Shown: piece after piece, positions 1 to 64,000 of the stretch
Position numbering within the stretch: the stretch's first letter is position 1
Layout: each line of letters begins with the position of its first letter
Assembly: GCA_965116845.1 (NCBI GenBank)
Contig: OZ220728.1
Span: forward strand, 3,970,309 to 4,034,308
Source of the DNA: Vicinamibacterales bacterium
GTDB lineage: Bacteria; Acidobacteriota; Vicinamibacteria; Vicinamibacterales; UBA8438
Length of the DNA: 64,000 bases
Direction of reading: 5' to 3'
Made by a program: the position numbers and the translations under genes
Notes under the pieces: generated by a model
What the model saw: the letters and a program-made list of their open reading frames with translations, nothing else
The model's database searches: none
What the model was told of the DNA's origin: nothing

Positions 1-22
1 CACGTGACTACCCATTTGGTAG

Positions 23-349
23 GTGGCAAGAAAATGCGCCTCTACGAGGGCCGGGAAAGAACACCCTGGACTCCGACGACGGGCGTGCCGTGCGAGCGTT
101 GGAGCCGTCCCCGGCGGCGTGCCGACGCGCGCGAGTTTCTCGCCGAGCTACAGCGAACTGTGTGAGCGCGAGCTGCTGGAGGCCGGCCAGTTCACGGTCC
201 CAGGCATCGCGAAGCTCGTGATGCAGGAGCGACGAGCCTGGAAGGGCCGCAACCCGGTCACCGGGCAACCCATCGTGTTCCCGGCCCGGCAAGTGGCCAA
301 GGCTCGCATCTCCAGCAAGATTCGAAAGGCCGTCGAGCGACCGATCTAG
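23..349 (+). CDS. HU/IHF-family DNA-binding protein; only the C-terminal half is recognisable (possibly truncated or degenerate)
   Basis: C-terminus GQFTVPGIAKLVMQERRAWKGRNPVTGQPIVFPARQVAKARISSKIRKAV fits the HU/IHF beta-arm pattern R..GRNP.TG..I.(I/F).A; the N-terminal ~50 aa are Arg/Ala-rich and unlike HU. Confidence 0.45.
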   Translation: MARKCASTRAGKEHPGLRRRACRASVGAVPGGVPTRASFSPSYSELCERELLEAGQFTVPGIAKLVMQERRAWKGRNPVTGQPIVFPARQVAKARISSKIRKAVERPI

Positions 350-439
350 CGGGACAGAGCCCCTGAATTGGCGACCAAGAAAATGAATGCCGACATGAGA
401 TCGCTGGGCTTCGGTCGTGCCGGATCGACAGGTCGGCTA

Positions 440-1100
440 GCGCTTCGCGCCAACGTTGCTCAAACGGCGCGACCCCGTTGGCGTGAGTGCGTCGAACGCC
501 TGCAACAACGGCCCGGTGGTGGGCGGGCACGTCGTGCCGCTTCCCGCCGTTCTCGTGCAGCGGCAGCCACCCCGCACGCCCTGCCGGAAGTAGTCCTGGA
601 GCCGCATCCCCACCGCCGCGCTCACGCGCGCGAAGCTGAACACCATCACGCTCAACAGCGCCCGGTCCCGCAGCCCGACCAGCGTCTCGGTGTCGATCCG
701 GTCGAGGAGCTCGCGCGTCTCGGCCGGCGTCAGGACCGGCGTCGCGCCCTTGGTCACGACGTGCTTCGGCCCGCGCACGGACCGCCGCCGGGTTCACGGG
801 CAGCACCTGGTGGACGACGAGCCAGTCGCAGAGCGCCCGGATCGCCCGCGAGGTGCTGCTTGACGGTCGGGACCGATCCCGCGCGCGCCGCGCCACGGCA
901 GAAACTGCCCCGCCGCACGCCCGTACGCCGCCCGCGTCCGCCCGTTCGCGATCGCGGCCGCGAAAAACTCCAGGAACCGCTCGACGGCCGCCGGCCCCGC
1001 GTCGACGATCACCGCCGGCAGCGCGACCCCGGACGAGCCCGGCCGCTCGATCTCCACCCGCCCGGCCGACGGCGCCGGCACCAGCGCCTCGCCCACCCCG
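440..1100 (-). pseudogene. Tyrosine recombinase (phage-integrase family) pseudogene with several frameshifts
   Basis: Collinear pieces in three minus frames: PAVIVDAGPAAVERFLEFFAAAIANGRTRAAYGRAAGQF / SRAIRALCDWLVVHQVLPVNPAAVR / PKHVVTKGATPVLTPAETRELLDRIDTETLVGLRDRALLSVMVFSFARVSAAVGMRLQDYF / GWLPLHENGGKRHDVPAHH. Confidence 0.6.
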
Positions 1101-1643
1101 ACCTCTCCCCCTTCCCGACGAGATCCTCGAAGCGCTCGTAGTCGTGTGTGGACGCCTCCGCGATTGCAGGCTCCTTCTTCGTGACCTCGTTCTTGAGTTC
1201 TGCTGCGCCGATTCGCCGCTACGACGGAGCGGTTTCCGAAGCCCGTGCGTGCTTCCGTTGAAGAACGGCCAGCCTTCCGGCTGGCCGACAAGAGGTTCGC
1301 GCACGGCCGGCCGCGGCGGTCACCCCGGAGGGGCCGGAGCGGAGCGGAGGAGCCGCGAAGCGGGTTGACGGCCGCGGTTGGCCGTGCGCGAGGTTGACGT
1401 CTCCGACGGATGGTACGGTGCATGCGGTCAGGTGCTGTCGTGTGTCCGGCCTCATGGATTGCGGGATGTCACGCCCAGCGGGCCTGTATGGAGATACGCG
1501 GGTCGGGTCCACAATCGCTTGTGCGTGCTCAGAGGCACCCCTCCACGGGCTGGTTCTCCCGACCCCGTCTCGTTGACCGTTTGCCCTTACCATCGTTCGA
1601 CCTGCTCGCATCCTCGACGACGCGGCCACCAGTTCCTGTCTTC

Positions 1644-2668
1644 TCAGGCTGTCCGCTGCGGTCCGCGGTAGTACTCGTTCTTCGTCAGCAGTGCCCAGGC
1701 GATGCGGGCCATCCGGTTGGCCAACGCCACCGCGACCAGCATGCGCGGCTTGCGCGCCAGCATCCGGGCCAGCCAGGGGTCCTTCGTGGCGCCACGCCGC
1801 ACCGCCCAGCTGACCGTCGACATCGCGCCGGTGATCAACAGCCGGCGGAGGTCACGCTGACCCATCTTGGAGATCTTGCCGAGCTGCGCCTTCCCGCCCG
1901 TCGAGTTCTGCCGGGGCACCAAGCCCAGCCAGGCCGCGAAGTCCCGGCCGCTCCGGAAGCTCTCCGTCGGGGGCGCGAAGGCTTGGATCGCCATCGCGCA
2001 CACCGTCCCGATTCCCGGGACACTCATCAGCCGCTTTGTCTGTTCGTCTTCGCGCGCCTGTTGGCGCAGGTCATTGTCGAGCTTTCCGATCTTCTCGTCG
2101 AGGTCGGCGATCTGAACCAGCAACAGCGCGCCCAGCTCCCGAACCGGGTCGGGCAGTCCCGAATCGGCATCTTCAACCGCCTCCGCGAGCTGCTCCACGT
2201 GAGCCGGCCCCCGCGGAACGATGACCCCGAACTCCGCGAAGTGCCCCCGCAGCGCGTTGATCGTCTGCGTACGTTGACGAACCAACAGATCGCGCGTGCG
2301 GAACAGCATGCAGCGAGCCTGCTGCTCGCGCGTCTTCACCGCCACGAATCGCATCGTCGGGCGCGAGGCCGCCTCGCAGATCGCCTCCGCGTCGGCCGCG
2401 TCGTTCTTCTGTCGCTTCACGAACGGCTTCACGTAGACCGGCGGGATCAGCTTCGCCTCGTGACCGAGGTCCCCAAACGCCCGAGCCCAGTGGTGTGAAC
2501 TCGCGCACGCCTCCATCGCGACGACGCATCGTGGTTGCGAGGCAACGAAGTCCAGAACCTTGCCTCGGCTCAGCTTCTTGCGAAAGGCCACCGACCCGTC
2601 GGGCCGCGCGCCGTGCACCTGAAACTCCGCTTCGCCAAATCGATTCCGATGATGGTAGGCTGCTCCAT
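1644..2668 (-). pseudogene. IS110-family transposase with a 1-nt frameshift near 2620
   Basis: N-terminus MEQPTIIGIDLAKRSF (ATG 2668, GGAGGAGGAGG RBS) is in one frame; the continuation QVHGARPDGSVAFRKKLSRGKVLDFV...KLIPPVYVKPFVKRQKNDAADAEAICEA...MSVPGIGTVCAMAI... is in the 1644..2720 frame. Typical IS110 DEDD N-domain plus C-domain. Confidence 0.85.
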
Positions 2669-3073
2669 TGGATGCCTCCTCCTCCAGGTGGTGCGTTGTG
2701 ACAGCTCCACCTTGGCACATCGCGATGCCGTTCGGGGGGAGGACTCCCCACCGTTAGTCAAGTTGGGTTTGTCAGTCTTCGCCGTAGGTCTCCGCTGCCT
2801 CATGTCGCTGTTTGAAGTTGCTACGAGGGGCGACGGTGTACGTCGCCAGATGTCCTCACTTCGCCACGCACGCGGTCACCACGCACGGTCGACCACGGCC
2901 GTCCTACGCTGCCGCCCAGCCCTACGACCGATTGCCGGGGCCGACGGAGCAGGAGGCCCTTGCGGGCCGCCTTCGATTAGCTGCCTATATGGGCGAGGAA
3001 CTGCGAGACCCTGCGTTCTCGCCAAGGCCGTCGACGACGATTCAGACGAGGAGCTGGCAAGTGCGGTTCCGGA

Positions 3074-4339
3074 TCAGGTAGCGACAATCTTCACACGGTG
3101 CGCGTCGAAGCGAGTTCCGTCGCGGAGCATCGCGCAGGCGACGTTGAGCAGGCGGTCCGCCACCGAGCGCAGGGCGCGCGCGTGTCCGTGGCCGCGGGCA
3201 CGTAGCGACCGGTACTTGTCGTGGCTCACCGGATCGCGTTGGGCGGCGATCCGCGCCCAATGGTAGACCGCGTCACGCAGCCGGTCGTGGGCCGCGTGTC
3301 GCTGCGTCACGATCAGACTCTTGCCCGAACGCCGAGTGACCGGAGCCACTCCGCAGAGACAACGAAGCGCGTCGTAGTCACGGCGCCCCACAGCGTCGTT
3401 TCCCTCGGCGAGAAGCGTGGCGAGCACCTTGGTACCAACGCCGGGCAGCGACAGCAGAATGGCCGCATCCGGCGGTGTTTTCGGCGATTGCCGGTCCTCC
3501 ATCGAAGCGTCCGAATCGCCCGTCGAATCTGCCTCGGTCAGCCGATGCACCAGCCCATCCAGATGACGGCGCACGTCATCAAGTTGGCGATTGACCAGCG
3601 CGAGGCGTTCGACGACGAGCCGCACATGCGTCATGGCCGCCTCGGCCGCGCCCGGCGTGAGCCTGACGGCGGGCACCCGCAACCGAGCTCGTAGCGACGC
3701 CGAGTCAATCCGGCGGATTCGGTGCTGCTTCAGCACCTTGGTCAGCGTCACCTCGCGAACCCGTTGCCCGGCGCGCGGCGTGGGCAGGCTGCGCCACAGG
3801 TCGAGCGCCCACGGCGCCGCGACGTCGTCATCAACCGCGCCGAGGAACTGAGGGTAGTAGCGCCAGAGCTGTTCCCGCATCTGATTCGCCAGGCGTATCC
3901 GCTCCCGCGTCAGCTCCTCGCTCAGACGGGACCACTCGCGCAACTCCACGATCGCCGGGTCCGTCGGCTTCAGCCTTCGAAGGCAGTGCGGGTCGGTACG
4001 CAGCGCCGAGGCCAGCACTCGCGCGTCCCGCCTGTCGTCCTTCGCACCCGCCGGCGAGAACCGATCGCGGAAACGGTCGAGCTGCTTCGGGTTGATCGAG
4101 TGGACGGCGAAGCCGCGCTCCATCAGGCTCTCGACTACCGGCCCCCGTGGCGTTTCGACGGCCACACCGACCGCGGCCGCGTCGCTCGCGAAGGCCAGCA
4201 GCCAGTCCGCCATTTGGGTCAGGCCCGCACCCCCGTGCTCGAACTCCCGTTCGCCGAGCACTTTGCCGCCGGCATCGAGCACGCATGCTTGATGCCTCTG
4301 TGAACCCCAGTCAATGCCTACGAACCACGCCAGCTCCAC
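3074..4339 (-). CDS. IS110-family transposase (intact ORF)
   Basis: 421 aa; MELAWFVGIDWGSQRHQACVLD..., KDDRRDARVLA, LLSLPGVGTKVLATLLAE, typical IS110 family blocks. Confidence 0.9.
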   Translation of the reverse strand: MELAWFVGIDWGSQRHQACVLDAGGKVLGEREFEHGGAGLTQMADWLLAFASDAAAVGVAVETPRGPVVESLMERGFAVHSINPKQLDRFRDRFSPAGAKDDRRDARVLASALRTDPHCLRRLKPTDPAIVELREWSRLSEELTRERIRLANQMREQLWRYYPQFLGAVDDDVAAPWALDLWRSLPTPRAGQRVREVTLTKVLKQHRIRRIDSASLRARLRVPAVRLTPGAAEAAMTHVRLVVERLALVNRQLDDVRRHLDGLVHRLTEADSTGDSDASMEDRQSPKTPPDAAILLSLPGVGTKVLATLLAEGNDAVGRRDYDALRCLCGVAPVTRRSGKSLIVTQRHAAHDRLRDAVYHWARIAAQRDPVSHDKYRSLRARGHGHARALRSVADRLLNVACAMLRDGTRFDAHRVKIVAT

Positions 4340-5170
4340 ATCGACCCTCCTGTCTCTCGAATCAAGACGGGCGCGCCATCGATGCTCGCCGGTGCCTGTA
4401 CTGGCGCTCTACGGCGCAGACTCCCCACAGGGCTTCCATCGATGGCTGGGCCGCCGGGGCACAAATCCTCCCCATGTGCTCGAAAACACCGCGTCCACTC
4501 GGGTGGCTCCCGGCGGCCCTGCCCGACTCCCGCGAGCATACCCGCGGTCGTCAAGCAAAACGGTACAGGCGTCCACCCCATCACTTGTCAGCGCCTGGGC
4601 GAGCGCGAACAGCTTCACGACGGCCTCCTTCGCTCCCGCAAACCGCACCTCGATCCGCCTTGCCTCGACCGTCACGCCCTCGGGGAGCCCCCCGAGCCTC
4701 GTCTGAGCGATGAGGACCTGCAGAACATCGGGTCCGGCGGCGTCCCCGCAACAAGCTGGCTTGACGGAGCTTTCCGCCGGATTCAAAGATACGGTGATCG
4801 CGATGCTGACCGTGGGTCGTCACGCTGGTGGGCGACGTGCGCACCGAGATCCGGCGCGTTCGATGACCCGCCTGCGCGCCGTCGAGGTGCCGGTGGCGGC
4901 GCTTGCAGTGGACCGATGACCAGGAACCAGCGCGTCGCTCCAGGAACAGCCGCCGGCATTTCCACGATTCACGCCAGCGCGAGCGTGGCGTTGACCTTGT
5001 GGCCGAGCCAGATAGTCCCGATCGCGCTCGGCTTCGTGACCTCGCTCGCCTTGTGGGCTTGGTGGCGCTTGCGACCGGGTTCCGCTGAGCGGCGGGGGCG
5101 AACCTCGCCTACAGACTGATGCAGGTCCCAGAGGGCCATCCTACGCCAAGCGCATCGCTCGCGGAACCCG

Positions 5171-6079
5171 TCACCGCGACGTCCGCTGCAGGATCCAGTC
5201 GATGTAGTGCGACACGCGCGTGTAGACGCCGTAGGCCCCCGGCTGGGCACAGCCGCGCCCGAAGCTCACGATCCCAATCTGCGTCCAGCCGGTCGGGCCG
5301 CCCGGCACCACCAGCGGGCCGCCGCTGTCGCCCTGGCACGAGTCCATCGTCCCCTGCGCGTACCCCGCGCACACCTGGCCGTTCTCGATCCGGCCCGGAT
5401 AGATCTCGGCGCACGTCGCGTTGTCGATGATCGGGAGGTCCACCGCGCGCAGCCGGTCCGGCAGGGCGCGACCCTCGCCCCGTTCCCGACCCGGCTCCCA
5501 CGCCTCCACGGTTCCCCAACCCGTCACCACCGAGCACGCCCCCGGGAACCCGAAGTTGGCCTCGAGCTGCCGCGACTGCAGCTGCACCGTCTCCGACCGC
5601 GCGACGGGCAGCGGCGCCGAGAGCCGGACGAGCGCGATGTCGTTGCCCTGGCTCGCCGGCCCGCCGCCCCGGTAGCGCTCGTGCGGGATGAGCCGCTCGG
5701 CCCGGCGGCGCTCCCCGCCCGCCGACAGCGACTGCGAGCCGTGCACGACCGAAAAGGCGTCCGCCCCGCGTAGCCGCCCCCGGCCGTCGTACAGGCAGTG
5801 CGCCGCCGTCAGCACCCACGACGGATGGATCAGCGAGCCGCCGCAGATGTGGCGCCACCCGTCGCGGGCGGCGAACTGCAGCGACACCTGCCACGGCGCC
5901 ATCTCCCGCGGCGCCTCCGTCCCGCCCACGATGCGGCTCACCGTCCGCTTGCCCGGGTCGAGGCACTCGAACTGCGACCGCCCCTGCCCGTGCGCCGCGC
6001 CGGCGCCGAGCACCGACACGAGCCCGAACGCCAGCACCGCACGACCCGGCCGCGAGCCACCCTGCCCCCTGTTGCGCAT
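5171..6079 (-). CDS. Secreted trypsin-like (S1 family) serine protease
   Basis: ATG at 6079 preceded by GGAGA; signal-like N-terminus; RIVGG, LTAAHC (His), NDIALVRL (Asp), CQGDSGGPL (Ser), YTRVSHYIDWI. The upstream 180 aa of the track ORF is R/G-rich and rejected. Confidence 0.92.
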   Translation of the reverse strand: MRNRGQGGSRPGRAVLAFGLVSVLGAGAAHGQGRSQFECLDPGKRTVSRIVGGTEAPREMAPWQVSLQFAARDGWRHICGGSLIHPSWVLTAAHCLYDGRGRLRGADAFSVVHGSQSLSAGGERRRAERLIPHERYRGGGPASQGNDIALVRLSAPLPVARSETVQLQSRQLEANFGFPGACSVVTGWGTVEAWEPGRERGEGRALPDRLRAVDLPIIDNATCAEIYPGRIENGQVCAGYAQGTMDSCQGDSGGPLVVPGGPTGWTQIGIVSFGRGCAQPGAYGVYTRVSHYIDWILQRTSR

Positions 6080-6108
6080 CCGCCGTCTCCTTGCCTTGTG
6101 TCCGTTCC

Positions 6109-6684
6109 TCAATCCACCACGCGGTACTGCAGGTAGCTCGACGCGTAGGGCCGCGGGTCGGGCGCCCGCGTGGCCCGGATCTGCGGGAACGCCGTCTCGT
6201 CGAATTGCAGCTCCTCCCGCCGCGTGTAGTGCAGGTACAGCGATGCCTCGCCCAGTGGCCGCCCCACCTCGAGCCGGAAGCCGTCGTCGTCCCCGATGCA
6301 CGTCTCCTCGCCCGCCGCCACCGCGACCGCCCGCTCGTCCGCCGTCTCCGCCGCGAACTCGTTCGGGTAGATCCGCGCCGGCACGTTCCCCTCGGCGTCG
6401 TGGCTCCACACCGTCACGTAGCCGTCCGCGCTCGACCGGAAGCAGAGCACGACGTGGTCGCCGACCTGCACCGCGCCGTCGGAGCCGACGCCGTCCCGCC
6501 CTCCGCCGGCCCGCCCCAGCGTCTCGAGCTGCAGGTCCAGAGACACCTCGCCGAACCGGTTGTCCGGCTTCACCGTGATGCTGCGCGTCCGGCGCGGCCG
6601 CTGGGCCTCGGCCAGCAGCGGCCACGCCACCGCCTGCAGCACGACGGCCGCCGCGACCGCCGCCCGACAGCAGAGATTCCTCAT
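6109..6684 (-). CDS. Secreted DUF4384-domain protein
   Basis: Signal peptide MRNLCCRAAVAAAVVLQAVAWPLLAEA; core VQVGDHVVLCFRSSADGYVTVWSHDAEGNVPARIYPNEF resembles DUF4384 (GD.v.l.v..s.dGYl.v...d..G....lfPN); GGAGGG RBS. Confidence 0.7.
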   Translation of the reverse strand: MRNLCCRAAVAAAVVLQAVAWPLLAEAQRPRRTRSITVKPDNRFGEVSLDLQLETLGRAGGGRDGVGSDGAVQVGDHVVLCFRSSADGYVTVWSHDAEGNVPARIYPNEFAAETADERAVAVAAGEETCIGDDDGFRLEVGRPLGEASLYLHYTRREELQFDETAFPQIRATRAPDPRPYASSYLQYRVVD

Positions 6685-6730
6685 CTCTCGCCCTCCGTCA
6701 CCTCTGCGATTCGGCGCCCGAGGCCCACCC

Positions 6731-7249
6731 TCAGAACGTCCGCACGATCTCCACCCGCCGCTGCCGGTCGTCGGCCGGCGCGAACGCCGGGAGCAGCCGC
6801 ATCTCCCCGAACCCGGCCGCCCGCAGCCGCGGCGCGGCCACCCCCCGGCGCACCAGGTACGAGACCACCGCCTCCGCCCGCCGCTGCGACAGCCGCAGGT
6901 TGTAGTCGTCGGGGCCGGTGGCGTCGGTGTGCCCCTCGAGCGTCACCTGCGCGGCGACAAGCTGCGGGTCGTTGAGCGCCGCCGCCACCCCGTCGAGGTC
7001 CCGCATCGCCCGCCCTGTAAGGTCCGCCGAGTCGAACCCGAACTCGATCCGCAGCATCAGGCTCACCTCGGACGGCCCCCCCGGGTCGCCCGCATCGTCC
7101 GGCACCACGGCCAGCGAGCGCGTCACCGCCTCCCGCGTCACCGGCCCGTCCAGCGACCGCCGCAGCCGGTCCTGCGCCCACCCCGCATCGGCCGCCACCG
7201 CCACGGCGAGCGTGAGCAGCCCCGTCACCGTCGCCCTCTTGAGCTTCAT
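6731..7249 (-). CDS. OmpA-family (peptidoglycan-associating) protein
   Basis: ATG 7249; signal peptide; IEFGFDSADLT...LEGHTDATGPDDYNLRLSQRRAEAVVSYLV..GV...RL.A.GFGE...RRVEIV is the OmpA C-terminal-like domain. Confidence 0.88.
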   Translation of the reverse strand: MKLKRATVTGLLTLAVAVAADAGWAQDRLRRSLDGPVTREAVTRSLAVVPDDAGDPGGPSEVSLMLRIEFGFDSADLTGRAMRDLDGVAAALNDPQLVAAQVTLEGHTDATGPDDYNLRLSQRRAEAVVSYLVRRGVAAPRLRAAGFGEMRLLPAFAPADDRQRRVEIVRTF

Positions 7250-7274
7250 GGCAGGTCTCCCCTTCCCACGACCG

Positions 7275-8366
7275 CTACTGCACGACGACGAAGCTCGCCG
7301 AGGCGATGGCCGTCCGCTCCCCTGCCGGGTCCGCGACCACGGCCAGGTTCCGGGCCGTCGCGCCGGCATCGTCGAACGTCGCGAACGGGCCGGCCCGGAA
7401 GTCGCCCGGCGCGCCTATCACCGGCCCCGCGCCGGTCCGGCAGAGCGCCGTCACGTGCTCCACCCCCGCCGGCCCCATCGGCACGATCGAGACCGCGGCC
7501 CCGATCCCGGGCACCACCACCGTCTGGCCGGCCCGGATCAGCGTCTGCTGCTGGTAGCGGTTCGGGAACAGCAGCCGGGACGCGCCGCCGGGGGCCGTGT
7601 TGAGCAGCGACAGGTGGCAGTCCGCCTCCGCCTTCACCATCAGCGTCACCGGGTCCGTCACCCGGTACACGGGACGGTCCGCCGCGAGCTCCAGCCCGAA
7701 CGGCGCCGACGGCCAGCCTGCTCCCGCTACCGGCGGCCGCGGCGGCGCGGGTGCCGCCGCGGCGGGCCGTTGCGGCACCGTGCGGATCACCTTGTCGTAG
7801 ACGTCCCACTCGGCCGTCTCCGCCTCCGCCATCACCACGGCCAGGTTCCGCGCCGTCTCCTGCGCACGCTGCCGGATCGTCTGGAAGACGCCCGCCTGCG
7901 CGAGCTGCGCCCCCGCGAACAGCGGCGCCGGACGCGTCGTCGCCACCACCTTGATCAGCTCCGCCCCCGTCGTCCCCGACACCGCGATCCGCGCCCGCGA
8001 CGCCGGGTCCGGCACCTCCGTCACCGTGTTCGCGCGCACCCGGTTGTCGGTCTGGTAGCGGTTCGGGAACAGCACCGTCGTCGACCCGTCCGGGCCCACG
8101 TTGAGCACCGTCACGTAGGCGTCCTTGTTCACCTGCACGAACACGCGCACCTGCTCGCCCTGCGCGTAGGTGTTCGTCGCGTGGTCCACCCACGCCACGA
8201 CGTCGAGCGGGTTCGACGCCGACCCCGGCGGCGGCGCCTGCACCGCCTGGATCGCCGTCTGCTCCACCGTCAGCACCCGCTCGTCCTGCGCCCGCGCCGC
8301 GCTGGCCCCCAGCACCGCCGTCAACGCCAGCACGGCGCCCGCGCGCCCCAGCTTCGTTCGCATCAT
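7275..8366 (-). CDS. Secreted protein with two tandem DUF4384-like domains
   Basis: ATG 8366 (AAGGAGA RBS), signal peptide; two repeats of the pattern YAQGEQVRVFVQVNKDAYVTVLNVGPDGSTTVLFPNRYQ and YRVTDPVTLMVKAEADCHLSLLNTAPGGASRLLFPNRYQ. Confidence 0.75.
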   Translation of the reverse strand: MMRTKLGRAGAVLALTAVLGASAARAQDERVLTVEQTAIQAVQAPPPGSASNPLDVVAWVDHATNTYAQGEQVRVFVQVNKDAYVTVLNVGPDGSTTVLFPNRYQTDNRVRANTVTEVPDPASRARIAVSGTTGAELIKVVATTRPAPLFAGAQLAQAGVFQTIRQRAQETARNLAVVMAEAETAEWDVYDKVIRTVPQRPAAAAPAPPRPPVAGAGWPSAPFGLELAADRPVYRVTDPVTLMVKAEADCHLSLLNTAPGGASRLLFPNRYQQQTLIRAGQTVVVPGIGAAVSIVPMGPAGVEHVTALCRTGAGPVIGAPGDFRAGPFATFDDAGATARNLAVVADPAGERTAIASASFVVVQ

Positions 8367-8449
8367 CCGTCTCCTTGTCCCCTTGAGCCTTCCCCCGCCC
8401 GACGACCGGGCTGGTTGGCGGCCCACTTTCGAAAGACCGCTGTCTCCTG

Positions 8450-9031
8450 CTACTCGACCACCTGCACGCGGGTCTCGGCGACCGCCCACGACGAGGCCGG
8501 CATCTGGGCCGTCGCCCGGTTGAGCCCGCGCAGGAACGTCCCTGCCGTCGACGCCAGGACCATCGGTCGCGTCAGCGTGCTCCCCTGGTTGTCGGCGAAG
8601 CCCACGAACGGCTGCCGCGTCACCAGGAACACCACCCGGTCGACCCCCGCCGGCAGCGACGCCCGGATCACGAGGCCGTCGCCCGCACGCGGATACTCCA
8701 CCTGTGCCCCGGCCGCCACCGGCAGGTTCTCCGCCAGCAGCGTCACCCCGCCGTCCGCGTTGACCAGGTAGAGGTGCCCGAAGCCCGCCTCGCTCGACGA
8801 CACCCGGAAGCCGATCGGCGTCCCCACCGCCACCGGCGGCGCCATCGTCGGCGTGACGCCCACCGCGAACGCCGGGGAGTCGTTCGCCGCCACGTCCACC
8901 CCGCCCGCCCCCACCAGCACGCCGTTCCCCGTCGACCGGCAGCCGGCGGCCGCCACCAGAACCAACGCCGATGCCGCCGCCAGCACGCTGGCCCGGGAGG
9001 TCCCGAACCGCGCCACTCCGTATCCGGTCAT
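8450..9031 (-). CDS. DUF4384-like lipoprotein
   Basis: ATG 9031 overlaps the kinase stop (ATGA); lipobox LVAAAGC; FRVSSSEAGFGHLYLVNADGGVTLLAENLP DUF4384-like core. Confidence 0.7.
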   Translation of the reverse strand: MTGYGVARFGTSRASVLAAASALVLVAAAGCRSTGNGVLVGAGGVDVAANDSPAFAVGVTPTMAPPVAVGTPIGFRVSSSEAGFGHLYLVNADGGVTLLAENLPVAAGAQVEYPRAGDGLVIRASLPAGVDRVVFLVTRQPFVGFADNQGSTLTRPMVLASTAGTFLRGLNRATAQMPASSWAVAETRVQVVE

Positions 9032-11892
9032 TGCTCCGCTCCCCCCGTCTTCCCTTCGGCCCTTGTCCACGCACTGACCGAGGCCGTTGCCGCTGTAGAC
9101 GCCGCGGACCCCGAAACCGGACGCGGATCGATGGTCTCCCCCGCGTGCGCCGCCGATGGGTTCGGGTGGAGCGACAGGGGCGCCGGCGGCAGCGAGTCGG
9201 GGACGAGCGTGCGGACGGCCGCCGCCAACGCGCCCGCCGTCGTCGGCCGGGCGGCGGGCGGCGCGGCCAGCATCTCGCCGGCGAACGACAACACCGCCTC
9301 GACGGCGTCCGCGTCGGCCGCGCCCGAGCGGGCGGCCGGCCGCGTCCGCAGCCGCTGGTTGCGGATGGCGTCGACCATCTCCTCGACCGTCGCGCCCGCG
9401 AACGGGCGCCGGCCCGCCACCGTCTCGTACAGCACCACGCCCAGCGCCCACACGTCGTCCGCCGCCCCCGCCGGCCGCCCGCCGAGCGCCTCCGGCGACA
9501 GGTACGCCACCGTGCCCCCGCCCAACGGCCGGCCGCCCCCGCTGATGTCCGCCAGCCCGAAGTCGAGCAGCTTCGGCGTCCCGCGCGACGTGAACCCGAT
9601 GTTGCTCGGCTTCACGTCCCCGTGCCGGTACCCCGCCGCGTGCAGCGCGTCGAGCGCCTCGGCCACCGCCGTCACCACCCACACCGCCGCCCCCGGCGCC
9701 AGGGGCTCGCCCCCCAGGCGCGCCGCCAGCGTGCCCCCGTCGAGGTGCTCCATCACCAGCAGCGGCCGCCCCCGCCACGTCTCGAGGCTGTGGATCTGGG
9801 CGACCCCCGGGTGCGCCGACGCCGCCATCGCCTGCGCTTCCCGCCGCAACTGCGCCAGGCCCGCCGCCGACACGCCGTCCAGCGTCTTGATCGCCACCAC
9901 CCGGTCCAGCCCGATGTCCCGCGCCCGGTACACCGTCCCCATCCCGCCCGCGCCGATGCGCCGCTCCACCGCCAGCTTGCCCGCCACCAGCACCGGAAGC
10001 GGCGCCTCCGCCCACTCGCCTCCGCACGCGTCGCACCGGGCGCCCGCGTCGACCGCCGACGCGACCCGCCCGCACGCCCCGCACGCCCGGGCCGGCGGAG
10101 CCTCCCCGGTCGACCCGGGCTGCCGCAGCCGCGCGAGCGTCAGGCTCGCCGCCCCCGCCAGCGCCTCCAGGAACGACACGTCCACCGGCCGCAGCCGGGC
10201 GCCGTCCGCCCGGCGACCCACCACCAGGAGGCCGGACAGCGTTGCCCCGGACCCGGCAACCGGCACGACCTGCGCCGCCCCCGTCGCCGTCACCCACGCC
10301 GCCTCGCCCGGCGGCAGCAGCTCGAACGCCGTCTGCCGGCCCTCCGGATCGACCAGGAGCGAGCTGCGGATCTCGGCCAGGACGCCGGCCAGCAGCGATG
10401 CGCGCGGCAGGGGAGCGAGCGTCCCGCCGGGCGCCGCGAACCGCTCCTCGGACGCGTCGAGCGCCGCCAGCATCCCGGCCGGCACCCCGGCGCCCTGCCG
10501 CGCCGCGCGCGCGACCGCCGCCTCGACCTCCGCCGCCTCGGTCGCCTGCCCGAGTTCGCCGCCCGCCGCCGCCAGCGCCCGCCGCTGGTCCGCCGTCTCC
10601 GGCGCCACCCACCCGTCCAGGCTCGCGAGCAGACGCTCCCGCCACGCCAGCGCCACCAGCGCCGCGGCCGCGGCCCCCACGCAACCCTGCGACAGCGGGT
10701 CCGCGAGCACCGCGCGCACCGGCACGTCCGCGCGACTCACCAGCAGCGCCGCCAGCGCCGCCAGCGGCCCCGCCGTCAGCACCGCCAGGCCGCCCCGCGT
10801 CAGCAGCCGTCGCGCCGACACCCGCACCGTCGTCCGCACGTCCAGCACCCGCAGCGCGATCGCCGCATACAGCGTCAGGTACGGGACCGCCAGCGCCGAC
10901 ACGCTCCCCAGCACACTCACCCAGTTCGCCGCGGCCACCGTGACCGTCCCCGGGGAGAACACCTCGACCACCCCTTCGACGTGCGGCGCCAGCGCCGCCG
11001 CAATCCCGCCCACGAACAGCAGTGTCCGCGAACGGTCCTCGCGCGCCACGCCCCCGACGCGCAGCAGCAGGACGGCCAGTCCGGCCAGGAGGAAGAGGCA
11101 GTGCGGGCCGAAGAACGCCGGCGCGATGTAGGCGCCCGGAACCTCCCGCGCCAGCACGCCCAGCGATGGGCTCAGCGCCTGCACCGGCGCCAGGTTCGCC
11201 ACCTGCAGCACGCCGCCCACCCCGGCCGCCAGCAGCGCCATGCGCGTCGCCCAGGCGTCGAGCCGCGTCCCCCGCCGGACCCGCGGGAACTCCCGCACGA
11301 ACAGCCAGAAGACGGCCGGCAGGAAGAGCTCCGGGTAGAGGCCCACGCCGAGACCGCCCGCAACCGGCTGCGCCCAGAACGCGCCGAGCAGCACCAGCAC
11401 CGCCCCCAGCAGCCGCGACCGGCGGTCGAACCGGCCGCCCACGTACAGCACCAGCCCGCACACCGGATACAGAACGTGGGGGACGATGCGCAGCAGGAGC
11501 GCCGCCGGCGACAGGTCCTCCACCGGCAGGAAGCCCCGCGCCGACTCGTCCGGGCCCGCCAGCGCGGCCAGCATCCCCTCGGCCGCCGCCGGCAGCAGCG
11601 CCGCTCCCGTGAACAGCCCGACCGCCGACTCGAGCAGGCCGATGGCGACCAGCACCCCGACCGCGCGCCGCGCGAGCCGCGACTCCCGGCCGTCGCGCCC
11701 GGCCCGTCGGCTCGATGCCACCGCCGCCCCCGCGGTGCGGCAGATCCCCTCCAGCGTGCGGAGCTGCGCCAGCGCGCCCCGCTCGGCAGGGTGGGCGCGC
11801 GACGTGCACCGCTCCCAGTCCACCTCCTGGCCGGCGGCGACCGCATCCGCCACCTCCGGCAACAGCCCGCGTCCCCGCGTCTCGCGACTCAC
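9028..11892 (-). CDS. Polytopic membrane Ser/Thr protein kinase (N-terminal multi-TM region, GAF-like middle region, Cys-rich ribbon, C-terminal kinase)
   Basis: GTG 11892 after GGAGGAG; kinase blocks IGAGGMGTVYRA, VVAIKTL, HGDVKPSNIGF (non-RD), LLDFGLA, YLSPE; Cys cluster CGACGRV..ARCDACG before the kinase; about 8-10 hydrophobic segments; paralog at 59626..62391. Confidence 0.88.
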   Translation of the reverse strand: MSRETRGRGLLPEVADAVAAGQEVDWERCTSRAHPAERGALAQLRTLEGICRTAGAAVASSRRAGRDGRESRLARRAVGVLVAIGLLESAVGLFTGAALLPAAAEGMLAALAGPDESARGFLPVEDLSPAALLLRIVPHVLYPVCGLVLYVGGRFDRRSRLLGAVLVLLGAFWAQPVAGGLGVGLYPELFLPAVFWLFVREFPRVRRGTRLDAWATRMALLAAGVGGVLQVANLAPVQALSPSLGVLAREVPGAYIAPAFFGPHCLFLLAGLAVLLLRVGGVAREDRSRTLLFVGGIAAALAPHVEGVVEVFSPGTVTVAAANWVSVLGSVSALAVPYLTLYAAIALRVLDVRTTVRVSARRLLTRGGLAVLTAGPLAALAALLVSRADVPVRAVLADPLSQGCVGAAAAALVALAWRERLLASLDGWVAPETADQRRALAAAGGELGQATEAAEVEAAVARAARQGAGVPAGMLAALDASEERFAAPGGTLAPLPRASLLAGVLAEIRSSLLVDPEGRQTAFELLPPGEAAWVTATGAAQVVPVAGSGATLSGLLVVGRRADGARLRPVDVSFLEALAGAASLTLARLRQPGSTGEAPPARACGACGRVASAVDAGARCDACGGEWAEAPLPVLVAGKLAVERRIGAGGMGTVYRARDIGLDRVVAIKTLDGVSAAGLAQLRREAQAMAASAHPGVAQIHSLETWRGRPLLVMEHLDGGTLAARLGGEPLAPGAAVWVVTAVAEALDALHAAGYRHGDVKPSNIGFTSRGTPKLLDFGLADISGGGRPLGGGTVAYLSPEALGGRPAGAADDVWALGVVLYETVAGRRPFAGATVEEMVDAIRNQRLRTRPAARSGAADADAVEAVLSFAGEMLAAPPAARPTTAGALAAAVRTLVPDSLPPAPLSLHPNPSAAHAGETIDPRPVSGSAASTAATASVSAWTRAEGKTGGAEQ

Positions 11893-11992
11893 CGTCTCCT
11901 CCTGCCTCGGGTGCCCGCACGCCCCATTGCCGGGAGAAGACGTCTGCCCGCGCCGAACCGGACACGGGGCGCCGGCACCGTGCCGACCTCGC

Positions 11993-12604
11993 TCAGGCGT
12001 CCATCTCCTGCGAGAGACGCACCAAGGCCCGCCGTAGCGCCTTGCGCGCCGCTTCCGCGCTGGCCCGCTCGTCCACCAGCGCCAGTTGCCGGAACGAGTA
12101 CCCCAGCTCGGCACGACCCACGATCAGCCGCCGATCGCGCGCCGTCAGCCGTCCCAGCGCCCGCAGGTAGTGCGCCCAGGACTCCCCGTCGATCGCCTGC
12201 TGCAGCGGGGACGGGCCGCCGGCCGGCAGCTCCTCCCCGTCCAGCTCGTCCTGGGGGCCGCGGCGCACCACGCGCCGCATCTCGTCCCGGATGCGGTGGT
12301 CGACCGCACGCAGGAGGTACGCCCGGAACGCCGCGCTGCTCGTCGACTCGAATCCCGTCAGCCGACGCACCGTGTGCAGCAGGACTTCCTGCACGAGGTC
12401 GCTCGTGTCGGCCACCCCTCGCGCCCAGACCGGCAGCCGCCCCCGCGTCCGACGCCGCAGCCACGGGAACCAACGCGCGAACAGCGCCCCCGCCGCCGAA
12501 CGGTCCCCCCGCCGCGCCCGCGCCAGGAGCTCCGACGACCCGGTCGTCGCCGCCGACTCGGCAGGCTGCCTCCCCGCGTGGGCTCGTCTCTCGTCTCCCG
12601 GCAT
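11993..12604 (-). CDS. ECF-type RNA polymerase sigma factor (kinase-associated type)
   Basis: ATG 12604; region 2 DTSDLVQEVLLHTVRRL and region 4 LTARDRRLIVGRAELGYSFRQLAL; paralog at 62388..63041. Confidence 0.85.
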   Translation of the reverse strand: MPGDERRAHAGRQPAESAATTGSSELLARARRGDRSAAGALFARWFPWLRRRTRGRLPVWARGVADTSDLVQEVLLHTVRRLTGFESTSSAAFRAYLLRAVDHRIRDEMRRVVRRGPQDELDGEELPAGGPSPLQQAIDGESWAHYLRALGRLTARDRRLIVGRAELGYSFRQLALVDERASAEAARKALRRALVRLSQEMDA

Positions 12605-12639
12605 CTCCCTGCCTGTGCGACCCGCCGGGAAGACGACCT

Positions 12640-12870
12640 CTCGTCGATCGAGATCCGCCGAAGGGTGTGCAGCAGCGCGTGCTGCTACAACGTCGCTCGT
12701 CTCGGCGAACCGCCGCGCCCAGCCCGGCAGGCGACCGGGCGCCCGCCGCCGCCACGGGAACTGCCGCGCGAACACCGCGTCGACCGCCGAGCGACCCCCT
12801 GCCGCACCCGCTCGAGCAGCGCCGTGGAGGCGGTCGCCTCAGCCGGCCGACTCGGAATGCCGTCTCCCGG
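12640..12870 (-). pseudogene. Diverged partial duplicate of the sigma-factor N-terminus
   Basis: EATASTALLERVRQG../..AVDAVFARQFPWRRRAPGRLPGWARRFAETSDVV parallels SAATTGSSELLARARRGDRSAAGALFARWFPWLRRRTRGRLPVWARGVADTSDLV of the intact gene; frameshifted and truncated. Confidence 0.55.
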
Positions 12871-12878
12871 TAGACCGT

Positions 12879-12910
12879 CGGAAAGAGGTAAAGAGTTGAA
12901 GATGCAAGAG
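12879..12910 (-). repeat. Conserved AT-rich element directly 3' of the target-gene stop codon (copy 1 of 3)
   Basis: plus-strand cGGAAAGAGGTAAAGAgtTGAAGatgcAAGAG; related copies at 16627..16660 and 20021..20052. Confidence 0.6.
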
Positions 12911-14734
12911 CTAATCCGGCGTCCTCGCCACGCGAAAACCGATGTACGAGGCCCGGCTCTCCGCATCGCCCCTGTCGCGATACGCCGACCGGAGGCTCCA
13001 CGGGCCGTAGAGCCAGGAACCGCCACGAACCACACGACGACTACAGTTCCCGCCCGTCGTCCAGGCCGAGCCGTCCCGCGGCGCCCGCGCGTAGTTCTCG
13101 TGCCAGCAGTCCTCCACCCACTCCCAGACGTTGCCGTGCACGTCGTGCAGGCCCCACGCGTTCGCCGCGAACGACCCCGCCGGAGCCGTCCGATCGTCAT
13201 CCCAGCGGCTGCGGCAACCATCGCAGTTGGCCCGGTTGCGGCCGATGTCGTCCCCCCAGGTGTAGCGCGTCGTCGACCCCGCGCGCGCTGCGTACTCCCA
13301 CTCCGACTCGCTCGGCAGCCGGTACGCCTCCCCCGTCTCCTCGGAGAGCCACGCCGCATACGCGGTCGCGTCCTCCCACGACACGTTCATCACCGGGCGC
13401 CCCCCACGGCCCCAGCCCCCGTCGTTCGGACGGTTCCGGCGCGTCGCCTGGGCGAAGCGGTCGTACTCCTCGAACGTCACCTCGTAGACGCCCAGCGCGA
13501 ACGAGGGCACCTCCACCTCGTGGACCGGCCGTTCGTCGTCCTCGCAGTCCCGCCCCGACACGCAGCCCATCCGGAAGCGCCCCGACGGGACCACCACCAG
13601 CTCCGGACACTCCGGGCAGTCCCGGAACACCGTTCCCGCCTCCCGCTGCTGCGGTCGGTCCGCCCCGGGCCGAGCGGTGGGCCGATCCGCCGACCCACCC
13701 CGCAGCGCCGACAGCCGGTTCGTCGCCAGCGCCCGGAACGTTCCGGCCGGAAACTGCCGCAGGTACGCCTCGAAGTCCGCCGCGCTCTCGCTGTTCACGA
13801 TCGACTGCCAGAACACCGTCTCCTGCTGCGCCAGGACCGTCGCCGACAGCCCGTCCGCCACCGTCACCGTGCCCGGGCCCGACGCGGCCCCCAGGTAGTG
13901 CTCGCCCAGCAGCGACCCGTACTCGTGCGGACGCTGCTCCCCGTCGGTCGCCTCCAGCACCTGCGCCCGCACCCGCCGGAACACGGCGCTCAGTTCCAGC
14001 GGTTGCTCCAGGTACGCCAGCAGCGCCGTCGTGTACGGACTGTTGCGCCCGTCGCCGTCCGCCGCCGTCGTCCCCGCCGCGGCGGCGTACGCCACCAGCG
14101 TCTCCTCCCCCAGCAGCGCCTCGTCCAGCTCCCCGAAGCTCCCCCGGCTCACGCTCCGCGCCGCCCCCGTCCGCTGCATCGACCGGGAGAGCGGGTTGTT
14201 CCGGCACGCGTCCAGGATCACCACCCGCAGCGCCGCCCCCGTCGTCGCCCGCAGCACCCGGTCCAGCGCCAGCGCCTCGTACTCCACGTCCGTGTCCCGC
14301 TCCAGGCGCGCGTCCACCGGCACGAGGTAGTTCACCCCGTCCACCTCCAGACCGTGCCCCGCGTAGAACACCACCGCCACGTCCGCTCCCGCGCTCGAAC
14401 GCGCGAACAGCCGCAACGACTCGTTCATCCCCGCCAGGTCCGCGTCCCGCACCGTCGTCACGTCGAACCCCAACCGCCCCAGCGCCGCCGCCATGTCCGC
14501 CGCGTCGTTCCCCGGGTTCGGCAGCGCCCCGATCGCGGCGTAGGTGCCGTTCCCCACCACCAGTGCTACGCGGCCCGCCGCCAGCGCGACCGGCGACGCC
14601 GCCAGCACCGCCAGCCCCACCAGCACCGAAAGCACCACTGCCCGCCGGAGCCCGATGCGGTGCCCCCGGCCGCACGAAGCGCAGCGTGCCGCTTCCGTCC
14701 GCCCTCCTCTTCGATCGGCACTCTCAGTCCACAT
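12911..14734 (-). CDS. DGR target 1: exported caspase (peptidase C14) - FGE-sulfatase/C-type-lectin fusion
   Basis: ATG 14734 7 nt after AGGAGGAA; hydrophobic leader; caspase dyad FYAGHGLE / ILDACRNNP; FGE domain RLPSESEWEYAARAG, HGNVWEWVEDCW, VVRGGSW; C-terminal 124 nt matches the TR. Confidence 0.92.
   Translation of the reverse strand: MWTESADRRGGRTEAARCASCGRGHRIGLRRAVVLSVLVGLAVLAASPVALAAGRVALVVGNGTYAAIGALPNPGNDAADMAAALGRLGFDVTTVRDADLAGMNESLRLFARSSAGADVAVVFYAGHGLEVDGVNYLVPVDARLERDTDVEYEALALDRVLRATTGAALRVVILDACRNNPLSRSMQRTGAARSVSRGSFGELDEALLGEETLVAYAAAAGTTAADGDGRNSPYTTALLAYLEQPLELSAVFRRVRAQVLEATDGEQRPHEYGSLLGEHYLGAASGPGTVTVADGLSATVLAQQETVFWQSIVNSESAADFEAYLRQFPAGTFRALATNRLSALRGGSADRPTARPGADRPQQREAGTVFRDCPECPELVVVPSGRFRMGCVSGRDCEDDERPVHEVEVPSFALGVYEVTFEEYDRFAQATRRNRPNDGGWGRGGRPVMNVSWEDATAYAAWLSEETGEAYRLPSESEWEYAARAGSTTRYTWGDDIGRNRANCDGCRSRWDDDRTAPAGSFAANAWGLHDVHGNVWEWVEDCWHENYARAPRDGSAWTTGGNCSRRVVRGGSWLYGPWSLRSAYRDRGDAESRASYIGFRVARTPD
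12919..13042 (-). repeat. DGR variable region VR1
   Basis: 124-nt match to TR 15011..15134; by hand 17 substitutions at TR adenines (coding strand) plus 2 silent non-A differences. Confidence 0.9.
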
Positions 14735-14973
14735 CAGCGTTCCTCCTGTTACAACCATCACCCGCACCGCAGCCTTGCTCCGCGGCGCCTGCTCCCCCGC
14801 TCCGGCCGTCACTCGCCGGTCTGCACCGCGAGCGTCGTCCGCCGCACCGAACGGCAGCCGGCGCCCGTCGCCCTCCGCGGTGGGCCAGGACGGGCGCCGG
14901 CCGTGGAGCCGCCGCGGAAGTCCGGCGGCCCCTGCTCAACATGACCGGCCCGGATGGACGCACCCGTGCGCGC

Positions 14974-14997
14974 CCGGCGGGGCCGTGACCCCGCCGG
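14974..14997 (-). other. GC hairpin (9-bp stem, 6-nt loop) just 3' of the TR
   Basis: ccggcgggg ccgtga ccccgccgg; lies 14 nt downstream (minus sense) of the TR end. Confidence 0.6.
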
Positions 14998-15010
14998 CTC
15001 CGGCCGCGGT

Positions 15011-15134
15011 GCGTGCTCGCCACGCGAAAACCGATGTTCGTGTTCCGGTTCTCGGCATCGTTCCTGTTGCGATTCGCCGAACGGAGGTTCCTCGGGTTGT
15101 TGTTCCAGGAACCGCCACGAACCACACGACGACT
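15011..15134 (-). repeat. DGR template repeat (TR)
   Basis: Non-coding copy of the VR starting 9 nt after the RT stop; reads SWNNNPRNLRSANRNRNDAENRNTNIGFRVAS with 9 AAC + 1 AAT codons at the positions that vary in the VRs. Confidence 0.9.
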
Positions 15135-15143
15135 GGGGGCCGG

Positions 15144-16226
15144 TCAGGCCCCCGGGACCGGCCGCCCGCGCGGCGCGAACCACCCGTCCCGGAAGATCGA
15201 GCGGCGCAGACGCCGGGTATCGGCGTGCGCCGCGTGCGCTACCCACGCGCCCACTCGCTGCTCCACCTCCGCCCGCCGCACGCTCCCCGCGCGCCACCGG
15301 TCCCGCAGCCCGCGCAGCCGGCGGCGGAACCGCCGCACGTTCGGCTCCGGCAGCCGCCGGCGGCCCCCGGGCAGCAACACGTACCCGAGGAACTCCGCCG
15401 GCTCCGACGTCCGTGCGATGCGCGTCTTCCGCGGGTGCAACGACAGCCGCCGTCCCGCCAGATACGCGGCCACGCGACCGCGCCAAATCCCGAGCTGCCC
15501 GGCATCGGCGGCGAACAGCGCGAAGTCGTCCACGTAGCGCAGGTACGGCGCCCGCAGCACCTCGGTGACGAAGTGGTCGAACCCGTCGAGGTAGACGTTC
15601 GCGAAGAGCTGGCTCGTCAGGTTCCCGATCGGCAGCCCGCGGCGGCGCTCATAGGGCGTGAACAGGTCGTCGCCGGGATAGTAGTGATGGACCGGCTCCT
15701 GCGGATTCGACCCGTCGATGATCCGGTCGAGCACCGCGAGCGTCCGTCGGCAGGCCACGCGCCGCCGGAGGTCGGCCTTCAGGACTGCGTGGTCGATGGC
15801 CGGGAAGTAGCGCAAGACGTCGCCGCGGAGAACGTAGTCGTGGCGGTCGCGGAAGCGCTCGAACTGACGCACCGCCCGGTGCGTCCCCTTGCCGGTCCGG
15901 TTGGCGTAGCTGTGCGCGATGAAGCCCCGCTCGAACAGCGGCCCCACGACCGCGTGCACGGCGTGGTGCACCACCCGGTCCCGGAACGGCGCCGCCGAAA
16001 CCAGGCGCCGCTTCGGCTCCGTCACCTCGATCTCGACGTAGCGGCCCGGGCGCCAGCTTCCGGCTCGGAGCTCCCGTTCCAGCCGCAGCACCTCCGTCTC
16101 CAGGTTGGCCAGGAACGCCGCCGGCACCGGCGTCCGCCGCTTCCCGGCCACGGCCCGCAAGGCCGCCGGCGCAAGCGCCTCGAACGAGGCGACGGCGTCG
16201 AACAGCCCGTCACGCGCGCGCGGCAT
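15144..16226 (-). CDS. DGR reverse transcriptase
   Basis: 360 aa; IGNLTSQLFANVYL (DGR-type motif 4) and YLRYVDDFALF (YxDD); adjacent to Avd and the TR. Confidence 0.93.
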   Translation of the reverse strand: MPRARDGLFDAVASFEALAPAALRAVAGKRRTPVPAAFLANLETEVLRLERELRAGSWRPGRYVEIEVTEPKRRLVSAAPFRDRVVHHAVHAVVGPLFERGFIAHSYANRTGKGTHRAVRQFERFRDRHDYVLRGDVLRYFPAIDHAVLKADLRRRVACRRTLAVLDRIIDGSNPQEPVHHYYPGDDLFTPYERRRGLPIGNLTSQLFANVYLDGFDHFVTEVLRAPYLRYVDDFALFAADAGQLGIWRGRVAAYLAGRRLSLHPRKTRIARTSEPAEFLGYVLLPGGRRRLPEPNVRRFRRRLRGLRDRWRAGSVRRAEVEQRVGAWVAHAAHADTRRLRRSIFRDGWFAPRGRPVPGA

Positions 16227-16575
16227 CGTGCGCCTGCTGGGTCTTCCGCCAGCCGCCGATCAGCCGGCCCGTCTCGTCGATCGACCGCGCCGCGTGCGCG
16301 TAACGCTGCCCGTCCAGGTGCCGCAGGTCCTTCGCCAGCCGGCACAGGTAGCGCAGCTTCTCGATGCCGAGGTTCGCCGCCGCCAGGTGCGGCCCACGCG
16401 CCCGGGTGTACGTCGCGTCGATCAGCCGCTCCAGCACATCGAGCGCCGTCGCCTGCAGCCGGTCCCCCAGCAGGAACTTCTGGCTCCGCGGGAACCGCTC
16501 CACCGTCGGCACCAGCCACAGCACGAACCGGTACATTGCCTCCAACGCCGGCCCCGTCCGCCGCGCGGCATCCAT
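16210..16575 (-). CDS. avd: Avd-like accessory variability determinant (four-helix-bundle, 23S rRNA-IVS protein family)
   Basis: ATG 16575 after GGAGG; 121 aa, basic and helical (MYRFVLWLVPTVERFPRSQKFLLGDRLQATALDVLERLIDA...); overlaps the RT start by 17 nt. Confidence 0.8.
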   Translation of the reverse strand: MDAARRTGPALEAMYRFVLWLVPTVERFPRSQKFLLGDRLQATALDVLERLIDATYTRARGPHLAAANLGIEKLRYLCRLAKDLRHLDGQRYAHAARSIDETGRLIGGWRKTQQAHDAARA

Positions 16576-16626
16576 CGTCACCTCCGTGCATCTTCCCACC
16601 GCCCGCGTCGCCTGACCGCCCGCGGG

Positions 16627-16660
16627 ACGAAAGAGGTAAGGAGTTGAAGGGACAAAGACC
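16627..16660 (-). repeat. Conserved AT-rich post-stop element (copy 2)
   Basis: acGAAAGAGGTAAGGAgtTGAAGggacAAAGAcc. Confidence 0.55.
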
Positions 16661-18669
16661 TAATCAAGCGTCCTCGCCACGCGAAAACCGATGCGCGCGT
16701 TCCGGGTCTCGGAATCGAAGATGAAGCGATCCGCCGAACGGAGGTCATTCGGGGGAGCACTCCAGGAACCGCCTCGACCCACTCGCCCATTGCAGTTACC
16801 GCCCGTCGTCCACGCCGAGCCGTCGCGCGGGGCCCGCGCGTAGTTCTCGTGCGAGCAGTCCTGGACCCATTCATACACGTTGCCGTGCATGTCGTACAGG
16901 CCCCACGCGTTCGCCGCGAACGAGCCCGTCGGCGCCGTCCGATTCGCGTCGTCCCAGCGGCCCTGACGACCCGCACAGTTCGCTCGGCTGCGGCCGCTGT
17001 CGTCGCCCCAGGTGTACCGCGTCGTCGTCCCCGCGCGCACCGCGTACTCCCACTCCGACTCGCTCGGCAGCCGGTACTCGTCCCCCGTCTCCTCCGAGAG
17101 CCACGCCGCATACGCCGTCGCGTCCTCCCACGACACGTTGATCACCGGGCGCCCCCCGCGGCCCCAGCCCTCGTCGCCGGGCCGTTCCCGGCCCGTCGCC
17201 GCCGCGAAGCCGTCGTATTCCTCGAACGTCACCTCGTACACCCCCAGAGCGAACGACGGCACCTCCACCTCGTGCACCGGGACCTCGTCGTCCTCGCAGT
17301 CGCGTCCCGACACGCAGCCCATCCGGAAGCGACCCGCCGGGATGACCACCAGCTCCGGGCACTCCGGGCAGTCCCGGAACACCTCTCCCGGCTCCCGGGC
17401 CCGAGGCGGGTCCACGACGGCGGGGGCGGGCGCCGCCTCGCGCAGCACCGCCAGCCGGTTCGCCGCCAGCGGCGCGTAGATCCCGCTCGGCCAGCGCGCC
17501 AGGTACGCCTCGAAGTCGGCCGCGTTCGTGCTGTCCCGCATCGACTCCCAGAAGACCGTCTCCGCCCGGGTCAGCTCCGCCACCGGCACGCTCGCCGTCG
17601 CCGGTGGCGCCGCTACGGGGGCCGGGACCGTGGCCGGCGGCGAGGGGGCGGCGGCGGAGAGGGCGGCGGCCGGCACCGGCGCCCCCAGAGCGGCCGCGCC
17701 CACCGCGTCCAGGTACCCGGTCGCCGAAGCGTCCCGCGACGTCTGCCAGCCCCGGATGGCCGCCCGCGTCGCCGGACCGAACACCCCGTCCGCCGGCCCC
17801 GGCGAGAACCCCGCCCGCGTCAGCCCCTGCTGCACCAGCCGCCGCGACGCACGGTCCAGGCCCAGGGCCGCCTCCACCGCGCGCGGCTCCACGCCCGTCG
17901 CCGCGCGCAGGTAGTGCTCCCCCAGCAGCGACGCATACTCGTGCGGGCGCTGACGCCCCTCCGTCGACTCCAGCACCCGCGCCCGAACCTCGCGGAACAG
18001 CAACCCGAGCTCCAGCGGCTGCTCCAGGTACGACAGCAACGCCGACGTGTACGGGCTGTTCCGCCCCGTCCCGTCGTCCGCCGTCGTCCCCGCCGCCGCC
18101 GCATACGCCACCAGCGTCTCGTCCCCCAGCAACGCTTCGTTCAGGTCCCCGAAGCTCCCCCGGCTCACGTTGCGCGACGCCCCCGTCCGCTGCATCGACC
18201 GGGCCAGCGGGTTGTTCCGGCACGCGTCCAGGATCACCACCCGCAGGTCCGCGCCCACCGTCGACGCCAGCACGTCGTCCAGCACCACCGCCTCGAACCG
18301 CACGTCCGTGTCCCGCTCCAGACGCGCGTCGACGGGGACGAGGTAGTTCACGCCGTCCATCTCCAGGCCGTGCCCCGCGTAGAACACCAGGGACACGTCC
18401 GCCCCCGCGCTCTCCCGCGTGAACACCCGCAACGCCTCGGTCATCGCCGCCCGGTCCGCGTCCCGCACCGTCGTCACCTCGAACCCGATGCGGCGCAGCG
18501 CCGCCGTCATGTCCGCCGCGTCGTTCCCCGGGTTCGGCAGCGGCCCGATGTGCGCATACGTGCCGTTGCCCACCACCAGGGCCACCCGGCCGGCGGCGAA
18601 CGCGTCCGGCGGCGACGCCACCAGAACGACCGCCAGCAGCAAGAGGGCGCCGAGCTTCGCAGATCGCAT
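16660..18669 (-). CDS. DGR target 2: exported caspase - peptidoglycan-binding domain - FGE/C-type-lectin fusion
   Basis: ATG 18669; signal peptide MRSAKLGALLLLAVVLVASPPDAFAA; FYAGHGLE / ILDACRNNP; PG_binding_1-like GPADGVFGPATRAAIRGWQ; FGE domain as in target 1; C-terminal VR. Confidence 0.92.
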   Translation of the reverse strand: MRSAKLGALLLLAVVLVASPPDAFAAGRVALVVGNGTYAHIGPLPNPGNDAADMTAALRRIGFEVTTVRDADRAAMTEALRVFTRESAGADVSLVFYAGHGLEMDGVNYLVPVDARLERDTDVRFEAVVLDDVLASTVGADLRVVILDACRNNPLARSMQRTGASRNVSRGSFGDLNEALLGDETLVAYAAAAGTTADDGTGRNSPYTSALLSYLEQPLELGLLFREVRARVLESTEGRQRPHEYASLLGEHYLRAATGVEPRAVEAALGLDRASRRLVQQGLTRAGFSPGPADGVFGPATRAAIRGWQTSRDASATGYLDAVGAAALGAPVPAAALSAAAPSPPATVPAPVAAPPATASVPVAELTRAETVFWESMRDSTNAADFEAYLARWPSGIYAPLAANRLAVLREAAPAPAVVDPPRAREPGEVFRDCPECPELVVIPAGRFRMGCVSGRDCEDDEVPVHEVEVPSFALGVYEVTFEEYDGFAAATGRERPGDEGWGRGGRPVINVSWEDATAYAAWLSEETGDEYRLPSESEWEYAVRAGTTTRYTWGDDSGRSRANCAGRQGRWDDANRTAPTGSFAANAWGLYDMHGNVYEWVQDCSHENYARAPRDGSAWTTGGNCNGRVGRGGSWSAPPNDLRSADRFIFDSETRNARIGFRVARTLD
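16668..16791 (-). repeat. DGR variable region VR2 (more diverged)
   Basis: Same 124-nt register as the TR; many A-site changes, plus non-adenine differences (for example TR AGG vs ATC, GCC vs TCC, GTT vs GGT). Confidence 0.75.
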
Positions 18670-18774
18670 TCTTCCCCTCCCCGTTGCGTCGACGCTCTCA
18701 GAGGAACGCCGTCTCGTCAGTGGTGGCCGCGCCCCGTTTCGAGAGGCCGTCATCGGGACGTCTGTTCCAGGATT

Positions 18775-18830
18775 CCAGTCGATGTAGTACGAGACGCGCG
18801 CCCACCTGTGCGCACCCGCGGCCGAGTTCC
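18775..18830 (-). pseudogene. Short 3' remnant of a trypsin-like protease gene
   Basis: ccagtcgatgtagtacgagacgcgcgcccacctg... reads RVSYYIDW, homologous to the end of 5171..6079 and to 22255..22870. Confidence 0.6.
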
Positions 18831-19090
18831 GGGTTCTTGTCGCGATTCCGTAGCGGACAACGGAGCCCGGTCCGTCAGGACATCGGCGCTGCACGGAGAG
18901 CTTCGAGCGTGGTCAACCGGTGCACCCGGCCGCTCTCGTATGCTGCGCAACCGGACCCATCAACGAACATGGTCGGCATTTCTTGGTGGTTGTCAAGGGT
19001 ACGGCCAGACGGTGTTTCCGCCTTCTTCTACCAATTCGATGGAGCGCGGAAAGCTATATGCCGCAGATTCGGGGTCCGGCTCCCAGAGTC

Positions 19091-19107
19091 ACTACCAATT
19101 AGGTAGT
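19091..19107. promoter_or_regulatory. Palindrome ACTACC-N5-GGTAGT, conserved in three cassette copies
   Basis: actaccaattaggtagt; a half-site ctaccaat lies about 65 nt upstream; copies at 23223..23237 and 29843..29858. Confidence 0.4.
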
Positions 19108-19204
19108 CACAAGAACGGTTGGAGCATCGGGCTGGAAACACGGGCCGAGCGTGCACCCGCGTGCCGTACGAGCTGCTGCGGTCGGTCCCGGCGCCGAAGT
19201 AATG

Positions 19205-19925
19205 AGGCGGGTAACCGGCATTGGGCGAGCACTACGCGTTCGGCGGCATCCTGGCCTCGTTGCACGACGTCATGCTCGGCGATGCCCGCTGGCCATGCTG
19301 TTCCGGACCGGAGGCCAGGACAGCCTGAACCCCCGGCTCGACGGGCCGGACGGCTCCTTCATCACCTGAGGACCTCCGAGACCCCGTCGACGCGGACGGC
19401 TGGGGGGTGTCGCGGATCGCATGGGTCACGAATCTGCTGCCCCACATCCGGCAGTGGCGTCCGTGTCCGGCAGGCGCTCGTACGGGCCGAGGCGCGGCAC
19501 ACGACCGGTCACGGCCCTGCTCGACAACCCGCGGGTCGGCGTCCTCCCACCTGGACCGGCGCGGGCCCGTCCTCGCCGCCAACGAACGCGCCCGACGCAT
19601 CCTCCGGAACGGCGACGGGCTGACGGACCGGGGACGGGATGCTCCCGCACGACGGCCGACCAGGCCCGGCTCGAGCGGATGGTGGGCGACGCGCTGCCGG
19701 GCTCCGGACGGGCTGCGGTCAGCGGGTCGATGCGGCTCCGCCGCTCGCCCGTGTTGCCGCCGTTCGTCGTACACGTCAAGCCCGTGCGCGGCCCGCAGCC
19801 CGACTACGGCGCGCGCCATGTCGCCGCGCTCGTGCTGGTCGTCGAGCCGGGGCGCCAGCATCGCCTCGATCCCGAGCGGGTCGCCACGACGCTCGAGCGG
19901 ACACCGGCGGAGGCTCAGGAGCACG
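19205..19925 (+). pseudogene. Regulator-like pseudogene (copy A), frameshifted with the C-terminus missing
   Basis: Segments GEHYAFGGILASLHDVML / MLFRTGGQDSLNPRLDGPDGSFIT* / TALLDNPRVG / DQARLERMVGDALPGSGRAAVSGSMRLRRSPVLPPFVVHVKPV...AALVLVVEPGRQHRLDPERVATTL in different frames. From memory this resembles the sensory part of a LuxR-type regulator family; no HTH is present. Confidence 0.35.
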
Positions 19926-20020
19926 AACCGGTCACATCGCCTCCAGTGCCGGCCCCGTCCGCCGCGCCGCGTCCCCCGGTCACCTCCCGCTGTGCCCTGG
20001 GGGCTCCGCCCCCAGACCCC

Positions 20021-20052
20021 CGGAAAGAGGTAAAGACCTGAAGAAGAAAGAA
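20021..20052 (-). repeat. Conserved AT-rich post-stop element (copy 3)
   Basis: cGGAAAGAGGTAAAGAccTGAAGaagaAAGAAc. Confidence 0.55.
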
Positions 20053-22158
20053 CTAATCCAGCGTCCTCGCCACGCGAAAACCGATGACCGCGTGCCGGAG
20101 CTCGGCATCGACCCTGCTGCGAAGCGCCGAACGGAGGCTCCTCGGGTTGTCGATCCAGGAACCGCCACGAACCACACGACGACCGCAGTCTCCGCCGCGC
20201 GTCCAGGAGGAGCCGTCGCGGGGAGCACCGTCGTAGTCGTCGTGCCAGCAGTCCTCCACCCATTCCCACACGTTGCCCAGCACGTCGTGCAGCCCGAATG
20301 CGTTCGGGCGATAGGCGCCCACCGGCGACGTCCAGAGAACGCCGTCCGTGCAGTCAGCCACCGTCCAGTTGTCGAAGCGCGCCTCGAACGTCCTGTCTGC
20401 ACCGTTGGCGTACGCGCACCCGTCGTCCGGGTCGTCTCCCCAGTGCCGGCGCGTCGTCGTCCCCGCCCGCGCCGCGTACTCCCACTCTGCCTCGCTCGGC
20501 AGCCGGTACTCCTCCCCGGTCTCCGCGCTCAGCCACTGCACGTACGACTGCGCATCTTCCCAGTTCACGCACACCGCCGGATGGTCCCCGGCTTGCGGAT
20601 ACCCCGGGGAGCGCCACGACGCCTCCGAACGCCACTCCCAGCGCCTCTCGTCGGCGTCGAACGCGTAGCACCGGTCGCCCGCGCCGCGACCCGTCGCCGC
20701 CACAAACGCGGCGTACTCGTCCCGCGTCACCTCGTGCACGCCCAGCGCGAAGCGGTCGACCATCACCCGGTGCCGCGGCCGCTCCAAGTCGTAGCTCTCG
20801 TCGTCCCGCCGGTCCGACCCCATCAGGAACTCGCCCCCCGGCACGATCACCATCTCCGGGCAGGTCGGGCAGTCGCGGAACACCTCTCCTGGCTCCCGCG
20901 ACCGAGGCGGGTCTACCAGCGCCGGCGGGGCGCTCGCGGCCTCGCGCAGCGCCGCAAGGCGGTTCGTCGCCAGCGGCGCGTAGATCCCGCTCGGCCAACG
21001 CGCCAGGTACGCCTCGAAGTCGGACGCGTTCGTGCTGTCCCGCATCGACTCCCAGAAGAGCATCTCCGCCCGGGTCAGCTCCGCCGCCGGCACGCTCGCC
21101 GCCGCCAGCGGCGCCGACACGTCGGCCGGCGAGGTGGCCACGGTCGACAGGGCGGCAGACGGCACCGGCGCCCCCAGCGCCGCAGCCCCCGCAACGTCCA
21201 GATAGCCCGTCGCCGTCGCGCCCCGCGACGTCTGCCAGCCCCGGATCGCCGCCCGCGTCGCCGGACCGAACACTCCGTCCGCCGGGCCCGGCGAGAACCC
21301 CGCCCGCGTCAGCCCCTGCTGCGCCAGACGCCGCGACGCACGGTCCAGGCCCAGGGCCGCCTCCACCGCCCGCGGCTCCGCGCCCACCGCCGCCCGCAGG
21401 TAGTGCTCGCCCAGCAGCGACGCGTACTCGTGCGGACGCTGACGCCCCGCCGTCGCCTCCAGCACGCGCGCCCGCACCTCCCGGAACAGCAACCCGAGCT
21501 CCAGCGGCTGCTCCAGGTACGACAGCAGCGCCGACGTGTACGGGCTGTTCCGCCCCGTCCCGTCGTCCGCCGTCGTCCCCGCCGCCGCCGCATACGCCAC
21601 CAGCGTCTCGTCCCCCAGCAACGATTCGTCCAGGTTCCCGAAGCTCCCCCGGCTCACGCTCCGAGACGCACCCGTGCGTTGCATCGAACGGGCGAGCGGG
21701 TTGTTCCGGCACGCGTCCAGGATCACCACCCGCAGGTCGGCGCCCGTCGTCGACGCCAGCACGTCGTCCAGCTCGATCGCCTCGAACCGCACGTCCGTGT
21801 CCCGTTCCAGCCGCGCGTCGACTGGGACCAGGTAGTTCACCCCGTCCATCTCCAGGCCGTGACCCGCGTAGAACACCAGGGACACGTCCGCCCCCGCGCT
21901 CTCGCGCGTGAAGACCCGCAGCGCCTCCGCCAGCGCGTTCCGGTCCGCATCCCGGACCGTCGTCACGTCGAACCCGAGGCGGCGCAGCGCCGCCGTCATG
22001 TCCGCCGCGTCGTTCCCCGGGTTCGGCAGCGGCCCGATGTGCGCATACGTGCCGTTGCCCACCACCAGCGCCACCCGGCCGGCGGCGAAGGCGCCCGGCG
22101 GCGACGCCACCAGAACGAACGCCAGCAGCCAGAGGGCGCCGAGCTTCGCAAATCGCAT
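20053..22158 (-). CDS. DGR target 3: exported caspase - peptidoglycan-binding domain - FGE/C-type-lectin fusion (divergent FGE scaffold)
   Basis: Signal peptide MRFAKLGALWLLAFVLVASPPGAFAA; caspase and PG-binding parts nearly identical to target 2; different FGE scaffold (FALGVHEVTRDEYAAF, HPAVCVNWEDAQSY, LGNVWEWVEDCW); C-terminal VR. Confidence 0.92.
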   Translation of the reverse strand: MRFAKLGALWLLAFVLVASPPGAFAAGRVALVVGNGTYAHIGPLPNPGNDAADMTAALRRLGFDVTTVRDADRNALAEALRVFTRESAGADVSLVFYAGHGLEMDGVNYLVPVDARLERDTDVRFEAIELDDVLASTTGADLRVVILDACRNNPLARSMQRTGASRSVSRGSFGNLDESLLGDETLVAYAAAAGTTADDGTGRNSPYTSALLSYLEQPLELGLLFREVRARVLEATAGRQRPHEYASLLGEHYLRAAVGAEPRAVEAALGLDRASRRLAQQGLTRAGFSPGPADGVFGPATRAAIRGWQTSRGATATGYLDVAGAAALGAPVPSAALSTVATSPADVSAPLAAASVPAAELTRAEMLFWESMRDSTNASDFEAYLARWPSGIYAPLATNRLAALREAASAPPALVDPPRSREPGEVFRDCPTCPEMVIVPGGEFLMGSDRRDDESYDLERPRHRVMVDRFALGVHEVTRDEYAAFVAATGRGAGDRCYAFDADERRWEWRSEASWRSPGYPQAGDHPAVCVNWEDAQSYVQWLSAETGEEYRLPSEAEWEYAARAGTTTRRHWGDDPDDGCAYANGADRTFEARFDNWTVADCTDGVLWTSPVGAYRPNAFGLHDVLGNVWEWVEDCWHDDYDGAPRDGSSWTRGGDCGRRVVRGGSWIDNPRSLRSALRSRVDAELRHAVIGFRVARTLD
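20061..20184 (-). repeat. DGR variable region VR3
   Basis: By hand about 15 substitutions vs the TR, all at TR adenines (coding strand) apart from the G/C switch in the last 5 nt. Confidence 0.9.
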
Positions 22159-22254
22159 TCTTCCCCTCCCAGTTGCGTCGACGCTCTCGGAGGAACGCCG
22201 TCTCGTCAGTGGTGGCCGCGCTCGTTCGAGAGGCCGTCATCGGGACGTCTGTTC

Positions 22255-22870
22255 CAGGATCCAGTCGATGTAGTACGAGACGCGCGCCCACCTGCGCGCA
22301 CCCGCGGCCGAAGCTGACGACGCCGAGCTGCGTCCAGCCCGTCGGCCCGCCCGGCACCACCAGCGGACCGCCGCTGTCCCCCCTGGCACGAGTCCAGCGC
22401 GTCCCTGCTCGTACCCCGCGCACCCCTGGCCGTCCGTGACCGCTGACAGCCGTAGCGCTCAGCGCAGGTCGCGTTGTCGATCACCGGCAGGTCCCACCGC
22501 GCGCAGGCGGTCCGGCAGGGCGCGCGCCGCCACGCGGTACCGTCCCTGTTCCCACGCCGCCGCGCGCCCCCACCGGTCGCCACCGCGCACGCGCCCGGGC
22601 CGAGGTTCGCCTCGATCTGCCCCGACTGCAGCTGCACCGTCTCGAAACCGCGACACCGGCAACGGCGACGACAGCCGGACGAGCGCGATGTCGTTCCCCT
22701 CGTCCGCAGATGCTGCCGAAGGCGTTCGCGTTCCCCGCCATCCCCAGGCTTGGCGTCAAGTTGACTCCCAGCTCCTGGCTCATATCGAGTCCGCCCCCGG
22801 ACTGGGCTCGGACCTCACCCGCGGCGAGGGCCCACAGGACCGCCAACGACCGCCCCCGCTGCGGCGCCGG
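22255..22870 (-). pseudogene. Trypsin-like protease pseudogene (internal deletion plus frameshifts)
   Basis: GDSGGPLVVPGGPTGWTQLGVVSFGRGCAQ, IDNATCAE and a signal-like LAVLWALAAGEVRAQ in different frames; nucleotide-level homology to 5171..6079. Confidence 0.75.
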
Positions 22871-23222
22871 CCGCCGCTCCCCTCAGGAAGCCGCGCCGGT
22901 CGACCGTCGTCGAGCTCGCCGCCACCTTCTGCACGGACAGTTCTCCACCTGTGGAGTTCCGGGTTCTTGTCCCGATTCCGTAACGGAAAACGGAGCCCGG
23001 TCAGTCAGGACATCGGCGCTGCACGGAGAGCTTCGAGCGTGGGTCAACCGGTGCACCCGGCCGCTCTCGTAGGCTGCGCAGCCGGACCCATCAACGAAAC
23101 ATGGTCGGCATTTCCTGGTGGTTGTCAAGGGTACGGCCAGACGGTGTTTCCGCCTTCTTCTACCAATTCGATGGAATGCTGAGGCTATATGCCGCAGATT
23201 TGGTCTCGGCTCCCCCGAGTCC

Positions 23223-23237
23223 CTACCGATTTGGTAG
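23223..23237. promoter_or_regulatory. Palindrome CTACC-N5-GGTAG (copy 2)
   Basis: ctaccgatttggtag in the duplicated leader block. Confidence 0.35.
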
Positions 23238-23703
23238 TCGCAAGAACGGCTGGAGCATCGGGCTGGAAACACGGGCTGAGCGTGCATCAGCGTGCCGTAC
23301 GAGCGCTGGGGTCGGTCCCGGCAACGAAGAATGAGGCGGGTCACCAGCAGGGGCGAGCACGACGCGGTCGGCGGCATCCGGGCCTCGTTGCACGACGTCA
23401 TGCTCGACGATGTCCGCTGGCCTGACCGGAAACGACGGCCGCGAGGCCCCTGGCGACGGCCGAGTGCTCGTCGGGGCCATCTTGCTCACCGGCGTCCGCG
23501 AGGGCCTTCGGAACACGGATCCTGCGCCCAAAGAACCGACCACGGACGCACGTGGCGAGATCCCGGCTCCGGCGAAGTTCCCCGCGGTTGACAGAACCCG
23601 TCTCATCGGACGCCCGCGCGCCGATAACCGAACAAGCCGGATAGAGGCCGCCATCCTAAAGGCTCCCAACAGCCGGCAGATGTTCTAACCCATGCCCCAT
23701 CAC

Positions 23704-24378
23704 TCAGAAGGAGAACGACGCGAGCACCAAGAGTCCCCAGCGGGGTTCCTCCTTGAAGCGAATCTCCGTCTCGCCAGGCGGCAGCGGTTCGTTGGGTCGG
23801 ATGCCATCACCAAGCGTCTTGACCGTCGGATCAAGCAGGACGCCGCCTCCGACGTTGAAACTCGAACGCGCGTCCCTCTTGAAGCCGACCATCAAGCCCA
23901 TACCGATCGCCTCAAGAATTTCGTCTCCACTGGTCTGTATGGCAGCAAACGGTCCGATTCCGATGTCTGCAACTTCGATGATCTGTGAACCGCCTTCCAC
24001 CTCCATCGGTACCTTCTCCGCCTCCAACTGCCAGAAGTAATGGGTCTCCAACAGCACCCGTGGCCGATGATTCGTCATCTTCGTAATCCGCACGACGCCC
24101 TCGACAACTTCCGCCTCCTCTACGCGGTCCTCTGCCCCCACGGTCGCCGACAACCCGAACGCTATCCCGAAGCGTATGCCCAAGAAGTCCCGGTTCGCTG
24201 CCTGCTGCGCGGCCGTTGTCGCGTTCGTCGTCTCGGCGTCATGCCGATCACCGGCGCCTCCGGTGCTTGGCCCGTCTTGCCCTGCTGCCGCCCACGGGTA
24301 CAATACGAGCACTATCAAGACGGCGAACGTGCTTCTCGCGCACGCGCCGAGCGTTTCCGACATCCTCTCTGTTCTCAC
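23704..24378 (-). CDS. Hypothetical exported protein (possibly a beta-rich outer-membrane protein)
   Basis: Hydrophobic leader FAVLIVLVLYPWAAAGQ, alternating beta-like C-terminal part ending ...LLVLASFSF; visibly lower GC than the surroundings. Confidence 0.5.
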   Translation of the reverse strand: MRTERMSETLGACARSTFAVLIVLVLYPWAAAGQDGPSTGGAGDRHDAETTNATTAAQQAANRDFLGIRFGIAFGLSATVGAEDRVEEAEVVEGVVRITKMTNHRPRVLLETHYFWQLEAEKVPMEVEGGSQIIEVADIGIGPFAAIQTSGDEILEAIGMGLMVGFKRDARSSFNVGGGVLLDPTVKTLGDGIRPNEPLPPGETEIRFKEEPRWGLLVLASFSF

Positions 24379-24707
24379 GTCCCTAACTCCTTATCTTCTC
24401 GAACGCGTGACCACGAGACTACGGCGCTCCTGCTCCCCGAGCAGCTTGGCAAGCCGCGCCTTACCGGACCGGGCCGGCTTCTCGACGGCGACGACTCGTG
24501 TGGTGACCGCCGTCGCATCGCTCTGCCCAGCTGCATGCTCGCCAGCTCCATCCTGGACCCAACCCGGACAGAATTCCCACGACCTCGCCGCACCAGCGTC
24601 ACCTCCTGCACCCTGATGGGCACGTCCCGAACGCCTTGTCGTCACCGCCGCTAAGGAGGGCGCGCTGACTTAGGTTGCCATCTTGTGCGGTCCCGGTCAT
24701 GCTCGCA

Positions 24708-24990
24708 GCATGAGGCGAGACTTGGAGTTGGAAGCGACCATCGTCGGAAAGTACAGCGCGGTCGCGCCGGTGTTGGACGAGCGTAGTCGCCGGCTGCGGG
24801 CAGCCGCCGAGTCGGCAGCGTATCGTGGTCCCACCCCACGCTCACCCATACTTCATTGCGGGCCATGTCGAAGGACGGCGAATCGATATAGGTTTGCCAA
24901 CTGCACCCCAAGCGCAGCCCGTTTTCTGCTGTCTTCCCTTGGTTGCCACGTGGCAAGGTAATTCCCGTCACCGTCCTATTCACCGCCGGC
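24708..24990. mobile_element. ISAzo13-like transposase remnants (N-terminal piece on +, internal piece on -)
   Basis: plus: MRRDLELEATIVGKYSAVAPVLDERSRRLRAAAESAAYRG; minus: SFDMARNEVWVSVGWDHDT. Both resemble ISAzo13-family blocks as I recall them. Confidence 0.3.
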
Positions 24991-26858
24991 ACCTACCTCC
25001 CCAGAACAAAACAGCCGCAGCGCCGCGATGACGAGACCACCGACCGCAAGCTCTCATCGATGGCCTCTCCATTCTTTCTTCTTGACACCCGACTGATACC
25101 ACGGCCGGGCAGGACCACCGATTCTTCCACTACGCCCTGGGGCAGTCTCCCGGAAGGCGTCTCGAAGATGGAACAGCACCGCCGTCCCCCAGAAGTGAAC
25201 ATCGGAACTGGGGCGCGCAAGTCTCCGGCTCCACTTTCGAGTTCGGCCGCAGAAGCTCGGTCGACGCGCCGTGCCCGTCGTTGCGCGGGACGTCGACGGC
25301 ATCGACCAAGGGCTGGGCCATGGGCGACGCCTCGATGTCGAGCATCCGCAGCAGGCGCGGCGGTGTAGCGCCGGAAGCGGCTGTAGCCCCCAGGACGTGG
25401 TCCAACGGGTCCGACGCGGCCTTGGTCGCGAGCCCGTCTGCCCTGGCGACCAGCTCTCCAAAGCCCTCCCATCCGGGTCCCCCCGCGATCACCGCGTCGA
25501 GCGCGCCGCGCCGGTCTTCCGCGTGCCGATCAACGCCGTCCCCAGTTCGGCGAAAATGCACGGAGCACCTCGCGGACCGCGACCGTTTCGTCGCAGAGCC
25601 GCGACTCAGAGGCGCGCGGCTTCGCGATACGTTCTGCCGTCCACCCCGTCGTGGGTCCCTCACCGCGTCGGCGACGACCGCCTCCCACTCGAGGGCGCAG
25701 ACGGCGAGAGATCGCGAGGCAGCGGTTGGTCGGGTGCTCGCTGTCAACGGTCATCCGAAACTGAACGACCCTGAACAGATCGTCGACCGCAACATCTTGG
25801 GGTCGGGGATTGGGCATCGACAGACAAGAGCCAGTCCGGACCGGCGTGCGCGGAGGCGTCGTCAAGGCCGTCAGCCCCGCGAAGCGGGGGCCGAACGTAG
25901 CGAGGCGCCTTAACGAGGGCGAGCACACGCGCACGCTGGCGGTCTGACGATGCCACCGCAGGCCACAACATCTTGTGGTCTACCCGAGGTCAGATTCGTT
26001 CGATTTTACAAGAGCGCCAACACTCGCGGAGCTCGTCGGCGAAGTAGCGCTCTTCCTGCCCTCGCACCCCGCGTGATCCCAGGTGGAGGGATGTCGCCGA
26101 AAGAGCTTTTCCGGAAACCGCGAGGCCGAGGTACTCAAGGCGGTCCAGCCGCCGCTTGTCGACGAGCAGTTCCACGACCTTCTCGTCGAGGCGCGTACGT
26201 CCTTCGGGCACGATCGTCGATGCGCTCCAGGGGCACGATGCGGTCTTCCTGAAGGGCGGCGACGCTGGAGTGGTGGGGACACATCGACCCCCGTGCACGC
26301 CAAGGTTCCGGAGTCGGTGGGCGAGCTGATCGACAAGGGGCTGTGGCGCCGTGGCTGCCACCCACCTTGCCACCATGGCAGCGGCCTTCCGGGTCGTCAT
26401 GGCGCTGGATCGACTACAGCAGGCAGGTCACGTAGCTGTTGAACGAGGAAATAGGAACGACGCCCCGCCGGGGTGGAGGCACCTCGACCGTGCACTCCGT
26501 GGGATCAGTCGACCCCCTGCACGCCGACCAGCCGCCGCTGAAAGAGCATGTCCGGTGCCGGAGCCGCATCGCCGAGGTCATCGAGCGCATGTCCGAGCCA
26601 ACGCTGACAGTCGCCAAGGAGGTCCGACGACAAAGGCATCGTCCTGCCACTTGGTCGGCAAGGCCTGGCAGAGCAGACGATCCAGCATCCCTACCGGTCC
26701 CCGCGGATCAACTCCCTTGATCACCAGACCTCCATGATCTGATGGGTCCACCCGTCGACCACCGAAGCGTGGACCGCCAGCGGCGCGCCGCACAGATGCG
26801 CGACGCGGATGCGCTGGGACTTCGGATACGCGCCGGCCCAGGCGGAAGCCCTGTCCCG

Positions 26859-27971
26859 CTACGGCAACCGCGCCTCCTCGAACGCACTCGCTAAATCATA
26901 AACCGTGACCACCACGTCACGGGCGATCGCGACCTGCCTGCCATCGGGTGTAGCTGCGAGTACATTGGCAGGCAACTCCGCCGCCTCCTCGATACCGCTG
27001 ACTGTCTCGCCGGCCCATACGACGCCATCTCCCGCTCGCAGCTCCAATTCCCCCGATGAGTCCGCCTGAAGATGCCACACCGTTCCATCTTCCGTCACAC
27101 CTCGCGCAATACCCGCAGTGTCCGCGTACCTGTCCGTCGACCGGTACTCAGTACCATTGGTCAACAAACTAACCGCCCCACGAGTGGCACTTGGCTCCGT
27201 CGCGATCCTCGTGGCCCATTCACCGGCGTTGTAGCCAACGACGGCGGGTGCACCCTCCACGAAACGCTCGAGTAACACTTCATCCTCGAAGGAATAAACC
27301 CCTCGGTTCGTCACTGGCGCAAAGTATCGCTCCTCGCCCAACACCACACCCACGCCGCGCGGACCGGCCCACAACAGTGCACCGGTGCCCAACCAATGCA
27401 CAGTACGTATACGCCCATCGACGGTCAACATAACGGTGTCATCATTATCCACATCCAGTATCCCGATACTCCCGTAAGCGTCGGCCACGGCCACTTTCCC
27501 AACGCGATCGTCGCGACTGAGCACGTCGACGCTAACGGGAAACCACTCGGCGGGCAGGGCCCATTCCCAAGCAGTACCACCAGCCGGGTGGATTCTTTCT
27601 CCCGTTGTCAAGTCAGCGAATACGACACGATTGGCGTCACCCGAGACCAAGTACGCAATAATCCCAGTGACCTCCTCAACAGCGAAATCTCGCAATCGGT
27701 TGTCTGGGTACACAATCGTTCTCGTGAAGCGTAGGGAACCCGACGGAAGGTCCCAGACGTGAAGCATGAACTCGCCCATGGTCACCAAGGTGTTGCCGTT
27801 GGCCGTAAGGTGCACGCGCCTGACATCACCGCCCTCCGCCACCACTTCCGTCAGAGGCTCAACGCGTGGTGCGGCCATCTGCGCAGCGGCCACGCCATGT
27901 GGTGCCACGAATCGGCCGCCGGCAATACTCGCGATCACACACCCTACCGCTGCGGCGTACTTGACAGTCAT
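26859..27971 (-). CDS. Hypothetical exported repeat protein (beta-propeller-like)
   Basis: ATG 27971 after AAGGGAG; leader MTVKYAAAVGCVIASIAGG; repetitive beta-strand/turn pattern (VTMGEFMLHVWDL, VAVADAYGSIGILDVD, RDVVVTVYDL); lower GC. Confidence 0.5.
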   Translation of the reverse strand: MTVKYAAAVGCVIASIAGGRFVAPHGVAAAQMAAPRVEPLTEVVAEGGDVRRVHLTANGNTLVTMGEFMLHVWDLPSGSLRFTRTIVYPDNRLRDFAVEEVTGIIAYLVSGDANRVVFADLTTGERIHPAGGTAWEWALPAEWFPVSVDVLSRDDRVGKVAVADAYGSIGILDVDNDDTVMLTVDGRIRTVHWLGTGALLWAGPRGVGVVLGEERYFAPVTNRGVYSFEDEVLLERFVEGAPAVVGYNAGEWATRIATEPSATRGAVSLLTNGTEYRSTDRYADTAGIARGVTEDGTVWHLQADSSGELELRAGDGVVWAGETVSGIEEAAELPANVLAATPDGRQVAIARDVVVTVYDLASAFEEARLP

Positions 27972-27991
27972 CGCACGCTCCCTTTGTCCAG

Positions 27992-28927
27992 CTATCGGAC
28001 GGTCAATTCTCTGCTGCCTCGCGGATATCGCTCGACGAACCGCTGGTATATGTCCTTTGGCGACGAACGGTGTGACCAACGTCCCTTATCGAGATCGGAA
28101 TCCGACGATGTTCCCTCCGGGTTCAAGACGATCTGCAAGAAGGGTCCGTCCCACTCTTCGTGGTCACGCCAGTCGCGATAGTCCTTCGTATAGCCAAAGG
28201 CCCGATGTGTGCGGTGTGCTCCCAGCGGCCATTGCCTCCAACCAGCTGTCTGAAGTGCATCCTCCGAGACTCCGTCTAGCATTAGATGCAGCCGCCACCC
28301 ATCAACTCGCGCAGTCGTGCCGGTCAATCCGTGAAAATGGGTGGTCTTCGGTTCGGCCAGCAGGCCCTCGACCGTGGTCACATGGAAGATCACGGGTTGG
28401 CCCATAAGGTCTGTGTGCTCCAGGACATGCGTAATCATGTGGAACGTCGCTTTTGCGACTTTCGAAAGGGTGCGGTCCCAACAAGCTTTGGAGGAGGCCG
28501 TGCTGGAACACTGAGGGAGTGTCCGCAACAGACGCTGTTGGGCGGGAGTTAAAGCCGAATAGGAGGGTGTTGTCACGTAGCTAATGTGATTGCGAACCCG
28601 TGTGCGGAAAGCCAGGCGCCGCTGGAGCTGGCGGCGCAGACGGGAGTTGGGTTGGGCTCGAAGCGCCCGTACCGAGGCTGACTCGCAACCGGCGCGAAAA
28701 GACAGCGAAACCGTCGATGAGTTCGGACAGAGGCCCGCAGTCATACGCGGCCGGCCGAATCTCCCGCTGGAAACGGATGGCGGAGGAGACGGGCCGCGCA
28801 CTTCTCCAAGAGCCGGCTCGATAGGCGGCGGCGACGGCGCGGCGAGCGACGGCCGAGCAGAAGCGCACCCGATGGCTAGTATGACGGCGACCAGAGTCGG
28901 TGCAAGGGCGGATCGTGGATCGTGCAT
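27992..28927 (-). CDS. Hypothetical lipoprotein
   Basis: ATG 28927; lipobox VAVILAIGCAS; 21-nt gap to the next gene; the long track ORF 27992..29638 fuses it artefactually to a caspase fragment. Confidence 0.5.
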   Translation of the reverse strand: MHDPRSALAPTLVAVILAIGCASARPSLAAPSPPPIEPALGEVRGPSPPPSVSSGRFGRPRMTAGLCPNSSTVSLSFRAGCESASVRALRAQPNSRLRRQLQRRLAFRTRVRNHISYVTTPSYSALTPAQQRLLRTLPQCSSTASSKACWDRTLSKVAKATFHMITHVLEHTDLMGQPVIFHVTTVEGLLAEPKTTHFHGLTGTTARVDGWRLHLMLDGVSEDALQTAGWRQWPLGAHRTHRAFGYTKDYRDWRDHEEWDGPFLQIVLNPEGTSSDSDLDKGRWSHRSSPKDIYQRFVERYPRGSRELTVR

Positions 28928-28989
28928 AGCCCAACATATACCATGACTGGTTCCCACGCCATAGCAGGCACCAAAACACCAGGATTTTC

Positions 28990-29338
28990 TGGGTCTTCTG
29001 GAGTCGACCAGGTTCGGCGGTCGGAGAACCGGGCCCTGCGGCAACAAGGCGACGACCGGCTGATGAAGACGCGCTACCTGTGGCTGACGCGTCGCGGGAA
29101 CATGACGCAGCGGCAACGCCGGGCGTTCACGCCGCTGCGCCGGAGCTCGTCGCGCGTGGCGCGGGCGTGGGCGTGGGCGATCAAGGAACTGGCGACGCGA
29201 CTGTGGGACTACCGCTCCCGGGGCTGGGCGGTCCGGATGTGGCGGCGCTGGTACGGGTGGGCGATTCGCAGTCGCCTGGAGCCGATCAAGAAGGTCGCGC
29301 GGATGATCAAGCGCCACTGGGACGGAGTGATCGAGGCC
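28990..29338 (+). pseudogene. ISL3-family transposase C-terminal fragment
   Basis: VDQVRRSENRAL...TRYLWLTRRGNMTQRQRRAFTPL...VARAWAWAIKELATRLWDY...WRRWYGWAIRSRLEPIKKVARMIKRHWDGVIEAV; ends abruptly against the caspase fragment. Confidence 0.6.
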
Positions 29339-29638
29339 GTGCCCCGCGTAGAAGACCAGCGCCACGTCGGCCCCCGCGCTGCGCCTCGTGAACGTGCGCA
29401 GGGCCTGGTTCAGCTCCGTCAGCCCCGCGTCGAGGCTCGTCGTCACGTCGAAGCCGAGACGGCGGAGCGCCGCCGTGACGGCGGCCGCGTCGTTCGCCGG
29501 GTTCGGCAGCCGCCCGATGTGGGCGTACGTGCTGTTACCGACGACAAGCGCCACCCGGCCGTCGGCCAGCGCGACCGAGGCCCACGCAACCAGAACGACC
29601 GACAGCAGCAGGACGACGCCGAGCCTCACGGGCCGCAT
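29339..29638 (-). pseudogene. Caspase-domain gene, N-terminal fragment only
   Basis: MRPVRLGVVLLLSVVLVAWASVALADGRVALVVGNSTYAHIGRLPNPANDAAAVTAALRRLGFDVTT...ADVALVFYAGHG, then replaced by ISL3 sequence. Confidence 0.75.
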
Positions 29639-29842
29639 CTCTTCGCCTCCACTCCCCTCTTGCAGGACCGCCTTCAGCCCCCACCCTCGCCACGGGTCTG
29701 GGCCGGCGTCCGCGCCAGCAATATCGGCGGCGTTCCCGTCGTTGTCAAGGGTGCTGCCGGGCGGTGGATCGGCTCTCTACTACCAATCTGGTTGCGGATA
29801 GCAGAAGGCGTCTCCGTAGACAAGCGGACGCAGCCTCACATG

Positions 29843-29858
29843 ACTACCAGTTGGTAGT
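29843..29858. promoter_or_regulatory. Palindrome ACTACCA-GT-TGGTAGT (copy 3)
   Basis: actaccagttggtagt; a half-site ctactaccaat lies upstream. Confidence 0.35.
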
Positions 29859-29899
29859 TCAAAAAAGGACGCCGGGGAATGCCGGGGGAGAACACCCTG

Positions 29900-30590
29900 G
29901 CCTTCGGGGGACCGGCGTGCCGTGCGGACGGGGCCGTCATGGGCGAGCAAGACGACGCGAGGACCAGGAGCGGGACTCCCTCGAGAAGTACTATCCCACC
30001 GACGAACGCGTTCCGCGCTTCCGGCTGCTGCCCGACAGCCACCTGGTGCACGGTCGGGGACCTGCTGACGGCCGACGAGCTGAAGACCTCGCCCACCCAC
30101 AACGAGATGCTGCTCCGGACCGGCGGCCAGGATAGCCTGAACGCCCGGCTCGACGGGCCGGACGGCTCCTCCATCACCTGAGGCCTCCGAGGCCCCGTCG
30201 ACGCGGACGGCTGGAGCTCGTCGCGGATCGCATTGGTCACGAGTCTGCTGCCCCACATCCGGCAGTTCGTCCGTGTCCGGCAGGCGCTCGTACGGGCCGA
30301 GGCGCGGCACACGGTCGTTACGGCCCTGCTCGACAACCCGCGGGTCGGCCTCCTCCACCTGGACCGGCGCGGACGGGTCCTCGCCGCCAACGACCGCGCC
30401 CGCCGCATCCTCCGGGAACGGCGACGGGCTGACGGACCGGCGCGAGATGCAGGGCGCCCGGGCGACGGCGACCAGGTCCGGCTCGAGCGGATGGTGGCCG
30501 ACGCCCTGCCGGGCTCCGGACGGGCGCGGTCAGCGGGTCGATGCGGCTCCGTCGCTCGCCCGTGCTGCCGCCGTTCGTCGTGCACGTCAA
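29900..30590 (+). pseudogene. Regulator-like pseudogene (copy C)
   Basis: LLTADELKTSPTHNEMLLRTGGQDSLNARLDGPDGSSIT*GLRGPVDADGWSSSRIALVTSLLPHIRQFVRVRQALVRAEARHTVVTALLDNPRVGLLHLDRRGRVLAANDRARRILR; later frameshifts; truncated before any HTH. Confidence 0.35.
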
Positions 30591-30677
30591 GCTTGCGGCT
30601 CACAGGTCGAGCTTGTCACCGATGGTCCCAGGGGTAAGATGCGCGCCGGGAGGTGGAGTGACCGGACTGAGACCCGC

Positions 30678-31420
30678 GAAGCTGCTCTGTCGGCGGCGCT
30701 GAGGCGAATCGGCTTCGAGGTAACAACGGAGCTCGACGCCGACCGCGGGGAGAGTTGACCGAAGCGCTCCGGGCGTTCACGCGCCAGAGCGCGGGAGCGG
30801 ACGTCTCTCTGGTCTTCTACGCGGGCCACGGCCTCGAGATTGACGGAATCAACTACCCTGGTGCCGGTCGACGCCCGCCTGGAGCGCGACGTCGACGTGC
30901 GCTACGAGACGGTGACGCTCGACGACCTGCTGGTGGCGACGGTGGGGGCGCGGCTGCGGCTGGTGATCCTGGACGCCTGCCGGAACAACCCCTCGCCCGG
31001 TCGATGCAGAGGGCGGTTGCGTCGCGGAGCATCAGCGGAGGGAGCTTCGGGCAGCTCGACGAGGACCTGCTGGGGGACGAGACGCTGGTGGCCTACGCGG
31101 CGGCCGCGGGGACGAGGGCGGCGGACGGGTCGGGGAGGAACAGCCCGTACACGTCGGCGCTCTTGGCGCACCTGGACGAGCCGCTGGAGATCCTGACGCT
31201 GTTCCGGCGCGTTCGGGCGCGGGTCCTGGAGGTGACGAACGGAGAGCAGCGCCCGCACGAGTACCAGTCGCTGCTGCGGGAGCACTACCTGAGCGGGGCG
31301 CCGGCGGTGGAAGCGGTGACGGTCGAGGCGGCGGCGCCCGACGTTGCCGACGTCGACGTCGGCGAGCTCGATGTCGCGCAGCTCCGCGTGCTGGCGGAGC
31401 GGGGCGACGCGGAAGCGCAC
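30678..31420 (+). pseudogene. Caspase-domain pseudogene (several frameshifts, FGE part lost)
   Basis: AALSAALRRIGFEVTTELDADRGE / LTEALRAFTRQSAGADVSLVFYAGHGLEIDGINY / LVPVDARLERDVDVRYETVTLDDLLVATVGARLRLVILDACRNNP / LARSMQRAV...RNSPYTSALLAHL...RPHEYQSLLREHYL, spread over three frames. Confidence 0.7.
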
Positions 31421-31424
31421 CGTG

Positions 31425-31992
31425 CGATACGTCAACGCCCCCCGCGCATCCACCGCGAACACGTGATGGCCCTTGTTGATTCGCGGCACCCTCCGCAAGA
31501 TGTCGAGCGCCGCCGCAGGGAGATGGTGCAACCGCCGTCCCGTCTTCGTATGCGGCAGGGTCACACGCCGGCTCTCAAAGTTGACATGCTCCCAACGAAT
31601 CGCGAGCACTTCCGAGATCCTCAGCCCCGTCAGCGCGGCTACCCTGATCGCCGCAACGCTCGCCGGGAACCGCTCGTCGAGTCGATCGAGCGCGGTCGCC
31701 AGCGCCGCCAATTCCGTCGAGTCGAGCACCCGGTCTCGGGGTTCCTCGCGGGCCCGTTCGATGCCTCGCACGGGGTTCGTGTGCTGCGGTCTCCACTCCC
31801 AGGTCTCGAACAGATTGAACAGGCGCGAGACGAACGCGAGCACGCGGTTCCGGGTCGCGTTCGGCAACGGCCGAACGGCCAACTCCACGTGCGGATGCCC
31901 AGGTTCTTGACCTGAGCATCCCACAGAAACCGGGTCTTCGACTCCGCTTTCGCGTCGCGGATCCGACGTTCCGACAGCACGCGGCCTCCCAA
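31425..31992 (-). pseudogene. Tyrosine integrase pseudogene (frameshifted, 3'-truncated)
   Basis: VLSERRIRDAKAESKTRFLWDAQVKNLGIR (arm-binding N-terminus) then RNRVLAFVSRLFNLFETWEWRPQHTNPVRGI...AIRVAALTGLRISEVLAIRWEHVNFESRRVTLPHTKTGRRLHHLPAAALDILR; abuts the caspase pseudogene. Confidence 0.65.
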
Positions 31993-32215
31993 ATTGCGGA
32001 CTGCTGGCTACGTGGTGCCGACACCGCCCGGAACGCGCGAATCAGCACGCATCATGGCAATCTCATGTCGGCACTATGTAGGCAATGAGACAGAAAAGCG
32101 CCTCAAGCCGCCGCACGCAAGCGCACGGCAAGCAAGGCGTAAGTTCCTCTATATGAGCATTTTACGGACAGATCACGCAGGAGCATGCAAGGGCGCGAAT
32201 GCGTGGCACAGGCAA

Positions 32216-32257
32216 TTCGTAATCAGCAGGTCAGCGGTTCGAGTCCGCTCGCCGGCT
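32216..32257 (+). other. 3' fragment of a tRNA-Thr(CGU)-like gene (anticodon loop to acceptor end); probable att remnant
   Basis: ttcgtaatcag c aggtc agcgg ttcgagt ccgct cgccggc t: T-arm, variable loop and 3' acceptor strand are readable, but no matching 5' acceptor strand or D-arm lies upstream. Confidence 0.55.
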
Positions 32258-32511
32258 TCAATAGAATCAATAGTTTACGGAGGTCCAGGGTTCAAACCGA
32301 TCCAACCCGTATCACCACTGTGTCACCACCAATTCGACGGTGGATCGGCCTCGCCACACCCACGCCGCGAGGGTGGACCAACTCAAGTGCACAGCCCGCG
32401 CACTCGACCCGAGGCCAGCCCGTCACCACCGCCCGGACAGATGCGGAACCGACCGGCGAAGTCCCGCCAGTCTGAAGGCGTACTATCGTGTGCGACAGGC
32501 GTGCGGGTCGC

Positions 32512-32901
32512 TCAGTCAGGCCTGCCTGTCTGCCGCGCGACCTCGTTGGCAAATGTGCGGGCGGAAGCCAGCCAAGCGCGCAGCTCGTCTGCGGTGGGGT
32601 TGAGTTCGTACGGGTGGTGATGGCAAGCCCGGCTCAGAGCCGACCAGGTCGCGGAAGCCCGTCGTGCCAGGTCGCGGTCGCCGAAGTAGATAACCAGGCA
32701 GAGCAGTTGCGCATGGCTGCTGCAACGTTCCAGCCCCGGTTCACGCAGGCGCCAGTACTGGCGCAACGCGCCCTCGATGGCCTGGCGTCCGAGCGCGGCG
32801 GCGGTTCTCGGCCAGAGTCCCGCGCCGCCGGTGGTCGAGCTCCTGATCAGCGCTTCTGCCGCGGAGAGGACCCGAAGCGGCGACATCGTGCCGGACGTCA
32901 T
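32512..32901 (-). CDS. Small helical protein translationally coupled to the ATPase (function unknown; contains RACHHH, an Rx4H-type motif)
   Basis: 129 aa; the ATG overlaps the ATPase stop (ATGA); no signal peptide. Confidence 0.6.
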   Translation of the reverse strand: MTSGTMSPLRVLSAAEALIRSSTTGGAGLWPRTAAALGRQAIEGALRQYWRLREPGLERCSSHAQLLCLVIYFGDRDLARRASATWSALSRACHHHPYELNPTADELRAWLASARTFANEVARQTGRPD

Positions 32902-35414
32902 TTCGACCTCGCCAGCGAAAGGATCGATCGGGTGACGCGGTCGGTCCGGTAGACGAGCTCCTTCAGTTGCGTCGGCGGAATGGGGTCATGGGAGCCGCGG
33001 TTGGACCAAGCGACGGCGTCGCCGGCTTCCCGGCCCCACTTCGCATTGATGTGCGGGAGGACGTCGCCGGCCCGCTCGACGTCGTCGAGGAGCGCCAGTG
33101 CCAGTTTTTGGAGCAACGTCCGGGCATCGGTCAGGGCTTCCTCGACCGCGGCGTGTGCCTCGCCGCGTCCGATGCGGCGCCGACGGACGACTTCGGTGGA
33201 CGCGGCTTCCAGTGAGAGACGGCAGTAGAGTGGCACAGCCCGCGCCGCCGCGGCGGGCGGCAGGTCACTCGTCAGGGTCAGCGACCGGGCGTCGTCCAGA
33301 TACTGCCCTGCCGGGTGGCGCGTTTCCCGGCATTCGACGACCGATTGGGCCCGTCGCGCCACTTCGATCACACGGGCCGGAATCTGCAGCCGCCGGATCG
33401 ATTCCGGCAGCCGTTCATCGTGTGTGAAGACGAGGACCTGCCTGGTTCGTGCCGCCATGTGGAGCACGCGGGCCAGGCCGTCCACCTTGCCAGGGTCCAT
33501 TGCCTGCACCGGATCGTCGATGACGACGAAGCCGAAGGGTGATTCGGGCAGCAGCACGCGCGGCAGAAAGAGACTGAGTGCCAGGGCGTGGATTTCGCCC
33601 TGGCTCATGACACCGAGGGCTTGGCCGGCAACGCCGTCGACGCTGACTCCGAGGGCGAGTCGGCGTTGCGTGGAGCCGCCGGCAAGCTCGAGATCGTCCA
33701 GGGCAACCGCGCTGTTCTGCCGCAGCAGTACCCAGACATCCCGCGCCCGGTCGGCAATTGGCTTGAAGCGTTCGGCGCGAACCGCGCCGGTTTCGTCGAG
33801 GAGCCATTTCTCGGCCTTCCGGAGCTTGGGAGCGACTCGGCGGGCGAGTGCGGCCTGCTTCGCTTCGGGCAGCCACTCGCGGAGCGAGCGCGCGATCGGG
33901 CGCCAAGCATCTTCTCTTCGCCTGAGTTCGGCAGCAGCTTGTTCGTGCAAGGTTGCCGCAGCGTCGTTCAGGCTGGCGTGGGAATGGCGCAAGTGCTCGA
34001 CGAGAGCCTCGTCCGGGACATTGGCTGGAAGGCTCGTCCAGTGTGACCAGGCCGTCGTCAGATCGGCCGCATCGATACCGACCTCTTCTGCGCGCCGCAA
34101 CTCCGGGGGTGGCTCGGTGAGCAAGGCCCGGGCCTTGTGCCGCGCTTCGTGCTGGACTTGCTGTGCCTGCATCGCGGCATGGGACTCTTGACGCAGGCGC
34201 TTGCTCTCTCCTTCGGTTCGCTCGCGCCAGTCGCCGTCGAGCGCACCGTCGCCGCAGACCGGACAGGGCTGATCGCCATGCGCTGCATGCAGGTCGAGTG
34301 ATTGTTGGAGCAGGTCGGCGATCTGTCCGGCGCGACCGGCGTCGGTCGCAGCCATATCCCGCGTCGTTTCGACCGCTGCCTGCAAGCGCCCGGCGGTCGC
34401 CAGCACGTCTTCAGCGCTTGAAATCGGCAGGGTCGCCAGCTTACCCAACAACGGAAGCCCGCCGTCGCCCTCGGGGTCGATCGCGCCCTCGATAACCAGT
34501 TCCAGGGCGTCGAGATCCCAGGCATCAGCTTTGGACGCCTCGATTGCCCGTGCACACGTCCGCGCCCGCTCGTCTTCGATTTCATCCAGTCGGGTCCGGT
34601 ATCCGCTGCAGTCCGACTCAACCGCCCTGAACTGCCTTTCCCGAGCGAGTCTCTGCTCGCGCAACCGCTTGTGCGCGTCGACCAGCGACTCGATGCCGAG
34701 CGCCGCCGACATCACGTCGAAGAGCACGGACGGCGGACTGTCAGCGATCGATCCCAGCTCGTTGTAGGGGAGGAATGGACGGTATGTCGACAGTGCGGCG
34801 TCCCAACCGAGCGCGGCGCGTCCGTCGCCACGGCGGACGCCGCGCACGGCCGTCGATGCCGCGTCCAGCTCGGTTTCTCCCGCGGGCCATGTGCAACGGG
34901 CGACCAACGGCTGGCGTTCGCCCTCGATGGCAAACGTCGCCTCGATCTCCACGGATTCCGCCAAGTGAAGATTGCGCCAGCCCTGCTTCCACACCGCCGA
35001 CCGCTCGGCCCAGCGGCGGTTCTCACCTGTCAGCAGAAACTCCAGCGCTTCGGCGAAGCTGGACTTGCCGCTTCCGTTACGCCCTACGACTAGCGTCAGT
35101 CCTGGCCCAGGCGCCAGATCGAGCGTGCTGCGGGAACCGATGCCGCGGAATCCCTGCACCGCGATCCTGTTCACGAAGACGCCGGTCGCCGGCCGATCTG
35201 TCGACTCGGTGACCTCGTCGACCGCGGTCGAGACCGATGCTGCGTGGCTTCCGTCTCTGGCCAGCGCCTGCATCAACGCCGCGGCGCCCTCGAGCGCTGC
35301 GATCACGAGCAGTCCGACGTCGACGGCGAGAGCCGTGTCGGCATCGATTCTTGCCCGCACCTGGTCGGTCAACGTCGTGCCGGTGGAATTCGGTGTCTGG
35401 TCGGGAGGTGTCAT
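32898..35414 (-). CDS. Rad50/SbcC/SMC-like ABC ATPase with a coiled-coil insert and CPVCG zinc-hook-like motif
   Basis: 838 aa; Walker A GRNGSGKSS, signature-like MSQGE, Walker B FVVIDDP, D-loop/H-loop region VLVFTHDE; long helical insert with QPCPVCGDG at its centre (nt 34251..34265). Confidence 0.85.
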   Translation of the reverse strand: MTPPDQTPNSTGTTLTDQVRARIDADTALAVDVGLLVIAALEGAAALMQALARDGSHAASVSTAVDEVTESTDRPATGVFVNRIAVQGFRGIGSRSTLDLAPGPGLTLVVGRNGSGKSSFAEALEFLLTGENRRWAERSAVWKQGWRNLHLAESVEIEATFAIEGERQPLVARCTWPAGETELDAASTAVRGVRRGDGRAALGWDAALSTYRPFLPYNELGSIADSPPSVLFDVMSAALGIESLVDAHKRLREQRLARERQFRAVESDCSGYRTRLDEIEDERARTCARAIEASKADAWDLDALELVIEGAIDPEGDGGLPLLGKLATLPISSAEDVLATAGRLQAAVETTRDMAATDAGRAGQIADLLQQSLDLHAAHGDQPCPVCGDGALDGDWRERTEGESKRLRQESHAAMQAQQVQHEARHKARALLTEPPPELRRAEEVGIDAADLTTAWSHWTSLPANVPDEALVEHLRHSHASLNDAAATLHEQAAAELRRREDAWRPIARSLREWLPEAKQAALARRVAPKLRKAEKWLLDETGAVRAERFKPIADRARDVWVLLRQNSAVALDDLELAGGSTQRRLALGVSVDGVAGQALGVMSQGEIHALALSLFLPRVLLPESPFGFVVIDDPVQAMDPGKVDGLARVLHMAARTRQVLVFTHDERLPESIRRLQIPARVIEVARRAQSVVECRETRHPAGQYLDDARSLTLTSDLPPAAAARAVPLYCRLSLEAASTEVVRRRRIGRGEAHAAVEEALTDARTLLQKLALALLDDVERAGDVLPHINAKWGREAGDAVAWSNRGSHDPIPPTQLKELVYRTDRVTRSILSLARSK

Positions 35415-35594
35415 GCACGCTCCGGGTGAGTGTTCGTGACCAGGGCGTCACGTGGTCTGTAGACGATATGGAATGACCGGCTCGCAATCGTACGGTCGTC
35501 GTGCGCGGGCACGCGACAAGGCGGCCGAGGCCGCCTACGATTCGCGGGTTGACACCAAACGCTGCGTCAGAGCCGCAGACGAAAGGAGCCGGTC

Positions 35595-36030
35595 ATGAGC
35601 GAGCCTATCACCTCCGTGGGAATCGATGTGCACAAGTGGAGTTGCACGTAGCGCTGTTGGCGCCGGATGCCGCCGCTCCCGACACCTGGAAGGTACAGAA
35701 CGAGGCTCGGGCGGTGGAGCAGCTGCGCCGAAAGCTGGAGAAGGCCGCACCGGGTCCGGTCGCCTGCTGTTACGAAGCCGGGCCGTGCGGCTATGCATCG
35801 CAGCGGCAGCTCGAACGGGGCAGGGTCCAGTGCCAAGTGATCGCGCCGGCGCTGGTGCCACGCAAGTCGGGGGAGCGGATCAAGACCGACCGGCGGGACG
35901 CGCGCAAGCTCGCGGAACTGCATCGGGCGGGGCTCTTGACCGCCGAGGGCTGCACTATCCGGGTCGACGCCGGCCGAGGAAGCGGTGCGCGACCTGTGCC
36001 GGGCTCGCGATGACGTCGGCGAGAGCGGCC
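35595..36030 (+). pseudogene. IS110-family transposase N-terminal fragment (frameshifted, truncated)
   Basis: MSEPITSVGIDVHK (GAAAGGAG RBS) then, in another frame, ELHVALLAPDAAAPDTWKVQNEARAVEQLRRKL...VIAPALVPRKSGERIKTDRRDARKLAELHRAGLLTA. Confidence 0.65.
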
Positions 36031-36229
36031 GTCTGGAATGGTCTTCCGAAGACGGTGCGTGAGTGCTCGTGGCCCCGGTGCAGGTCCGACCAGATCCAGG
36101 TTGTCGCGTCGGGTTTGGTGCACACCGCCGGGCCGATCGTGCACGCTCGCCGGATCAGCGCCTCGGTCTGCCGCCGGTTCACCCTCCGGTCTACGGGTGG
36201 TACTAGCTCGACCGTGGGTCCGGTCCCTC

Positions 36230-37984
36230 TCACAAAGAGGCAGGCGGTCCGACGCGGACCATGACCACGTCGGTATCGTGGAACTGCTGGTGGCGGACGG
36301 ACGACGCGTAGTGGCGCAGCAATCGTAGCGAGACTTCCTCCTCACCCGGGGCGCCGGCAACCTGCTCGCTGAGAAGCGCCAGCTGATCCTCCAGGTTCGC
36401 TTCGTCGGTCGTCGCCACGAACTCGAGGTCGACTGCGTCGCCGTCGTCACGCGCGACGAGCAGCAGGTGCCGGTCCACGTTGCGTCCGCCGTCGGCCTGT
36501 TGCCGGGTCAGGGTGGGCAGCAGCTCTTCGCCGACCGCCCGGAGGCGGTCGGACATCTCCGCGTTCCGCTTCCCGCGGGCAGCGAATCCGCGCAGGAACG
36601 CGTCGACCTTCGAGAAGCTCTCTCGCGTCAGAGCGGTCTTCAGCTTCCGGGCGCGCGATCCCGTCAACTCCACGAACTGCGACAGGACGATCACCGTCAG
36701 GCCGCCCACCGTCAGCCCGTTCGCGAGCAGACTGCCCCACACACCCTGGAAGTACTCCGGGAAGATCCAGTCGAGCTCGAAGGCGAGCCCCAGCCAGAAG
36801 GCGAGGCCCACCGCGACGCCCTTGCGATAGTCGAGGCCGTCGTGCACCAGCACCCGCACCCCGAGGACGAACAGCGACGACACGATCACGATGTAGTAGG
36901 CCGCGACCACCGGACCGGGGATGGCGACGATGACGGCTACCAGCTTCGGCAGGAACGCCAGGACAACGAAGATGATGCCGACGCAGATGCCGACGGCGCG
37001 CGCCGTCACCCGGGTGAGATCGGCGACCGCGATGCTGTGGACGTACGTCGTGTTGGGCACCGTGCCCATCAGGCCGGACAGGAGGTTGCCCAGCCCGTCG
37101 GCGGTGAGCGCACCCTGAATGGACTGGAAGTCGATGGCGCGCGGCCGGCGCCACGAGATCCGCTGGATGGCGATGCAATCTCCGATGGTGTCCATGGCGC
37201 CGACGAACGTCAGCAGGACGAACGCCGGCAGCAGGGTCCAGAAGTCGGGGCCGAAGCCGAGGTCGAGCCCCGGCCAGGCGAGCGGCGGCCCCCCGATCCA
37301 CGACGCCTCCAGGACGCGCCCGCTGTCGTAGATCCCGAAGAACAGGCCGCCCACGACGCTCCCCGCCAGCATCCCCGCCGCCGCGGCCCAGAGCCGCCAC
37401 GCGCCCGTGGCACGGACCGAGATGGCGGCGATCACCGCCAGCGTGATCGCCGCAGTGACCGGCGCCGCCGCCGGCGCGGCGTCCGCCGGCACGTCGGTCA
37501 GCTTGCGCACGATGATCGGCGACAGCGTCACCGGTATCAGCATCAGGACCGTGCCGGCCACGGTCGGCGTGAAGATCCGGCGGAAGAGCGACAGCTTGGC
37601 GGCGAGCACGAACTGAAACAGGGAGGAGACGATGATCAGGCTCCCCAGCAATCCACCGCCGCCCCGTTCGAGCGCGGCCACGCAGATGGCGAGGTAGGCG
37701 CTGCTGCTCCCCATCAGCAGGAGGTAGCCGGAGCCGATGCGCCCGACGCGAGCCACCTGGACTACCGTGGTCACGCCGCTCACCAGGAGCGCGGAGAACA
37801 CCACCCACGCCAGGTACGACTCGCTGCCGCGAACGGTACTGATCAGAATCGCCGGCGACAGCACGACGCCCGCCACCGTGAGCGAGGCGTACTGCAGGCC
37901 GAGCCCTATCGTGAGCGGGAGCGGCGGCTGCTCGTCCGGCTCGTAGCGGACGTCCTGCGTGGCGCTGCCGGGGCTGGAGGCCAT
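36230..37984 (-). CDS. Nucleobase:cation symporter-2 (xanthine/uracil permease) family transporter with a C-terminal soluble extension
   Basis: About 12 hydrophobic segments, NCS2-like blocks (GLQYASLTVAGVV, GAMDTIGDCIAI, ADGLGNLLSGLMGTVPNTTY); roughly 150 aa hydrophilic tail. Confidence 0.75.
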   Translation of the reverse strand: MASSPGSATQDVRYEPDEQPPLPLTIGLGLQYASLTVAGVVLSPAILISTVRGSESYLAWVVFSALLVSGVTTVVQVARVGRIGSGYLLLMGSSSAYLAICVAALERGGGGLLGSLIIVSSLFQFVLAAKLSLFRRIFTPTVAGTVLMLIPVTLSPIIVRKLTDVPADAAPAAAPVTAAITLAVIAAISVRATGAWRLWAAAAGMLAGSVVGGLFFGIYDSGRVLEASWIGGPPLAWPGLDLGFGPDFWTLLPAFVLLTFVGAMDTIGDCIAIQRISWRRPRAIDFQSIQGALTADGLGNLLSGLMGTVPNTTYVHSIAVADLTRVTARAVGICVGIIFVVLAFLPKLVAVIVAIPGPVVAAYYIVIVSSLFVLGVRVLVHDGLDYRKGVAVGLAFWLGLAFELDWIFPEYFQGVWGSLLANGLTVGGLTVIVLSQFVELTGSRARKLKTALTRESFSKVDAFLRGFAARGKRNAEMSDRLRAVGEELLPTLTRQQADGGRNVDRHLLLVARDDGDAVDLEFVATTDEANLEDQLALLSEQVAGAPGEEEVSLRLLRHYASSVRHQQFHDTDVVMVRVGPPASL

Positions 37985-38198
37985 TCGCCAATCGTCTCCT
38001 TGGGATCGTGCGGCGCGAGGACGCGGGCGAACGGCCGACTGCGACCCGACGGAAGCCCTCGATCACCGGCGCCTCGAATGCGTTCGAGCCACCGCCGGGA
38101 CGCTGCCGTTCGCGGCGATGCTCAGAGTCGCGGAGGGGAGCCGCGCGCCCCCTTTCGTAGCGGCGCGCGGCGCGCGACCTGACCTCCCGGTGTCGCGT

Positions 38199-39272
38199 CT
38201 ACTCCAGATGCCGCAGCAGGAACGCGTTCAGCTCGGCATACACCTCCATCGACTCCGGCGAGTCGGGCACCAGCAGGTAGTCCGCGTGCGACACGCCTTC
38301 GTAGACGTTGAGGTCGGCGATGGCGCCCGCGGCGCGGAGCTTGCGGTGGGTGCGCGCCGTGTCGCTGAGCAGCATGTCGCGCGTGCCCGTGACCAGGTAG
38401 GTGGGCGGGAAACCGGCGAAGTCGCCGTAGACCGGGGAGATCAGCGGGTTCTTCAGGTCGTGGTCGCCCGCGTAGAGGTGCGCCGCGGCGCGCAGCAGTC
38501 CGTCATAGGTCAGGAGCACGCGGTCCACCGCCTCGTTGGTGAACAGCGTGTCGCTGGTCTTCGTCAGATCGGACCACGGCGTGCCCGCGTACAACGCGCC
38601 CGGGACGTCCAGGCCCAGCGCAAGGAAGCGGTGCACCGCGGCCAGCGTCAGGCCGCCGCCTGCGGACGTGCCCCCCAGCGCGAGCGACCGGGCGGGACGC
38701 TGCTCCAGCACGTGCCGGTACACCGCGACGACATCCTCGACCGCGGCCGGGAACGGGTGCGCCGGCGGCATGCGGTAGTCGATGGACAGCACCGGAATCC
38801 TCGCCCGGCTGGCGATGAACAGGGCCTCCTGCACGCTCGCATCGCCGGCGCCGAAGACGTAGCCGCCGCCGTGCACGAAGAGGAACAGATGGTCGGCATG
38901 GGCGGGGTCGACCTCGTTCGGCGTCACGCGATGCACCGCCACGCCTTCCACTTCTGCGCGCTCGATCGTGACCCCGAGCTGCTGCGCGGCCGCGTCGACC
39001 CCCTGTCCGGCCGCGGCATCGGCCGCGGCAGCGAACGCCGCCCACTCGGCGTCGGTTTCCGGCAGGCCGCCCGCGTCCGCGTCGACCGGCACCGGCACGG
39101 GGGCGGCAATCGAGTTCCGCAACGCCTCGCTCGCGGCGGCCGGCACCGGCACCGTGCGGGCGTCGATGCGCCGCGCGCCGTCCTGGGCCTCCGACGTCGC
39201 CGCCGCGCCGAACAACATCACGCCGCAGGCCGCCGTCGCCGCCGCTACCGCAAGTCCCTGCCTAGTCCGCAT
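38199..39272 (-). CDS. Secreted alpha/beta-hydrolase (HSL-type esterase/lipase)
   Basis: ATG 39272 after GGAGAGGAGAA; signal peptide; HGGGYVFG oxyanion motif and GTSAGG nucleophile elbow. Confidence 0.8.
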   Translation of the reverse strand: MRTRQGLAVAAATAACGVMLFGAAATSEAQDGARRIDARTVPVPAAASEALRNSIAAPVPVPVDADAGGLPETDAEWAAFAAAADAAAGQGVDAAAQQLGVTIERAEVEGVAVHRVTPNEVDPAHADHLFLFVHGGGYVFGAGDASVQEALFIASRARIPVLSIDYRMPPAHPFPAAVEDVVAVYRHVLEQRPARSLALGGTSAGGGLTLAAVHRFLALGLDVPGALYAGTPWSDLTKTSDTLFTNEAVDRVLLTYDGLLRAAAHLYAGDHDLKNPLISPVYGDFAGFPPTYLVTGTRDMLLSDTARTHRKLRAAGAIADLNVYEGVSHADYLLVPDSPESMEVYAELNAFLLRHLE

Positions 39273-39390
39273 CGCACGTTCTCCTCTCCAGCGTGTCCCG
39301 CCGCGCCGAATCGCCGCAAGGCGATACGACCGAGCACTGCCGCTGCGACCGGCCGCAACCGGCCGCAACCGGCCGCCGGCCATTCAAACC

Positions 39391-41772
39391 CTACCGCGTA
39401 CGAGCTCGCGCAGGAGCTCCCCGCCGTCCCCCGTCCGCGGACCGCAGCACCGGCTCGTCCCGCGGACCGTCCACGAGGAAGATCTCCACCTCGTTGGCGC
39501 CAGGGATCAGGGAGTCCTCGGGAATCATGGTGGCGAACACCCATCTCCCCTCCTCCCGGAAGGAGCGGGTGGTTGCCGCGATCACACCATTTACGCTCAC
39601 CGCGAGGCTCACCGGATCCTCGGGCTCGCCGGTCAGCCGGCCCCGCACGTGGAGAGGGAGCGTAGCCGATTCGAGATCCACGTCCCGGAAATCCGCCCGT
39701 CGAGCCAATCTCGCTCCTGTCCTCGCACCGGGACGCACGTCGAGCGTCGACAGCACACGTCCCACCAGGGATCCGTGCGGCCCGAGGCCGTAGAGGTCCC
39801 CTTCGAAACGCCGCAGCTTCTGCTCCCAGCCCGGGTCGTGCGGGCGGGCCGGGTACTCCACGACTCCGACCGACCTCCGGCCGCGCTGGACGAACGTCTT
39901 GCGGGGCCGGTCGGGCTCCGAGGCATCAAGGAGCGACCGCCCGTCGACCGTGTAGGGCAACTCCGCGGACAGAGCCTCCGCAATGGTCGGAACGACGTCG
40001 ACCGTCTCCACGTTCCGGTCGCTGATCGCACCGGCCGCCTGGTGCGGAAGCTTCACGATCAGCGGCACCAGTATGATGTCGGCCGCGTTCTCTCCGTCGC
40101 CCGAGATCTCCCGGCGCCGGCTGCCGTGCAGAAAGCTCGCGCCGTGGTCGGCGGTGACGACGATCAGCGACTCGTCGTACACGCCCTGCTCCCGCAGGCG
40201 GTCCACCAGGTGTCCGATGAACCGATCCGCCACCTCCACCTGCAGGAGATGTCGTTGCTGAAGCACGACCGGCAGCCATGGGTCGCTCTTCAGAAACAAC
40301 AGCTCCCCTCCCTCCCGCCGCCGCTGGTAGCCGGGGGCCCGGTACCTGCGCCCGGACGGTACGTATTCGTACGGCATGTGCGGCAACAGAGTGTGCAGGA
40401 AGTACAGGCGCCCGTCGCGCTCCGGCGTGATGGTCTCCAGAAACCGATCCAGCTCCGAGAGACGTTCGTTCCTCTGTCGCTGCGCTCCCCCGCTGGAACG
40501 GAAGCGGCGCGCTCCGGCGAAGTCGCGCCAGTCGCCGACAATCGGCGGCAGCAGGCTCTCGACCGCGGGCGGCGCGACGATGTGCAGGTAGGCGATGCCG
40601 AGGTCGGCGGCGAGGTCTCCCAGGCTGTCGTGGACGTCGAGGTCGTAGGCGCACACATCCGCGGGGCAAAGCTGCAGGAAGCGGCCGAAGACCGTCATCC
40701 GATAGCTCTCGCTCAGTATCGTGAACAGGTTGTCCGGATAGTAGCGCCGCGTCGGGACCGCATTGGGCTGCACGGGATACCTGCCCGTGACCAACGCGGG
40801 GACGGCCCACACCGTTTGTGACGAAACCGTGCTGGCGTTGCGGTACCACGTCGCATCGTCCGCCAACCGCGCCAGGTGCGGGAAGCGGGCGCGGTCGATC
40901 CGCCGGTCGCGGTCCAGCAGCGAGCTTGTCGGGAACTCGTCGAACACGACGAATACGATGGGCGGCGCGTGTTCGACGCGGGACGCGACCGGCGCGTCCT
41001 CCGTCCGCAGGACCGCGCTCCGGACGTCGGGATTCGCCAGGAACACCACCGGCACGATGACAGCCGACGGGCTGAGGGCGGTAAGGAACAAGCCGACCAC
41101 GCGCGTCCGCTGCGCGCCGAGCACGATAAGCCCGGCGAGGAACACGGCGGCTGCCAGCAACGGGCCGGTGCCCAACGCTTCCCATCGCTTGAGCAGGGGC
41201 AGCACGAGCAGCCCCGCGAGCATCGTCAGCAGCAGCCAGTGGGCCGCATCGCCCGCGCTGGCGCGAATGCGCCGAACCAGAGCCTCCATCCCGATCAGGC
41301 CGAGGGGAAGCGCCAGGGAGACCCCGGCAACGAACGTAGCCAGCTGGCCCGTCGTGGTGTTTCGCGCCACGAAGAACGCCGGCTCGCGCGCGAGCAGATC
41401 GAACAGGGGTTGGGCCACCGCGAGGGCCGCCAGGGAGAAGATCCGCAGCGTGCCGGCGGCGGTCATGCCGGTGATCCGGACGTACGCGGGCCAGGCGCGC
41501 TCCCGCAGCCAGGTCCAGACCCGCTCGTGCAGCGGACGGGAACGGACCAGGTAATGCCGCACGCCGCAGATGACGAGCAACGCGAACAACGCCCGCCAGG
41601 GCGTCGACATGGAGAAGACCGTACCGATCCGCACCCCGCCCAGGACGACGACCCGAAGCGCCGCCAGCGCGAGGAGAACGGTCAGGATGTCGGCACCGCG
41701 GGCCCACCCCGGCAACGCGACGTCGGCTCCGCGAGATGGTGTCCCGGCGCGTGGCACGCGCCGAGAATACAC
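39391..41772 (-). CDS. Membrane-anchored sulfatase/alkaline-phosphatase-superfamily protein
   Basis: N-terminal ~250 aa with multiple TM segments; catalytic-domain blocks IVFVVFDEFP and VVTADHGASF. Confidence 0.7.
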   Translation of the reverse strand: MYSRRVPRAGTPSRGADVALPGWARGADILTVLLALAALRVVVLGGVRIGTVFSMSTPWRALFALLVICGVRHYLVRSRPLHERVWTWLRERAWPAYVRITGMTAAGTLRIFSLAALAVAQPLFDLLAREPAFFVARNTTTGQLATFVAGVSLALPLGLIGMEALVRRIRASAGDAAHWLLLTMLAGLLVLPLLKRWEALGTGPLLAAAVFLAGLIVLGAQRTRVVGLFLTALSPSAVIVPVVFLANPDVRSAVLRTEDAPVASRVEHAPPIVFVVFDEFPTSSLLDRDRRIDRARFPHLARLADDATWYRNASTVSSQTVWAVPALVTGRYPVQPNAVPTRRYYPDNLFTILSESYRMTVFGRFLQLCPADVCAYDLDVHDSLGDLAADLGIAYLHIVAPPAVESLLPPIVGDWRDFAGARRFRSSGGAQRQRNERLSELDRFLETITPERDGRLYFLHTLLPHMPYEYVPSGRRYRAPGYQRRREGGELLFLKSDPWLPVVLQQRHLLQVEVADRFIGHLVDRLREQGVYDESLIVVTADHGASFLHGSRRREISGDGENAADIILVPLIVKLPHQAAGAISDRNVETVDVVPTIAEALSAELPYTVDGRSLLDASEPDRPRKTFVQRGRRSVGVVEYPARPHDPGWEQKLRRFEGDLYGLGPHGSLVGRVLSTLDVRPGARTGARLARRADFRDVDLESATLPLHVRGRLTGEPEDPVSLAVSVNGVIAATTRSFREEGRWVFATMIPEDSLIPGANEVEIFLVDGPRDEPVLRSADGGRRGAPARARTR

Positions 41773-41860
41773 TAGGGGTGGGCGGCGTCAGCCCTCGGCT
41801 ACCGGGCGGCGACCTCCGTCCGCCGCCGAGAGAACGGACCTCGATTCCACCGCCAGCTTC

Positions 41861-44302
41861 ATGCCCGTCCGACATCCCCGGCTCCGGTGCGCTTCGCGTC
41901 ACACCGATGGTGCCGCGCGCCGTGGCGTCACCGTCCTGGGCGTTGCCCTCGCCGGCGTGCTCGCTGCGGCGCCGGCCGCGACCGCGCAGACCGTCGCCGA
42001 CGATCCGGCGGCGTCGGCCGGCACCACGGCCGGCGTTCCGGCTCCGGCCTCCGCCACCGCGCCCGGGGTGCCCATCGACGACCCGCCGCCTCCCGTCCCG
42101 CCGGCGGTGGTGACCCGCGACGGCGGGCGGGCGACCGTGCGCGCCATCCGGCTGACGACGGGACTGCGCGTCGACGGGCGGCTCGACGAGCCCGTCTATA
42201 GCGAGGTGGCGCCGGTCTCGGAGTTCATCCAGCAGCTCCCCGACGAGGGCGCGCCGGCGACGGAGCGCACCGACGCCTGGGTGATGTTCGACGACGAGAA
42301 CTTCTACGTCTCGGGCCGTTGCTGGGACAGCGCCCCGCCGGGCGAGTGGGCGGGGACCGACATGCAGCGCGACTCGCGCAACATGCTGAACAACGACCTG
42401 TTCGGCTTTCTGATCGACACCTTCTACGACCGGCGCAACGCGCTGCTCTTCTACGCGAACCCGCTCGGGGGCTTCGTCGATCAGCAGATCACCAACGAGG
42501 GGAACCCGAACCGCGACTGGAACCCGGTGTGGGACGTCAGGACGGACCGCTTCGACGGCGGGTGGACGATCGAGATGGTCGTGCCGTTCAAGTCGCTGCG
42601 CTACCGGCCGACCCGCGACCAGGTCTGGGGCATCCAGCTCCGGCGCACCGTGATCCGCAAGAACGAGTGGGCCTACCTGACGCTGATCCCGATCTCGGCC
42701 GCCGGCTTCGGGGGTCGCGGCGGCGTCTTCCGGGTCTCGGCCGCGGGCACGCTGGTCGGGCTCGAGGCACCGCCCGCCGGCCGTCCGCTCGAGCTGAAGC
42801 CGTACGCCATCGGCGGCGTGGCGACCGACCTCGGTGCCCGGCCGCCGGCGCGCACGGAGGGCGACGGCGCGTTCGGCGTCGACCTCAAGTACGGGATCAC
42901 GGAGAACCTGACCGCCGACTTCACCTACAACACCGACTTCGCCCAGGTGGAAGTGGACGAGCAGCAGGTGAACCTGACCCGCTTCAACCTCTTCTTCCCC
43001 GAGAAGCGCGAGTTTTTCCTCGAGGGCCGCGGCATCTTCAGCTTCGCGCGCGGGAGCTTCCGCACGGCCCGCAGCCTGCGGCAGGAGAGCGTGCTCGGCG
43101 GAGGCGATGCCCCGACGCTCTTCTACAGCCGCCGCATCGGCCTGCGCGGCTCCCAGGTGGTGCCGATCCTCGGCGGGGGGCGCGTGACGGGCAAGGTCGG
43201 ACCGTTCGACGTCGGCGCGCTGGCCATCCGGACCGACGACGAGAGCGGCACGACGGCCGACGACACCGCGTTCACCGTGCTGCGCGTCAAGCGCGACCTC
43301 CTGCGGCGCAGCAGCATCGGCGCCATCGTCACGCACCGCACCCGCTCGCTCGACGGCGCCGGAACCAACGCGGCCTTCGGCGCCGACGCCAGCTTCTCGT
43401 TCTTCGACGACCTGAACCTTCTGGGCTACTACGCGCGCACGCGCACCACCGGCCGCCGCGGCCGCGACGCGAGCTACCAGGCCCGGCTGGACTACGGCGG
43501 CGACCGCTACGGTCTCGAGCTCGACCACCTCCTGGTGGAGAGGAACTTCAGGCCCGAGGTCGGCTTCCTGCGCCGCGACAACTTCCGCCGCACGTCGGTC
43601 TCGGGCCGCTTCAGCCCCCGGCCGGGGTCGATCGAATCGGTGCGGCAGTTCGTCCTCGAGGCGAGCCTCGACTACTTCCTGACCGCCGACACCGGTCGCC
43701 TGGAGACCCGCCAGACGCAGATCGCCTTCCAGACCGAGCTCGAGAACAGCGACCAGTTCGGCGTGCGGCTGAGCGACAGCTACGAGCTGCTGCTCGAGCC
43801 GTTCTCGCCGTCCGGCGGCGCGACTGCCGTCCCGGTGGGAGGCTACGACTTCCGCGACGTGCGGCTGACGTATCGGCTCGGCCCGGGGCGACCGCTGATC
43901 GGAAGCGTGGAGGTGGCCAGCGGCGGCTACTTCGGGGGCCGCCTCACGTCGGTCGACCTCAACCGCGGGCGCGTCGACCTCTCCCCGCGCGTCTCGATCG
44001 AGCCAAGCCTGTCGCTCAACTGGATCGATCTGCCGGCGGGCTCGTTCCGCACCGACCTGCTCCGCGGGCGCGTCACCTACACCTTCACGCCGCGGACCTT
44101 CGCCAGCAGCCTGTTCCAGTACAACTCCACCACCCGGACGCTCGGCGCCAACCTGCGCCTGCGCTGGGAGTACTCCCCGGGAAGCGAGCTCTTCGTCGTC
44201 TACACGGAGGAGCAGGAGCTCGACCCGTTGCGCCCGAGCCGCTCGCTGGCGCTCCGCAACCGCGCGTTCGTGGTGAAGATCAACCGCCTGTTCCGGTTCT
44301 GA
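41861..44302 (+). CDS. CBM9-like / DUF5916-type outer-membrane protein
   Basis: ATG 41861; signal peptide ...AAPAATAQ; IRLTTGLRVDGRLDEPVYSEVAPVSEFIQQLPDEGAPATERTDAWVMFDDENFYVSGRCWD, then a long beta-rich region ending ...KINRLFRF. Confidence 0.65.
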   Translation: MPVRHPRLRCASRHTDGAARRGVTVLGVALAGVLAAAPAATAQTVADDPAASAGTTAGVPAPASATAPGVPIDDPPPPVPPAVVTRDGGRATVRAIRLTTGLRVDGRLDEPVYSEVAPVSEFIQQLPDEGAPATERTDAWVMFDDENFYVSGRCWDSAPPGEWAGTDMQRDSRNMLNNDLFGFLIDTFYDRRNALLFYANPLGGFVDQQITNEGNPNRDWNPVWDVRTDRFDGGWTIEMVVPFKSLRYRPTRDQVWGIQLRRTVIRKNEWAYLTLIPISAAGFGGRGGVFRVSAAGTLVGLEAPPAGRPLELKPYAIGGVATDLGARPPARTEGDGAFGVDLKYGITENLTADFTYNTDFAQVEVDEQQVNLTRFNLFFPEKREFFLEGRGIFSFARGSFRTARSLRQESVLGGGDAPTLFYSRRIGLRGSQVVPILGGGRVTGKVGPFDVGALAIRTDDESGTTADDTAFTVLRVKRDLLRRSSIGAIVTHRTRSLDGAGTNAAFGADASFSFFDDLNLLGYYARTRTTGRRGRDASYQARLDYGGDRYGLELDHLLVERNFRPEVGFLRRDNFRRTSVSGRFSPRPGSIESVRQFVLEASLDYFLTADTGRLETRQTQIAFQTELENSDQFGVRLSDSYELLLEPFSPSGGATAVPVGGYDFRDVRLTYRLGPGRPLIGSVEVASGGYFGGRLTSVDLNRGRVDLSPRVSIEPSLSLNWIDLPAGSFRTDLLRGRVTYTFTPRTFASSLFQYNSTTRTLGANLRLRWEYSPGSELFVVYTEEQELDPLRPSRSLALRNRAFVVKINRLFRF

Positions 44303-44536
44303 CGGCGGCCGTCCGTCGATCCTCCACGAGCAGGTGGGCCAGCGACGGTGGAGACATCATGCACGGCCCGCAGGCGAGCCGGGGCCAGCTCAACTGCGGC
44401 TCAAGGTATGTCACCGGTCGCCGCGGGCGAGAGTTTGCGGCGCCATCTCCTTGTGGCGCGCTCTCGTTTCGGCGCACCCGCCGCGCGGCGCGGCGGTCCG
44501 GGCTATAGTCGGGGACGCGGATTGAACGAGGTAGCC

Positions 44537-46255
44537 ATGACCATGCAGACCCTCCCAAGTGCGCGCGGGCAACGGCGTTTCGTCACGCGGATGGGCGCCG
44601 TCCTGGCGGCCCTGCTCTGCATCGGCCTGTGCGTCGGCGGGACGACGGCCCAGGCCCAGGAGCGGGACTTCGAGCCGGTCACCGACGCGATGCTGCAGGA
44701 TCCCGATCCCGCCGACTGGCTGAACTGGCGGCGGACGCTAGACGGTTGGGGCTACAGCCCGCTGGACCAGATCGACCGCGGCAACGTCCACGAGCTGCAG
44801 CTCGTCTGGGGGTGGCCGATCGGGCGCGGCCTCAGCCAGCCGACGCCGCTCGTCTACGACGGCGTGATGTACATCCCGAGTCCGCGCAACGTGGTCCAGG
44901 CCGTCGACGCCGACACCGGGGACCGCATCTGGGAGTACGGGCGGGACTTCGAGGCCGCCGAGGCGCTCGAAGCGGTCGGGGCCGGCATGCGGACGCGCTC
45001 GATCGCGATCTACGGCGACAAGATCTACATCAACACGTCTGACGCCCACATGGTGGCGCTCGACGCCCGCACCGGTGAGGTCGCCTGGGACCACGCCGTC
45101 GCCGACTACCGCCTGGGCTATCGCTACACGAGCGGCCCCATCGTGGTCGCGGGCAGGATCGTGGCCGGCATGACCGGCTGCCAGAACTACAAGAACGACG
45201 TCTGCTTCATCTCCGCCCACGACCCGGAGACGGGCGAGGAGGTCTGGCGCACGTCGACCATCGCGCGGCCCGGCGAGCCGGGCGGCGACACCTGGGGCGA
45301 CCTGCCGCTGACCTTCCGGGCGGGGGCCGACTCCTGGATTCCGGGCAGCTACGACCCGGAGACGAACCTCACCTTCTGGTCGACGTCGCAGGCCAAGCCG
45401 TGGGCTCGCGTCTCACGCAAGACGGATGGCGATGCCCTCTACACGAACAGCGTGCTCGCTCTCGATCCGGCGACCGGCGAAATGGAGTGGTACTTCCAGT
45501 TCGTGCCGGGCGAGACCCACGACCTCGACGACGTGTTCGAAAGCGTGTTGATCGACCACCGGGGCCGGCGCTCGCTCTTCAAGATGGGCAAGCACGGCAT
45601 CCTGTGGGAGCTCGATCGTGCGACCGGCGCCTTCGTCGCCGCGCACGACCTGGGCTACCAGGACGTCCTGGACGTCGACCCGGGCACCGGCGAGGTCACC
45701 TACCGGCCCGAGATGATCCCGGTCGCCGGCGTCGAGCTCGCGTTCTGCCCCGACTTCGGCGGCATCCGCAACTGGCGGGCCAGCGCCTACCACCCCGAGA
45801 CGCAGTTGCTCTACATCCCGATCCACCCGACCTGCGTGCGCGGCATGTTCACCGAGCTGGAGCAGGTCGAAGGCAACGACTACTACGCCAACCGCGGCTG
45901 GCTCTCCCGCGGCAGCACGGTCCACCCGGCCAGCGGCGAGCACGCCGGCCACCTGATCGCCATGGACATCGACACCGGCCAGATCCGCTGGCGCCACTCG
46001 ACGGCGACCCGCCCCAGCACCGCGGCCCTCACCACGGCCGGCGGCCTCGTCGTTTCCGCCGACAGCAACCGGCACCTGTTCATCCACGACGTCGACGACG
46101 GCGCCGTCCTCTTCGAGACGCGCCTACCCGCGTCGGCCCAGGGCTTCCCCATCACCTACGCGGTCGACGGACGCCAGTACCTGGCCGTCCCCGTGGGCGG
46201 GGACCGGACCAACGCCATCTACGTCTTCGCGCTTCCCGAAGGGAGGACGCCATGA
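44537..46255 (+). CDS. PQQ-dependent dehydrogenase (quinoprotein beta-propeller)
   Basis: ATG 44537; signal peptide; PADWLNWRRTLDGWGYSPLDQI, repeated W-motif propeller blades, typical quinoprotein ADH-like N-terminus. Confidence 0.8.
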   Translation: MTMQTLPSARGQRRFVTRMGAVLAALLCIGLCVGGTTAQAQERDFEPVTDAMLQDPDPADWLNWRRTLDGWGYSPLDQIDRGNVHELQLVWGWPIGRGLSQPTPLVYDGVMYIPSPRNVVQAVDADTGDRIWEYGRDFEAAEALEAVGAGMRTRSIAIYGDKIYINTSDAHMVALDARTGEVAWDHAVADYRLGYRYTSGPIVVAGRIVAGMTGCQNYKNDVCFISAHDPETGEEVWRTSTIARPGEPGGDTWGDLPLTFRAGADSWIPGSYDPETNLTFWSTSQAKPWARVSRKTDGDALYTNSVLALDPATGEMEWYFQFVPGETHDLDDVFESVLIDHRGRRSLFKMGKHGILWELDRATGAFVAAHDLGYQDVLDVDPGTGEVTYRPEMIPVAGVELAFCPDFGGIRNWRASAYHPETQLLYIPIHPTCVRGMFTELEQVEGNDYYANRGWLSRGSTVHPASGEHAGHLIAMDIDTGQIRWRHSTATRPSTAALTTAGGLVVSADSNRHLFIHDVDDGAVLFETRLPASAQGFPITYAVDGRQYLAVPVGGDRTNAIYVFALPEGRTP

Positions 46256-46959
46256 CCGCGGCCCGCATCGGCACCTGGGGGGCACTCGCCGGGAGCGCCG
46301 CCGTCTTCATCGCTCCCCTCGGCCATCGGATTGGGCTCCTGCCCCTGGGGCTTTCGTTCGCCCTCGTGGCGCTCGGCTTCCTGACCTTGGTCGTAGGGGC
46401 GCTGCTGCTGATCGTCGCGGCGTTGAGGCGGAGAATTCCCGCAGGCACGGAGCGGCTCGCCTACGGAGCGCTGGCCGCGGCGGTGATCGTCAGCCTCGTT
46501 CCGCTCTCCGCTCTCATCTCCGGCGGCGGGGCACCGCCCATTCACGACATCACGACGGACACGGAGAACCCGCCAGCGTTCGTTGCCGCAGTGGCATTGA
46601 ACGAGCCGGGACGGACGGACTACGAGGGCGAGGCCATCGCCGAGCAGCAGCGGGCCGCCTATCCGGACATCGGGCCGGTCATGCTGGCGGCGGATACGGA
46701 TGCCGCCTTCGAGCAGGCGCTCGCGGCGGTCGAGGGGTTGGGTTGGGAGATTCTGGACAGCGACGCTGCTGCCGGTCGGATCGAGGCGACCGACCGGACT
46801 TTCTGGTTCGGCTTCGCTGATGATGTTGTGGTCCGGATCACCGACGGGGGCGACGGCGACTCGCGGGTGGACGTGCGTTCTCTGTCGCGCGTTGGGGTTG
46901 GAGACCTCCGGGCCAACGCCAGCCGCGTTCGCGAGCTCCTAGCCGCGCTGGCGCAGTGA
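46252..46959 (+). CDS. DUF1499-like membrane-anchored protein
   Basis: The ATG overlaps the upstream stop (ATGA); three TM segments, then IHDITTDTENPPAF...FADDVVVRI...SRVDVRSLSRVGVGDLRANASRVRELL. Confidence 0.6.
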   Translation: MTAARIGTWGALAGSAAVFIAPLGHRIGLLPLGLSFALVALGFLTLVVGALLLIVAALRRRIPAGTERLAYGALAAAVIVSLVPLSALISGGGAPPIHDITTDTENPPAFVAAVALNEPGRTDYEGEAIAEQQRAAYPDIGPVMLAADTDAAFEQALAAVEGLGWEILDSDAAAGRIEATDRTFWFGFADDVVVRITDGGDGDSRVDVRSLSRVGVGDLRANASRVRELLAALAQ

Positions 46960-47049
46960 CGCTCCGGCCGTACTCACCACCTGACCCCAAGTCTCGCCGC
47001 TGCTCACGTGCAAGTACCTTCTGTTGTAATCGTTTCCATCGCGCTGGCG

Positions 47050-47468
47050 AGAAGAACTTTCATCGACTTCTCCGGCAAGCGGCCCAGCCTACTCGACCGC
47101 CGTACGGGGGCGCGGCGGCGCGTTGAGCTGTTCGTCGCCGTGCTCGGCGCCAGCCGCTTCACCTACGCCGAGGCGACCGCAATCGCACCAACTGCCCGAT
47201 TGGATTCCCACCCACACCCGCATCGTCCCGTACTTCGGGGGCTCGACCGCCCCGTGGGTCCCCGACCAGATCAAGAGCGCCATCACGCGGCCTCGCCGGG
47301 TACGAGCCGGACGTCAACCGGACCTACGAGGACCTCGCTGCCCAGTACAGCGCGGTCGTGGTCCCGGCACGCCCCAGGAAATCGCGGGAGAAGGGTGCCG
47401 TCGAAAGCGCCGTACTCGTAGCGCAGCGGTGGATCCTGACCCCGCTCCGCGACCAGACCTTCACGCTC
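47050..47468 (+). pseudogene. Older IS21-family istA fragment, frameshifted and interrupted by the intact IS21
   Basis: FIDFSGKRPSLLDRRTGARRRVELFVAVLGASRFTYAEAT / DWIPTHTRIVPYFGGSTAPWVPDQIKSAIT / YEDLAAQYSAVVVPARPRKSREKGAVESAVLVAQRWILTPLRDQTFTL; continues after 49864. Confidence 0.6.
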
Positions 47469-47542
47469 TGTCAGGCGACAGTGAAAACTGACCCCCTGGC
47501 GACACGAAAACTGACCCCCCTTGTCCAAGGAGGAGTCAGCGG

Positions 47543-48823
47543 ATGACGCGATGCGAAGATGTCGGCCCGTGGGCGGGGAGGCCACGGGCACAGACGATGA
47601 TGAAGTCCGACGAAGTGGAGGCGATGCTGCATCTGCACGCGCTCGGTTGGGGGTTGAAGCGGATCGCGCGGGAGTTCGGGTGCAGCAAGAACACGGTGCG
47701 GCGTTACGTGGCGGCCGAGGGCTGGATGGCGTATCAGCGGCGGGCCGGTGGCGGCAAGCTCGAGGACCAGGAGGGGTGGCTGCAGGAGCGCTTTCTGCGG
47801 CACCGGGGCAACGCGGAGGTGGTGCGCCAGGACCTGCTGCGGGAGCGGTCGATCGACGTGAGCCTGCGGACGGTGGAGCGAGCGGTCGCGCCATTCCGGC
47901 GGTTGCTGACGGCGGAGGCGCGGGCGACGGTGCGGTTCGAGACGCCGCCGGGACGACAGCTGCAGATCGATTTCGGTCAGGTGCGGGTGCCGATTTCGGA
48001 CGAGCGGGTGCGGGTGTACCTGTTCGTGGCGACGTTGGGCTATTCGCGGCGCTGCCACGTGGCGGCGTTCCGGCACGAGCGGCAGTCGTCGTGGTTCCGC
48101 GGCCTGGAGGGCGCGTTTCTGCACTTTGGCGGCGTGACGAAGGAGGTGCTGATCGACAACCCGCGGCCTTTGGTGCTCGACCACGACGCGGCCACCCGCG
48201 AGGTCGAGTTCAACGAGCGGTTCCTGGCGTTCGCCGCGTATTGGGGGTTCCGTCCGCGGGCCTGCGCGCCGTACCGGGCCCGGACGAAGGGGAAGGACGA
48301 GCGCGGTGTCGGCTATGTGAAGGGGAACGCCATTGCCGGCCATCGCTTCGAGAGCTGGGCGGGGATGGAGGCGCATCTGGCGTGGTGGCAGCGGGAGGTC
48401 GCGGACCGGCGGCGCCACGGCACGACCGGAGAAGTCCCGCTGCAGCGCTTCGCTCGGGAAGCGGAGTGCCTGCGCCCCTGTGCGGACCGGCCGCCGTTCG
48501 GCCAGTTACGGGACCTGATCCGGACGGTCCACGCCGACTGCGCGGTGGTCGTCGACACGAACGCGTACTCGGTGCCGTGGCGGCTGATCGGCGAACGCGT
48601 ACGGGTGGTCGTCAACGGCGGCCGGGTGCGCGTGCACCACGGGCCGGACGTCGTCGCGGAGCACGACGAGCACGCGGGGCGCCACGTGCGGGTCGTCGAC
48701 CGCGCTCACCTGGTCGGCGTCAACGGAGGCCCGCGCCCGGCCGAGGCGGAAGCGGCCCGGCCAACACCCGAGCTGCTGCGACCGCTCGACGAGTACGCGG
48801 CTGTCGCCGGGGGGCGTTTCTGA
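47543..48823 (+). CDS. istA: IS21 transposase IstA
   Basis: AAGGAGGAG RBS; HTH GLKRIAREFGCSKNTVRRY, DDE core QIDFGQ...YLFVATLGYSRR...VLIDNPR...YRARTKGKDERGV. Confidence 0.92.
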   Translation: MTRCEDVGPWAGRPRAQTMMKSDEVEAMLHLHALGWGLKRIAREFGCSKNTVRRYVAAEGWMAYQRRAGGGKLEDQEGWLQERFLRHRGNAEVVRQDLLRERSIDVSLRTVERAVAPFRRLLTAEARATVRFETPPGRQLQIDFGQVRVPISDERVRVYLFVATLGYSRRCHVAAFRHERQSSWFRGLEGAFLHFGGVTKEVLIDNPRPLVLDHDAATREVEFNERFLAFAAYWGFRPRACAPYRARTKGKDERGVGYVKGNAIAGHRFESWAGMEAHLAWWQREVADRRRHGTTGEVPLQRFAREAECLRPCADRPPFGQLRDLIRTVHADCAVVVDTNAYSVPWRLIGERVRVVVNGGRVRVHHGPDVVAEHDEHAGRHVRVVDRAHLVGVNGGPRPAEAEAARPTPELLRPLDEYAAVAGGRF

Positions 48824-49632
48824 TGGCCGGCGTGGACCATGACACGCTGGCCGGCTGGCTGACGCGGCTACAGCTGACCGCGATCCGCGACCAGCTCGAC
48901 AACCTGCTCGACGAGGCCGCGGAGCGGAAGCTGACGCTCCGCGAGTCGCTGGCGATGCTCGTCGAGCGGGAGGTGTCGCGCAAGAACGAGCGCCGCATCG
49001 AGATGGCGTTCAAGATCTCCCACTTCCCGATGGTCCGCGAGCTCGCCGACTTCGACTTCAAGGCGCAGCCGAGTGTCGACCGGCGCCAGGTACGGGAGCT
49101 GGCGACGTCGCGGTGGGTGGCACATGGCGATGCGCTTCTTGTCCTCGGGCCGCCCGGGGTCGGGAAATCGCATCTCGCGATCGCGCTCGGGCGCGAGGCG
49201 ATCCGGCAGAGCTACTCGGTGTTGTTCACGACAGCCCAGGCCCTGATGGCCGCGCTGGTCAAGGCGCACAGCGAGGGTCGGCTGGAAGACCGCCTGGCCT
49301 TCTACGCCAAGCCGAAGCTGCTCATCGTCGACGAGCTCGGCTACCTGCCCTTCGAGGCGCAGGCCGCGCACCTGTTCTTCCAGCTCGTCTCGCGGCGCTA
49401 CGAGCGCGGCAGCATCTTGATCACGTCGAACCGGTCGGTCGGCGAATGGGGCGAGGTGTTCGGCGACGCCGTGGTCGCCACCGCCATCCTCGACCGGCTG
49501 CTGCACCACAGCCACGTCCTGACGATCACCGGGGAGAGCTACCGGCTGCGAGAGAAGCGTCGCGCCGGCGCCCTCAAGATCCCGGCACCGAAGCCTCCGG
49601 CGCCGGAGACCCGCCCGCAGGCGTCGACATGA
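48823..49632 (+). CDS. istB: IS21 helper ATPase IstB
   Basis: The ATG overlaps the istA stop; Walker A GPPGVGKSH, Walker B LLIVDELGY, ITSNRSVGEW. Confidence 0.92.
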   Translation: MAGVDHDTLAGWLTRLQLTAIRDQLDNLLDEAAERKLTLRESLAMLVEREVSRKNERRIEMAFKISHFPMVRELADFDFKAQPSVDRRQVRELATSRWVAHGDALLVLGPPGVGKSHLAIALGREAIRQSYSVLFTTAQALMAALVKAHSEGRLEDRLAFYAKPKLLIVDELGYLPFEAQAAHLFFQLVSRRYERGSILITSNRSVGEWGEVFGDAVVATAILDRLLHHSHVLTITGESYRLREKRRAGALKIPAPKPPAPETRPQAST

Positions 49633-50257
49633 GCACTGCTGCGGGCGTCGTGTGGACGCTGCCACCGGCGTGGAAAACGCGCGGACACCGGAGCCAGGGG
49701 TTGCGTCAGGAGCGCGTTTTCCACCCCGGTTTGGACGGCACAGAACGCCGTCCACAGCCTCCACACCAGTCGAAGTTGTTGTTGACGTTGATCTACATTC
49801 ACCCTTTCTTCGGGGGTCAGTTTTCGATGTCGCCGGGGGGTCAATTTCGAGTGTCGCTTGACACGCTCGACGCGGCTGCGCCCGCACGCTATCCAGCTGA
49901 TCGCTCTCCTCGACGAGTACGGACCCCAGGAACCGGTAGCAGCGGTCGATCTCCTCCTCGAACGCGACGCCCTCGGCGCCGCCAACAGCCTGTGGAAGAA
50001 GTCTGTTCGCGGAGCAGCCTGTTCAGGCAGCCTGGCGATGGGCGAATGCGGTGACGAACGCCGCCGGTCTCCATTCGGGCCCCCAGACGCCCTCCAGACG
50101 CCCCCAGTGGCCGATCAGATGGTCGATCAGGCCCCGAATCGCCGAAAGAGCCCGCCCCTCCAGGCTCCGGGCCGTGCCAACGCCGGTCAGACAGCGCAGG
50201 AGTGAAGTTGCCCCGGTTTCGTGGACATCTATCCTTTGGGGAGGAGGAGCGTCCGCG

Positions 50258-50566
50258 ATGCCGAAGACGAGACCGCCGTACGCGGCGGAGTTCCGGCAGC
50301 AGATGGTGGACCTGGTTCGGGCGGGGCGAACGCCCGAGGACCTGGCTCGCGAGTTCGAGCCGTCGTCCCAGGCGATCCGGACCTGGGTGGCCCAGGCTGA
50401 CCGCGATGCCGGGAATCGCAGCGACGGGCTACGCACGGAGGAACGTGAAGAGCTGCGCCGGTTGCGCCGGGAGAACCGGCGGCTGCGCGAAGAACGAGAG
50501 ATATTGGCAAAGGCAACGGCCTGGTTCGCGCGGGAGACCCGACCCGGAAGGTCTACGGGTTCATGA
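50258..50566 (+). CDS. IS3 OrfA (HTH/leucine-zipper part of the transposase)
   Basis: MPKTRPPYAAEFRQQMVDLVRAGRTPEDLAREFEPSSQAIRTWV...EELRRLRRENRRLREEREILAKATAWFA. Confidence 0.88.
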   Translation: MPKTRPPYAAEFRQQMVDLVRAGRTPEDLAREFEPSSQAIRTWVAQADRDAGNRSDGLRTEEREELRRLRRENRRLREEREILAKATAWFARETRPGRSTGS

Positions 50567-51555
50567 GCGCGAACCAGGCGCGTTTTCGGGTCGCCGCGCT
50601 GGCCCGAGTGCTCGGTGTCTCCCCGAGCGGGTACTACGCGTGGCGTCGTCGTCCGCCGTCGACTCGGACACAGGCCGATGCCGAGCTCAAGGCACGGGTG
50701 CAGTCGATTCATCGTCGCAGCCGCGGGACGTACGGTGCTCCTCGGATTCACGCCGAGCTGACCGCCGACGGTGTCGCGGTGAGCCGCAAGCGGGTGGCCC
50801 GGGTGATGCAGTCCGCCGGCATCGCGGGGGTGAGCCGGCGCCGGGGCCCCCGCACGACGCGGCGAAATGTCCGGGCTCGGCCGGCGCCGGATCGGGTGGA
50901 GCGGCGCTTCGCGGCGGAGGCCCCGAATCGCCTTTGGGTCGCCGACATCACGTACATCCCGACACTGGCGGGCTTCCTGTATCTGGCTATCGTTCTCGAC
51001 GTCTTCAGCCGTCGGGTCGTGGGCTGGGCGATGGCGGGGCATCTTCGTACCACGCTGGTGGTCGAGGCGCTGGAGATGGCGGTGGCGCACCGGCGGCCGG
51101 AGGCGGTGATCCACCACTCCGACCAGGGCTGCCAGTACACGTCGCTGGCCTTCGGGGCTCGCTGCCGGGAGCGGGGCATCGCGCAGTCGATGGGCTCGGT
51201 GGGCGATTGCTTCGACAACGCGATGGCGGAGAGCTTCTTCGCGACGCTGGAGTGCGAGCTGCTGGACCGGACGAAGCTGTCGACACACGCGGAGGCGCGG
51301 GCGGCGGTGTTCGAGTTCATCGAGGGGTGGTACAACACGCGTCGCCGTCACTCGGCGCTCGGCTATCGGTCGCCCCTCGAGTTCGAGCGGCTCCACGAAG
51401 CCGGCCCTGTGGACGAATCTGTGGACAAATCTGTGGACGGTGCCCGGCCTGTGGACGCCCTGCGGGCGCCCACAAGTCCGTTGGATCCCGCGCTACGCGC
51501 GGGCTCCACACCGCCCACAGAAATCAATGTTGTTGATGTACACAGCACTCCGTGA
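50563..51555 (+). CDS. IS3 OrfB (DDE integrase-core part; -1 frame relative to OrfA)
   Basis: YGAPRIHAEL, WVADITYIPT, IHHSDQGCQYTS, GDCFDNAMAESFFATLE, YNTRRRHSALGY. Confidence 0.9.
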   Translation: MSANQARFRVAALARVLGVSPSGYYAWRRRPPSTRTQADAELKARVQSIHRRSRGTYGAPRIHAELTADGVAVSRKRVARVMQSAGIAGVSRRRGPRTTRRNVRARPAPDRVERRFAAEAPNRLWVADITYIPTLAGFLYLAIVLDVFSRRVVGWAMAGHLRTTLVVEALEMAVAHRRPEAVIHHSDQGCQYTSLAFGARCRERGIAQSMGSVGDCFDNAMAESFFATLECELLDRTKLSTHAEARAAVFEFIEGWYNTRRRHSALGYRSPLEFERLHEAGPVDESVDKSVDGARPVDALRAPTSPLDPALRAGSTPPTEINVVDVHSTP

Positions 51556-51596
51556 ATCGAAAGCGTTAACCTGTCCACGAGATCGGGGCAACCTCA

Positions 51597-52835
51597 GAGC
51601 AGCCCGAGGTTGCAGCACGCCGCCTGGATAAGCACCCGCTTGCGGACATTCTCGTGACCGCGCACCCACACCCGCCGTAGCCCCCCGGTCTCCTACTGGT
51701 GCGCAAACGGCCGCTCCACCAGTTCCCCGCGGAGGCGTCGCAGACGACGACCGCGGTCGCCGCGCGTCCGGAGACGGTTCCCGTACAGCGCCTGCTGCGC
51801 GGCACGCTTCGCCGGCGGCGTTCTGCCGGTCCGCTGGTCCTGCCAGCGGCGCGGTCCCCGCTCCGGTTCCGAGATGTAGCTGCGAACCTCGAGCTCGTCG
51901 AGCGCCGCCAGGGTCTTGTCGCTGTGGTGCCCTTTGTCGGCCACCACCTCCGCGACCTCCGAACCCTCCGGCTGCACCGCCTCGACCTGCTCGGCTACCT
52001 CCGTCAGCGTCTCCGGCAACGTCGCCGAATCCCCCTCCGAGGCATCCTGCACGGTCACTCCAAGAATCGCCCCCGTCTCCAGGTCCACCCCGTGCTCCAC
52101 CTTGTGGGCCAGGTGCGTCCGACCGTCCTTCATCTTCGCGACTTTCGCATCCGAGTCCTGCGGTGACCCCCAGTCCTCGTTCGACGTCTTCCTGTTCTTC
52201 CGCGACCGGTCGAATCGCCCCAACTCCGCCCGCGTCGGCGTCGCAATCCCCGACGCCTCCGCCAGCCGCCGCACGAACGCTTCGTACGATTCTCCCGTGT
52301 CCCGACGCTCGATGCTCCGCATCGCCGCGTTCGCTTCCAGTGTCGTCGCATCCACGCCGACCGTCTTCCCCCGTACAAGACCCGCTTCCGCCACTCGCTC
52401 CAGAACCCACGTGAACACCGCCCGGTGGTCTCCACGTCGATCCGCCGCCGCGTCCGCGACACCGTCGAGTGGTCCGGTGCCGCCTCCGGCACCTCCAGAT
52501 CCAGAAACGACCGCAGGCTCATCGAGTCCGCCACCCGCCAAGCAATCCCACGCTCCGACGACAGACCCTCGAAGTAGTCGATGAACAGCAGACGGAAATA
52601 CCGCCCCGGTCGCAGACTCGGACGGCCCAGCCCGTCCGCGTAGAAGCTCGAGCACAGTCTCTCCACGAATGCGTCGAAACCCGACTCCGTCCGAATACCG
52701 GTTCAGACGCACGAAGAACGGATGACCGCCGCTCTTCGGAAGATCCTCTCGGCTTACCCACATCGGCGACGCCTGCCGCGCCGAAGGTCTCTTGTCCATC
52801 GCCATACCGTTCAGTGTACGGAAGCCGATCGCCAC
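51597..52835 (-). pseudogene. IS1182/IS5-type transposase pseudogene, frameshifted, with an internal stop, split by the IS3 (3' end continues at 50023..50202)
   Basis: FYADGLGRPSLRPGRYFRLLFIDYFEGLSSERGIAWRVADSMSLRSFL / AVFTWVLERVAEAGLVRGKTVGVDATTLEANAAMRSI...DKGHHSDKTL...ELVERPFAHQ*ETGGLRRVWVRGHENVRKRVLIQAACCNLGLL | LRCLTGVGTARSLEGR. Confidence 0.8.
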
Positions 52836-53273
52836 CGTCTACTCCGAGCCCGTCGAAACCCGACTTCTGCCACAGGCTGCCAAGCCTCTGGTGCAGCCCG
52901 TCAGCGAACCCGTGGCGGCGCTCTGTCGCCACGCAGGAAGCAGATCGCCTTGCTGCTCCTCTCCGAAGCCCCCCAGGTCCCAATCTTCCTCGCCGACCAG
53001 CTGACGCAGTCCGACCCGGCGCGCACGACCTGAATGCGCAACCCCCTCAAAACAGCGGCCTCCCCATTCCAGGTGGCAGTGATGACCTGCCACCTGCAGC
53101 GCTACCCGGCCGACAACGGGCGCCGCCACGTACTGGACCTCGCCAGTCCGCGTGCGACGACGCACGGCCGCCCGCGACGCAGCGGGTCGGTAGGCGAATG
53201 AGGCACGGGTCGATCCGTCGGCGGCTCACAGACCCTGGTCCTATCCGACCCCACGAGGACTCGCCACGCCCAG

Positions 53274-53696
53274 CTACGGCTCCCGCGACCCCGCCGTCTG
53301 TCGCCGTTCCTTGCTCGACGTGCCTTCCCGCCGCGCCGCCCAAAACGCCCGAACCCGCCCCGCGCTCGCTTCGCGTTGCGCCGCCGTCATGGCCGGCTTC
53401 TTCTGATTCGCGATCCGTTCGGCGATGACTTCATTCGTCCACGCTCCAATGTATGCGTTGTAAGCCGCTGCAACGCAATCTTCCGGGTGTTCGTACTCTG
53501 CCATGCAAGCAATGAGCATGATCAGCGACTCGCTGTACGGGTCCAGCATGCCGCGCGACTGATCCTCTATGTACTCACCGTACGCTGCATGGCAGCGTTC
53601 GTCCATGCGTTCAATGCGGGGCCACGTGATGTCGCCCGGCTCGCCGCCGTGTTCGTTGCACAAGGCCAGTACGAGATGTTCCGGCTGATAATGCAT
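53274..53696 (-). CDS. Hypothetical cytoplasmic protein
   Basis: ATG 53696 8 nt after AAGGGAG, which directly follows the upstream stop; 140 aa; lower GC. Confidence 0.5.
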   Translation of the reverse strand: MHYQPEHLVLALCNEHGGEPGDITWPRIERMDERCHAAYGEYIEDQSRGMLDPYSESLIMLIACMAEYEHPEDCVAAAYNAYIGAWTNEVIAERIANQKKPAMTAAQREASAGRVRAFWAARREGTSSKERRQTAGSREP

Positions 53697-54574
53697 ACAG
53701 AACGCTCCCTTCAAAAGTCGAATCCAAACCGTAAGCCCAAGGCGACATAGGTGTAGTCCCTTTCCGTCCTAAACTGACCGTGAGGATTTACGCCCTGATA
53801 GAAGCGAAAGTAGATTTCCCGCAGTATCCGCTCGTCCGACTGAACTCGCGACCGCAATCCAATTACGAAGTTGAACGAAAGCTGGTCGTCCTCAACCTCC
53901 TCGGGCGACGGACGATGATAATCGTAGATAGTCCGGTCGCGTATATCGCTGGACACGAAGACCGTATAAGGCCAGGCCCGGGGCCAACGCGAACGATACT
54001 CCACCCCCAACCACGGCTCATGGTTGCGCTTCGAAATCGGAATCTCTCTTGGGTTCTCCTCGGGTTCCAGCAACTTGTCACCGTAAAAGCCGTCCCGACC
54101 AAGCACTCCAATGTAACCACCGCGTACGGACAGACCAGAGGCAAACTCAAGCCCGCCCGCCATTTCCCAATACTCCCAACTCACGTTAATCCGTTCAAAG
54201 TTGTCGTGCTTCTGCTGCGCGAAAATCGTGAACTCGTCGCCAAGATGCGTGCTTTCATGCCCAAGGCCCACGCGCCCGTGGAGATCTACGCCTCGCCGAA
54301 CGGTTCTGCTAGCCTTGAACAACCCTCCAGCCCGATAGTCTGTGTTTACAATGGGATTGCTGTTGCCGTCCATATACTCGATCATATGGAACGAGATCGG
54401 AAACCAAAACCCGAAGCCCCAAGCGCCCCGACAGCGGGACAGAGCAGAATCACCACGGTCCTGTGATTCCTGGCCCCATATTGGAATCTCACGACCAAGC
54501 GAGATTTCCCAGACCGAGTGTGTTTCTTGGTCAGTCTTCGAGAACGGAAAACTGTCAGACCGCGCCGGATACTC

Positions 54575-56029
54575 GGGGATGTCCCGGACGCTGTTGGATT
54601 TGAGCTGATGTGAAACGGGTGGCAGCTCCTGCCCCTGTCTGTGGTAGGACAGGGGATGCAATCAGGAAAGGAGACTGCCACCCATGGCGAAGCATGACAG
54701 GCGGGAGACGTCCGGCCAAGCGCCCGACTCGCGACCCGTCACGATTCAGGTGCCGTTGCCGGTGCTGGGCGTGGTGCACGGGGTTCGAGAAGCGTTGCAC
54801 GGCTTGTGCATCGCGACGGGGCTGCAGGTCCTGGAGGCGATGATGGAGGCGGACCGGGAAGTACTGTGTGGCCCCAAGGGGCGCCACCAGGTCGAGCGGT
54901 CCACGTGGCGCGGCGGGAGCGCCGATAGTCAGGTGACGCTCGGCGGACGGCAGGTCGAGGTGCCACGGCTCCGGGTGCGGAGCGCGGGCGGCGAGGTACC
55001 GCTGGTGAGCTTCGAGTGGGCGTCGGCCGCCGACCCGCTGGACGAGCACACGCTGGCCGCGGTCGCCGCCGGGGTGTCGACGCGCCGCTACGCGAGCACG
55101 TTGGACCCGGTGCCGGCCGACGTGACGGAGCGGGCGACCTCGAGCAGTGCGGTGTCGCGGCGGTTCGTGGCGCTGTCGACGAAGCGGCTCGCGGCGTTTC
55201 TTGACCGGCCGTTGGGGGAGCTGGACCTGCGGGTGGTCTGCATCGACGGGAAGGTCTTCCGGGACCACTGCATGGTGATCGCGTTGGGGATCGACGCAGC
55301 GGGCCGGAAACACGTCCTGGGCCTGCGCGAGGGCGCCACCGAGACCGCTGCCGTCACCACCGGGCTGTTGAGCGACCTGGTGACGCGCGGCTTGCCGACG
55401 GACCGGACGTTGTTGTTCGTCATCGATGGCGCTCCGGGGCTGCGCCGGGCCATCACCGACGTCTTCGGGTCTCGCGGCGTGGTCCAGCGCTGCCAGGTGC
55501 ACAAGTGCCGGAACGTGCTCGGCCATCTTCCCGAGCGGCTGCACGCCTCGGTCGGCAAGGCGTTGCGGGATGCGTGGGACCTCGATTCGGCGGACCGCGC
55601 GGAGCGGGTGCTGCAGCGGCTGGCGGGGTCGCTGGAGCGCGACCACCCCGGGGCGGCCGCGTCCATCCGGGAGGGACTTGCCGAGACGCTGACCGTGCAG
55701 CGCCTCGGCCTGACGGGGGCGCTGCAACGTACGCTGCGCTCGACGAACATCATCGAGAACCTGAACGGCAGCGTCGAGCGCTATACGCGGAACCTCAAAC
55801 GGTGGCGTGGCGGCCAGATGATCGAGCGCTGGGTGGCGAGCGCGCTCGTCGAGGCGGAGAAGCACTTTCGGCGCATCCGCGGCTACCGCGACCTGCCGCA
55901 CTTCATCAGTGCTCTGGACACTGTGGCACCGCCCGATAGGGTGGTTGCTCACGTGGCGTAAGATAGGCGACTTCGTAGAAGAGACGGGGAGCGGCCACTC
56001 CCGAAGTTCAACAGCGAACGGGACAATCC
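54575..56029 (+). mobile_element. IS256-family insertion sequence with 8-bp target duplication GGATACTC
   Basis: IRL GGGGATGTCCCGGACGCTGTTGGATTTGAG vs reverse complement of IRR GGGATTGTCCCGTTCGCTGTTGAACTTCGGGAG; GGATACTC at 54567..54574 and 56030..56037. Confidence 0.88.
54684..55961 (+). CDS. IS256-family (mutator-type) transposase
   Basis: 425 aa; VVCIDGKVFRDHCMVIALGIDAAGRKHVLGL, LFVIDGAPGLRRAI, QRCQVHKCRNVL, STNIIENLNGSVER. Confidence 0.92.
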   Translation: MAKHDRRETSGQAPDSRPVTIQVPLPVLGVVHGVREALHGLCIATGLQVLEAMMEADREVLCGPKGRHQVERSTWRGGSADSQVTLGGRQVEVPRLRVRSAGGEVPLVSFEWASAADPLDEHTLAAVAAGVSTRRYASTLDPVPADVTERATSSSAVSRRFVALSTKRLAAFLDRPLGELDLRVVCIDGKVFRDHCMVIALGIDAAGRKHVLGLREGATETAAVTTGLLSDLVTRGLPTDRTLLFVIDGAPGLRRAITDVFGSRGVVQRCQVHKCRNVLGHLPERLHASVGKALRDAWDLDSADRAERVLQRLAGSLERDHPGAAASIREGLAETLTVQRLGLTGALQRTLRSTNIIENLNGSVERYTRNLKRWRGGQMIERWVASALVEAEKHFRRIRGYRDLPHFISALDTVAPPDRVVAHVA

Positions 56030-56214
56030 CGGATACTCTACGGCGGTTCTGGCGGCCCTCGGTTCGGAGCTGAGTGGGTCGAAATAGTCCCTGTTCTCAA
56101 AGAGCCAACTTTGCGTGTCTGGAAAGCCTCCGCAACTCGACTGAGCCCAAGCTGGGGAAACGTACGCCGACGTCAAGCACATGAGACAGACGACGAAGCT
56201 TTTTGAGCCTCGAC

Positions 56215-57150
56215 GCTTCGGGACTTCGTGTGGCCGTCCACGACGACCCGGTCGTGGTCGAGCCCTCCGAGATGGAAGTACAGCGCGTTGGGGAAGCCAT
56301 CCCAATTGCGATAGCCTCAGACGCACCACTTGCTCCACTGCGTTTTGGCCTTGCCCGCCTCGGAGCGAGCGTTCCTCAGCACGGCATCGGTCATCTCTTC
56401 GGGCGAGGTTCTTGATCGCCTCCAGGCGACCCCGAACCGCACACGCGTACCAGCGCCGCCACACCCACTCCGCCCAGCCTCGCGCGCGGAAGTTCCACAG
56501 CCGCATCACGAGGTCGTTGATCTCCCACGCTCGCGCCACCTTCAACGAGCACCGAGCAACGGCGTGAACGCCCGGCGTTCGCGCTGCGTCATGTTCTCGC
56601 AACGCTCCAACCGCAGGCAGCGCGTCTCCAACAGGCAGTCGTCGCCCGAACCTTCTTGAACGCAATCAAAGCCTCCGCGTGTTCGCGCACCGACCGGATG
56701 TAGGCCGGCCACATGTCCATCGCCCACCATCTGGACGCTTCCGCACCCCACCTTCGCCCACCGCGTCGAGTGACCGTCCCAGCGCCGCGCCAGCGCCCCC
56801 GTACGTTACGTACAGCACTCGCGACTGCGTCATCGTCGGCTCGCTGACAACCCACACGCAACTCGTGCTGCCGCCCGTACGACGTCCCGTATTGCCGAGC
56901 CACTACCGCGAGGCTCGCCACCTTCAGCCAGTCGATCGCCATCGACTCGAACAGCGCCCTGAAGCGCGACTCCGCTTGCACCCACGCCATCCGCACCTGC
57001 GGGACCCCCGTGCTCGCCACACCGCGCCCGCGACCTCCACACCCATTTCGACGGCGCCCTGTTTTCCAGACCTAACCGCACGTCGCGCACGCGCCACGGC
57101 CGCTCGCTCCCCAGTAACTTTCCTCAGAACTTTCCCCGGACGACAGGTCT
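56215..57150 (-). pseudogene. ISL3-family transposase pseudogene (multiple frameshifts)
   Basis: PQVRMAWVQAESRFRALFESMAIDWLKVASLAVVARQYGTSY / MDMWPAYIRSVREHAEALIAF / NMTQRERRAFTPL / KVARAWEINDLVMRLWNF..WRRWYACAVRGRLEAIKNLAR / GYRNWDGFPNALYFHLGGLD. Confidence 0.65.
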
Positions 57151-57238
57151 CGGCTTGACTCTCCGCCCGCTGCTTTCCGGCCGGCCGATCGGGCCCGACC
57201 CACCACCGGCGGCACGCTTGAGAGCGGCCCATTTTGCC

Positions 57239-58006
57239 CTATGGCATTGCGCCTATTAGAGTCGGTCCGTCTTTCATAAGGTGAAAGCCATGGGTTTCCG
57301 CCAGCCCACCAAGGTACCTTTCCGCCTCCATCCGCGATACATCGTCGAGTTCTCCCAGCGCCTGACGCAACGCCTCGTTTGGGACGATGTCAACAAAAGT
57401 TGTGGTGGCGGCTCTGAACTCGAGGATCAAGTCTGCTAGTCCTCCGTCGAGAACGGCATCTCTGGCCAGCTCGTGACCGCAAGAAGACGCCAGCAGGAGC
57501 AAATACCGGAAGCCCCTGTCCCCCTGGAACTGTTGGTACGTAAGGCCCGCGAGTAGAGCCCCGTCATCGTAGCTTTGTCTATCTTCGACGACAACGAGCT
57601 GTTCAAGATCAGAAGAATCCACGTACCGGGCCAGTAGCTCCGAAATGTCCACCGCAGCGTCTGTGCTCTCCAGGCCGGCTTCAAAGGCGTGAACCCGTGA
57701 TGAATCTTCGAGGGTGCCGGTTGCGTCCCATTCCCAGTAGTATTCCAACGCCGCAGCGGTTGGTATGTCTACGTCGAGAATACCACGTCGGGTCAAATCA
57801 TGGACTGTCTCATGGTGAAACACCGCCTGCACCCTGGTCTCGCTAGCCTCCCCAAAGTCAATGAATATATAGTTCCCGCGTGCCGCCGGCATATGCCGCC
57901 CTCTCACTACCGAAGAGGGAAGCAACGATTCTATCCACAACAATACGACGAACACCAAAGCACCCGCCATCAGCACCAGAAGGGGTCGTGAAAATTGTCG
58001 AGTCAT
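57239..58006 (-). CDS. Hypothetical single-pass membrane protein
   Basis: The ATG overlaps the upstream stop (ATGA); TM LLVLMAGALVFVVLLWI; acidic extracytoplasmic domain; lower GC. Confidence 0.5.
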   Translation of the reverse strand: MTRQFSRPLLVLMAGALVFVVLLWIESLLPSSVVRGRHMPAARGNYIFIDFGEASETRVQAVFHHETVHDLTRRGILDVDIPTAAALEYYWEWDATGTLEDSSRVHAFEAGLESTDAAVDISELLARYVDSSDLEQLVVVEDRQSYDDGALLAGLTYQQFQGDRGFRYLLLLASSCGHELARDAVLDGGLADLILEFRAATTTFVDIVPNEALRQALGELDDVSRMEAERYLGGLAETHGFHLMKDGPTLIGAMP

Positions 58007-58398
58007 TGTTGACCTCCAGCTCTGACAGCAAGCACGGACCGCCAAAAGAAACCGTTTTGAAAAGCAAGAAGCAGAGCCGTCGCGCCGTCCGGCAGTTCTT
58101 GGGCGACCTTGAAGACGGCGAAGAAGACGATGGGCGCCACCAGTACAGCTTGTGCGAAGGGACGGGAACGCCAGCCGGGATCAGGTTCGGGGTCGGGTTT
58201 GTGGAACTGGGTTTCCGCGTACATACCAAGAAGCATCGTCACAAAGAGTAGAATTCCACGTAGGGCTGTGTCGGCGCCCGAAATGGATCGGCGGATAGAG
58301 GGATCGCCCAAGTCCGGGACGACATACATCGAGCCGCCCATTGACAACGCGACACCACACAGTATTGCGCACGATGCGATTGCAGGCCGAAGCGACAT
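58003..58398 (-). CDS. Hypothetical integral membrane protein (about 4 TM)
   Basis: 131 aa, four hydrophobic stretches; coupled to the downstream gene. Confidence 0.5.
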   Translation of the reverse strand: MSLRPAIASCAILCGVALSMGGSMYVVPDLGDPSIRRSISGADTALRGILLFVTMLLGMYAETQFHKPDPEPDPGWRSRPFAQAVLVAPIVFFAVFKVAQELPDGATALLLAFQNGFFWRSVLAVRAGGQQ

Positions 58399-58647
58399 GC
58401 CGGGGTTCCTCCTATAGTGTACCGCAATGCTGCACCTGCCGCGTTAAGCAGGCGTGGTGGGACCGCCCGGTGGTACTTCGAAAACAGTTGGTCCCCGGCT
58501 CCACAAATTGATGCTCCTATGAAACCCCGCGCGGAAGACACCAGCGTTCCGCGACCCTGGTTCGTGGAACAATTGGCGCGGCACTACTTCGGTCCCTGCA
58601 AGCATTGTCCCCGATTCGGAGCTTCCGCGAACTTCACCCCTGGGACG

Positions 58648-59136
58648 CTAGCACGGGATGGGAAGACACCAGAATCCTGCCAGTCGGGAACTGCCGCCCG
58701 GGCCAGGATCTCCGGTTCGTGACGCTCGTCTTGAGCGGTGTTGGCAGTAGCGTTCGACGTCGGCGGCGGCACGACGGGCCGCCTCAAGTCCGATTGAGTC
58801 ACGGCCTGCCGCATGGCGCACGGCGCGCTCCGCTAACATCCACCCGACGGCGGTGACGGTTTCTCGGTCCTCGCGCCAGCTTTTGCCGTGACGTCGCAAT
58901 GCTGCCAGAAACTTGGCGCGAAAATGATCGTGCCACCAGATGACGGCCTCGTAGTCGACGGTCGTTCGCATGCCCACCGTCTGGCCCACCGCGAAGAAGC
59001 AGTCGGCCAGAACGTACTCGACCATCTGCTCCAGGTCCCGTGTGTCGGCGGCGGCATCAGCTAGGCCCCCTTCACCGAATTGCCCCGTGGCGCCAGAAAC
59101 TGTCTCCGGTCGCAGGGCCCGAGTTGCTTCCTTCAT
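58648..59136 (-). CDS. Small cytoplasmic protein, paralog 1 of a tandem pair downstream of the kinase
   Basis: ATG 59136 2 nt after the upstream TAA with GGGAGG in between; LEQMVEYVLADCFFAVGQTVG...VIWWHDHFRAKF...DRETVTAVGWMLAERAV...AADVERYCQ. Confidence 0.6.
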   Translation of the reverse strand: MKEATRALRPETVSGATGQFGEGGLADAAADTRDLEQMVEYVLADCFFAVGQTVGMRTTVDYEAVIWWHDHFRAKFLAALRRHGKSWREDRETVTAVGWMLAERAVRHAAGRDSIGLEAARRAAADVERYCQHRSRRASRTGDPGPGGSSRLAGFWCLPIPC

Positions 59137-59138
59137 CT

Positions 59139-59552
59139 TTACCTCCCTGTCGTTGGCGCGCGACGCGTTCCCGAACGGCTCCGAAACTGGAACGCCGCCG
59201 CCGCCGGATCCGTACACTGCTCCGGCGAGGGACCTTCGCGGGCCGTCCTCATTTGGCAGCCTTGCTCGACCTCGTCAGAGGCCCGCGACGCCGCCGGCAA
59301 ATCGATGACGGCCGCGGGACCGCAAGTCTCGACCGCTCGCTGACCGAGGTATCGACCCACCGCCGTCACTCGGCGGCGATCGGTGGACCAGACGGCCCCT
59401 CCCGTCGTGATTGCGTGGTGGAAGGCCCGGTGATACCTTTGGTGCCACCAACTCACCACGTCGAGGTCGAGGGTTTTTGTCGTGCCGACGGCCTGCCCTA
59501 CGGCCAGGAAGCAGTCGGACAGGATGTAGTCGAGGTCGGGGACCTCAGCCAT
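59139..59552 (-). CDS. Small cytoplasmic protein, paralog 2
   Basis: ATG 59552 after AAGGGAGG; VPDLDYILSDCFLAVGQAVG...VVSWWHQRYHRAF...DRRRVTAVGRYLGQRAV...SDEVEQGCQ. Confidence 0.6.
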   Translation of the reverse strand: MAEVPDLDYILSDCFLAVGQAVGTTKTLDLDVVSWWHQRYHRAFHHAITTGGAVWSTDRRRVTAVGRYLGQRAVETCGPAAVIDLPAASRASDEVEQGCQMRTAREGPSPEQCTDPAAAAFQFRSRSGTRRAPTTGR

Positions 59553-59625
59553 GGGCGCCTCCCTTCGCGGAATTCGTCGCTGAGGGGAGAACGCTCCGGG
59601 CGCCGATTCGGTACACCTCGACCGG

Positions 59626-62391
59626 TCAGTGAGCGTGCTGCGGCATGGTGCGTCGAAGACGGTCCAGTTCGTCCCGCATCGCGTTCGCGCTTCCCGGTCG
59701 ACGCGCGATGCTCGATGACAGCGCGTCGCGGAGAAACGCGGCCAACCCGCTGGGGCACGTCGGTCGGTAATCGCGGATGTCGGGCACAGCGGCCCGTTCG
59801 ACGGCGGCCAGCACCGTCGCGGTGTCCCCCGCAGCGAACGGGTGACGGCCCGCAAGGGCTTCATACAGCACAAGGGCCAAGCCCCACAGGTCGAAGGACG
59901 GCTGCGGCACGGCGCCGGCCAGCGCTTCCGGTGCCAGATACAGAGGGGTGCCCACCAGTCGTTCGGCGACGGTCACTGTGGCGCCAGGGTCCGTCGACCG
60001 ATCTAGCGCTTCGCGCAAGCGCGCCGAGATTGGCTCCGTCCGGGGCCGGACGTCCGAGATCCGATCGAGCAAGGCCAGACCGAAATCGAGTAGCTTCGGC
60101 CGACGGTCGCTGGTGTATCCGATGTTGCTCGGCTTGACGTCGCGGTGGAGCACGCCCGCGCCGTGCACACGTTCGAGTACGTCCGCGAGCACGATCCCGA
60201 GGTCGATCGCCTCCTTGCACGACACCGGGCCCCGACGGATCCAGTCACGAAGCGTGCCCCCGTCCAGGTATTCGACAACCAGCATCGGCGCACCGCGCCA
60301 CTCCTCCGTGCCGTAGATGAGCGCCAAGTTCGGGTGTAACACCCTGGCCATTGTCCGGGCCTCCCGGTGCAGCCGAACAGCCGACTGGGACTGGAGCAAC
60401 GGCAGAGTCTTGATGGCCACCCTGCGATCGAGGACCATATCGACTGCGAGGTATACGACGCCCATGCCTCCTGCACCGAGGAGGCGCTCGAGTCGGAACT
60501 TGCCCTGGATCAACCGCGGGAGCGCGGCGACGACGGTGGTTGTTCCGCACGAGCATCGGCGCTTGTCCGGGCTCCAGACCAGCCCGCAGACTGGGCAGTG
60601 GACGGCCGGCTCGTCCCGCCAGTTCGGTTCCCGCTCGTTGCGACCGCGAAACGGACGAGCGCCCTCGGCACAATGGCCACTGAGCCGCCGATTCTCAAGC
60701 TGCATGGCTACCCGGCCGCAGGCCGCCGTCGTTAGGGCGAAGTGAGGCGCTGCATACGGCAGACCGCTTCTGTTGTCCCCGATAGCGACCACGCCCAATA
60801 ACGCCCCGGTGGAGCCGATAAGGGGAGACAACAGGTGGGCGCCGGTGTCCCGCAACCACTCCCGATCCGCGGGCAGGAGCAGCCTCTCAATGGACTCCAA
60901 GGCGCGAAAGTCGAGCGGCACATCGCCTCGCGTCGACCGGAGGATCTCGGCCAGGGTCGAATCTTGCCGAATCGGACCCGTCGTTCCTTCGACCGGAACC
61001 AGCTCGCTCCCGTCCTCGTTGACGATCAGGACCGCCACGGATGGCGCCCGCAACGTCCGGCTCAGCTCGACGGCGAGCGCCTCCGTCACGTCACGCAGGC
61101 CACCCGCCATCCGACAACGTTGCTCGAGCCGGGCAAGGGCCTGCGACTGGTCTAACGGCTCGACGAGAAACCACCGGTCGATCGCATGGAGCAGATGGTG
61201 CCGAAGCGTAAGGGTGACGAGTCCCAACGCTGAGAGCGCGAACGGCCCAACGGGTCGCGAACGTTGGAGGTACTGCGCGATGGTCAACTGCTGATTCGTG
61301 TAGATGTCGAACCCGACGTAGGCGACGGGCCCCAGGCTCACGGCCCATACCGCATGGCGTGCCAAGGCGTACTTCAGCGCCATCCGGATGAAGAACTGCA
61401 GGTCCATCACACGGTCCACTGCAACGGAGTAGGCGGTAACCGGCACGATAAGCGCGAGCGCCGCGTAGAGAACGATGCCGACATGGTGCTGCACCGAGAC
61501 GTCCGAGAGCGCGGGTACGAACGGCGTGGCAACCACTGCGAGGACAAAGGGCGTCAGCCCTGCCACAAACGCTCCGACGAACACCATGACGCGACGCCGA
61601 TTCTCGTACGACTCGAGTCGGACCTTCCAAAGGAGAAACGGTATGGCGGGAGCGGCGGTGGCGAACAGCAGGGGCCAATAGACGGATTTCGGGTTGTAGC
61701 GGTCGAGCAGCTCAAAAGGGTTCATCAACCGGGCCGGCATCGTCCAGTCGGTCCACGAGCCAATGACACCGGTCGTGAACAGAACCGCGCCAGCACCGAA
61801 CGAGGCGTTCACGAGGATTCGGGAGATTCGGGCCTCCTTCGGCTTCTGCCCGTCGACCGGAAACCTCTGGACGAAGCGCCACAGCATCAGCGCCAAGAAC
61901 GCCTCTGGTTGGAACGGACGAAGCGCCGCGGCCGTCGCGTCGTCGAAGCAGTTTCCGCCCGACGGCATCAGTGCCGTCACGAACGCCGACCCTATGGCAA
62001 GAAAGAGACCACCAAGCAGCGGTAGTCGACGGTCGCGCCCGCCGCCCGCCAACAACACCACGCCCCCGAAGCCGAATAGGAAAGCGTTGACTACGTTGGG
62101 CCACGCCGTCGGACAAAGCGCGGCGGGAGCATTCACGATTACCAGGGCAAGTCGAGCGATCGCAATACCGAGCACGACGGCCACAACGGCGTCCACCGCG
62201 CGGCTCCACCAACCGGGGACGGGCGATGCATCGAAGCGGCGACCCGCCCCAATGGCGGAAACGACCTTGAGTTGGTGGAGAAGGTCGGCGTCGCGGGTCT
62301 TCGCGGCCGCCCGCTCGACGTCGGGCCAGTCCACGGCCTCGCCGGCGGCAACGGCGTCAGCTACGGATTCGAGCAGCCTGCGATCGCTCAT
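59626..62391 (-). CDS. Polytopic membrane Ser/Thr protein kinase, second copy
   Basis: The ATG overlaps the sigma stop (ATGA); N-terminus MSDRRLLESVADAVAAGEAVDW as in kinase 1; multi-TM; GAF-like region; HCPVCG...RCSCG; LGAGGMGVVYLA, VAIKTL, HRDVKPSNIGY, LLDFGLA, YLAPE. Confidence 0.9.
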   Translation of the reverse strand: MSDRRLLESVADAVAAGEAVDWPDVERAAAKTRDADLLHQLKVVSAIGAGRRFDASPVPGWWSRAVDAVVAVVLGIAIARLALVIVNAPAALCPTAWPNVVNAFLFGFGGVVLLAGGGRDRRLPLLGGLFLAIGSAFVTALMPSGGNCFDDATAAALRPFQPEAFLALMLWRFVQRFPVDGQKPKEARISRILVNASFGAGAVLFTTGVIGSWTDWTMPARLMNPFELLDRYNPKSVYWPLLFATAAPAIPFLLWKVRLESYENRRRVMVFVGAFVAGLTPFVLAVVATPFVPALSDVSVQHHVGIVLYAALALIVPVTAYSVAVDRVMDLQFFIRMALKYALARHAVWAVSLGPVAYVGFDIYTNQQLTIAQYLQRSRPVGPFALSALGLVTLTLRHHLLHAIDRWFLVEPLDQSQALARLEQRCRMAGGLRDVTEALAVELSRTLRAPSVAVLIVNEDGSELVPVEGTTGPIRQDSTLAEILRSTRGDVPLDFRALESIERLLLPADREWLRDTGAHLLSPLIGSTGALLGVVAIGDNRSGLPYAAPHFALTTAACGRVAMQLENRRLSGHCAEGARPFRGRNEREPNWRDEPAVHCPVCGLVWSPDKRRCSCGTTTVVAALPRLIQGKFRLERLLGAGGMGVVYLAVDMVLDRRVAIKTLPLLQSQSAVRLHREARTMARVLHPNLALIYGTEEWRGAPMLVVEYLDGGTLRDWIRRGPVSCKEAIDLGIVLADVLERVHGAGVLHRDVKPSNIGYTSDRRPKLLDFGLALLDRISDVRPRTEPISARLREALDRSTDPGATVTVAERLVGTPLYLAPEALAGAVPQPSFDLWGLALVLYEALAGRHPFAAGDTATVLAAVERAAVPDIRDYRPTCPSGLAAFLRDALSSSIARRPGSANAMRDELDRLRRTMPQHAH

Positions 62392-63041
62392 GCACGCTGC
62401 ATCTCTTCGCCGAGGCGAAGCAGCGCGCGTCGGACGGCCAGTCGGGCCGCGGGTCCGGAGGGCTTGTCCAGCACGAGGGCGAGCTGCTCGTAGTTGTAGC
62501 CGAGCTCGATGCTCGCGACGATCGCCCGGCGATCGATCGGTCGCAAGCGCTTCAACGCAGCTTCGTAGCGCCGCCGGTCGTCGTGCCCGATCACCCGGTC
62601 GAGCGGCGACTCGGCGTGGTTCGGCAGGCGTTCGTCCAGCCCGTCCGCCAGCGGGTCCACCTGGGGTCGGCGCGAGGCCCGCCGGAACTGGTCGCGGACC
62701 CGGTTGAGGAGCGAGCGCCGGAGATACCCCAGCAGGGCGCCGTCGCGCTGCGGCTCGAACGAATCGAGACGGCGCAAGGTGTGGAACACCGTCTCCTGGA
62801 CGAGGTCGGCGGTATCGGCCGCATCGCGGGCCCAAGGAGGTACGCGTCGGTGCGCCCAGCGACGGAGGCGCGGGAGATAGCGAGCGAACAAGCGATCGAG
62901 GGCTCTGGCGTCGCCTTCACGCGCCCGGTCGAACAGCTCCTGGGAGGACGAAACCGACGCCTCCCCGGACGACGTCGATACCTCTCGAGACGATGCCGAC
63001 GCGTCCGGCCGCATCGGCTCCAGTCGGTCCATTTTGGGCAC
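62388..63041 (-). CDS. ECF-type sigma factor, second copy
   Basis: DTADLVQETVFHTLRRL (region 2), LRPIDRRAIVASIELGYNYEQLAL (region 4); the start may be GTG 63041 or ATG 63032. Confidence 0.85.
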   Translation of the reverse strand: MPKMDRLEPMRPDASASSREVSTSSGEASVSSSQELFDRAREGDARALDRLFARYLPRLRRWAHRRVPPWARDAADTADLVQETVFHTLRRLDSFEPQRDGALLGYLRRSLLNRVRDQFRRASRRPQVDPLADGLDERLPNHAESPLDRVIGHDDRRRYEAALKRLRPIDRRAIVASIELGYNYEQLALVLDKPSGPAARLAVRRALLRLGEEMQRA

Positions 63042-63246
63042 CTCGCCGCACCGCGCCGGCCTGGCGCTTCCAAGCTCACGCAGTCCGGGGGAACGGCGTC
63101 ATTCTCCTAGCTTGCCCGAGAGAATATCACGGACCCGGCAGGCGGCTGAATCTGCGGCCGTCGGGGCGACTTCGAACGCGCGCTCGCGACGGCTTGAACG
63201 CTCCAAGACCATCCTGCGGTCGCAGCTCACGGCGGGTTTGCGGAAC

Positions 63247-63293
63247 GGCGCCTCCGTGTGTATGATTCTGGAAAACACACACACGGAGGCGCC
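63247..63293. promoter_or_regulatory. Perfect 15-bp inverted repeat whose right arm contains the vapB RBS
   Basis: GGCGCCTCCGTGTGT (63247..63261) ... ACACACGGAGGCGCC (63279..63293), directly followed by GTG 63294. Confidence 0.6.
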
Positions 63294-63488
63294 GTGCGCA
63301 CCAATATCCACATCGACGACGATCTCATGGACGCGGCCCTTCAGGTGGCTCGACGGAAAACCAAAAAGGCGACGGTGGAGGAGGCCCTGCGACTCCTCGT
63401 GCGCACGCGGGCCCAGGGCCGCCTCCGCGAACTGCGCGGCAGGCTGCGCTGGGAGGGTTCGCTCGAAGAACTGCGGCGCGACCGGTGA
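63294..63488 (+). CDS. vapB: VapB-type antitoxin
   Basis: VRTNIHIDDDLMDAALQVARRKTKKATVEEALRLLV...; GTG after GGAGG; stop overlaps the vapC start. Confidence 0.8.
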   Translation: MRTNIHIDDDLMDAALQVARRKTKKATVEEALRLLVRTRAQGRLRELRGRLRWEGSLEELRRDR

Positions 63489-63874
63489 TCGTCGTCGATT
63501 CCTCGGTCTGGATCGCCTACTTCAACGGTGCGGTCACTCGCGAGACCGATCTGCTGGATGAGCTCCTGGGCACAGAGCCCATCGTGATCGGCGACCTCAT
63601 TCTCGCCGAGGTACTCCAGGGCTTCCGCTCCGATCGCGACGGCGTCACCGCCCGGACGGCGCTCGACACCCTCCTGTTCCAGCCGATGGTCGGTCGTGAC
63701 GTCGCGCTTGCCAGCGCCCGCAACTACCGGCGCCTGCGCGGACGAGGCATCACGGTCCGCAGCACCATCGACATGCTGATTGCGACGTTCTGCATGGAGA
63801 ACGGTCACCGCCTGCTCCATGCCGACCGTGACTTCGCGACGATTTCGGAACATCTGAGCCTGGCGACGCTATGA
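63485..63874 (+). CDS. vapC: PIN-domain toxin VapC
   Basis: MIVVDSSVWIAYF..., LAEVLQG, TIDMLIATFCMENGHRLLHADRDF: PIN acidic residues in the expected order. Confidence 0.88.
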   Translation: MIVVDSSVWIAYFNGAVTRETDLLDELLGTEPIVIGDLILAEVLQGFRSDRDGVTARTALDTLLFQPMVGRDVALASARNYRRLRGRGITVRSTIDMLIATFCMENGHRLLHADRDFATISEHLSLATL

Positions 63875-64000
63875 GAGGCGGTCCACCCATGTCTGCGCAA
63901 GTCTGATGCAGCACGAACCACTCCGTGCTCCGCGGGACCGAGCTGGTCGTGGCATCGTTCTCTCTCACCAGCAATCCAGTCAGGTTTCCCGGAGAGCGCG

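Follow-up and report, generated by a model that had tools for sequence, protein, structure and literature searches.

The 13 intact genes that run on the minus strand from position 22158 down to 5171 of the window (the whole stretch of DNA analysed, 64,000 nucleotides from a Vicinamibacterales bacterium) probably make up one conserved, modular cell-envelope system of a Vicinamibacterales-like clade of Acidobacteriota, with DGR-diversified caspase-lectins and a kinase-activated sigma factor. The module looks like a single undescribed system, of which the sigma/kinase pair and the caspase-lectin DGR target resemble known types. Its core would consist of (i) an ECF-type sigma factor forming a regulatory pair with a multi-pass membrane Ser/Thr kinase, (ii) a predicted-exported set in which a trypsin-like protease and an OmpA-like wall anchor accompany at least three DUF4384 beta-sandwich proteins, and (iii) one or more predicted-exported caspase-like (C14) proteases with a C-terminal binding domain. 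A DGR composed of Avd, a reverse transcriptase (RT) and a template region (TR) appears to have been recruited to this module, where it would rewrite the ligand-binding face of the caspase-lectins and thus provide several envelope proteases with hypervariable specificity.

Domain calls made with Pfam and NCBIfam profiles confirmed the order given in a preliminary description of this DNA: target 3 (T3), T2, avd, RT, TR, T1, sigma factor, kinase, DUF4384 lipoprotein, double-DUF4384 protein, OmpA-like protein, single-DUF4384 protein and trypsin-like protease. Gene starts were picked by GC3 frame and SD-like motifs. From the sigma gene to the trypsin gene the spacings are 100, -4 (an ATGA overlap), 83, 25, 46 and 29 nt, and larger gaps separate T3 from T2 (1383 nt), TR from T1 (276 nt) and T1 from the sigma gene (306 nt). 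Promoters, terminators and a shared sigma-dependent motif were searched for in the cluster and none was detected, so both the operon and the sigma regulon are only putative. The same description had predicted export for all products encoded after the kinase; these and the three targets have signal-peptide-like or lipobox-like N-termini as judged by hydropathy and by eye rather than by a dedicated predictor.

The three targets are caspase-lectins. T3 (20053-22158), with a signal-peptide-like N-terminus, combines a caspase (C14) domain, PG_binding_1 and an FGE-sulfatase/C-type-lectin domain (Pfam E-values 5.6e-37, 2.1e-14 and 9.6e-65); T2 (16660-18669) has the same Pfam architecture behind a signal-peptide-like N-terminus, and T1 (12911-14734) is a membrane-anchored or exported caspase-FGE/C-type-lectin protein (1.2e-35 and 5.7e-61). 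Peptidase_C14 is called in all three at 1e-35 to 1e-37, and each carries the His (YAGHG) and Cys (LDACR) motifs of the C14 catalytic dyad. T1 lies directly upstream of the sigma gene, and orthologous caspase-FGE genes occupy the same place in two related loci (L001 and L002).

The DGR is canonical, its template differing from three variable regions (VRs) mainly at adenines. The Avd gene (16210-16578; Pfam bAvd 1.2e-17; NCBIfam DivGenRetAVD 101.6 bits against a cutoff of 80) overlaps by 17 nt the start of the adjacent RT gene (15144-16226; Pfam RVT_1), whose product has a YVDD motif. The AAC-codon-rich TR (15011-15133, minus strand) belongs to a four-copy repeat family (D4; alignment A1 and codon view) together with VR1 in T1 (12919-13041), VR2 in T2 (16668-16790) and VR3 in T3 (20061-20183), all on the minus strand. 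Identity to TR is 85%, 76% and 88%, with 16 of 19, 15 of 29 and 14 of 15 mismatches at TR adenines, respectively, VR2 being the most diverged; this signature of DGR activity comes from a comparison of consensus sequences. The adenine-directed mismatches sit in AAC codons. Only the last 8 nt of each target gene, stop codon included, follow the VR, which lies within the FGE-sulfatase domain, that is, at the C-terminus of a target with the C-type-lectin/FGE fold. The RT has about 8000 relatives, and among the matches listed identity is 68-89% across several phyla. Close relatives of the RT also serve unrelated targets (L089, L091), which indicates that the DGR cassette is modular rather than dedicated.

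Cyanobacterial DGRs with orthocaspase-CLec variable proteins have been described (Vallota-Eastman et al., 2020, PMC7517822). Those elements share with the window Avd, RT and TR, adenine mutagenesis of a C-terminal FGE/C-type-lectin domain, a caspase-like peptidase at the target N-terminus and multiple targets per element. Unlike them, the targets in the window carry predicted signal peptides and peptidoglycan-binding domains and are embedded in a conserved ECF sigma/kinase/DUF4384/OmpA/trypsin operon; a word search of that paper yielded no passage on sigma-factor neighbours.

Downstream of the kinase, the DUF4384 lipoprotein gene (8450-9031; Pfam DUF4384 1.5e-8, 35 bits against a cutoff of 27; lipobox-like VAAAGC) starts in an ATGA overlap with the kinase stop codon. 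It is followed by the predicted-exported 2xDUF4384 protein (7275-8366), in which Pfam recognizes two stretches (1.3e-42) that form Ig-like beta-sandwiches; this protein has 351 relatives, and Cys250 and Cys309 are invariant. Its AlphaFold model (pLDDT 78.7) retrieved generic Ig-like, MG-like and arrestin-like matches with Foldseek and no functional clue. The predicted-exported OmpA-like peptidoglycan-binding protein (6731-7249; Pfam OmpA 6.4e-21) scores under the cutoffs of Pal, YiaD and similar NCBIfam models. The set ends with a predicted-exported single-DUF4384 protein (6109-6684; Pfam 1.4e-11) and a predicted-exported trypsin-like S1 serine protease (5171-6079; Pfam Trypsin 1.8e-56) with TAAHC, DIAL and GDSGGP motifs.

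The sigma factor (11993-12604; Pfam Sigma70_r2) is ECF-like: its score with the NCBIfam sigma70-ECF model is 42.7 against a cutoff of 42.9, and its length of 203 aa fits the ECF type. Region 2.2 holds a D-T-S-D motif in which D66 and D69 are conserved in all orthologues and T67 is nearly invariant (alignment A3), and the motif is kept down to a kinase group of 44% identity. The kinase (9028-11892; Pfam Pkinase 4.2e-39) has a conserved N-terminal segment of ~75 aa predicted to be cytoplasmic, about nine hydrophobic segments between aa 77 and 385 by hydropathy, a GAF-like region suggested by weak precomputed GAF matches in homologues, a zinc-ribbon-like CxxC..CxxC motif and, at the C-terminus, the kinase domain with HGD and DFG. 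Full-length orthologues share 63-94% identity, and the sensor part matches 796 clusters. The sigma gene adjoins the kinase gene in the window and in L001, L002, L085, L086, L087, L100, L003 and L004; among more distant full-length homologues of the kinase, about half show this arrangement too. A second, paralogous sigma/kinase pair lies within the window at 59.6-63.1 kb; the cargo of this pair and of homologues with 40-46% identity is different, or there is none like that described here.

Sigma factors of the ECF43 type are activated by Ser/Thr kinases, as in EcfP/PknT of Vibrio parahaemolyticus and EcfK/PknS of Xanthomonas citri, and the known kinase-activated ECFs govern envelope or anti-predator responses (PMC8999054, PMC13147305, PMC7826278). 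The window resembles this type in having an ECF-like sigma gene beside a membrane Hanks-type kinase gene, with no anti-sigma domain among the Pfam calls in the cluster, and in the conserved Thr and Ser within the RNA polymerase-contacting motif of region 2.2. Canonical ECFs have DAED at this motif, and the phosphorylated EcfP has STTA (PMC8999054), whereas the window's D-T-S-D keeps both acidic ends; since both Asp are retained, the sigma factor is not cleanly of the ECF43 type. The kinase, with its nine or so hydrophobic segments, GAF-like region and zinc ribbon, and the cargo of caspases, DUF4384 proteins, trypsin and DGR also set the window apart. By analogy with the ECF43 type, the sigma factor is most likely activated when the kinase phosphorylates the Thr or Ser of D-T-S-D, and it would then probably drive the adjacent genes.

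The gene set recurs in other genomes, and its linkage is not a matter of chance. We compared 8 longer homologous loci from related Acidobacteriota assemblies, with the kinase, the 2xDUF4384 protein or the RT as anchor. The preliminary description had made its reading depend on whether sigma-kinase-DUF4384 operons ever lie near DGRs or caspase-FGE genes elsewhere, and they do: caspase genes stand beside the DUF4384/OmpA/trypsin genes in 8/8 loci, caspase-FGE genes occur in 7/8, a DGR or its relics in 6/8 and the sigma gene in 6/8. A DGR with template and adenine-mutated VRs is present in three of the eight, with an internally deleted RT in one. A caspase or Avd gene was found near none of 80 other Acidobacteriota kinase loci (0/80). 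A naive Fisher test against 64 of these control loci gives p ~1e-10 for caspases and ~4e-6 for a DGR or relic; these values overstate the significance, since the module loci all come from related uncultured Acidobacteriota, some of them from the same sample or genome, and so represent few independent observations.

The arrangement varies among loci and the linkage is kept. L001 reads target, then sigma, kinase, DUF4384, 2xDUF4384, OmpA, DUF4384, trypsin, then target, Avd, RT, TR, target; DGR targets thus flank the operon on both sides, all three have adenine-mutated VRs, and the target upstream of sigma is 11.4 kb from TR. L088, whose RT is the closest among the matches listed (89%), runs kinase, DUF4384, 2xDUF4384, OmpA, DUF4384, trypsin, target, Avd, RT, TR, target. 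L100 has the DGR inside the operon, in the order sigma, kinase, target, Avd, RT, TR, DUF4384, 2xDUF4384, OmpA, DUF4384, trypsin, target, C14-Trypsin_2. The DGR thus precedes sigma in the window, follows trypsin in two of these loci and interrupts the operon in the third. In L086, L085 and L101, relics of Avd, RT or TR come after caspase-FGE genes, and L002 and L087 carry the module with caspases and with no DGR within 10 kb. The DGR is a frequent add-on, not an obligatory part of the module. Chance co-orientation of unrelated genes, functionally meaningless, is a very remote prospect: co-directional gene runs are common in bacteria, but these eight other loci contain the same set, rearranged in order and 55-95% identical at the protein level, which contradicts it.

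Fusions in related loci (C14-DUF4384, C14-Trypsin_2, Pkinase-FGE) tie the parts of the module further together. The preliminary description had noted that DUF4384 is often fused to caspase or kinase domains; for protease and kinase fusions both these loci and the literature bear this out. In the window the C-terminal domain of the caspases has the FGE/C-type-lectin fold; some relatives have DUF4384 or TPR in its place. C14, C14-FGE, DUF4384-C14 and Pkinase-FGE genes are found at distant 2xDUF4384 loci (37-46% identity) too.

Within the one-system reading, the likeliest role would be to couple proteolysis to the recognition of variable ligands outside the cell or in the periplasm, with phage, predator, competitor or host surfaces as candidates. 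A more specific version of it, possible but doubtful, is the directional model of the preliminary description, a relay from receptor to sigma factor: the DGR-diversified caspase-lectins would serve as hypervariable receptors in the envelope and, activated by bound ligand, possibly in a cascade with the trypsin, would cleave DUF4384 proteins, and the kinase would sense the product and phosphorylate the sigma factor. A precedent is Craspase, the type III-E CRISPR system of Cas7-11, Csx29, Csx30, Csx31 and RpoE (bioRxiv 10.1101/2022.08.17.504292, PMC10028731), which likewise brings together in one locus a caspase-like protease, a DUF4384-containing partner (the C-terminal domain of some Csx30) and an ECF sigma factor; there, Csx29 cleaves Csx30, which binds RpoE. 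The C14-DUF4384 and C14-Trypsin_2 fusions fit such a relay, as do Pkinase-FGE DGR targets in related bacteria, in which lectin sensing and kinase signalling are coupled, and the kinase itself, which has almost no periplasmic domain and so would need partner proteins to sense the outside. However, ECF sigma operons encode output more often than input, and caspase genes lie on either side of the operon or inside it, with no fixed position relative to the kinase. Craspase is also cytoplasmic and RNA-guided, whereas the DUF4384 proteins and caspases here look exported, and in the window a kinase, not Csx30/Csx31, adjoins the sigma gene. Identity with Craspase is ruled out, as Pfam finds no Cas or CHAT-TPR gene in the cluster.

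An unlikely alternative, slightly less probable than the relay, is that two units merely travel together in a recombination-prone, IS-rich island: the sigma/kinase pair with its DUF4384/OmpA/trypsin cargo, and an independent DGR with its caspase-lectins. The abundance of IS and gene fragments, the high mobility of the RT clade and its service to other targets, and the two module loci devoid of a DGR are compatible with this. Against it, both DGR-less loci are among the eight with caspase genes, caspase-FGE genes also occur in the distant DUF4384 clusters, the control kinase loci have neither caspase nor Avd, and the linkage has outlasted at least three arrangements, including a DGR between kinase and DUF4384 genes and targets on both flanks. 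The conserved linkage instead supports one envelope-located system, as first proposed.

DGR-diversified FGS domains are also known from NTPase-centred conflict systems (Kaur, Burroughs, Iyer, Aravind 2020/2021; PMC7159879, PMC8195603), for which a caspase and ECF sigma neighbourhood (EACC2) has been described. The window shares with them DGR-diversified FGE/lectin domains alongside caspase or trypsin peptidases and kinases, and variable, paralogue-rich loci. MoxR-vWA, STAND or GTPase components form the core of those systems, which are mostly intracellular, whereas export is predicted for the proteins here; a MoxR-vWA/STAND ternary system is ruled out, no MoxR, vWA or STAND gene lying between 5171 and 22158. 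An SMC/LmuB-like gene at 32898-35414, outside the cluster, encodes the nearest ATPase. PADLOC returned only generic kinase, RT and caspase matches, and the combined module matched nothing in PADLOC or in the literature searched, in keeping with the earlier statement that no described system of this composition is known.

The region is IS-rich, with many gene fragments. The protease-gene remnants noted earlier upstream of T2 and T3 were located. Directly upstream of T3, the 3' part of a trypsin-like protease gene (22234-22739, minus strand; blastn, tblastn) has 79% identity over 22234-22700 to 5168-5649 by blastn, and tblastn matches trypsin aa 121-302 in broken frame. Upstream of T2, self-blast places a trypsin remnant at 18747-18800 and a repeat X at 18824-19294 (together 18747-19294, minus strand; 85% and 91% identity), with a second copy of X at 22954-23422. 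After T3, an avd 5' remnant at 19920-20014 matches 16520-16629. These copies indicate that a unit made up of X, trypsin remnant, target and avd 5' end was duplicated as a segment. The 5' region of the sigma gene is partly duplicated at 12665-12868 (minus strand; 75% identity to 12372-12574; tblastn to sigma aa 36-71), a rearrangement scar. The trypsin remnants before T2 and T3 are scars left by the commoner order trypsin, target, Avd, RT, with which the trypsin, avd and sigma remnants in the window agree.

Because the GC content of the window is 62–78%, genes were called from third-position GC and SD-like motifs, and the products were then checked against Pfam and NCBIfam. Thirteen intact genes run from 22158 to 5171, on the minus strand without exception, in the order from the third target gene to the trypsin gene that the preliminary description had given. 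These comprise the target genes T3 (22158–20053) and T2 (18669–16660), each with caspase C14, PG_binding_1 and FGE-sulfatase domains; the accessory protein Avd (16578–16210), the reverse transcriptase (RT, 16226–15144) and the template region (TR, 15133–15011) of the diversity-generating retroelement (DGR); the caspase-FGE target T1 (14734–12911); an ECF-like sigma factor (12604–11993); a Ser/Thr kinase of 954 aa (11892–9028); a DUF4384 lipoprotein (9031–8450); a double-DUF4384 protein (8366–7275); an OmpA-like protein (7249–6731); a single-DUF4384 protein (6684–6109) and a trypsin-like S1 protease (6079–5171). The short gaps that had also been claimed are found from sigma to trypsin (100, −4 with an ATGA overlap, 83, 25, 46 and 29 nt), but spacing is wider elsewhere, with 1383 nt between T3 and T2, 276 nt between the TR and T1 and 306 nt between T1 and sigma. 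The His and Cys motifs are retained in all three caspases, and the trypsin triad motifs are intact, as are VAIK, HGD and DFG in the kinase. In agreement with the export predicted there, signal-peptide-like or lipobox-like N-termini are predicted for the products encoded after the kinase, and likewise for T1–T3, on hydropathy and inspection only. Alignment of the double-DUF4384 protein revealed two invariant cysteines that would be compatible with a disulfide and hence with export; a fold search with a model of this protein returned only generic Ig-like, macroglobulin-like and arrestin-like matches (TM ~0.2–0.3), which give no functional inference. Between 4300 and 23800 a scan detected no promoters and terminator-like sites were not more frequent than in shuffles, both scans being uninformative at a genomic GC content of 70–78%.

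The DGR in the window is real and of the canonical type. Its TR is 123 nt long and has three variable-region copies (VR1–VR3), at the 3′ ends of T1, T2 and T3. Mismatches between TR and VR fall at TR adenines in 16 of 19 cases for VR1, 15 of 29 for VR2 and 14 of 15 for VR3, and the mismatched adenines lie in AAC codons of the target reading frame. The DGR cassette is modular, since close RT relatives serve other targets, namely FGE only in one locus (L089) and Pkinase-FGE beside FHA and PP2C genes in another (L091). The latter (positions 1–11300, RT 82% identical) is a different DGR-linked signaling module in related bacteria, in which Pkinase-(PG_binding)-FGE proteins are diversified within a cluster with FHA, PP2C, MotA/ExbB and Trypsin_2-PG_binding-FHA.

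The main claim, that one conserved envelope-located system joins the DGR to the putative sigma/kinase/DUF4384/OmpA/trypsin operon, is supported by a comparison of neighborhoods anchored on the kinase, the closest RT relatives and the double-DUF4384 protein, in which window proteins were mapped by tblastn. DGR or caspase-FGE genes are linked with the sigma-kinase-DUF4384 genes in related loci, and the linkage survives rearrangement. Among eight longer related Acidobacteriota loci, all have caspase genes and seven have caspase-FGE genes; three carry a DGR with a TR and adenine-mutated VRs and three more carry DGR relics. With S for sigma, K for kinase, D and 2D for single and double DUF4384, O for OmpA, P for trypsin, T for caspase-FGE and Ank for ankyrin-repeat genes, three loci retain Avd, RT and TR: L001 (T / S K D 2D O D P / T Avd RT TR T), L088 (K D 2D O D P / T Avd RT TR T) and L100 (S K / T Avd RT TR / D 2D O D P / T, C14-Trypsin_2). 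Relics are seen in L086 (T (avd relic) D 2D D (trypsin relic) / S K / T (avd relic) / D 2D O D P), L085 (T (Avd, RT, TR relics) ... / S K 2D Ank D O D D, C14-DUF4384, C14-TPR, P) and L101 (D ? O P 2D D D T IS110 (Avd, RT relics) T T), and the remaining loci are L002 (T ... T / S K D D 2D O D P Ank P) and L087 (S K 2D Ank P D O D D, C14-DUF4384, C14-TPR). In L001 the VR of the target upstream of sigma is adenine-mutated and matches a TR from which it is separated by 11.4 kb and the whole operon. The L100 DGR is placed between the kinase and the DUF4384 genes. Compared with these arrangements, the window order, with the DGR upstream of sigma, is a rearranged version of one shared module.

Several features of individual loci were also recorded. 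The L001 RT has an internal deletion (aa 229–276 missing; 19699–20528), and its genes for sigma, OmpA and two of the targets are broken up (9276–9883, 14717–15234, 17120–19269, 20859–22765), reflecting either decay or long-read frameshift errors. In L085 (at 14247–15101), L087 (14164–15045) and L002 (17553–18428) the module includes a gene for an exported ankyrin-repeat protein of ~290 aa, which the window lacks. The L100 contig is 321 kb long with a name ending in 'c', which may mark circularity, and its module may be carried on a large plasmid; ParA and integrase genes adjoin the module in L101. Two metagenome contigs (L092/L093) have double-DUF4384 and OmpA genes 98–99% identical to those of the window and a C14-only caspase gene between the kinase and DUF4384 lipoprotein genes, where the window has the ATGA overlap. 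The kinase/lipoprotein junction looks like an insertion hot spot, because L086 and L100 also carry caspase-FGE genes (plus the DGR) there.

The window retains scars of this rearrangement. Protease-gene remnants had been reported directly upstream of T2 and T3, and both exist: a 3′ remnant at 22234–22700, upstream of T3, is 79% identical to 5168–5649, and a shorter one lies at 18747–18800, upstream of T2. An origin from another, degenerate protease gene with no relation to the operon can be rejected: the remnants are homologous to the trypsin gene of the operon itself and fit the succession trypsin, target, Avd of L001, L088 and L100. They are instead the footprint of the commoner order trypsin, target, Avd, RT. 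Upstream of each remnant lies a copy of a ~470-nt repeat, repeat X (18824–19294 and 22954–23422, 91% identical), whose overlapping open reading frames matched no protein family when scanned. Since repeat X has two copies and a short avd 5′ remnant follows T3, a unit of repeat X, trypsin remnant, target and avd 5′ end must have been duplicated. Part of the 5′ region of the sigma gene is present a second time at 12665–12868, between T1 and sigma. The stretch upstream of the cluster is littered with pieces of the module; caspase gene fragments occur at 29294–29575 (minus strand) and 30681–31324 (plus strand), and a 490-nt segment at 30107–30592 is 91% identical to 19295–19781.

The control set for the linkage comprised 80 mostly unrelated or distant Acidobacteriota kinase loci from a profile search of genome contigs. 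The search patterns came from the kinase domain and thus retrieved mostly generic or distant kinases, missing the close clade. None of the 80 gave a caspase or Avd hit and only one an FGE hit. A naive Fisher test against 64 control loci gives p ~1e-10 for caspase and 4e-6 for a DGR or relic, values that overstate the evidence because the module loci are phylogenetically related and several come from a common source (one genome for L085 and L086, one sample for L001, L002 and L100). More persuasive is the persistence of the linkage through at least three arrangements and repeated DGR decay. The sigma/kinase family is broad, and the caspase/DUF4384/OmpA/trypsin association is the mark of one clade, because kinase homologs at 40–46% identity keep the sigma neighbor and usually lack the module cargo, and a paralogous pair in the window (59626–63098, minus strand) lacks it too. 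In this pair the sigma factor (62388–63098) is 50% identical and the multi-pass Ser/Thr kinase (59626–62400) 31% identical over its full length; small unknown genes and transposases lie downstream, with no DUF4384 or caspase genes. By sequence comparison, the DUF4384-caspase link is wider than the sigma link, because C14, C14-FGE, DUF4384-C14 and Pkinase-FGE genes recur at distant double-DUF4384 loci of other metagenomes (37–46% identity), in a metagenome search with the double-DUF4384 alignment that yielded 8 loci only. The double-DUF4384 family numbers more than 350 proteins. Pairwise fusions join C14 to FGE, DUF4384 or Trypsin_2 and Pkinase to FGE. The fusion of DUF4384 to caspase or kinase domains named in the preliminary description has a counterpart in C14-DUF4384, and Pkinase-DUF4384 or Pkinase-FGE proteins are known from the literature.

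The kinase has about 50 orthologs in Acidobacteriota assemblies (63–94% identity), with a further group at 40–46%. In it a conserved cytoplasmic segment at the N-terminus is combined with about nine hydrophobic segments joined by short loops, a GAF-like region, a zinc-ribbon-like motif and, at about aa 430–954, the cytoplasmic kinase domain; its sensor part matched 796 clusters at 50% identity, with no match in a PDB sequence search or a relaxed Pfam scan. In region 2.2 of the sigma factor, alignment shows a conserved D-T-S-D where the DAED motif sits, and Thr67 hardly varies even as far as the group at 44% identity. Sigma factors of the ECF43 type have no DAED and are switched on when a Thr there is phosphorylated by the neighboring Hanks kinase (PMC8999054). 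Anti-sigma factors are typically absent from kinase-associated ECF groups (PMC7826278), and a domain search of the cluster found no anti-sigma domain. From this motif, precedent and absence, together with the kinase architecture, we infer that the kinase would activate sigma by phosphorylation and that sigma would drive the adjacent genes. A search for a shared −35/−10-like dyad upstream of seven sigma orthologs gave nothing above shuffled controls, and homology in the target-sigma intergenic alignment is confined to just 3′ of the target stop codon.

In the working that we propose, the kinase would phosphorylate sigma, and active sigma would have the adjacent genes transcribed; at the cell wall, the exported, DGR-hypervariable caspase-lectins would recognize a range of ligands and work together with the trypsin-like protease and the DUF4384 proteins. 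Protease production may be the outcome of sigma activity, or the proteases may return a signal to the kinase, the direction proposed in the preliminary description and suggested by analogy with the type III-E CRISPR caspase system (Craspase). We think it unlikely that the module serves for surveillance outside the cytoplasm in the manner of adaptive immunity, as a pathway in which wall-anchored diversified caspase-lectins would be the hypervariable pattern receptors, ligands would trigger proteolysis of DUF4384 'bait' with trypsin as cascade partner, and the kinase would in response phosphorylate its dedicated sigma factor. If true, this would be an envelope counterpart of the Craspase caspase-to-sigma switch with somatic-hypermutation-like receptor diversification. 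Defense, antagonism or host interaction is our guess at the role, on which the ankyrin-repeat proteins of three related loci and, by analogy, the anti-predator and envelope-stress roles known for ECF43 systems give only hints.

Parts of the module resemble known systems. DGRs with orthocaspase-CLec targets have been described (PMC7517822) and are alike in their caspase-lectin targets, and the window sigma adjoins a kinase as in the described ECF43-type systems. DGR-diversified FGS domains occur in NTPase-centered conflict systems (PMC7159879, PMC8195603); however, these require MoxR-vWA or STAND components, and the window cluster has neither. Craspase includes a caspase-like protease whose substrate, Csx30, binds an ECF sigma factor and in some cases has a DUF4384 C-terminal domain (bioRxiv 10.1101/2022.08.17.504292, PMC10028731); both systems thus pair DUF4384 with a caspase-like protease, but in the module the DUF4384 partner is predicted to be exported. 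As the preliminary description had supposed, no described system of this composition was found, either in PADLOC, which matched only generic kinase, RT and caspase domains, or in the literature searched, the coverage of which is incomplete. The module is a conserved composite of known kinds and introduces no new molecular principle.

To our knowledge, DGRs are the sole dedicated protein-hypermutation machines in bacteria, and only for a minority of chromosomal DGRs are the ligands of the variable proteins or the consequences of binding known. Here the variable proteins are proteases within a conserved module with a regulator pair and defined exported partners, which makes a concrete, testable pathway around a DGR target available. 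The widespread DUF4384, of unknown function, gains a specific context, recurring beside caspase-like proteases as their putatively exported partner, in parallel to its presence in the Craspase substrate Csx30. The kinase-activated type of ECF sigma factor would be extended to a broad family in Acidobacteriota, with ~800 sequence clusters.

The window is unusually IS-rich, with five transposase genes (1644–2753, 3074–4339, 47543–48823, 51693–52835 and 54684–55961) of which two are IS110, one rve/Mu-like, one DDE_Tnp_1 and one Mutator. The two IS110 genes lie after the cluster at 1.6–4.3 kb, IS110 lying 830 nt past the trypsin gene, at the place where relatives have a caspase-FGE target. At 32898–35414 (minus strand) is a gene for an SMC_N/AAA_23 ATPase of 838 aa, with weak PADLOC matches to mad3, LmuB, GajA and PtuA-type defense ATPases, which may be a defense gene in the same variable region.

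Follow-up and report, generated by a model that had tools for sequence, protein, structure and literature searches.

A stretch of 64,000 nucleotides from a Vicinamibacterales bacterium (contig OZ220728.1; hereafter the window) contains four in-register copies of a sequence of ~123 nt, which a repeat search of the window places at 12919-13041, 15011-15133, 16668-16790, and 20061-20183. Three of them lie at the 3' ends of genes and one is non-coding, which raises the question of whether the latter is a template from which the others are diversified and, if so, whether all three are still being rewritten. The locus is very probably a chromosomal diversity-generating retroelement (DGR) of the avd-RT-TR type, with three paralogous targets, in a Vicinamibacterales-like acidobacterium. 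It holds all the hallmarks of such elements: Avd, a reverse transcriptase (RT), a template repeat (TR) that immediately follows the RT stop codon, and an RNA structure around the TR that is supported by covariation. All parts are on the minus strand, avd and RT sit between the second variable region (VR2) and the TR, and the targets flank the avd-RT-TR core on both sides.

The TR (15011-15134, IMH* at 15011-15035) starts 10 nt past the RT stop codon, beside avd. Of its 29 adenines, 26 fall within the mutagenised span, and 10 of its codons are AAC or AAT. VR1 (12919-13042, IMH 12919-12943), VR2 (16668-16791, with an intact IMH at 16668-16692), and VR3 (20061-20184, IMH 20061-20085) form the 3' ends of the target genes T1, T2, and T3, respectively, and span the last ~40 codons of their FGE-sulfatase domains. 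Each was compared with the TR on the coding (minus) strand, ungapped and in a 124-nt register, with a hypergeometric P for mismatches at TR adenines. VR3 has 16 mismatches, 15 at TR adenines and a C-to-G change at position 120 (P = 1.4e-10). VR1 has 19, of which 16 are at adenines, the others being T54G and C81G (both silent) and C120G (P = 8e-10). VR2 has 29, 15 at adenines and 14 elsewhere (P = 1e-4). The spectra are A-specific, and highly significantly so for VR1 and VR3. A preliminary description of this DNA had counted by hand ~15 differences in VR3, all at adenines, and ~17 at adenines in VR1 plus two silent ones elsewhere; the first count holds apart from position 120, the second becomes 16 with the two silent changes retained, and the peptides that it quoted for TR, VR1, VR2, and VR3 are all reproduced exactly. 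It was also right that the last ~20 nt are invariant: across the 64-kb window there are exactly four occurrences of the 20-mer ATCGGTTTTCGCGTGGCGAG (0 expected by chance), and the next base is G in every VR and C in the TR, this being the only difference within a 25-nt IMH block shared by all four copies. Its reading of this base as IMH versus IMH* agrees with the recurrence of C (TR) versus G (VR) in related cassettes of other genomes. The difference would be the source of directionality found in DGRs.

Purifying selection does not explain this pattern, since the identity between VR1 and VR3 at TR non-A sites (97.9%) is far above that in the 122 nt immediately upstream (79.5% overall, 60% at its third codon positions), and VR3 agrees with the TR at 40/40 third-codon non-A sites. 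Homogenisation thus exceeds the reach of selection. Both VR1 and VR3 were clearly rewritten from the TR of the window.

The two proteins encoded between VR2 and the TR bear out the earlier interpretation of the locus as a DGR. The product of avd (16210-16575, 121 aa) scores 101.6 bits against the DGR-Avd equivalog NF033474 DivGenRetAVD of NCBIfam (cut-off 80) and matches Pfam bAvd (PF22296) at 1.5e-17. The RT (15144-16226, 360 aa) has an RVT_1 match, and its translation holds LPIGNLTSQ, of the IGxxxSQ type, and YVDD. The I/LGxxxSQ motif is diagnostic for RTs of the DGR clade, which are group-II-intron-like and have YxDD. Among solved structures, the RT matches best the 8ub7-8ube RT series (328 aa, E = 1.9e-41), which we take to be the Bordetella bRT, and group II intron RTs rank below it. 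The identity with a Bordetella phage RT is ~35%.

[quoted passage not shown] T3 (20053-22158, 701 aa) has an N-terminus, MRFAKLGALWLLAFVLVASPPGAFAAG, that by inspection is a signal peptide, followed by a Peptidase_C14 orthocaspase domain (5.6e-37), PG_binding_1 (2.1e-14), and an FGE-sulfatase/C-type-lectin domain (9.6e-65). T2 (16660-18669, 669 aa) has the same Pfam architecture and is a mosaic in windowed identities, its N-terminal part being T3-like and its FGE domain T1-like. T1 (12911-14734, 607 aa) has a signal or anchor sequence, Peptidase_C14, and FGE-sulfatase, and no PG_binding_1 domain in Pfam. Peptidase_C14 matches range from 1e-35 to 1e-37 across the three targets, all of which conserve the motifs FYAGHG and ILDACRNN. 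From known caspase motifs, we assign these to a predicted p20-like His-Cys catalytic dyad. T3, the only target searched against structures, matches TvpA, a DGR target of Treponema denticola (2y3c, E = 5e-7). The link to FGE is a match at the level of the fold (PF03781; PvdO and FGE structures), and published DGR targets of FGE-sulfatase type are thought to be binding domains (PMC5758913). Downstream of VR3 lies a remnant of the 5' end of avd (19920-19987; 68 nt, 87% identity to the avd start), with a tblastn match of 100% to Avd residues 2-14. It is left over from the segmental duplication through which T3 arose. The neighbouring genes code for an ECF sigma factor, a Ser/Thr kinase, DUF4384 proteins, and an OmpA protein.

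The RNA 3' of the TR (14933-15020, Sp-like) is structured according to alifold and covariation. It includes a duplex at the 3' end of the TR (15016-15008 with 14964-14955), a hairpin (14997-14974), the 3' strand (14951-14944) of a long-range duplex, and a CATGtTGAG motif (14943-14935). The 5' strand of the long-range duplex, ACCGGCCC (15137-15144), overlaps the RT stop codon, so that the duplex brackets the TR; 97% of its cells are paired and 6/8 pairs have compensatory changes in 27 genomes. For the three helices together, in the same number of genomes, 95.2% of cells are paired (35-42% with partners slid), and both-side changes occur in 18/30 pairs; 0/500 shuffles came up to the observed value. 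A covariance model of the TR-flanking RNA has a single match in the window (83 bits), and the element is still 3' of the TR in relatives whose TR sits upstream of the RT. The Bordetella RNP likewise contains TR:Sp and avd:Sp duplexes along with a stem-loop (bioRxiv 10.1101/2023.10.23.563531), and the three helices may be the counterparts of its template-primer duplex, stop duplex, and stem-loop. No conserved hairpin of the kind present in the Bordetella target turned up immediately 3' of the VRs at this locus. The conserved RNA ends in a GC-rich, terminator-like stem-loop (14847-14902), conserved in the alignment, that a simple terminator scan did not flag. In relatives, this stem-loop is followed by a T-run, which is weak in the window.

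The cassette also occurs in related Vicinamibacterales genomes, where the number of VRs ranges from 1 to 4. In nine such cassettes, the TR comes directly after the RT, and 8/9 have a VR within the locus, none being found there in L004. Except in L003, where 6/22 differences are at non-A or gapped positions, the VRs differ from their own TR at adenines and the IMH position only, and the polarity of the latter is the same (G/C or G/T in VR/TR). The Vicinamibacterales MAGs L001 (CBDBMW010000013.1) and L080 (ERZ25072076 ctg246076) resemble the window in target family, TR (92-96% identity, adenines conserved), and synteny of the downstream sigma-kinase-DUF4384-OmpA genes; the RT of L001 is 89% identical to that of the window, and the RT of L080 is in the same 90%-identity cluster. 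They differ in the number and placement of VRs, L001 having two and L080 four, one of them outside any called gene. The L080 TR is 96% identical to that of the window with every adenine conserved, and the identity between T1 and its orthologue there is 93.7% ahead of the VR, likewise 93.7% at non-A sites within the VR, and 44.8% at its A sites. Compared as proteins, T1 orthologues differ mainly in VR1. In a metagenome strain whose flanking genes are 96% identical, a VR differs from the window TR at 18 A sites. From strain to strain, it is at the A sites that the VRs vary.

In the preliminary description, one TR serves all three VRs. This is secure for VR1 and VR3 and uncertain for VR2, which looks partly decayed: its non-A mismatches include 6 within the 5' homology arm (positions 2-18) and another 7 within the core (positions 33-79). 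With 14 non-A mismatches, half of them inside the mutagenised core, VR2 has not been fully overwritten for a long time, and it has been recently rewritten in its 3' third at most. We lean slightly towards VR1 and VR3 being the only genuine current targets, with VR2 either an escaped former target or one rewritten over its 3' third only, via an internal crossover. The distribution of its mismatches agrees with this, differences from position 80 up to the IMH (positions 80-119) being at adenines only. In L001 and L080, the orthologous upstream VR has A-site changes only, which makes the decay specific to the window genome, and VRs of a single DGR are known to differ in their 5' boundaries and in activity (PMC5758913; PMC10907252). 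However, VR2 shares its IMH and the surrounding 25 nt with VR1 and VR3, its 15 A-site changes are still a significant enrichment (P = 1e-4), and its host gene T2 is intact.

It is unlikely that the cassette as a whole is a relic that once diversified VR1 and VR3 and is now inactive or crippled by a lesion in its self-priming RNA, with VR2 drifting. The RNA of the window has two changes that could impair priming. One is a UCC insertion (14954-14952), shared by 0/31 relatives and absent from L001 and L080, at the position matching the short linker that in Bordetella joins the template-primer duplex to the stop duplex, a conformationally sensitive region in which only two nucleotides separate the duplexes (bioRxiv 10.1101/2023.10.23.563531). 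The other is an A-to-T change in the near-invariant motif CATGATGAG, with A in 30/32 sequences. In addition, the covariance-model score is ~10 bits below the 92-95 bits of the closest relatives, and VR2 has 14 non-A mismatches and VR1 has 2. Yet all three helices can still form in the window copy, L040 likewise lacks the A in CATGATGAG, and the RT and avd reading frames are intact, with 80-89% identity to many relatives. The absence of non-A mismatches in VR3 (IMH position aside), together with its match to the TR at all 40 silent non-A sites, argues for recent homing.

That there is no retroelement, the four repeats being paralogous sequence whose similarity is maintained by gene conversion and purifying selection while binding residues undergo ordinary positive selection, has a negligible probability: T1-T3 are indeed recombining paralogues, as the mosaic T2 indicates, and the hypervariable codons are lectin-fold surface positions where positive selection is plausible, but this explanation is effectively refuted by a fourth copy that is non-coding and placed just past the RT stop codon beside avd, by differences that fall on TR adenines (P ~1e-10) while silent non-A sites are identical, and by the recurrence of the same pattern in independent genomes.

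The DGR of the window shares with the prototype, that of Bordetella phage BPP-1 (mtd-avd-TR-brt), the RT and Avd, a TR/VR pair with adenine-specific changes, the one-base IMH/IMH* difference at the 3' end, a VR in a C-terminal C-type-lectin fold, and a set of a TR-3'-end duplex, a stem-loop, and a duplex joining sequences upstream and downstream of the TR. It differs in core order (avd-RT-TR instead of avd-TR-RT), in having three chromosomal targets instead of one phage tail-fibre gene, in the FGE-sulfatase subtype of its lectin domain, and in an RT of only ~35% identity; the covariance model of its RNA has no match in the Bordetella phage locus. The same core order is found in the multi-target DGRs of architecture B2 with FGE-sulfatase/CLec1 targets (Wu et al. 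2018, PMC5758913). [quoted passage not shown] Acidobacteriota and Vicinamibacterales are absent from its text, and the window departs from its B2 elements in that its targets flank the core, and in the origin of one of them by a recent segmental duplication that includes an avd remnant. The TvpA DGR of Treponema denticola also has a variable protein with an FGE-sulfatase-type C-type lectin and one TR for several targets, but that clade has another accessory gene, architecture C (HRDC), and remote targets, and TvpA lacks the caspase domain. Two further systems, the cyanobacterial variable proteins with an N-terminal orthocaspase (Vallota-Eastman et al. 2020, PMC7517822) and the multi-target DGRs of Thiohalocapsa PB-PSB1 (Dore et al. 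2024, PMC10907252), resemble the window in the fusion of a caspase-type peptidase to a DGR-diversified CLec domain, in paralogous targets, and in VR activity that is unequal within one locus. In contrast to these systems, the targets of the window carry N-terminal signal peptides, two have a peptidoglycan-binding domain, and STAND NTPase, MoxR, or vWA components were not observed. The multi-target layout, the avd-RT-TR order, and the caspase-lectin targets have each been published already, and the element is a real but ordinary DGR.

By analogy with the Bordetella phage DGR, from which we infer the priming site, the stop, and the homing steps, as well as a putative present-day activity of the element, the complex of RT and Avd would bind the transcript holding the TR and its flanking structured RNA. 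Synthesis of cDNA would be self-primed from the RNA that immediately follows the TR, start inside IMH*, traverse the 124-nt TR with misincorporation opposite adenines, and stop at the duplex in which the 8 nt before the TR are paired with the RNA after it. Guided by the IMH, the adenine-mutagenised cDNA would then take the place of the homologous 3' end in a target gene. The peptidoglycan-binding domain in two of the three targets suggests a role in the envelope. On the ligand-binding surface of the lectin, as many as 16 codons would be rewritten in this way, for ~1e15 possible peptides.

A repeat search of the window returns four in-register copies of a ~123-nt unit (12919-13041, 15011-15133, 16668-16790, and 20061-20183), and all features of the diversity-generating retroelement (DGR) lie on the minus strand. 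The adenine-rich copy (15134..15011, with 29 A and ten AAC/AAT codons) is the template repeat (TR), and the other three are variable regions (VRs) at the 3′ ends of the paralogous target genes T1, T2, and T3. Pairwise TR/VR alignments, ungapped and in a 124-nt register on the coding (minus) strand, give adenine-biased substitution spectra in all three cases (hypergeometric P). VR3 (20184..20061) has 16 mismatches to the TR, 15 of them at TR adenines, plus C120G (P = 1.4e-10). VR1 (13042..12919) has 19, 16 of them at adenines, the remainder being the silent T54G and C81G, and C120G (P = 8e-10). VR2 (16791..16668) has 29, 15 at adenines and 14 elsewhere (P = 1e-4). The preliminary description had proposed one TR serving VRs in three paralogous genes, with about 15 differences in VR3, all at TR adenines; the copies and their spectra bear this out, and the peptides that it gave for the TR and VRs are all reproduced exactly. 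Its two silent non-A changes in VR1 stand, but the adenine changes, put at about 17, number 16. It had also described an invariant 3′ block of ~20 nt followed by G in the VRs and C in the TR (IMH and IMH*, respectively). The 20-mer ATCGGTTTTCGCGTGGCGAG indeed has four copies in the window, against zero expected, and the next base is C in the TR copy and G in all three gene copies. A search of the window for the IMH with up to three mismatches returns only these four copies, and thus no further VR.

Read 5′ to 3′ on the minus strand, the cassette consists of T3 (22158..20053, ending in VR3), an avd remnant, a duplicated noncoding block, T2 (18669..16660, carrying VR2), the accessory gene avd (16575..16210), the reverse transcriptase (RT) gene (16226..15144), the TR, a structured RNA, and T1 (14734..12911, carrying VR1). 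The TR starts 10 nt past the RT stop codon, and the conserved structured RNA between the TR and T1 spans about 165 nt. The avd-RT-TR core order corresponds to Architecture B2 (Wu et al. 2018, PMC5758913), and in that catalogue about 15% of DGRs have several targets, with a maximum of eight. The remnant downstream of VR3 is just 68 nt of the avd 5′ end (19987..19920, minus strand, with 13 codons identical), and no second RT or TR follows it; hence, either T3 arose when a unit reaching into the beginning of avd was duplicated, or a deletion removed a second cassette. A block of ~470 nt occurs upstream of both T2 (18824-19294) and T3 (22954-23422), with 91% identity, which is above that of the adjacent coding DNA. 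It has a lower GC content (63%) and small palindromes (CTACCTAATTGGTAG), lacks a conserved ORF, is absent in related loci, and is treated here as a duplicated noncoding or pseudogene segment. Also upstream of T3 is a frameshifted pseudogene of a trypsin-like serine protease (22312-22953, minus strand; DSCQG.DSGGPL, GVVSFGRGCA), of which only the 3′ tail is found upstream of T2 (18750-18825, minus strand); L080, a sister Vicinamibacterales cassette, has an intact trypsin gene nearby. A promoter and terminator scan of the 12.7-23.6 kb region gave nothing informative.

With 101.6 bits, the Avd protein exceeds the DGR-Avd equivalog cut-off of NCBIfam, which is 80. The RT is an RVT_1 protein in Pfam, with the motifs LPIGNLTSQ and YVDD, and its best match among solved structures is a 328-aa RT (entries 8ub7-8ube, E = 1.9e-41), with group II intron RTs behind. 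These entries, labeled only as "Reverse transcriptase", are presumably the Bordetella bRT-Avd-RNA complexes. The three targets each combine Peptidase_C14 and FGE-sulfatase domains, to which T2 and T3 add PG_binding_1, and all three retain the caspase His/Cys motifs FYAGHG and ILDACRNN. By inspection, their N-termini look like signal peptides (e.g., MRSAKLGALLLLAVVLVASPPDAFA/AG). FGE-sulfatase CLec proteins are the largest class of DGR targets, some of them with protease domains (Wu et al. 2018, PMC5758913), and cyanobacterial DGR variable proteins with orthocaspase domains have been described (PMC7517822). T2 is a recombinant mosaic, with 92-94% identity to T3 over its first ~450 residues and 80-90% identity to T1 over its C-terminal FGE domain; segments are thus exchanged among the target paralogues. 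Two additional caspase-domain fragments, at 29273-29572 (minus strand) and 30681-31333 (plus strand), share 51-66% identity with T3, look frameshifted, and contain no FGE domain, VR, or IMH.

The ~90 nt 3′ of the TR are strongly conserved across phyla, and three helices are backed by RNAalifold and by explicit pair counts. Helix 1 is an 8-bp long-range duplex of ACCGGCCC (15144..15137, overlapping the RT stop codon) with GGGCCGGT (14951..14944), paired in 97% of cells and with compensatory changes in 6/8 pairs. Helix 2 joins the last bases of the TR, GCACGCACC (15016..15008), to GGTGCGTCC (14964..14955), and helix 3 is an extensively covarying hairpin of 11 bp (14997..14974). Taken together, pairing holds in 95.2% of cells, versus 35-42% when the partners are slid, and both sides have changed in 18/30 pairs; none of 500 shuffles reached the observed values. 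The helices bracketing the TR are present throughout the RT clade, in Acidobacteriota, Proteobacteria, Binatia, and Nitrospirales. A covariance model trained on these RNAs has a single hit in the window (83 bits) and one after every TR in relatives outside the training set, including cassettes with the TR upstream of the RT. Some distant relatives have two TR-plus-RNA copies within 7 kb (L074, 4787-4898 and 11175-11286; L054, 4587-4671 and 11194-11278), pointing to DGR cores in tandem or to a spare TR. A scan of the whole window at Rfam gathering thresholds gave zero matches; hence, the TR-flanking RNA belongs to no curated family.

The Bordetella ribonucleoprotein contains a TR:Sp template-primer duplex (Sp being the RNA 3′ of the TR), an avd:Sp "cPRT Stop" duplex, and an Avd-binding stem-loop, and such RNA elements were predicted in 207 other DGRs (bioRxiv 10.1101/2023.10.23.563531). 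The layout in the window, with its TR-end duplex, long-range duplex, and hairpin, runs parallel to this. The covariance model has no match in the Bordetella phage locus, so that homology to the Bordetella Sp rests on analogous architecture and not on sequence. The helices bracket exactly the stretch of TR-VR homology, and these positions fit a cDNA synthesis that would start inside IMH* and stop at the 5′ edge of the TR. With such a start, the C/G difference would never be transferred. The Bordetella target has a hairpin or cruciform next to its VR. A search for a conserved counterpart directly downstream of each VR of the window found no shared structure; the DNA folds after VR1 and VR2 are no better than those of shuffles. 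The only feature common to the VRs is a pyrimidine-rich stretch, ~35 nt long, that follows the stop codon.

Homologues of the RT number in the thousands, the closest (79-89% identical) coming from metagenome-assembled genomes of Vicinamibacterales (Acidobacteriota); the window proteins themselves are encoded on a 5.56-Mb contig. In nine related Vicinamibacterales cassettes the TR directly follows the RT, and eight of these have a VR within the fetched locus, none being found in that of L004. VR-TR differences lie only at adenines and at the G-versus-C (or G-versus-T) IMH position in all but L003, where 6/22 are at non-A or gapped positions. L001 has two VRs, one on either side of the core, and L006 has two, both upstream. 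L080, whose TR is 96% identical to that of the window with all adenines kept, has four, one of which is outside any called gene. This fourth copy (5455-5578) departs from the TR of L080 at two or three non-A sites and is probably the leftover of a disrupted target. Between T1 and its orthologue in L080, identity is 93.7% ahead of the VR; within the VR it is 93.7% at the non-A sites and 44.8% at the adenine-aligned sites, and the change in the protein alignment is concentrated at the same sites. Scanning metagenomes for VR variants, with every A site set to N, yielded a single contig, MKWU01014167.1, which represents a related strain and not population data. Its downstream sigma and kinase genes are 96% identical to those of the window, and its VR has 18 adenine-site differences from the window TR. 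These strain comparisons are the nearest substitute for the population test that the preliminary description had called for, and they agree with adenine-directed hypermutation.

In Thiohalocapsa, the VRs of a single locus are described as unequally active (PMC10907252). VR2 has six non-A mismatches in its 5′ arm and seven in its core, so any complete overwriting of it lies far back; between position 80 and the IMH it differs at adenine sites only, and at best it would have been rewritten in its 3′ third. The VR2 orthologues in L001 and L080 are clean. The RNA of the window carries three extra nucleotides, UCC (14954..14952), which separate helix 2 from helix 1 and are found in 0/31 aligned relatives. 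At 14939, within the near-invariant motif CATGATGAG, it has T in place of the A seen in 30/32 sequences; both changes could affect the self-priming of cDNA synthesis. Both RT and avd are intact genes, and at non-A sites VR3 matches the TR perfectly; that the element is a recently inactivated relic is considered unlikely. Selection alone is insufficient to explain the identity between VRs and TR, since VR1 and VR3 are 97.9% identical at TR non-A sites versus 79.5% over the immediately preceding 122 nt (60% at the third codon positions of that stretch), and VR3 equals the TR at 40/40 third-position non-A sites. Gene conversion plus selection without an RT is rejected in view of the substitution spectrum and the silent-site identity.

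Downstream of T1, the minus strand encodes an ECF-type sigma factor (11993-12775), followed by a protein of 1028 aa whose C-terminal domain is a Ser/Thr kinase (9028-12114). Next come a protein in which the DUF4384 domain occurs twice (7275-9074), a member of the OmpA family (6731-7414), and a second DUF4384 protein (6109-6942). This arrangement (6109-12775) is syntenic in L080. Two IS110-family transposase genes (DEDD_Tnp_IS110 + Transposase_20) are at the cluster edge (1644-2753 and 3074-4408, minus strand). The targets might form a secreted, cell-wall-anchored orthocaspase array with DGR-reprogrammed lectin tips, as opposed to cytoplasmic "antigen sensors", tied to the adjacent sigma factor, membrane kinase, DUF4384, and OmpA genes in an envelope ligand-triggered protease/signaling system peculiar to Vicinamibacterales, with paralogues differentially kept under hypermutation (VR1 and VR3, maintained) or released from it (VR2, drifting). 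We regard this reading as doubtful.

In conclusion, all the defining DGR features that can be tested in silico were found, and the locus is a correctly read, ordinary multi-target DGR, a little unusual in its host lineage, in the apparent secretion and peptidoglycan-binding domains of its targets, and in its gene neighborhood. It adds a well-resolved multi-target DGR from Acidobacteriota (Vicinamibacterales), a soil and sediment phylum scarcely treated in the searchable DGR literature, and a clean comparative series in which one and the same TR is accompanied by 1 to 4 VRs across sister genomes, showing that target genes duplicate, recombine, and vanish faster than the RT-Avd-TR core. The helix covariation around the TR supports the generality of the Bordetella self-priming and stop mechanism across distant DGRs. 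Knowledge of how DGRs work is unchanged by the locus, and its real potential for discovery is limited to the biology of the targets, i.e., secreted caspase-lectin fusions beside sigma and kinase genes.

Follow-up and report, generated by a model that had tools for sequence, protein, structure and literature searches.

A Diversity-Generating Retroelement with Three Predicted Exported Caspase-Lectin Targets in a Vicinamibacterales-like Acidobacterium

Results and Discussion

The window, by which we mean the whole analysed stretch of 64,000 nucleotides, carries a chromosomal diversity-generating retroelement (DGR) of a Vicinamibacterales-like, soil-type acidobacterium. All features described below lie on the minus strand. 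The complete element, consisting of the accessory protein Avd, a reverse transcriptase (RT) and a template repeat (TR), is situated between the target genes T2 and T1. Avd (16210..16599) was recognised by the Pfam model bAvd (E 1.5e-17), and its score of 101 bits against NCBIfam DivGenRetAVD is above the cut-off of 80. The RT (15144..16226, 360 aa) matches RVT_1 (E 2e-13) and exhibits the motifs IGNLTSQ and YVDD. The TR, to which the variable regions (VRs) of the targets were compared, lies at 15011..15133. It contains ten AAC/AAT codons, which alone make 15^10, or about 6e11, variants possible. At its 3' end the TR reads GAGCACGC, where VR1, VR2 and VR3 all read GAGGACGC.

The three target genes proposed in an earlier sequence-only reading were confirmed as open reading frames, each encoding the motifs FYAGHGLE and ILDACRNNP. 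Start codons were assigned from the Shine-Dalgarno (SD) context and not from ORF limits: T1 starts with the ATG at 14734, with AGGAGG just upstream, T2 with the ATG at 18669 and T3 with the ATG at 22158; the ORF limits at 14812 (T1) and 18894 (T2) were rejected as starts. The products share a common plan of a signal-peptide-like leader, a Peptidase_C14 domain, a short helical module and a PvdO/FGE-like C-type-lectin (CLec) domain with the VR. With 607 aa, T1 (12911..14734) combines its caspase domain (13910-14572) and helical module with FGE/CLec scaffold A (12923-13609); PG_binding_1 is absent from T1 in the Pfam search. T2 (16660..18669, 669 aa), whose product is the 669 aa database protein P0023 of the same contig, comprises the caspase domain (17923-18588), PG_binding_1 (17704-17850), the helical module and likewise scaffold A (16672-17361). 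In T3 (20053..22158, 701 aa), the caspase domain (21412-22077), PG_binding_1 (21190-21339) and the helical module (20932-21087) are joined to an FGE/CLec domain (20065-20862) of scaffold B, which is PvdO-like with two insertions.

All domains claimed for the targets were recovered by profile searches, with Pfam E values of 1e-35 to 1e-37 for Peptidase_C14 and 5e-56 to 1e-64 for FGE-sulfatase across T1, T2 and T3. The sequence GPADGVFGPATRAAIRGWQ is present in T2 and T3, and their PG-binding-like segment, a three-helix module, exceeds the curated cut-off of PG_binding_1 in both cases (E 2e-12 in T2, 2e-14 in T3). The supposed split into a caspase A and a caspase B did not hold: the domains form one subfamily, with amino acid identities of 80% between T1 and T3 and 93% between T2 and T3.

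In agreement with the proposed FGE-sulfatase/C-type-lectin end, the VRs form the final ca. 41 codons of the FGE domain in all three targets. VR1 (12919..13041) and VR3 (20061..20183) depart from the TR almost exclusively at adenines, which account for 16 of the 19 mismatches in VR1 (binomial p 2e-8) and 14 of the 15 in VR3 (p 1e-8). The description of the VRs as adenine-type derivatives of the TR stands for these two but not for VR2 (16668..16790), where 15 adenine and 14 non-adenine differences to the local TR were counted. With these 14 positions, T2 may therefore no longer be diversified by the local TR. Among 28 family members, the entropy amounts to 3.24 bits at the AAY positions, compared to 0.96 bits at other VR codons and 0.55 bits in the caspase domain. 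An RT is lacking within 8 kb of most of the distant caspase-FGE relatives from other phyla, and diversification is therefore not universal in the caspase-FGE family.

PvdO of Pseudomonas aeruginosa (PDB 5HHA) is the top match of scaffold B in sequence as well as in structure (E 5e-52). The model of scaffold B aligns to it with a TM score of 0.85, normalised to PvdO, and 39% identity in the structural alignment, and the DCxxCPEMV motif is common to both. PvdO is periplasmic; it differs from the targets as a single-domain pyoverdine-maturation protein that is not diversified. The nearest characterised relatives of the target lectin domain are PvdO and PorK/GldK, all of them envelope proteins. 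With PvdO as the best structural match and homologues publicly annotated as 'SUMF1/EgtB/PvdO family nonheme iron enzyme', the C-terminal domain might be an oxidoreductase enzyme of the SUMF1/PvdO/EgtB type and not a binding domain. We regard this as very improbable, since the CxxxxC catalytic stretch of FGE with its cysteine pair is missing and the hypervariable AAY-coded residues of the VR occupy the aligned position. Furthermore, the NCBIfam models for PvdO (232 bits, cut-off 500), EgtB and GldK all score far under their cut-offs, and the lectin-domain model also matched the DGR variable protein TvpA (2Y3C). A binding domain is the reading retained here.

The predicted catalytic dyad aligns in sequence to a caspase-type active site, as had been claimed. 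His and Cys are intact in T1, T2 and T3 and align to H415/C464 of the paracaspase MALT1 (E 5.6e-9), FYAGHGLE being placed opposite YYAGHGYE and ILDACRN opposite LLDMCRK. A profile search with the target caspase returned MALT1 (E 1e-26) and caspase-1 (E 4e-14). Acidic residues are conserved at positions matching the MALT1 S1 pocket. By our count, the dyad of T3 is H100/C150, and D50/D148 stand opposite D365/D462. The predicted fold agrees, with matches to MALT1 and caspases (Foldseek probability 1.0, TM 0.64-0.70) from models of moderate quality (mean pLDDT 71.5 and 65.9) that reproduce the p20-p10 linker region poorly. MALT1 is the nearest caspase-fold relative with a solved structure and shares the dyad and the D365/D462 positions with T3; it is, however, a scaffold protease of the eukaryotic cytosol that carries death and Ig domains, and its identity to the target is only ca. 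22%.

The suggested shuffling of domains among the paralogs could be mapped to a breakpoint in T2 (17374..17384, equal to 20875-20885 in T3 and 13622-13632 in T1), right where the FGE domain begins. On its 5' side, T2 agrees with T3 at 169 informative sites and with T1 at 43, compared to 51 and 154 on its 3' side (chi-square 125.8). T2 and T3 show ca. 95% nucleotide identity in most 60-nt windows over a stretch that opens some 630 nt before the start codon and covers the caspase, PG module and linker; the near identity stated earlier for the caspase sequences thus amounts to about 95%, and the sequences are not identical. In the FGE domain the identity of T2 and T3 drops to about 50-83%, mostly 60-75%. 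Between T1 and T2, the identity lies at 83-94% for most windows of the FGE domain and at 70-97% for the caspase domain.

The duplication extends beyond the genes. The region upstream of T2 (18670..19300) recurs upstream of T3 (22159-22340 and 22954-23422), with a nucleotide identity of 78-98% in 60-nt windows, most of which exceed 90%. A frameshifted remnant of a trypsin-like (S1) peptidase is located upstream of T3 (22240..22950), identified by Pfam Trypsin (E 1.3e-5) on GDSGGPLVV...VVSFGRGCA and, in tblastn, by 40-47% identity to the L083 trypsin in two frames; about 600 bp of it are deleted in the copy upstream of T2. Directly downstream of T3, a 68 nt remnant of the avd 5' end (19920..19987) shows 87% nucleotide identity to the avd start, and Avd residues 10-22 are 100% identical. 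Both remnants record the duplication. T1, T2 and T3 are mosaics from segmental duplication of a unit of trypsin gene, target gene and avd start, followed by recombination at the linker/FGE boundary. That ordinary paralogs merely diverged at unequal rates, without recombination, would fit the higher variability of FGE domains across the same 28-member family (1.09 vs 0.55 bits in the caspase domain). This is extremely unlikely, since the closest relative flips sharply at one point, the likeness of T2 and T3 continues upstream into non-coding DNA and sets in again downstream at the avd remnant, and all combinations of PG+/- with scaffold A/B were found among homologues.

Beside the targets lies a cluster that is kept in related Vicinamibacterales and comprises an ECF sigma factor, a membrane Ser/Thr kinase, three DUF4384 proteins, OmpA and an exported trypsin-like protease. 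Its first gene (11999..12559) encodes the ECF-type sigma factor (Sigma70_r2; sub-threshold NCBIfam ECF-type matches) with 71-92% amino acid identity to the syntenic L084 and L083 genes. The polytopic membrane kinase (9031..11892) has a C-terminal kinase domain (Pkinase E 5e-39) and 86% amino acid identity to its syntenic L083 gene. Four exported genes (6112..8944), assigned by Pfam and N-terminal signal or lipobox sequences, encode a DUF4384 lipoprotein (8453-8944), a double-DUF4384 protein (7278-8363), an OmpA-like protein (6734-7270) and a further DUF4384 protein (6112-6684), all syntenic with L083 at 85-93% amino acid identity. The trypsin-like serine protease (5174..6064) is intact, with TAAHC, NDIAL and GDSGGP in its translation, and 88% identical to the L083 Trypsin gene. 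All non-cytoplasmic neighbours in the cluster carry either a signal peptide or a lipobox. Like the avd and trypsin remnants and the non-adenine divergence of VR2, this cluster had been overlooked in the sequence-only reading. Among the ORFs scanned in the window, neither a MoxR/vWA or STAND partner nor a VMAP gene near the element was found, and specific known defence-system models gave no match.

In a heuristic reading, the leaders of all three targets show n-, h- and c-regions and then A-x-A ahead of a conserved mature N-terminus. The T1 leader (52 aa) contains RR and A-L-A followed by A; those of T2 and T3 have 25 aa, with MRSAKLGALLLLAVVLVASPPDAFA followed by AG in T2. The mature-start motif occurs in 112 of the 120 closest homologues, directly preceded in 111 of these 112 by a strongly hydrophobic stretch. 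The leaders are predicted to be of Sec-type, that of T1 possibly of Tat-type. SD-supported leaders, the leaders of homologues, kinship to PvdO/PorK/GldK and exported neighbours all point to export of T1, T2 and T3.

For most of the published DGR targets with a caspase, a cytosolic location is predicted (PMC7517822, PMC10907252), and there is weak similarity (64 bits) to an EACC1-associated caspase model. T1-T3 could thus be sensors of a conflict system in the cytoplasm, comparable to the cyanobacterial orthocaspase-CLec or Thiohalocapsa targets, with leaders that are start-codon artefacts. We give this very little credence: with the SD-supported starts, the proteins begin with the hydrophobic leader, the wholly exported neighbourhood favours the envelope, as do PG_binding_1 and the PvdO-like domain, NTPase, vWA and MoxR genes were not found among the ORFs scanned, and the score of the EACC1-type model does not reach the cut-off of 140 bits. 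An uncleaved signal anchor, tethering periplasmic domains to the inner membrane, is quite unlikely. The strongly hydrophobic h-regions of 13-15 residues and the long charged N-terminal extensions of T1 and many homologues would suit it; alanines at -3 and -1 with proline at -5/-6 in all three leaders, family conservation beginning exactly at the predicted +1, and a 13-residue h-region that is short to span a membrane argue for cleavage.

Somewhat less improbable, though still unlikely, is that the proteins are secreted or released at the surface as ligand-targeted proteases that serve in feeding, in predation or in attacks on neighbours, and are not inward envelope sensors. T1, without PG-binding module, would be untethered, neither a lipobox nor a membrane anchor comes after the leader in T1, T2 or T3, neighbourhoods of relatives hold further exported hydrolases (Reprolysin_5, Peptidase_S8), and binding of substrates outside the cell has been proposed in surveys for cellular DGR targets (PMC8144416). 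Against secretion stand PG_binding_1 in two of the three targets, the OmpA-like and lipoprotein neighbours, which suggest periplasmic retention, the conserved sigma/kinase pair, which suggests signalling over digestion, and the fact that no secretion system is encoded among the ORFs scanned in the window. The predicted periplasmic, wall-tethered protease with a diversified ligand-binding end remains supported, as leader, dyad and PG-binding segment gave nothing contrary.

In essence, the earlier statement holds that caspase-FGE fusions have been treated in comparative work only (PMC3501461, PMC7517822, PMC7159879, PMC10907252). Asplund-Samuelsson et al. 2012 (PMC3501461) reported 33 FGE and 11 PG-binding metacaspase fusions among 671 proteins and suspected N-terminal hydrophobic segments to be signal peptides. 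The pairings of metacaspase with FGE-sulfatase or peptidoglycan-binding domains match T1-T3; in that survey, however, FGE was treated as an enzyme and the DGR link was not made. Cyanobacterial DGR variable proteins with N-terminal orthocaspase and C-terminal CLec (Vallota-Eastman et al. 2020, PMC7517822; Trichodesmium DGR, PMC4143802) are similar in that an FGE-type lectin is varied behind a C14 caspase homologue, with several targets and paralogs per genome. They are mostly predicted cytosolic and belong to multicellular cyanobacteria, whereas T1-T3 have signal peptides, PG_binding_1 in two cases, an acidobacterial host and exported envelope neighbours. In the DGR-diversified putative antigen sensors of Thiohalocapsa PB-PSB1 (Dore et al. 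2024, PMC10907252) and in ternary/STAND conflict systems (Kaur et al. 2020, PMC7159879), hypervariable FGS/CLec sensors are likewise coupled to caspase- or trypsin-type peptidases, one element serves several targets, and sensors are envisaged in the periplasm as well as in the cytoplasm. By contrast, the protease of T1-T3 is fused straight to the sensor and predicted to be exported, and MoxR, vWA, VMAP and STAND NTPase are not found among the ORFs scanned. Pepco/EACC1 modules (PMC12642450) also pair protease effectors with FGE-type, peptidoglycan-binding or DGR-linked sensors, including caspase-like proteases with a link to DGRs; beside the targets, a small effector of the Pepco or EACC1 kind was not identified. 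The three-domain combination of caspase, PG and FGE as a DGR target was not found in the literature searched. TvpA (Treponema denticola, PDB 2Y3C) and LdtA (Legionella) are alike as cellular exported DGR targets with FGE-type CLec and C-terminal VR. Both are lipoproteins without an enzymatic domain, whereas T1-T3 have a fused protease and no lipobox.

Conclusion

On balance, we consider it reasonably probable that the DGR rewrites the C-terminal ca. 40 codons of three exported caspase-lectin paralogs, with envelope surveillance or defence as the most likely purpose. After export, the target proteins would reside in the periplasm, where peptidoglycan would retain T2 and T3. There, the hypervariable lectin tip would bind changing ligands and thereby recruit or activate an Arg/Lys-directed caspase-like protease. 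The conserved envelope cluster would be the setting and could pass the event to transcription or a protease cascade. This role, proposed by analogy, would be directed at phage or competitor proteins entering the envelope. Caspase-FGE fusions, caspase-bearing DGR targets and the modularity of targets are already published, and the kind is therefore known; predicted export and, in T2 and T3, predicted wall-binding set the targets apart. New here are the avd remnant after T3 and the position of the targets in a conserved Vicinamibacterales cluster.

Results and Discussion

The locus has a G+C content of about 70-75%, with all relevant genes on the minus strand. Three long open reading frames encode paralogous proteins, the DGR targets T1 (12911-14734), T2 (16660-18669) and T3 (20053-22158). 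FYAGHGLE and ILDACRNNP are found in all three translations, and GPADGVFGPATRAAIRGWQ is present in T2 and T3. Start codons with good Shine-Dalgarno sequences are the ATGs at 14734 (T1), 18669 (T2) and 22158 (T3). The outer limits assigned to the targets in the sequence-only reading were correct, but two of the open reading frames extend past these gene starts.

An n/h/c leader with small residues at -3/-1 was predicted for T1-T3 by manual and heuristic analysis. T2 and T3 begin with MR(S/F)AKLGAL(L/W)LLA(V/F)VLVASPP(D/G)AFA, followed after the predicted cleavage by AGRVAL; the n-region of this leader is basic, the h-region spans 13 residues, and Pro stands at -5/-6 with Ala at -3/-1. The leader of T1 (52 aa, 14579-14734, minus strand) ends with ...GLRRAVVLSVLVGLAVLAASPVALA ahead of AG and has a long charged n-region with an RR pair directly ahead of the hydrophobic core (GLRRAVVL); either a Sec signal with an extended n-region or a weak Tat signal would fit. 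The mature-start motif is found in 112 of the 120 best homologues, and in 111 of these 112 the preceding 30 residues hold a strongly hydrophobic 10-residue window. Family conservation starts exactly at the predicted +1 of the mature protein. Export of T1-T3 is a well-supported prediction, and the leader is probably cleaved off. Among characterised proteins, the nearest relatives of the lectin domain belong to the envelope; together with the PG_binding_1 module described below and an entirely exported set of neighbouring genes, this supports a location in the envelope.

Peptidase_C14 was assigned by Pfam to T1-T3 with E values of 1e-35 to 1e-37 (124-130 bits, curated cut-off 21.4). In a single-sequence search against PDB sequences the caspase domain of T3 matched the MALT1 paracaspase (E 5.6e-9), pairing FYAGHGLE with YYAGHGYE and ILDACRN with LLDMCRK, i.e. 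at the canonical His and Cys positions. By our own residue count we take these to be MALT1 H415 and C464. D50 and D148 of T3 presumably correspond to D365 and D462 in the S1 pocket of MALT1, which binds Arg; this alignment suggests a basic P1 preference and Arg/Lys-directed proteolysis. A profile including homologues from other phyla matched MALT1 over the whole domain (residues 16-237, E 1e-26 against the PDB) and also caspase-1, -4, -7, -3 and CED-3. Since a Foldseek query with the full-length protein returned matches to the FGE domain only, the caspase domain was modelled separately. The AlphaFold (AF2) model, built on a shallow alignment of 10 sequences, is of moderate confidence (pTM 0.72, mean pLDDT 66) and matched MALT1 and caspases with a Foldseek probability of 1.0 and TM scores of 0.6-0.7. 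The catalytic His and Cys are invariant in every aligned relative (alignments of 28 and 19 sequences). Model and alignments show an intact catalytic dyad in a predicted caspase fold. The loop C-terminal to the catalytic Cys (SMQRTGASRSVSRGSFG) is conserved and was modelled poorly; it may serve processing or regulation. The NCBIfam model caspase_w_EACC1 reached 64 bits (cut-off 140), which does not indicate an EACC1/Pepco module, and no adjacent small effector of the EACC1/Pepco type was recognised among the open reading frames inspected, small ones being covered in part.

In T2 and T3 the caspase domain is followed by a PG_binding_1 module (Pfam, 47.3 and 53.9 bits, curated cut-off 23), which Pfam does not find in T1. 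The three-helix bundle of the T3 module was modelled with pLDDT 77-96 (helices 262-327). By this module T2 and T3 would be tethered to peptidoglycan. A further three-helix module of about 50 aa separates the caspase/PG region from the FGE domain (20932-21087, minus strand, in T3, with equivalents in T1 and T2). It is conserved, with the consensus ETVFWxSIxxSxxxxDFEAYLxxxPxGxxxxLAxNRLxAL, was modelled with pLDDT 83-92 and occurs twice in a relative (L029), and it gave no sequence match in Pfam or the PDB.

The C-terminal domain of T1-T3 belongs to FGE-sulfatase (Pfam, E 5e-56 to 1e-64). For T3 the best match was PvdO (PDB 5HHA, E 5e-52, TM 0.85 normalised to PvdO), and further matches were FGE, PorK/GldK and TvpA, a DGR protein of Treponema. 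Pfam and Foldseek agree on the FGE fold. An enzyme of the FGE/SUMF1/PvdO/EgtB type is nevertheless very unlikely. The catalytic cysteine pair of FGE is absent: CHDSYC of the S. coelicolor FGE aligns to a cysteine-free, variable IDNP... segment, which places the catalytic stretch on the AAC-coded hypervariable segment. The NCBIfam enzyme models remained far under their cut-offs (PvdO 232/500, EgtB 88/360, GldK 126/350 bits), without any equivalog-level match. Both findings argue for a binding scaffold instead of an FGE, PvdO or EgtB enzyme. Judged by its residues, the domain is a lectin scaffold devoid of those of the enzyme, and we infer that its predicted variable tip binds a ligand. The public name 'SUMF1/EgtB/PvdO family nonheme iron enzyme' is misleading for the caspase-FGE family; thousands of database entries so named probably represent exported proteases that carry a binding domain.

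A complete DGR with adenine-specific changes in the variable repeats (VRs) is present at the locus. Between T2 and T1, on the minus strand, lie an Avd gene (101 bits with NCBIfam DivGenRetAVD, cut-off 80; Pfam bAvd), the template repeat (TR, 123 nt, 15011-15133) and a gene for a reverse transcriptase of 360 aa (RVT_1, E 2e-13). Its translation contains IGNLTSQ, the (I/L)GxxxSQ-type motif of DGR reverse transcriptases, and YxDD as YVDD. The VRs (VR1 12919-13041, VR2 16668-16790, VR3 20061-20183) form the final ~41 codons of the Pfam FGE domain, i.e. the C-terminal end of the lectin. The last 20 nucleotides are identical in the TR and all three VRs and are followed by GAGG/GAGC, resembling an IMH as a conserved 3' boundary. 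Compared to the TR, 16 of 19 mismatches in VR1 and 14 of 15 in VR3 fall on TR adenines, leaving three and one at other bases (binomial p ~1e-8 each). VR2 shows just 15 of 29 mismatches at adenines and 14 at other bases (p 6e-4). A second TR in the window as the source of VR2 was ruled out, as the conserved 3' 20-mer is present only four times. T2 is either supplied from elsewhere or decaying. In the related contig L081, where positions 2868-2990 and 13911-14033 were compared, a remote VR differs from the TR of our locus at 21 adenines and one other base, and from its own adjacent TR at 22 adenines and nine other bases. This better fit to a foreign TR makes several TR variants or DGRs per genome plausible in the lineage.

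Ten AAC/AAT (AAY) codons are present in the TR besides AGG, ACG, GAT, GAG and ATC, and 15^10 protein variants are possible from the AAY codons alone. Over 28 aligned family members the mean column entropy was 3.24 bits at AAY positions, against 0.96 bits for the remaining VR codons and 0.55 bits for the caspase domain, which argues that the same positions have been diversified throughout the lineage. A motif of about 20 nt (TTCAACTCTTTACCTCTTTC and variants) is kept just 3' of the stop codon of T1-T3 (12885-12905, 16630-16650 and 20025-20045, minus strand), and the T3 copy is followed by a GC-rich hairpin, CTGGGGGC-GGA-GCCCCCAG. Motif and hairpin may be part of the DGR target-recognition region.

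The three genes are mosaics. In a three-way nucleotide alignment T2 and T3 share about 95% identity in most 60-nt windows over a stretch that opens about 630 nt ahead of the start codon and takes in the caspase, the PG module and the linker. Within the FGE domain this identity drops to about 50-83%, mostly 60-75%, and similarity returns 3' of the stop codon. Between T1 and T2, identity is 83-94% for most windows of the FGE domain and 70-97% across the caspase domain. Counting informative sites placed the single best breakpoint at the first residues of the FGE domain (T2 17374-17384, T3 20875-20885, T1 13622-13632). On its 5' side 169 sites group T2 with T3 and 43 T1 with T2, while on the 3' side the numbers are 51 and 154 (chi-square 125.8). 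With the breakpoint mapped, and with Pfam domains, leaders and dyad in place, the sequence-only interpretation as exported caspase-like proteins, two of them with a peptidoglycan-binding domain and with domains shuffled among paralogs, holds.

Remnants flanking the genes point to the unit that was duplicated. Directly downstream of T3, 68 nt of the 5' end of avd are left (19920-19987, minus strand, 87% nucleotide identity, Avd residues 10-22 intact), so T3 formerly sat ahead of an avd gene; an intact Avd/RT pair behind T3 is ruled out by the shortness of this remnant. Upstream of T3 a frameshifted trypsin-like peptidase remnant was found (22240-22950, minus strand) with GDSGGPLVV, LPVIDNATC and NDIALVRL in three different frames; sequencing errors are a possible cause of the frameshifts. 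Upstream of T2 only the C-terminal end of this peptidase (ARVSYYIDW, 18780-18830, minus strand) is left after a deletion of ~600 bp. From the upstream trypsin and the avd remnants it follows that the duplicated unit comprised the trypsin gene, the target gene and the start of avd. The alignments demonstrate a mosaic history in which the FGE core was evidently exchanged within this unit. Homologues show all combinations of a present or absent PG module with FGE scaffold A (the lectin type of T1 and T2) or B (the PvdO-like type of T3), so the exchange at the linker/FGE boundary is recurrent. Intragenic recombination of this kind has been proposed for DGR targets (Roux et al. 2021, PMC8144416).

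The upstream copies of T2 and T3 also include a low-GC stretch (18960-19100 and 23090-23230; 54-60% within ~70% GC) that is 95-98% identical between them and holds AATTGGTAG as a direct repeat with a spacing of about 60 nt. The stretch is a regulatory candidate; a sigma-70 consensus was not found in it, and a promoter and terminator scan of 12700-23600 gave nothing above chance. A fourth caspase paralog fragment (29327-29638, minus strand, within the reading frame 27992-29776) encodes a signal peptide and the caspase up to FYAGHGLD, followed by unrelated sequence; the copy has been truncated or rearranged.

The minus-strand gene cluster downstream of T1 (5174-12559) starts with an ECF-type sigma factor (11999-12559) and a polytopic Ser/Thr kinase of the membrane (9031-11892). 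Next come a DUF4384 lipoprotein, a double-DUF4384 protein, an OmpA-like protein and a further DUF4384 protein, and last an exported trypsin-like protease (5174-6064) that is intact and has its His, Asp and Ser motifs. This neighbourhood is conserved: the gene order is kept beside caspase-FGE targets in three related contigs (L081, L083, L084), with 85-93% amino acid identity to the closest of them, L083, and Avd-RT lies between two targets in two of the three. The nearest genomes are Vicinamibacterales (Acidobacteriota) MAGs with 78-79% amino acid identity. Farther afield, caspase-FGE relatives are present in Alpha-, Beta- and Gammaproteobacteria, most of them without an RT within 8 kb. A second pair of ECF sigma factor and membrane Ser/Thr kinase is encoded at 59677-62936 (minus strand), 43-47% and 29-30% identical to the relatives' homologues that match the first pair.

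The window is rich in insertion sequences and also contains an integrase. Its plastic segments (1644-4408, 30902-35447, 47492-55961) carry two IS110 transposases, a tyrosine integrase and an SMC/ABC-type ATPase resembling defence ATPases (mad3/LmuB-like), besides Mu/rve-type (Mu-transpos_C_2 plus rve), rve-type, DDE_Tnp_1 and Mutator-family transposases. A prophage origin was rejected, as phage structural genes were not seen in the scanned reading frames and the region is IS-rich instead. Rfam and tRNA scans of the window gave no matches. With regard to known defence systems, PADLOC returned generic caspase, kinase, RT and ATPase matches and not one model of a specific known system. MoxR AAA+ ATPase, vWA and STAND NTPase domains were found neither in T1-T3 nor in the scanned neighbouring reading frames, which speaks against a conflict system of the MoxR-vWA (VMAP/iSTAND) or STAND-NTPase type.

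According to literature, fusions of metacaspases with FGE and with peptidoglycan-binding domains were catalogued in 2012 (PMC3501461), and in cyanobacteria DGRs are known to target orthocaspase-CLec proteins (PMC7517822, PMC4143802). Proposed conflict systems centre on hypervariable FGS sensors that are linked with caspase or trypsin effectors (PMC7159879, PMC10907252), and proteases fused to FGE and PG-binding sensors are mentioned in a 2025 preprint (PMC12642450). In the literature searched, no description was found of an exported caspase-PG_binding-CLec protein as a DGR target or of the sigma-kinase-DUF4384-OmpA-trypsin cluster. We therefore regard T1-T3 as a variant of an already known protein type.

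As to function, binding of a ligand by the variable tip might recruit or activate the fused protease and so serve surveillance of the envelope, with the exported trypsin-like protease and the kinase/sigma pair as speculative partners. In its full form this reading would make the caspase-lectin proteins variable receptors of the periplasm: the DGR would supply anticipatory diversity, capture in the envelope of, for example, phage or competitor proteins crossing the wall would activate the caspase, the caspase would act jointly with the co-conserved trypsin-like protease, and the signal would be relayed by kinase and ECF sigma factor or by envelope damage. We consider this full scheme rather unlikely. 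The main functional rival of envelope surveillance is that the targets act outward, as ligand-targeted proteases for attack or feeding.

Conclusion

Proposals on bacterial immunity return repeatedly to caspase-type effectors combined with hypervariable lectin sensors, and nearly all of this discussion is about the cytoplasm. At this locus the theme takes a clean and compact form, with the entire module predicted to be periplasmic and with wall binding predicted for two copies. The locus also documents within one genome, down to the mapped breakpoint, a case of domain shuffling as surveys have proposed it for DGR targets, and the conserved partner genes point to concrete experiments. Current views are extended to a new compartment and a new phylum, and none is overturned. 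If the surveillance reading were true, it would describe an antibody-like protease immunity module working outside the cytoplasm.
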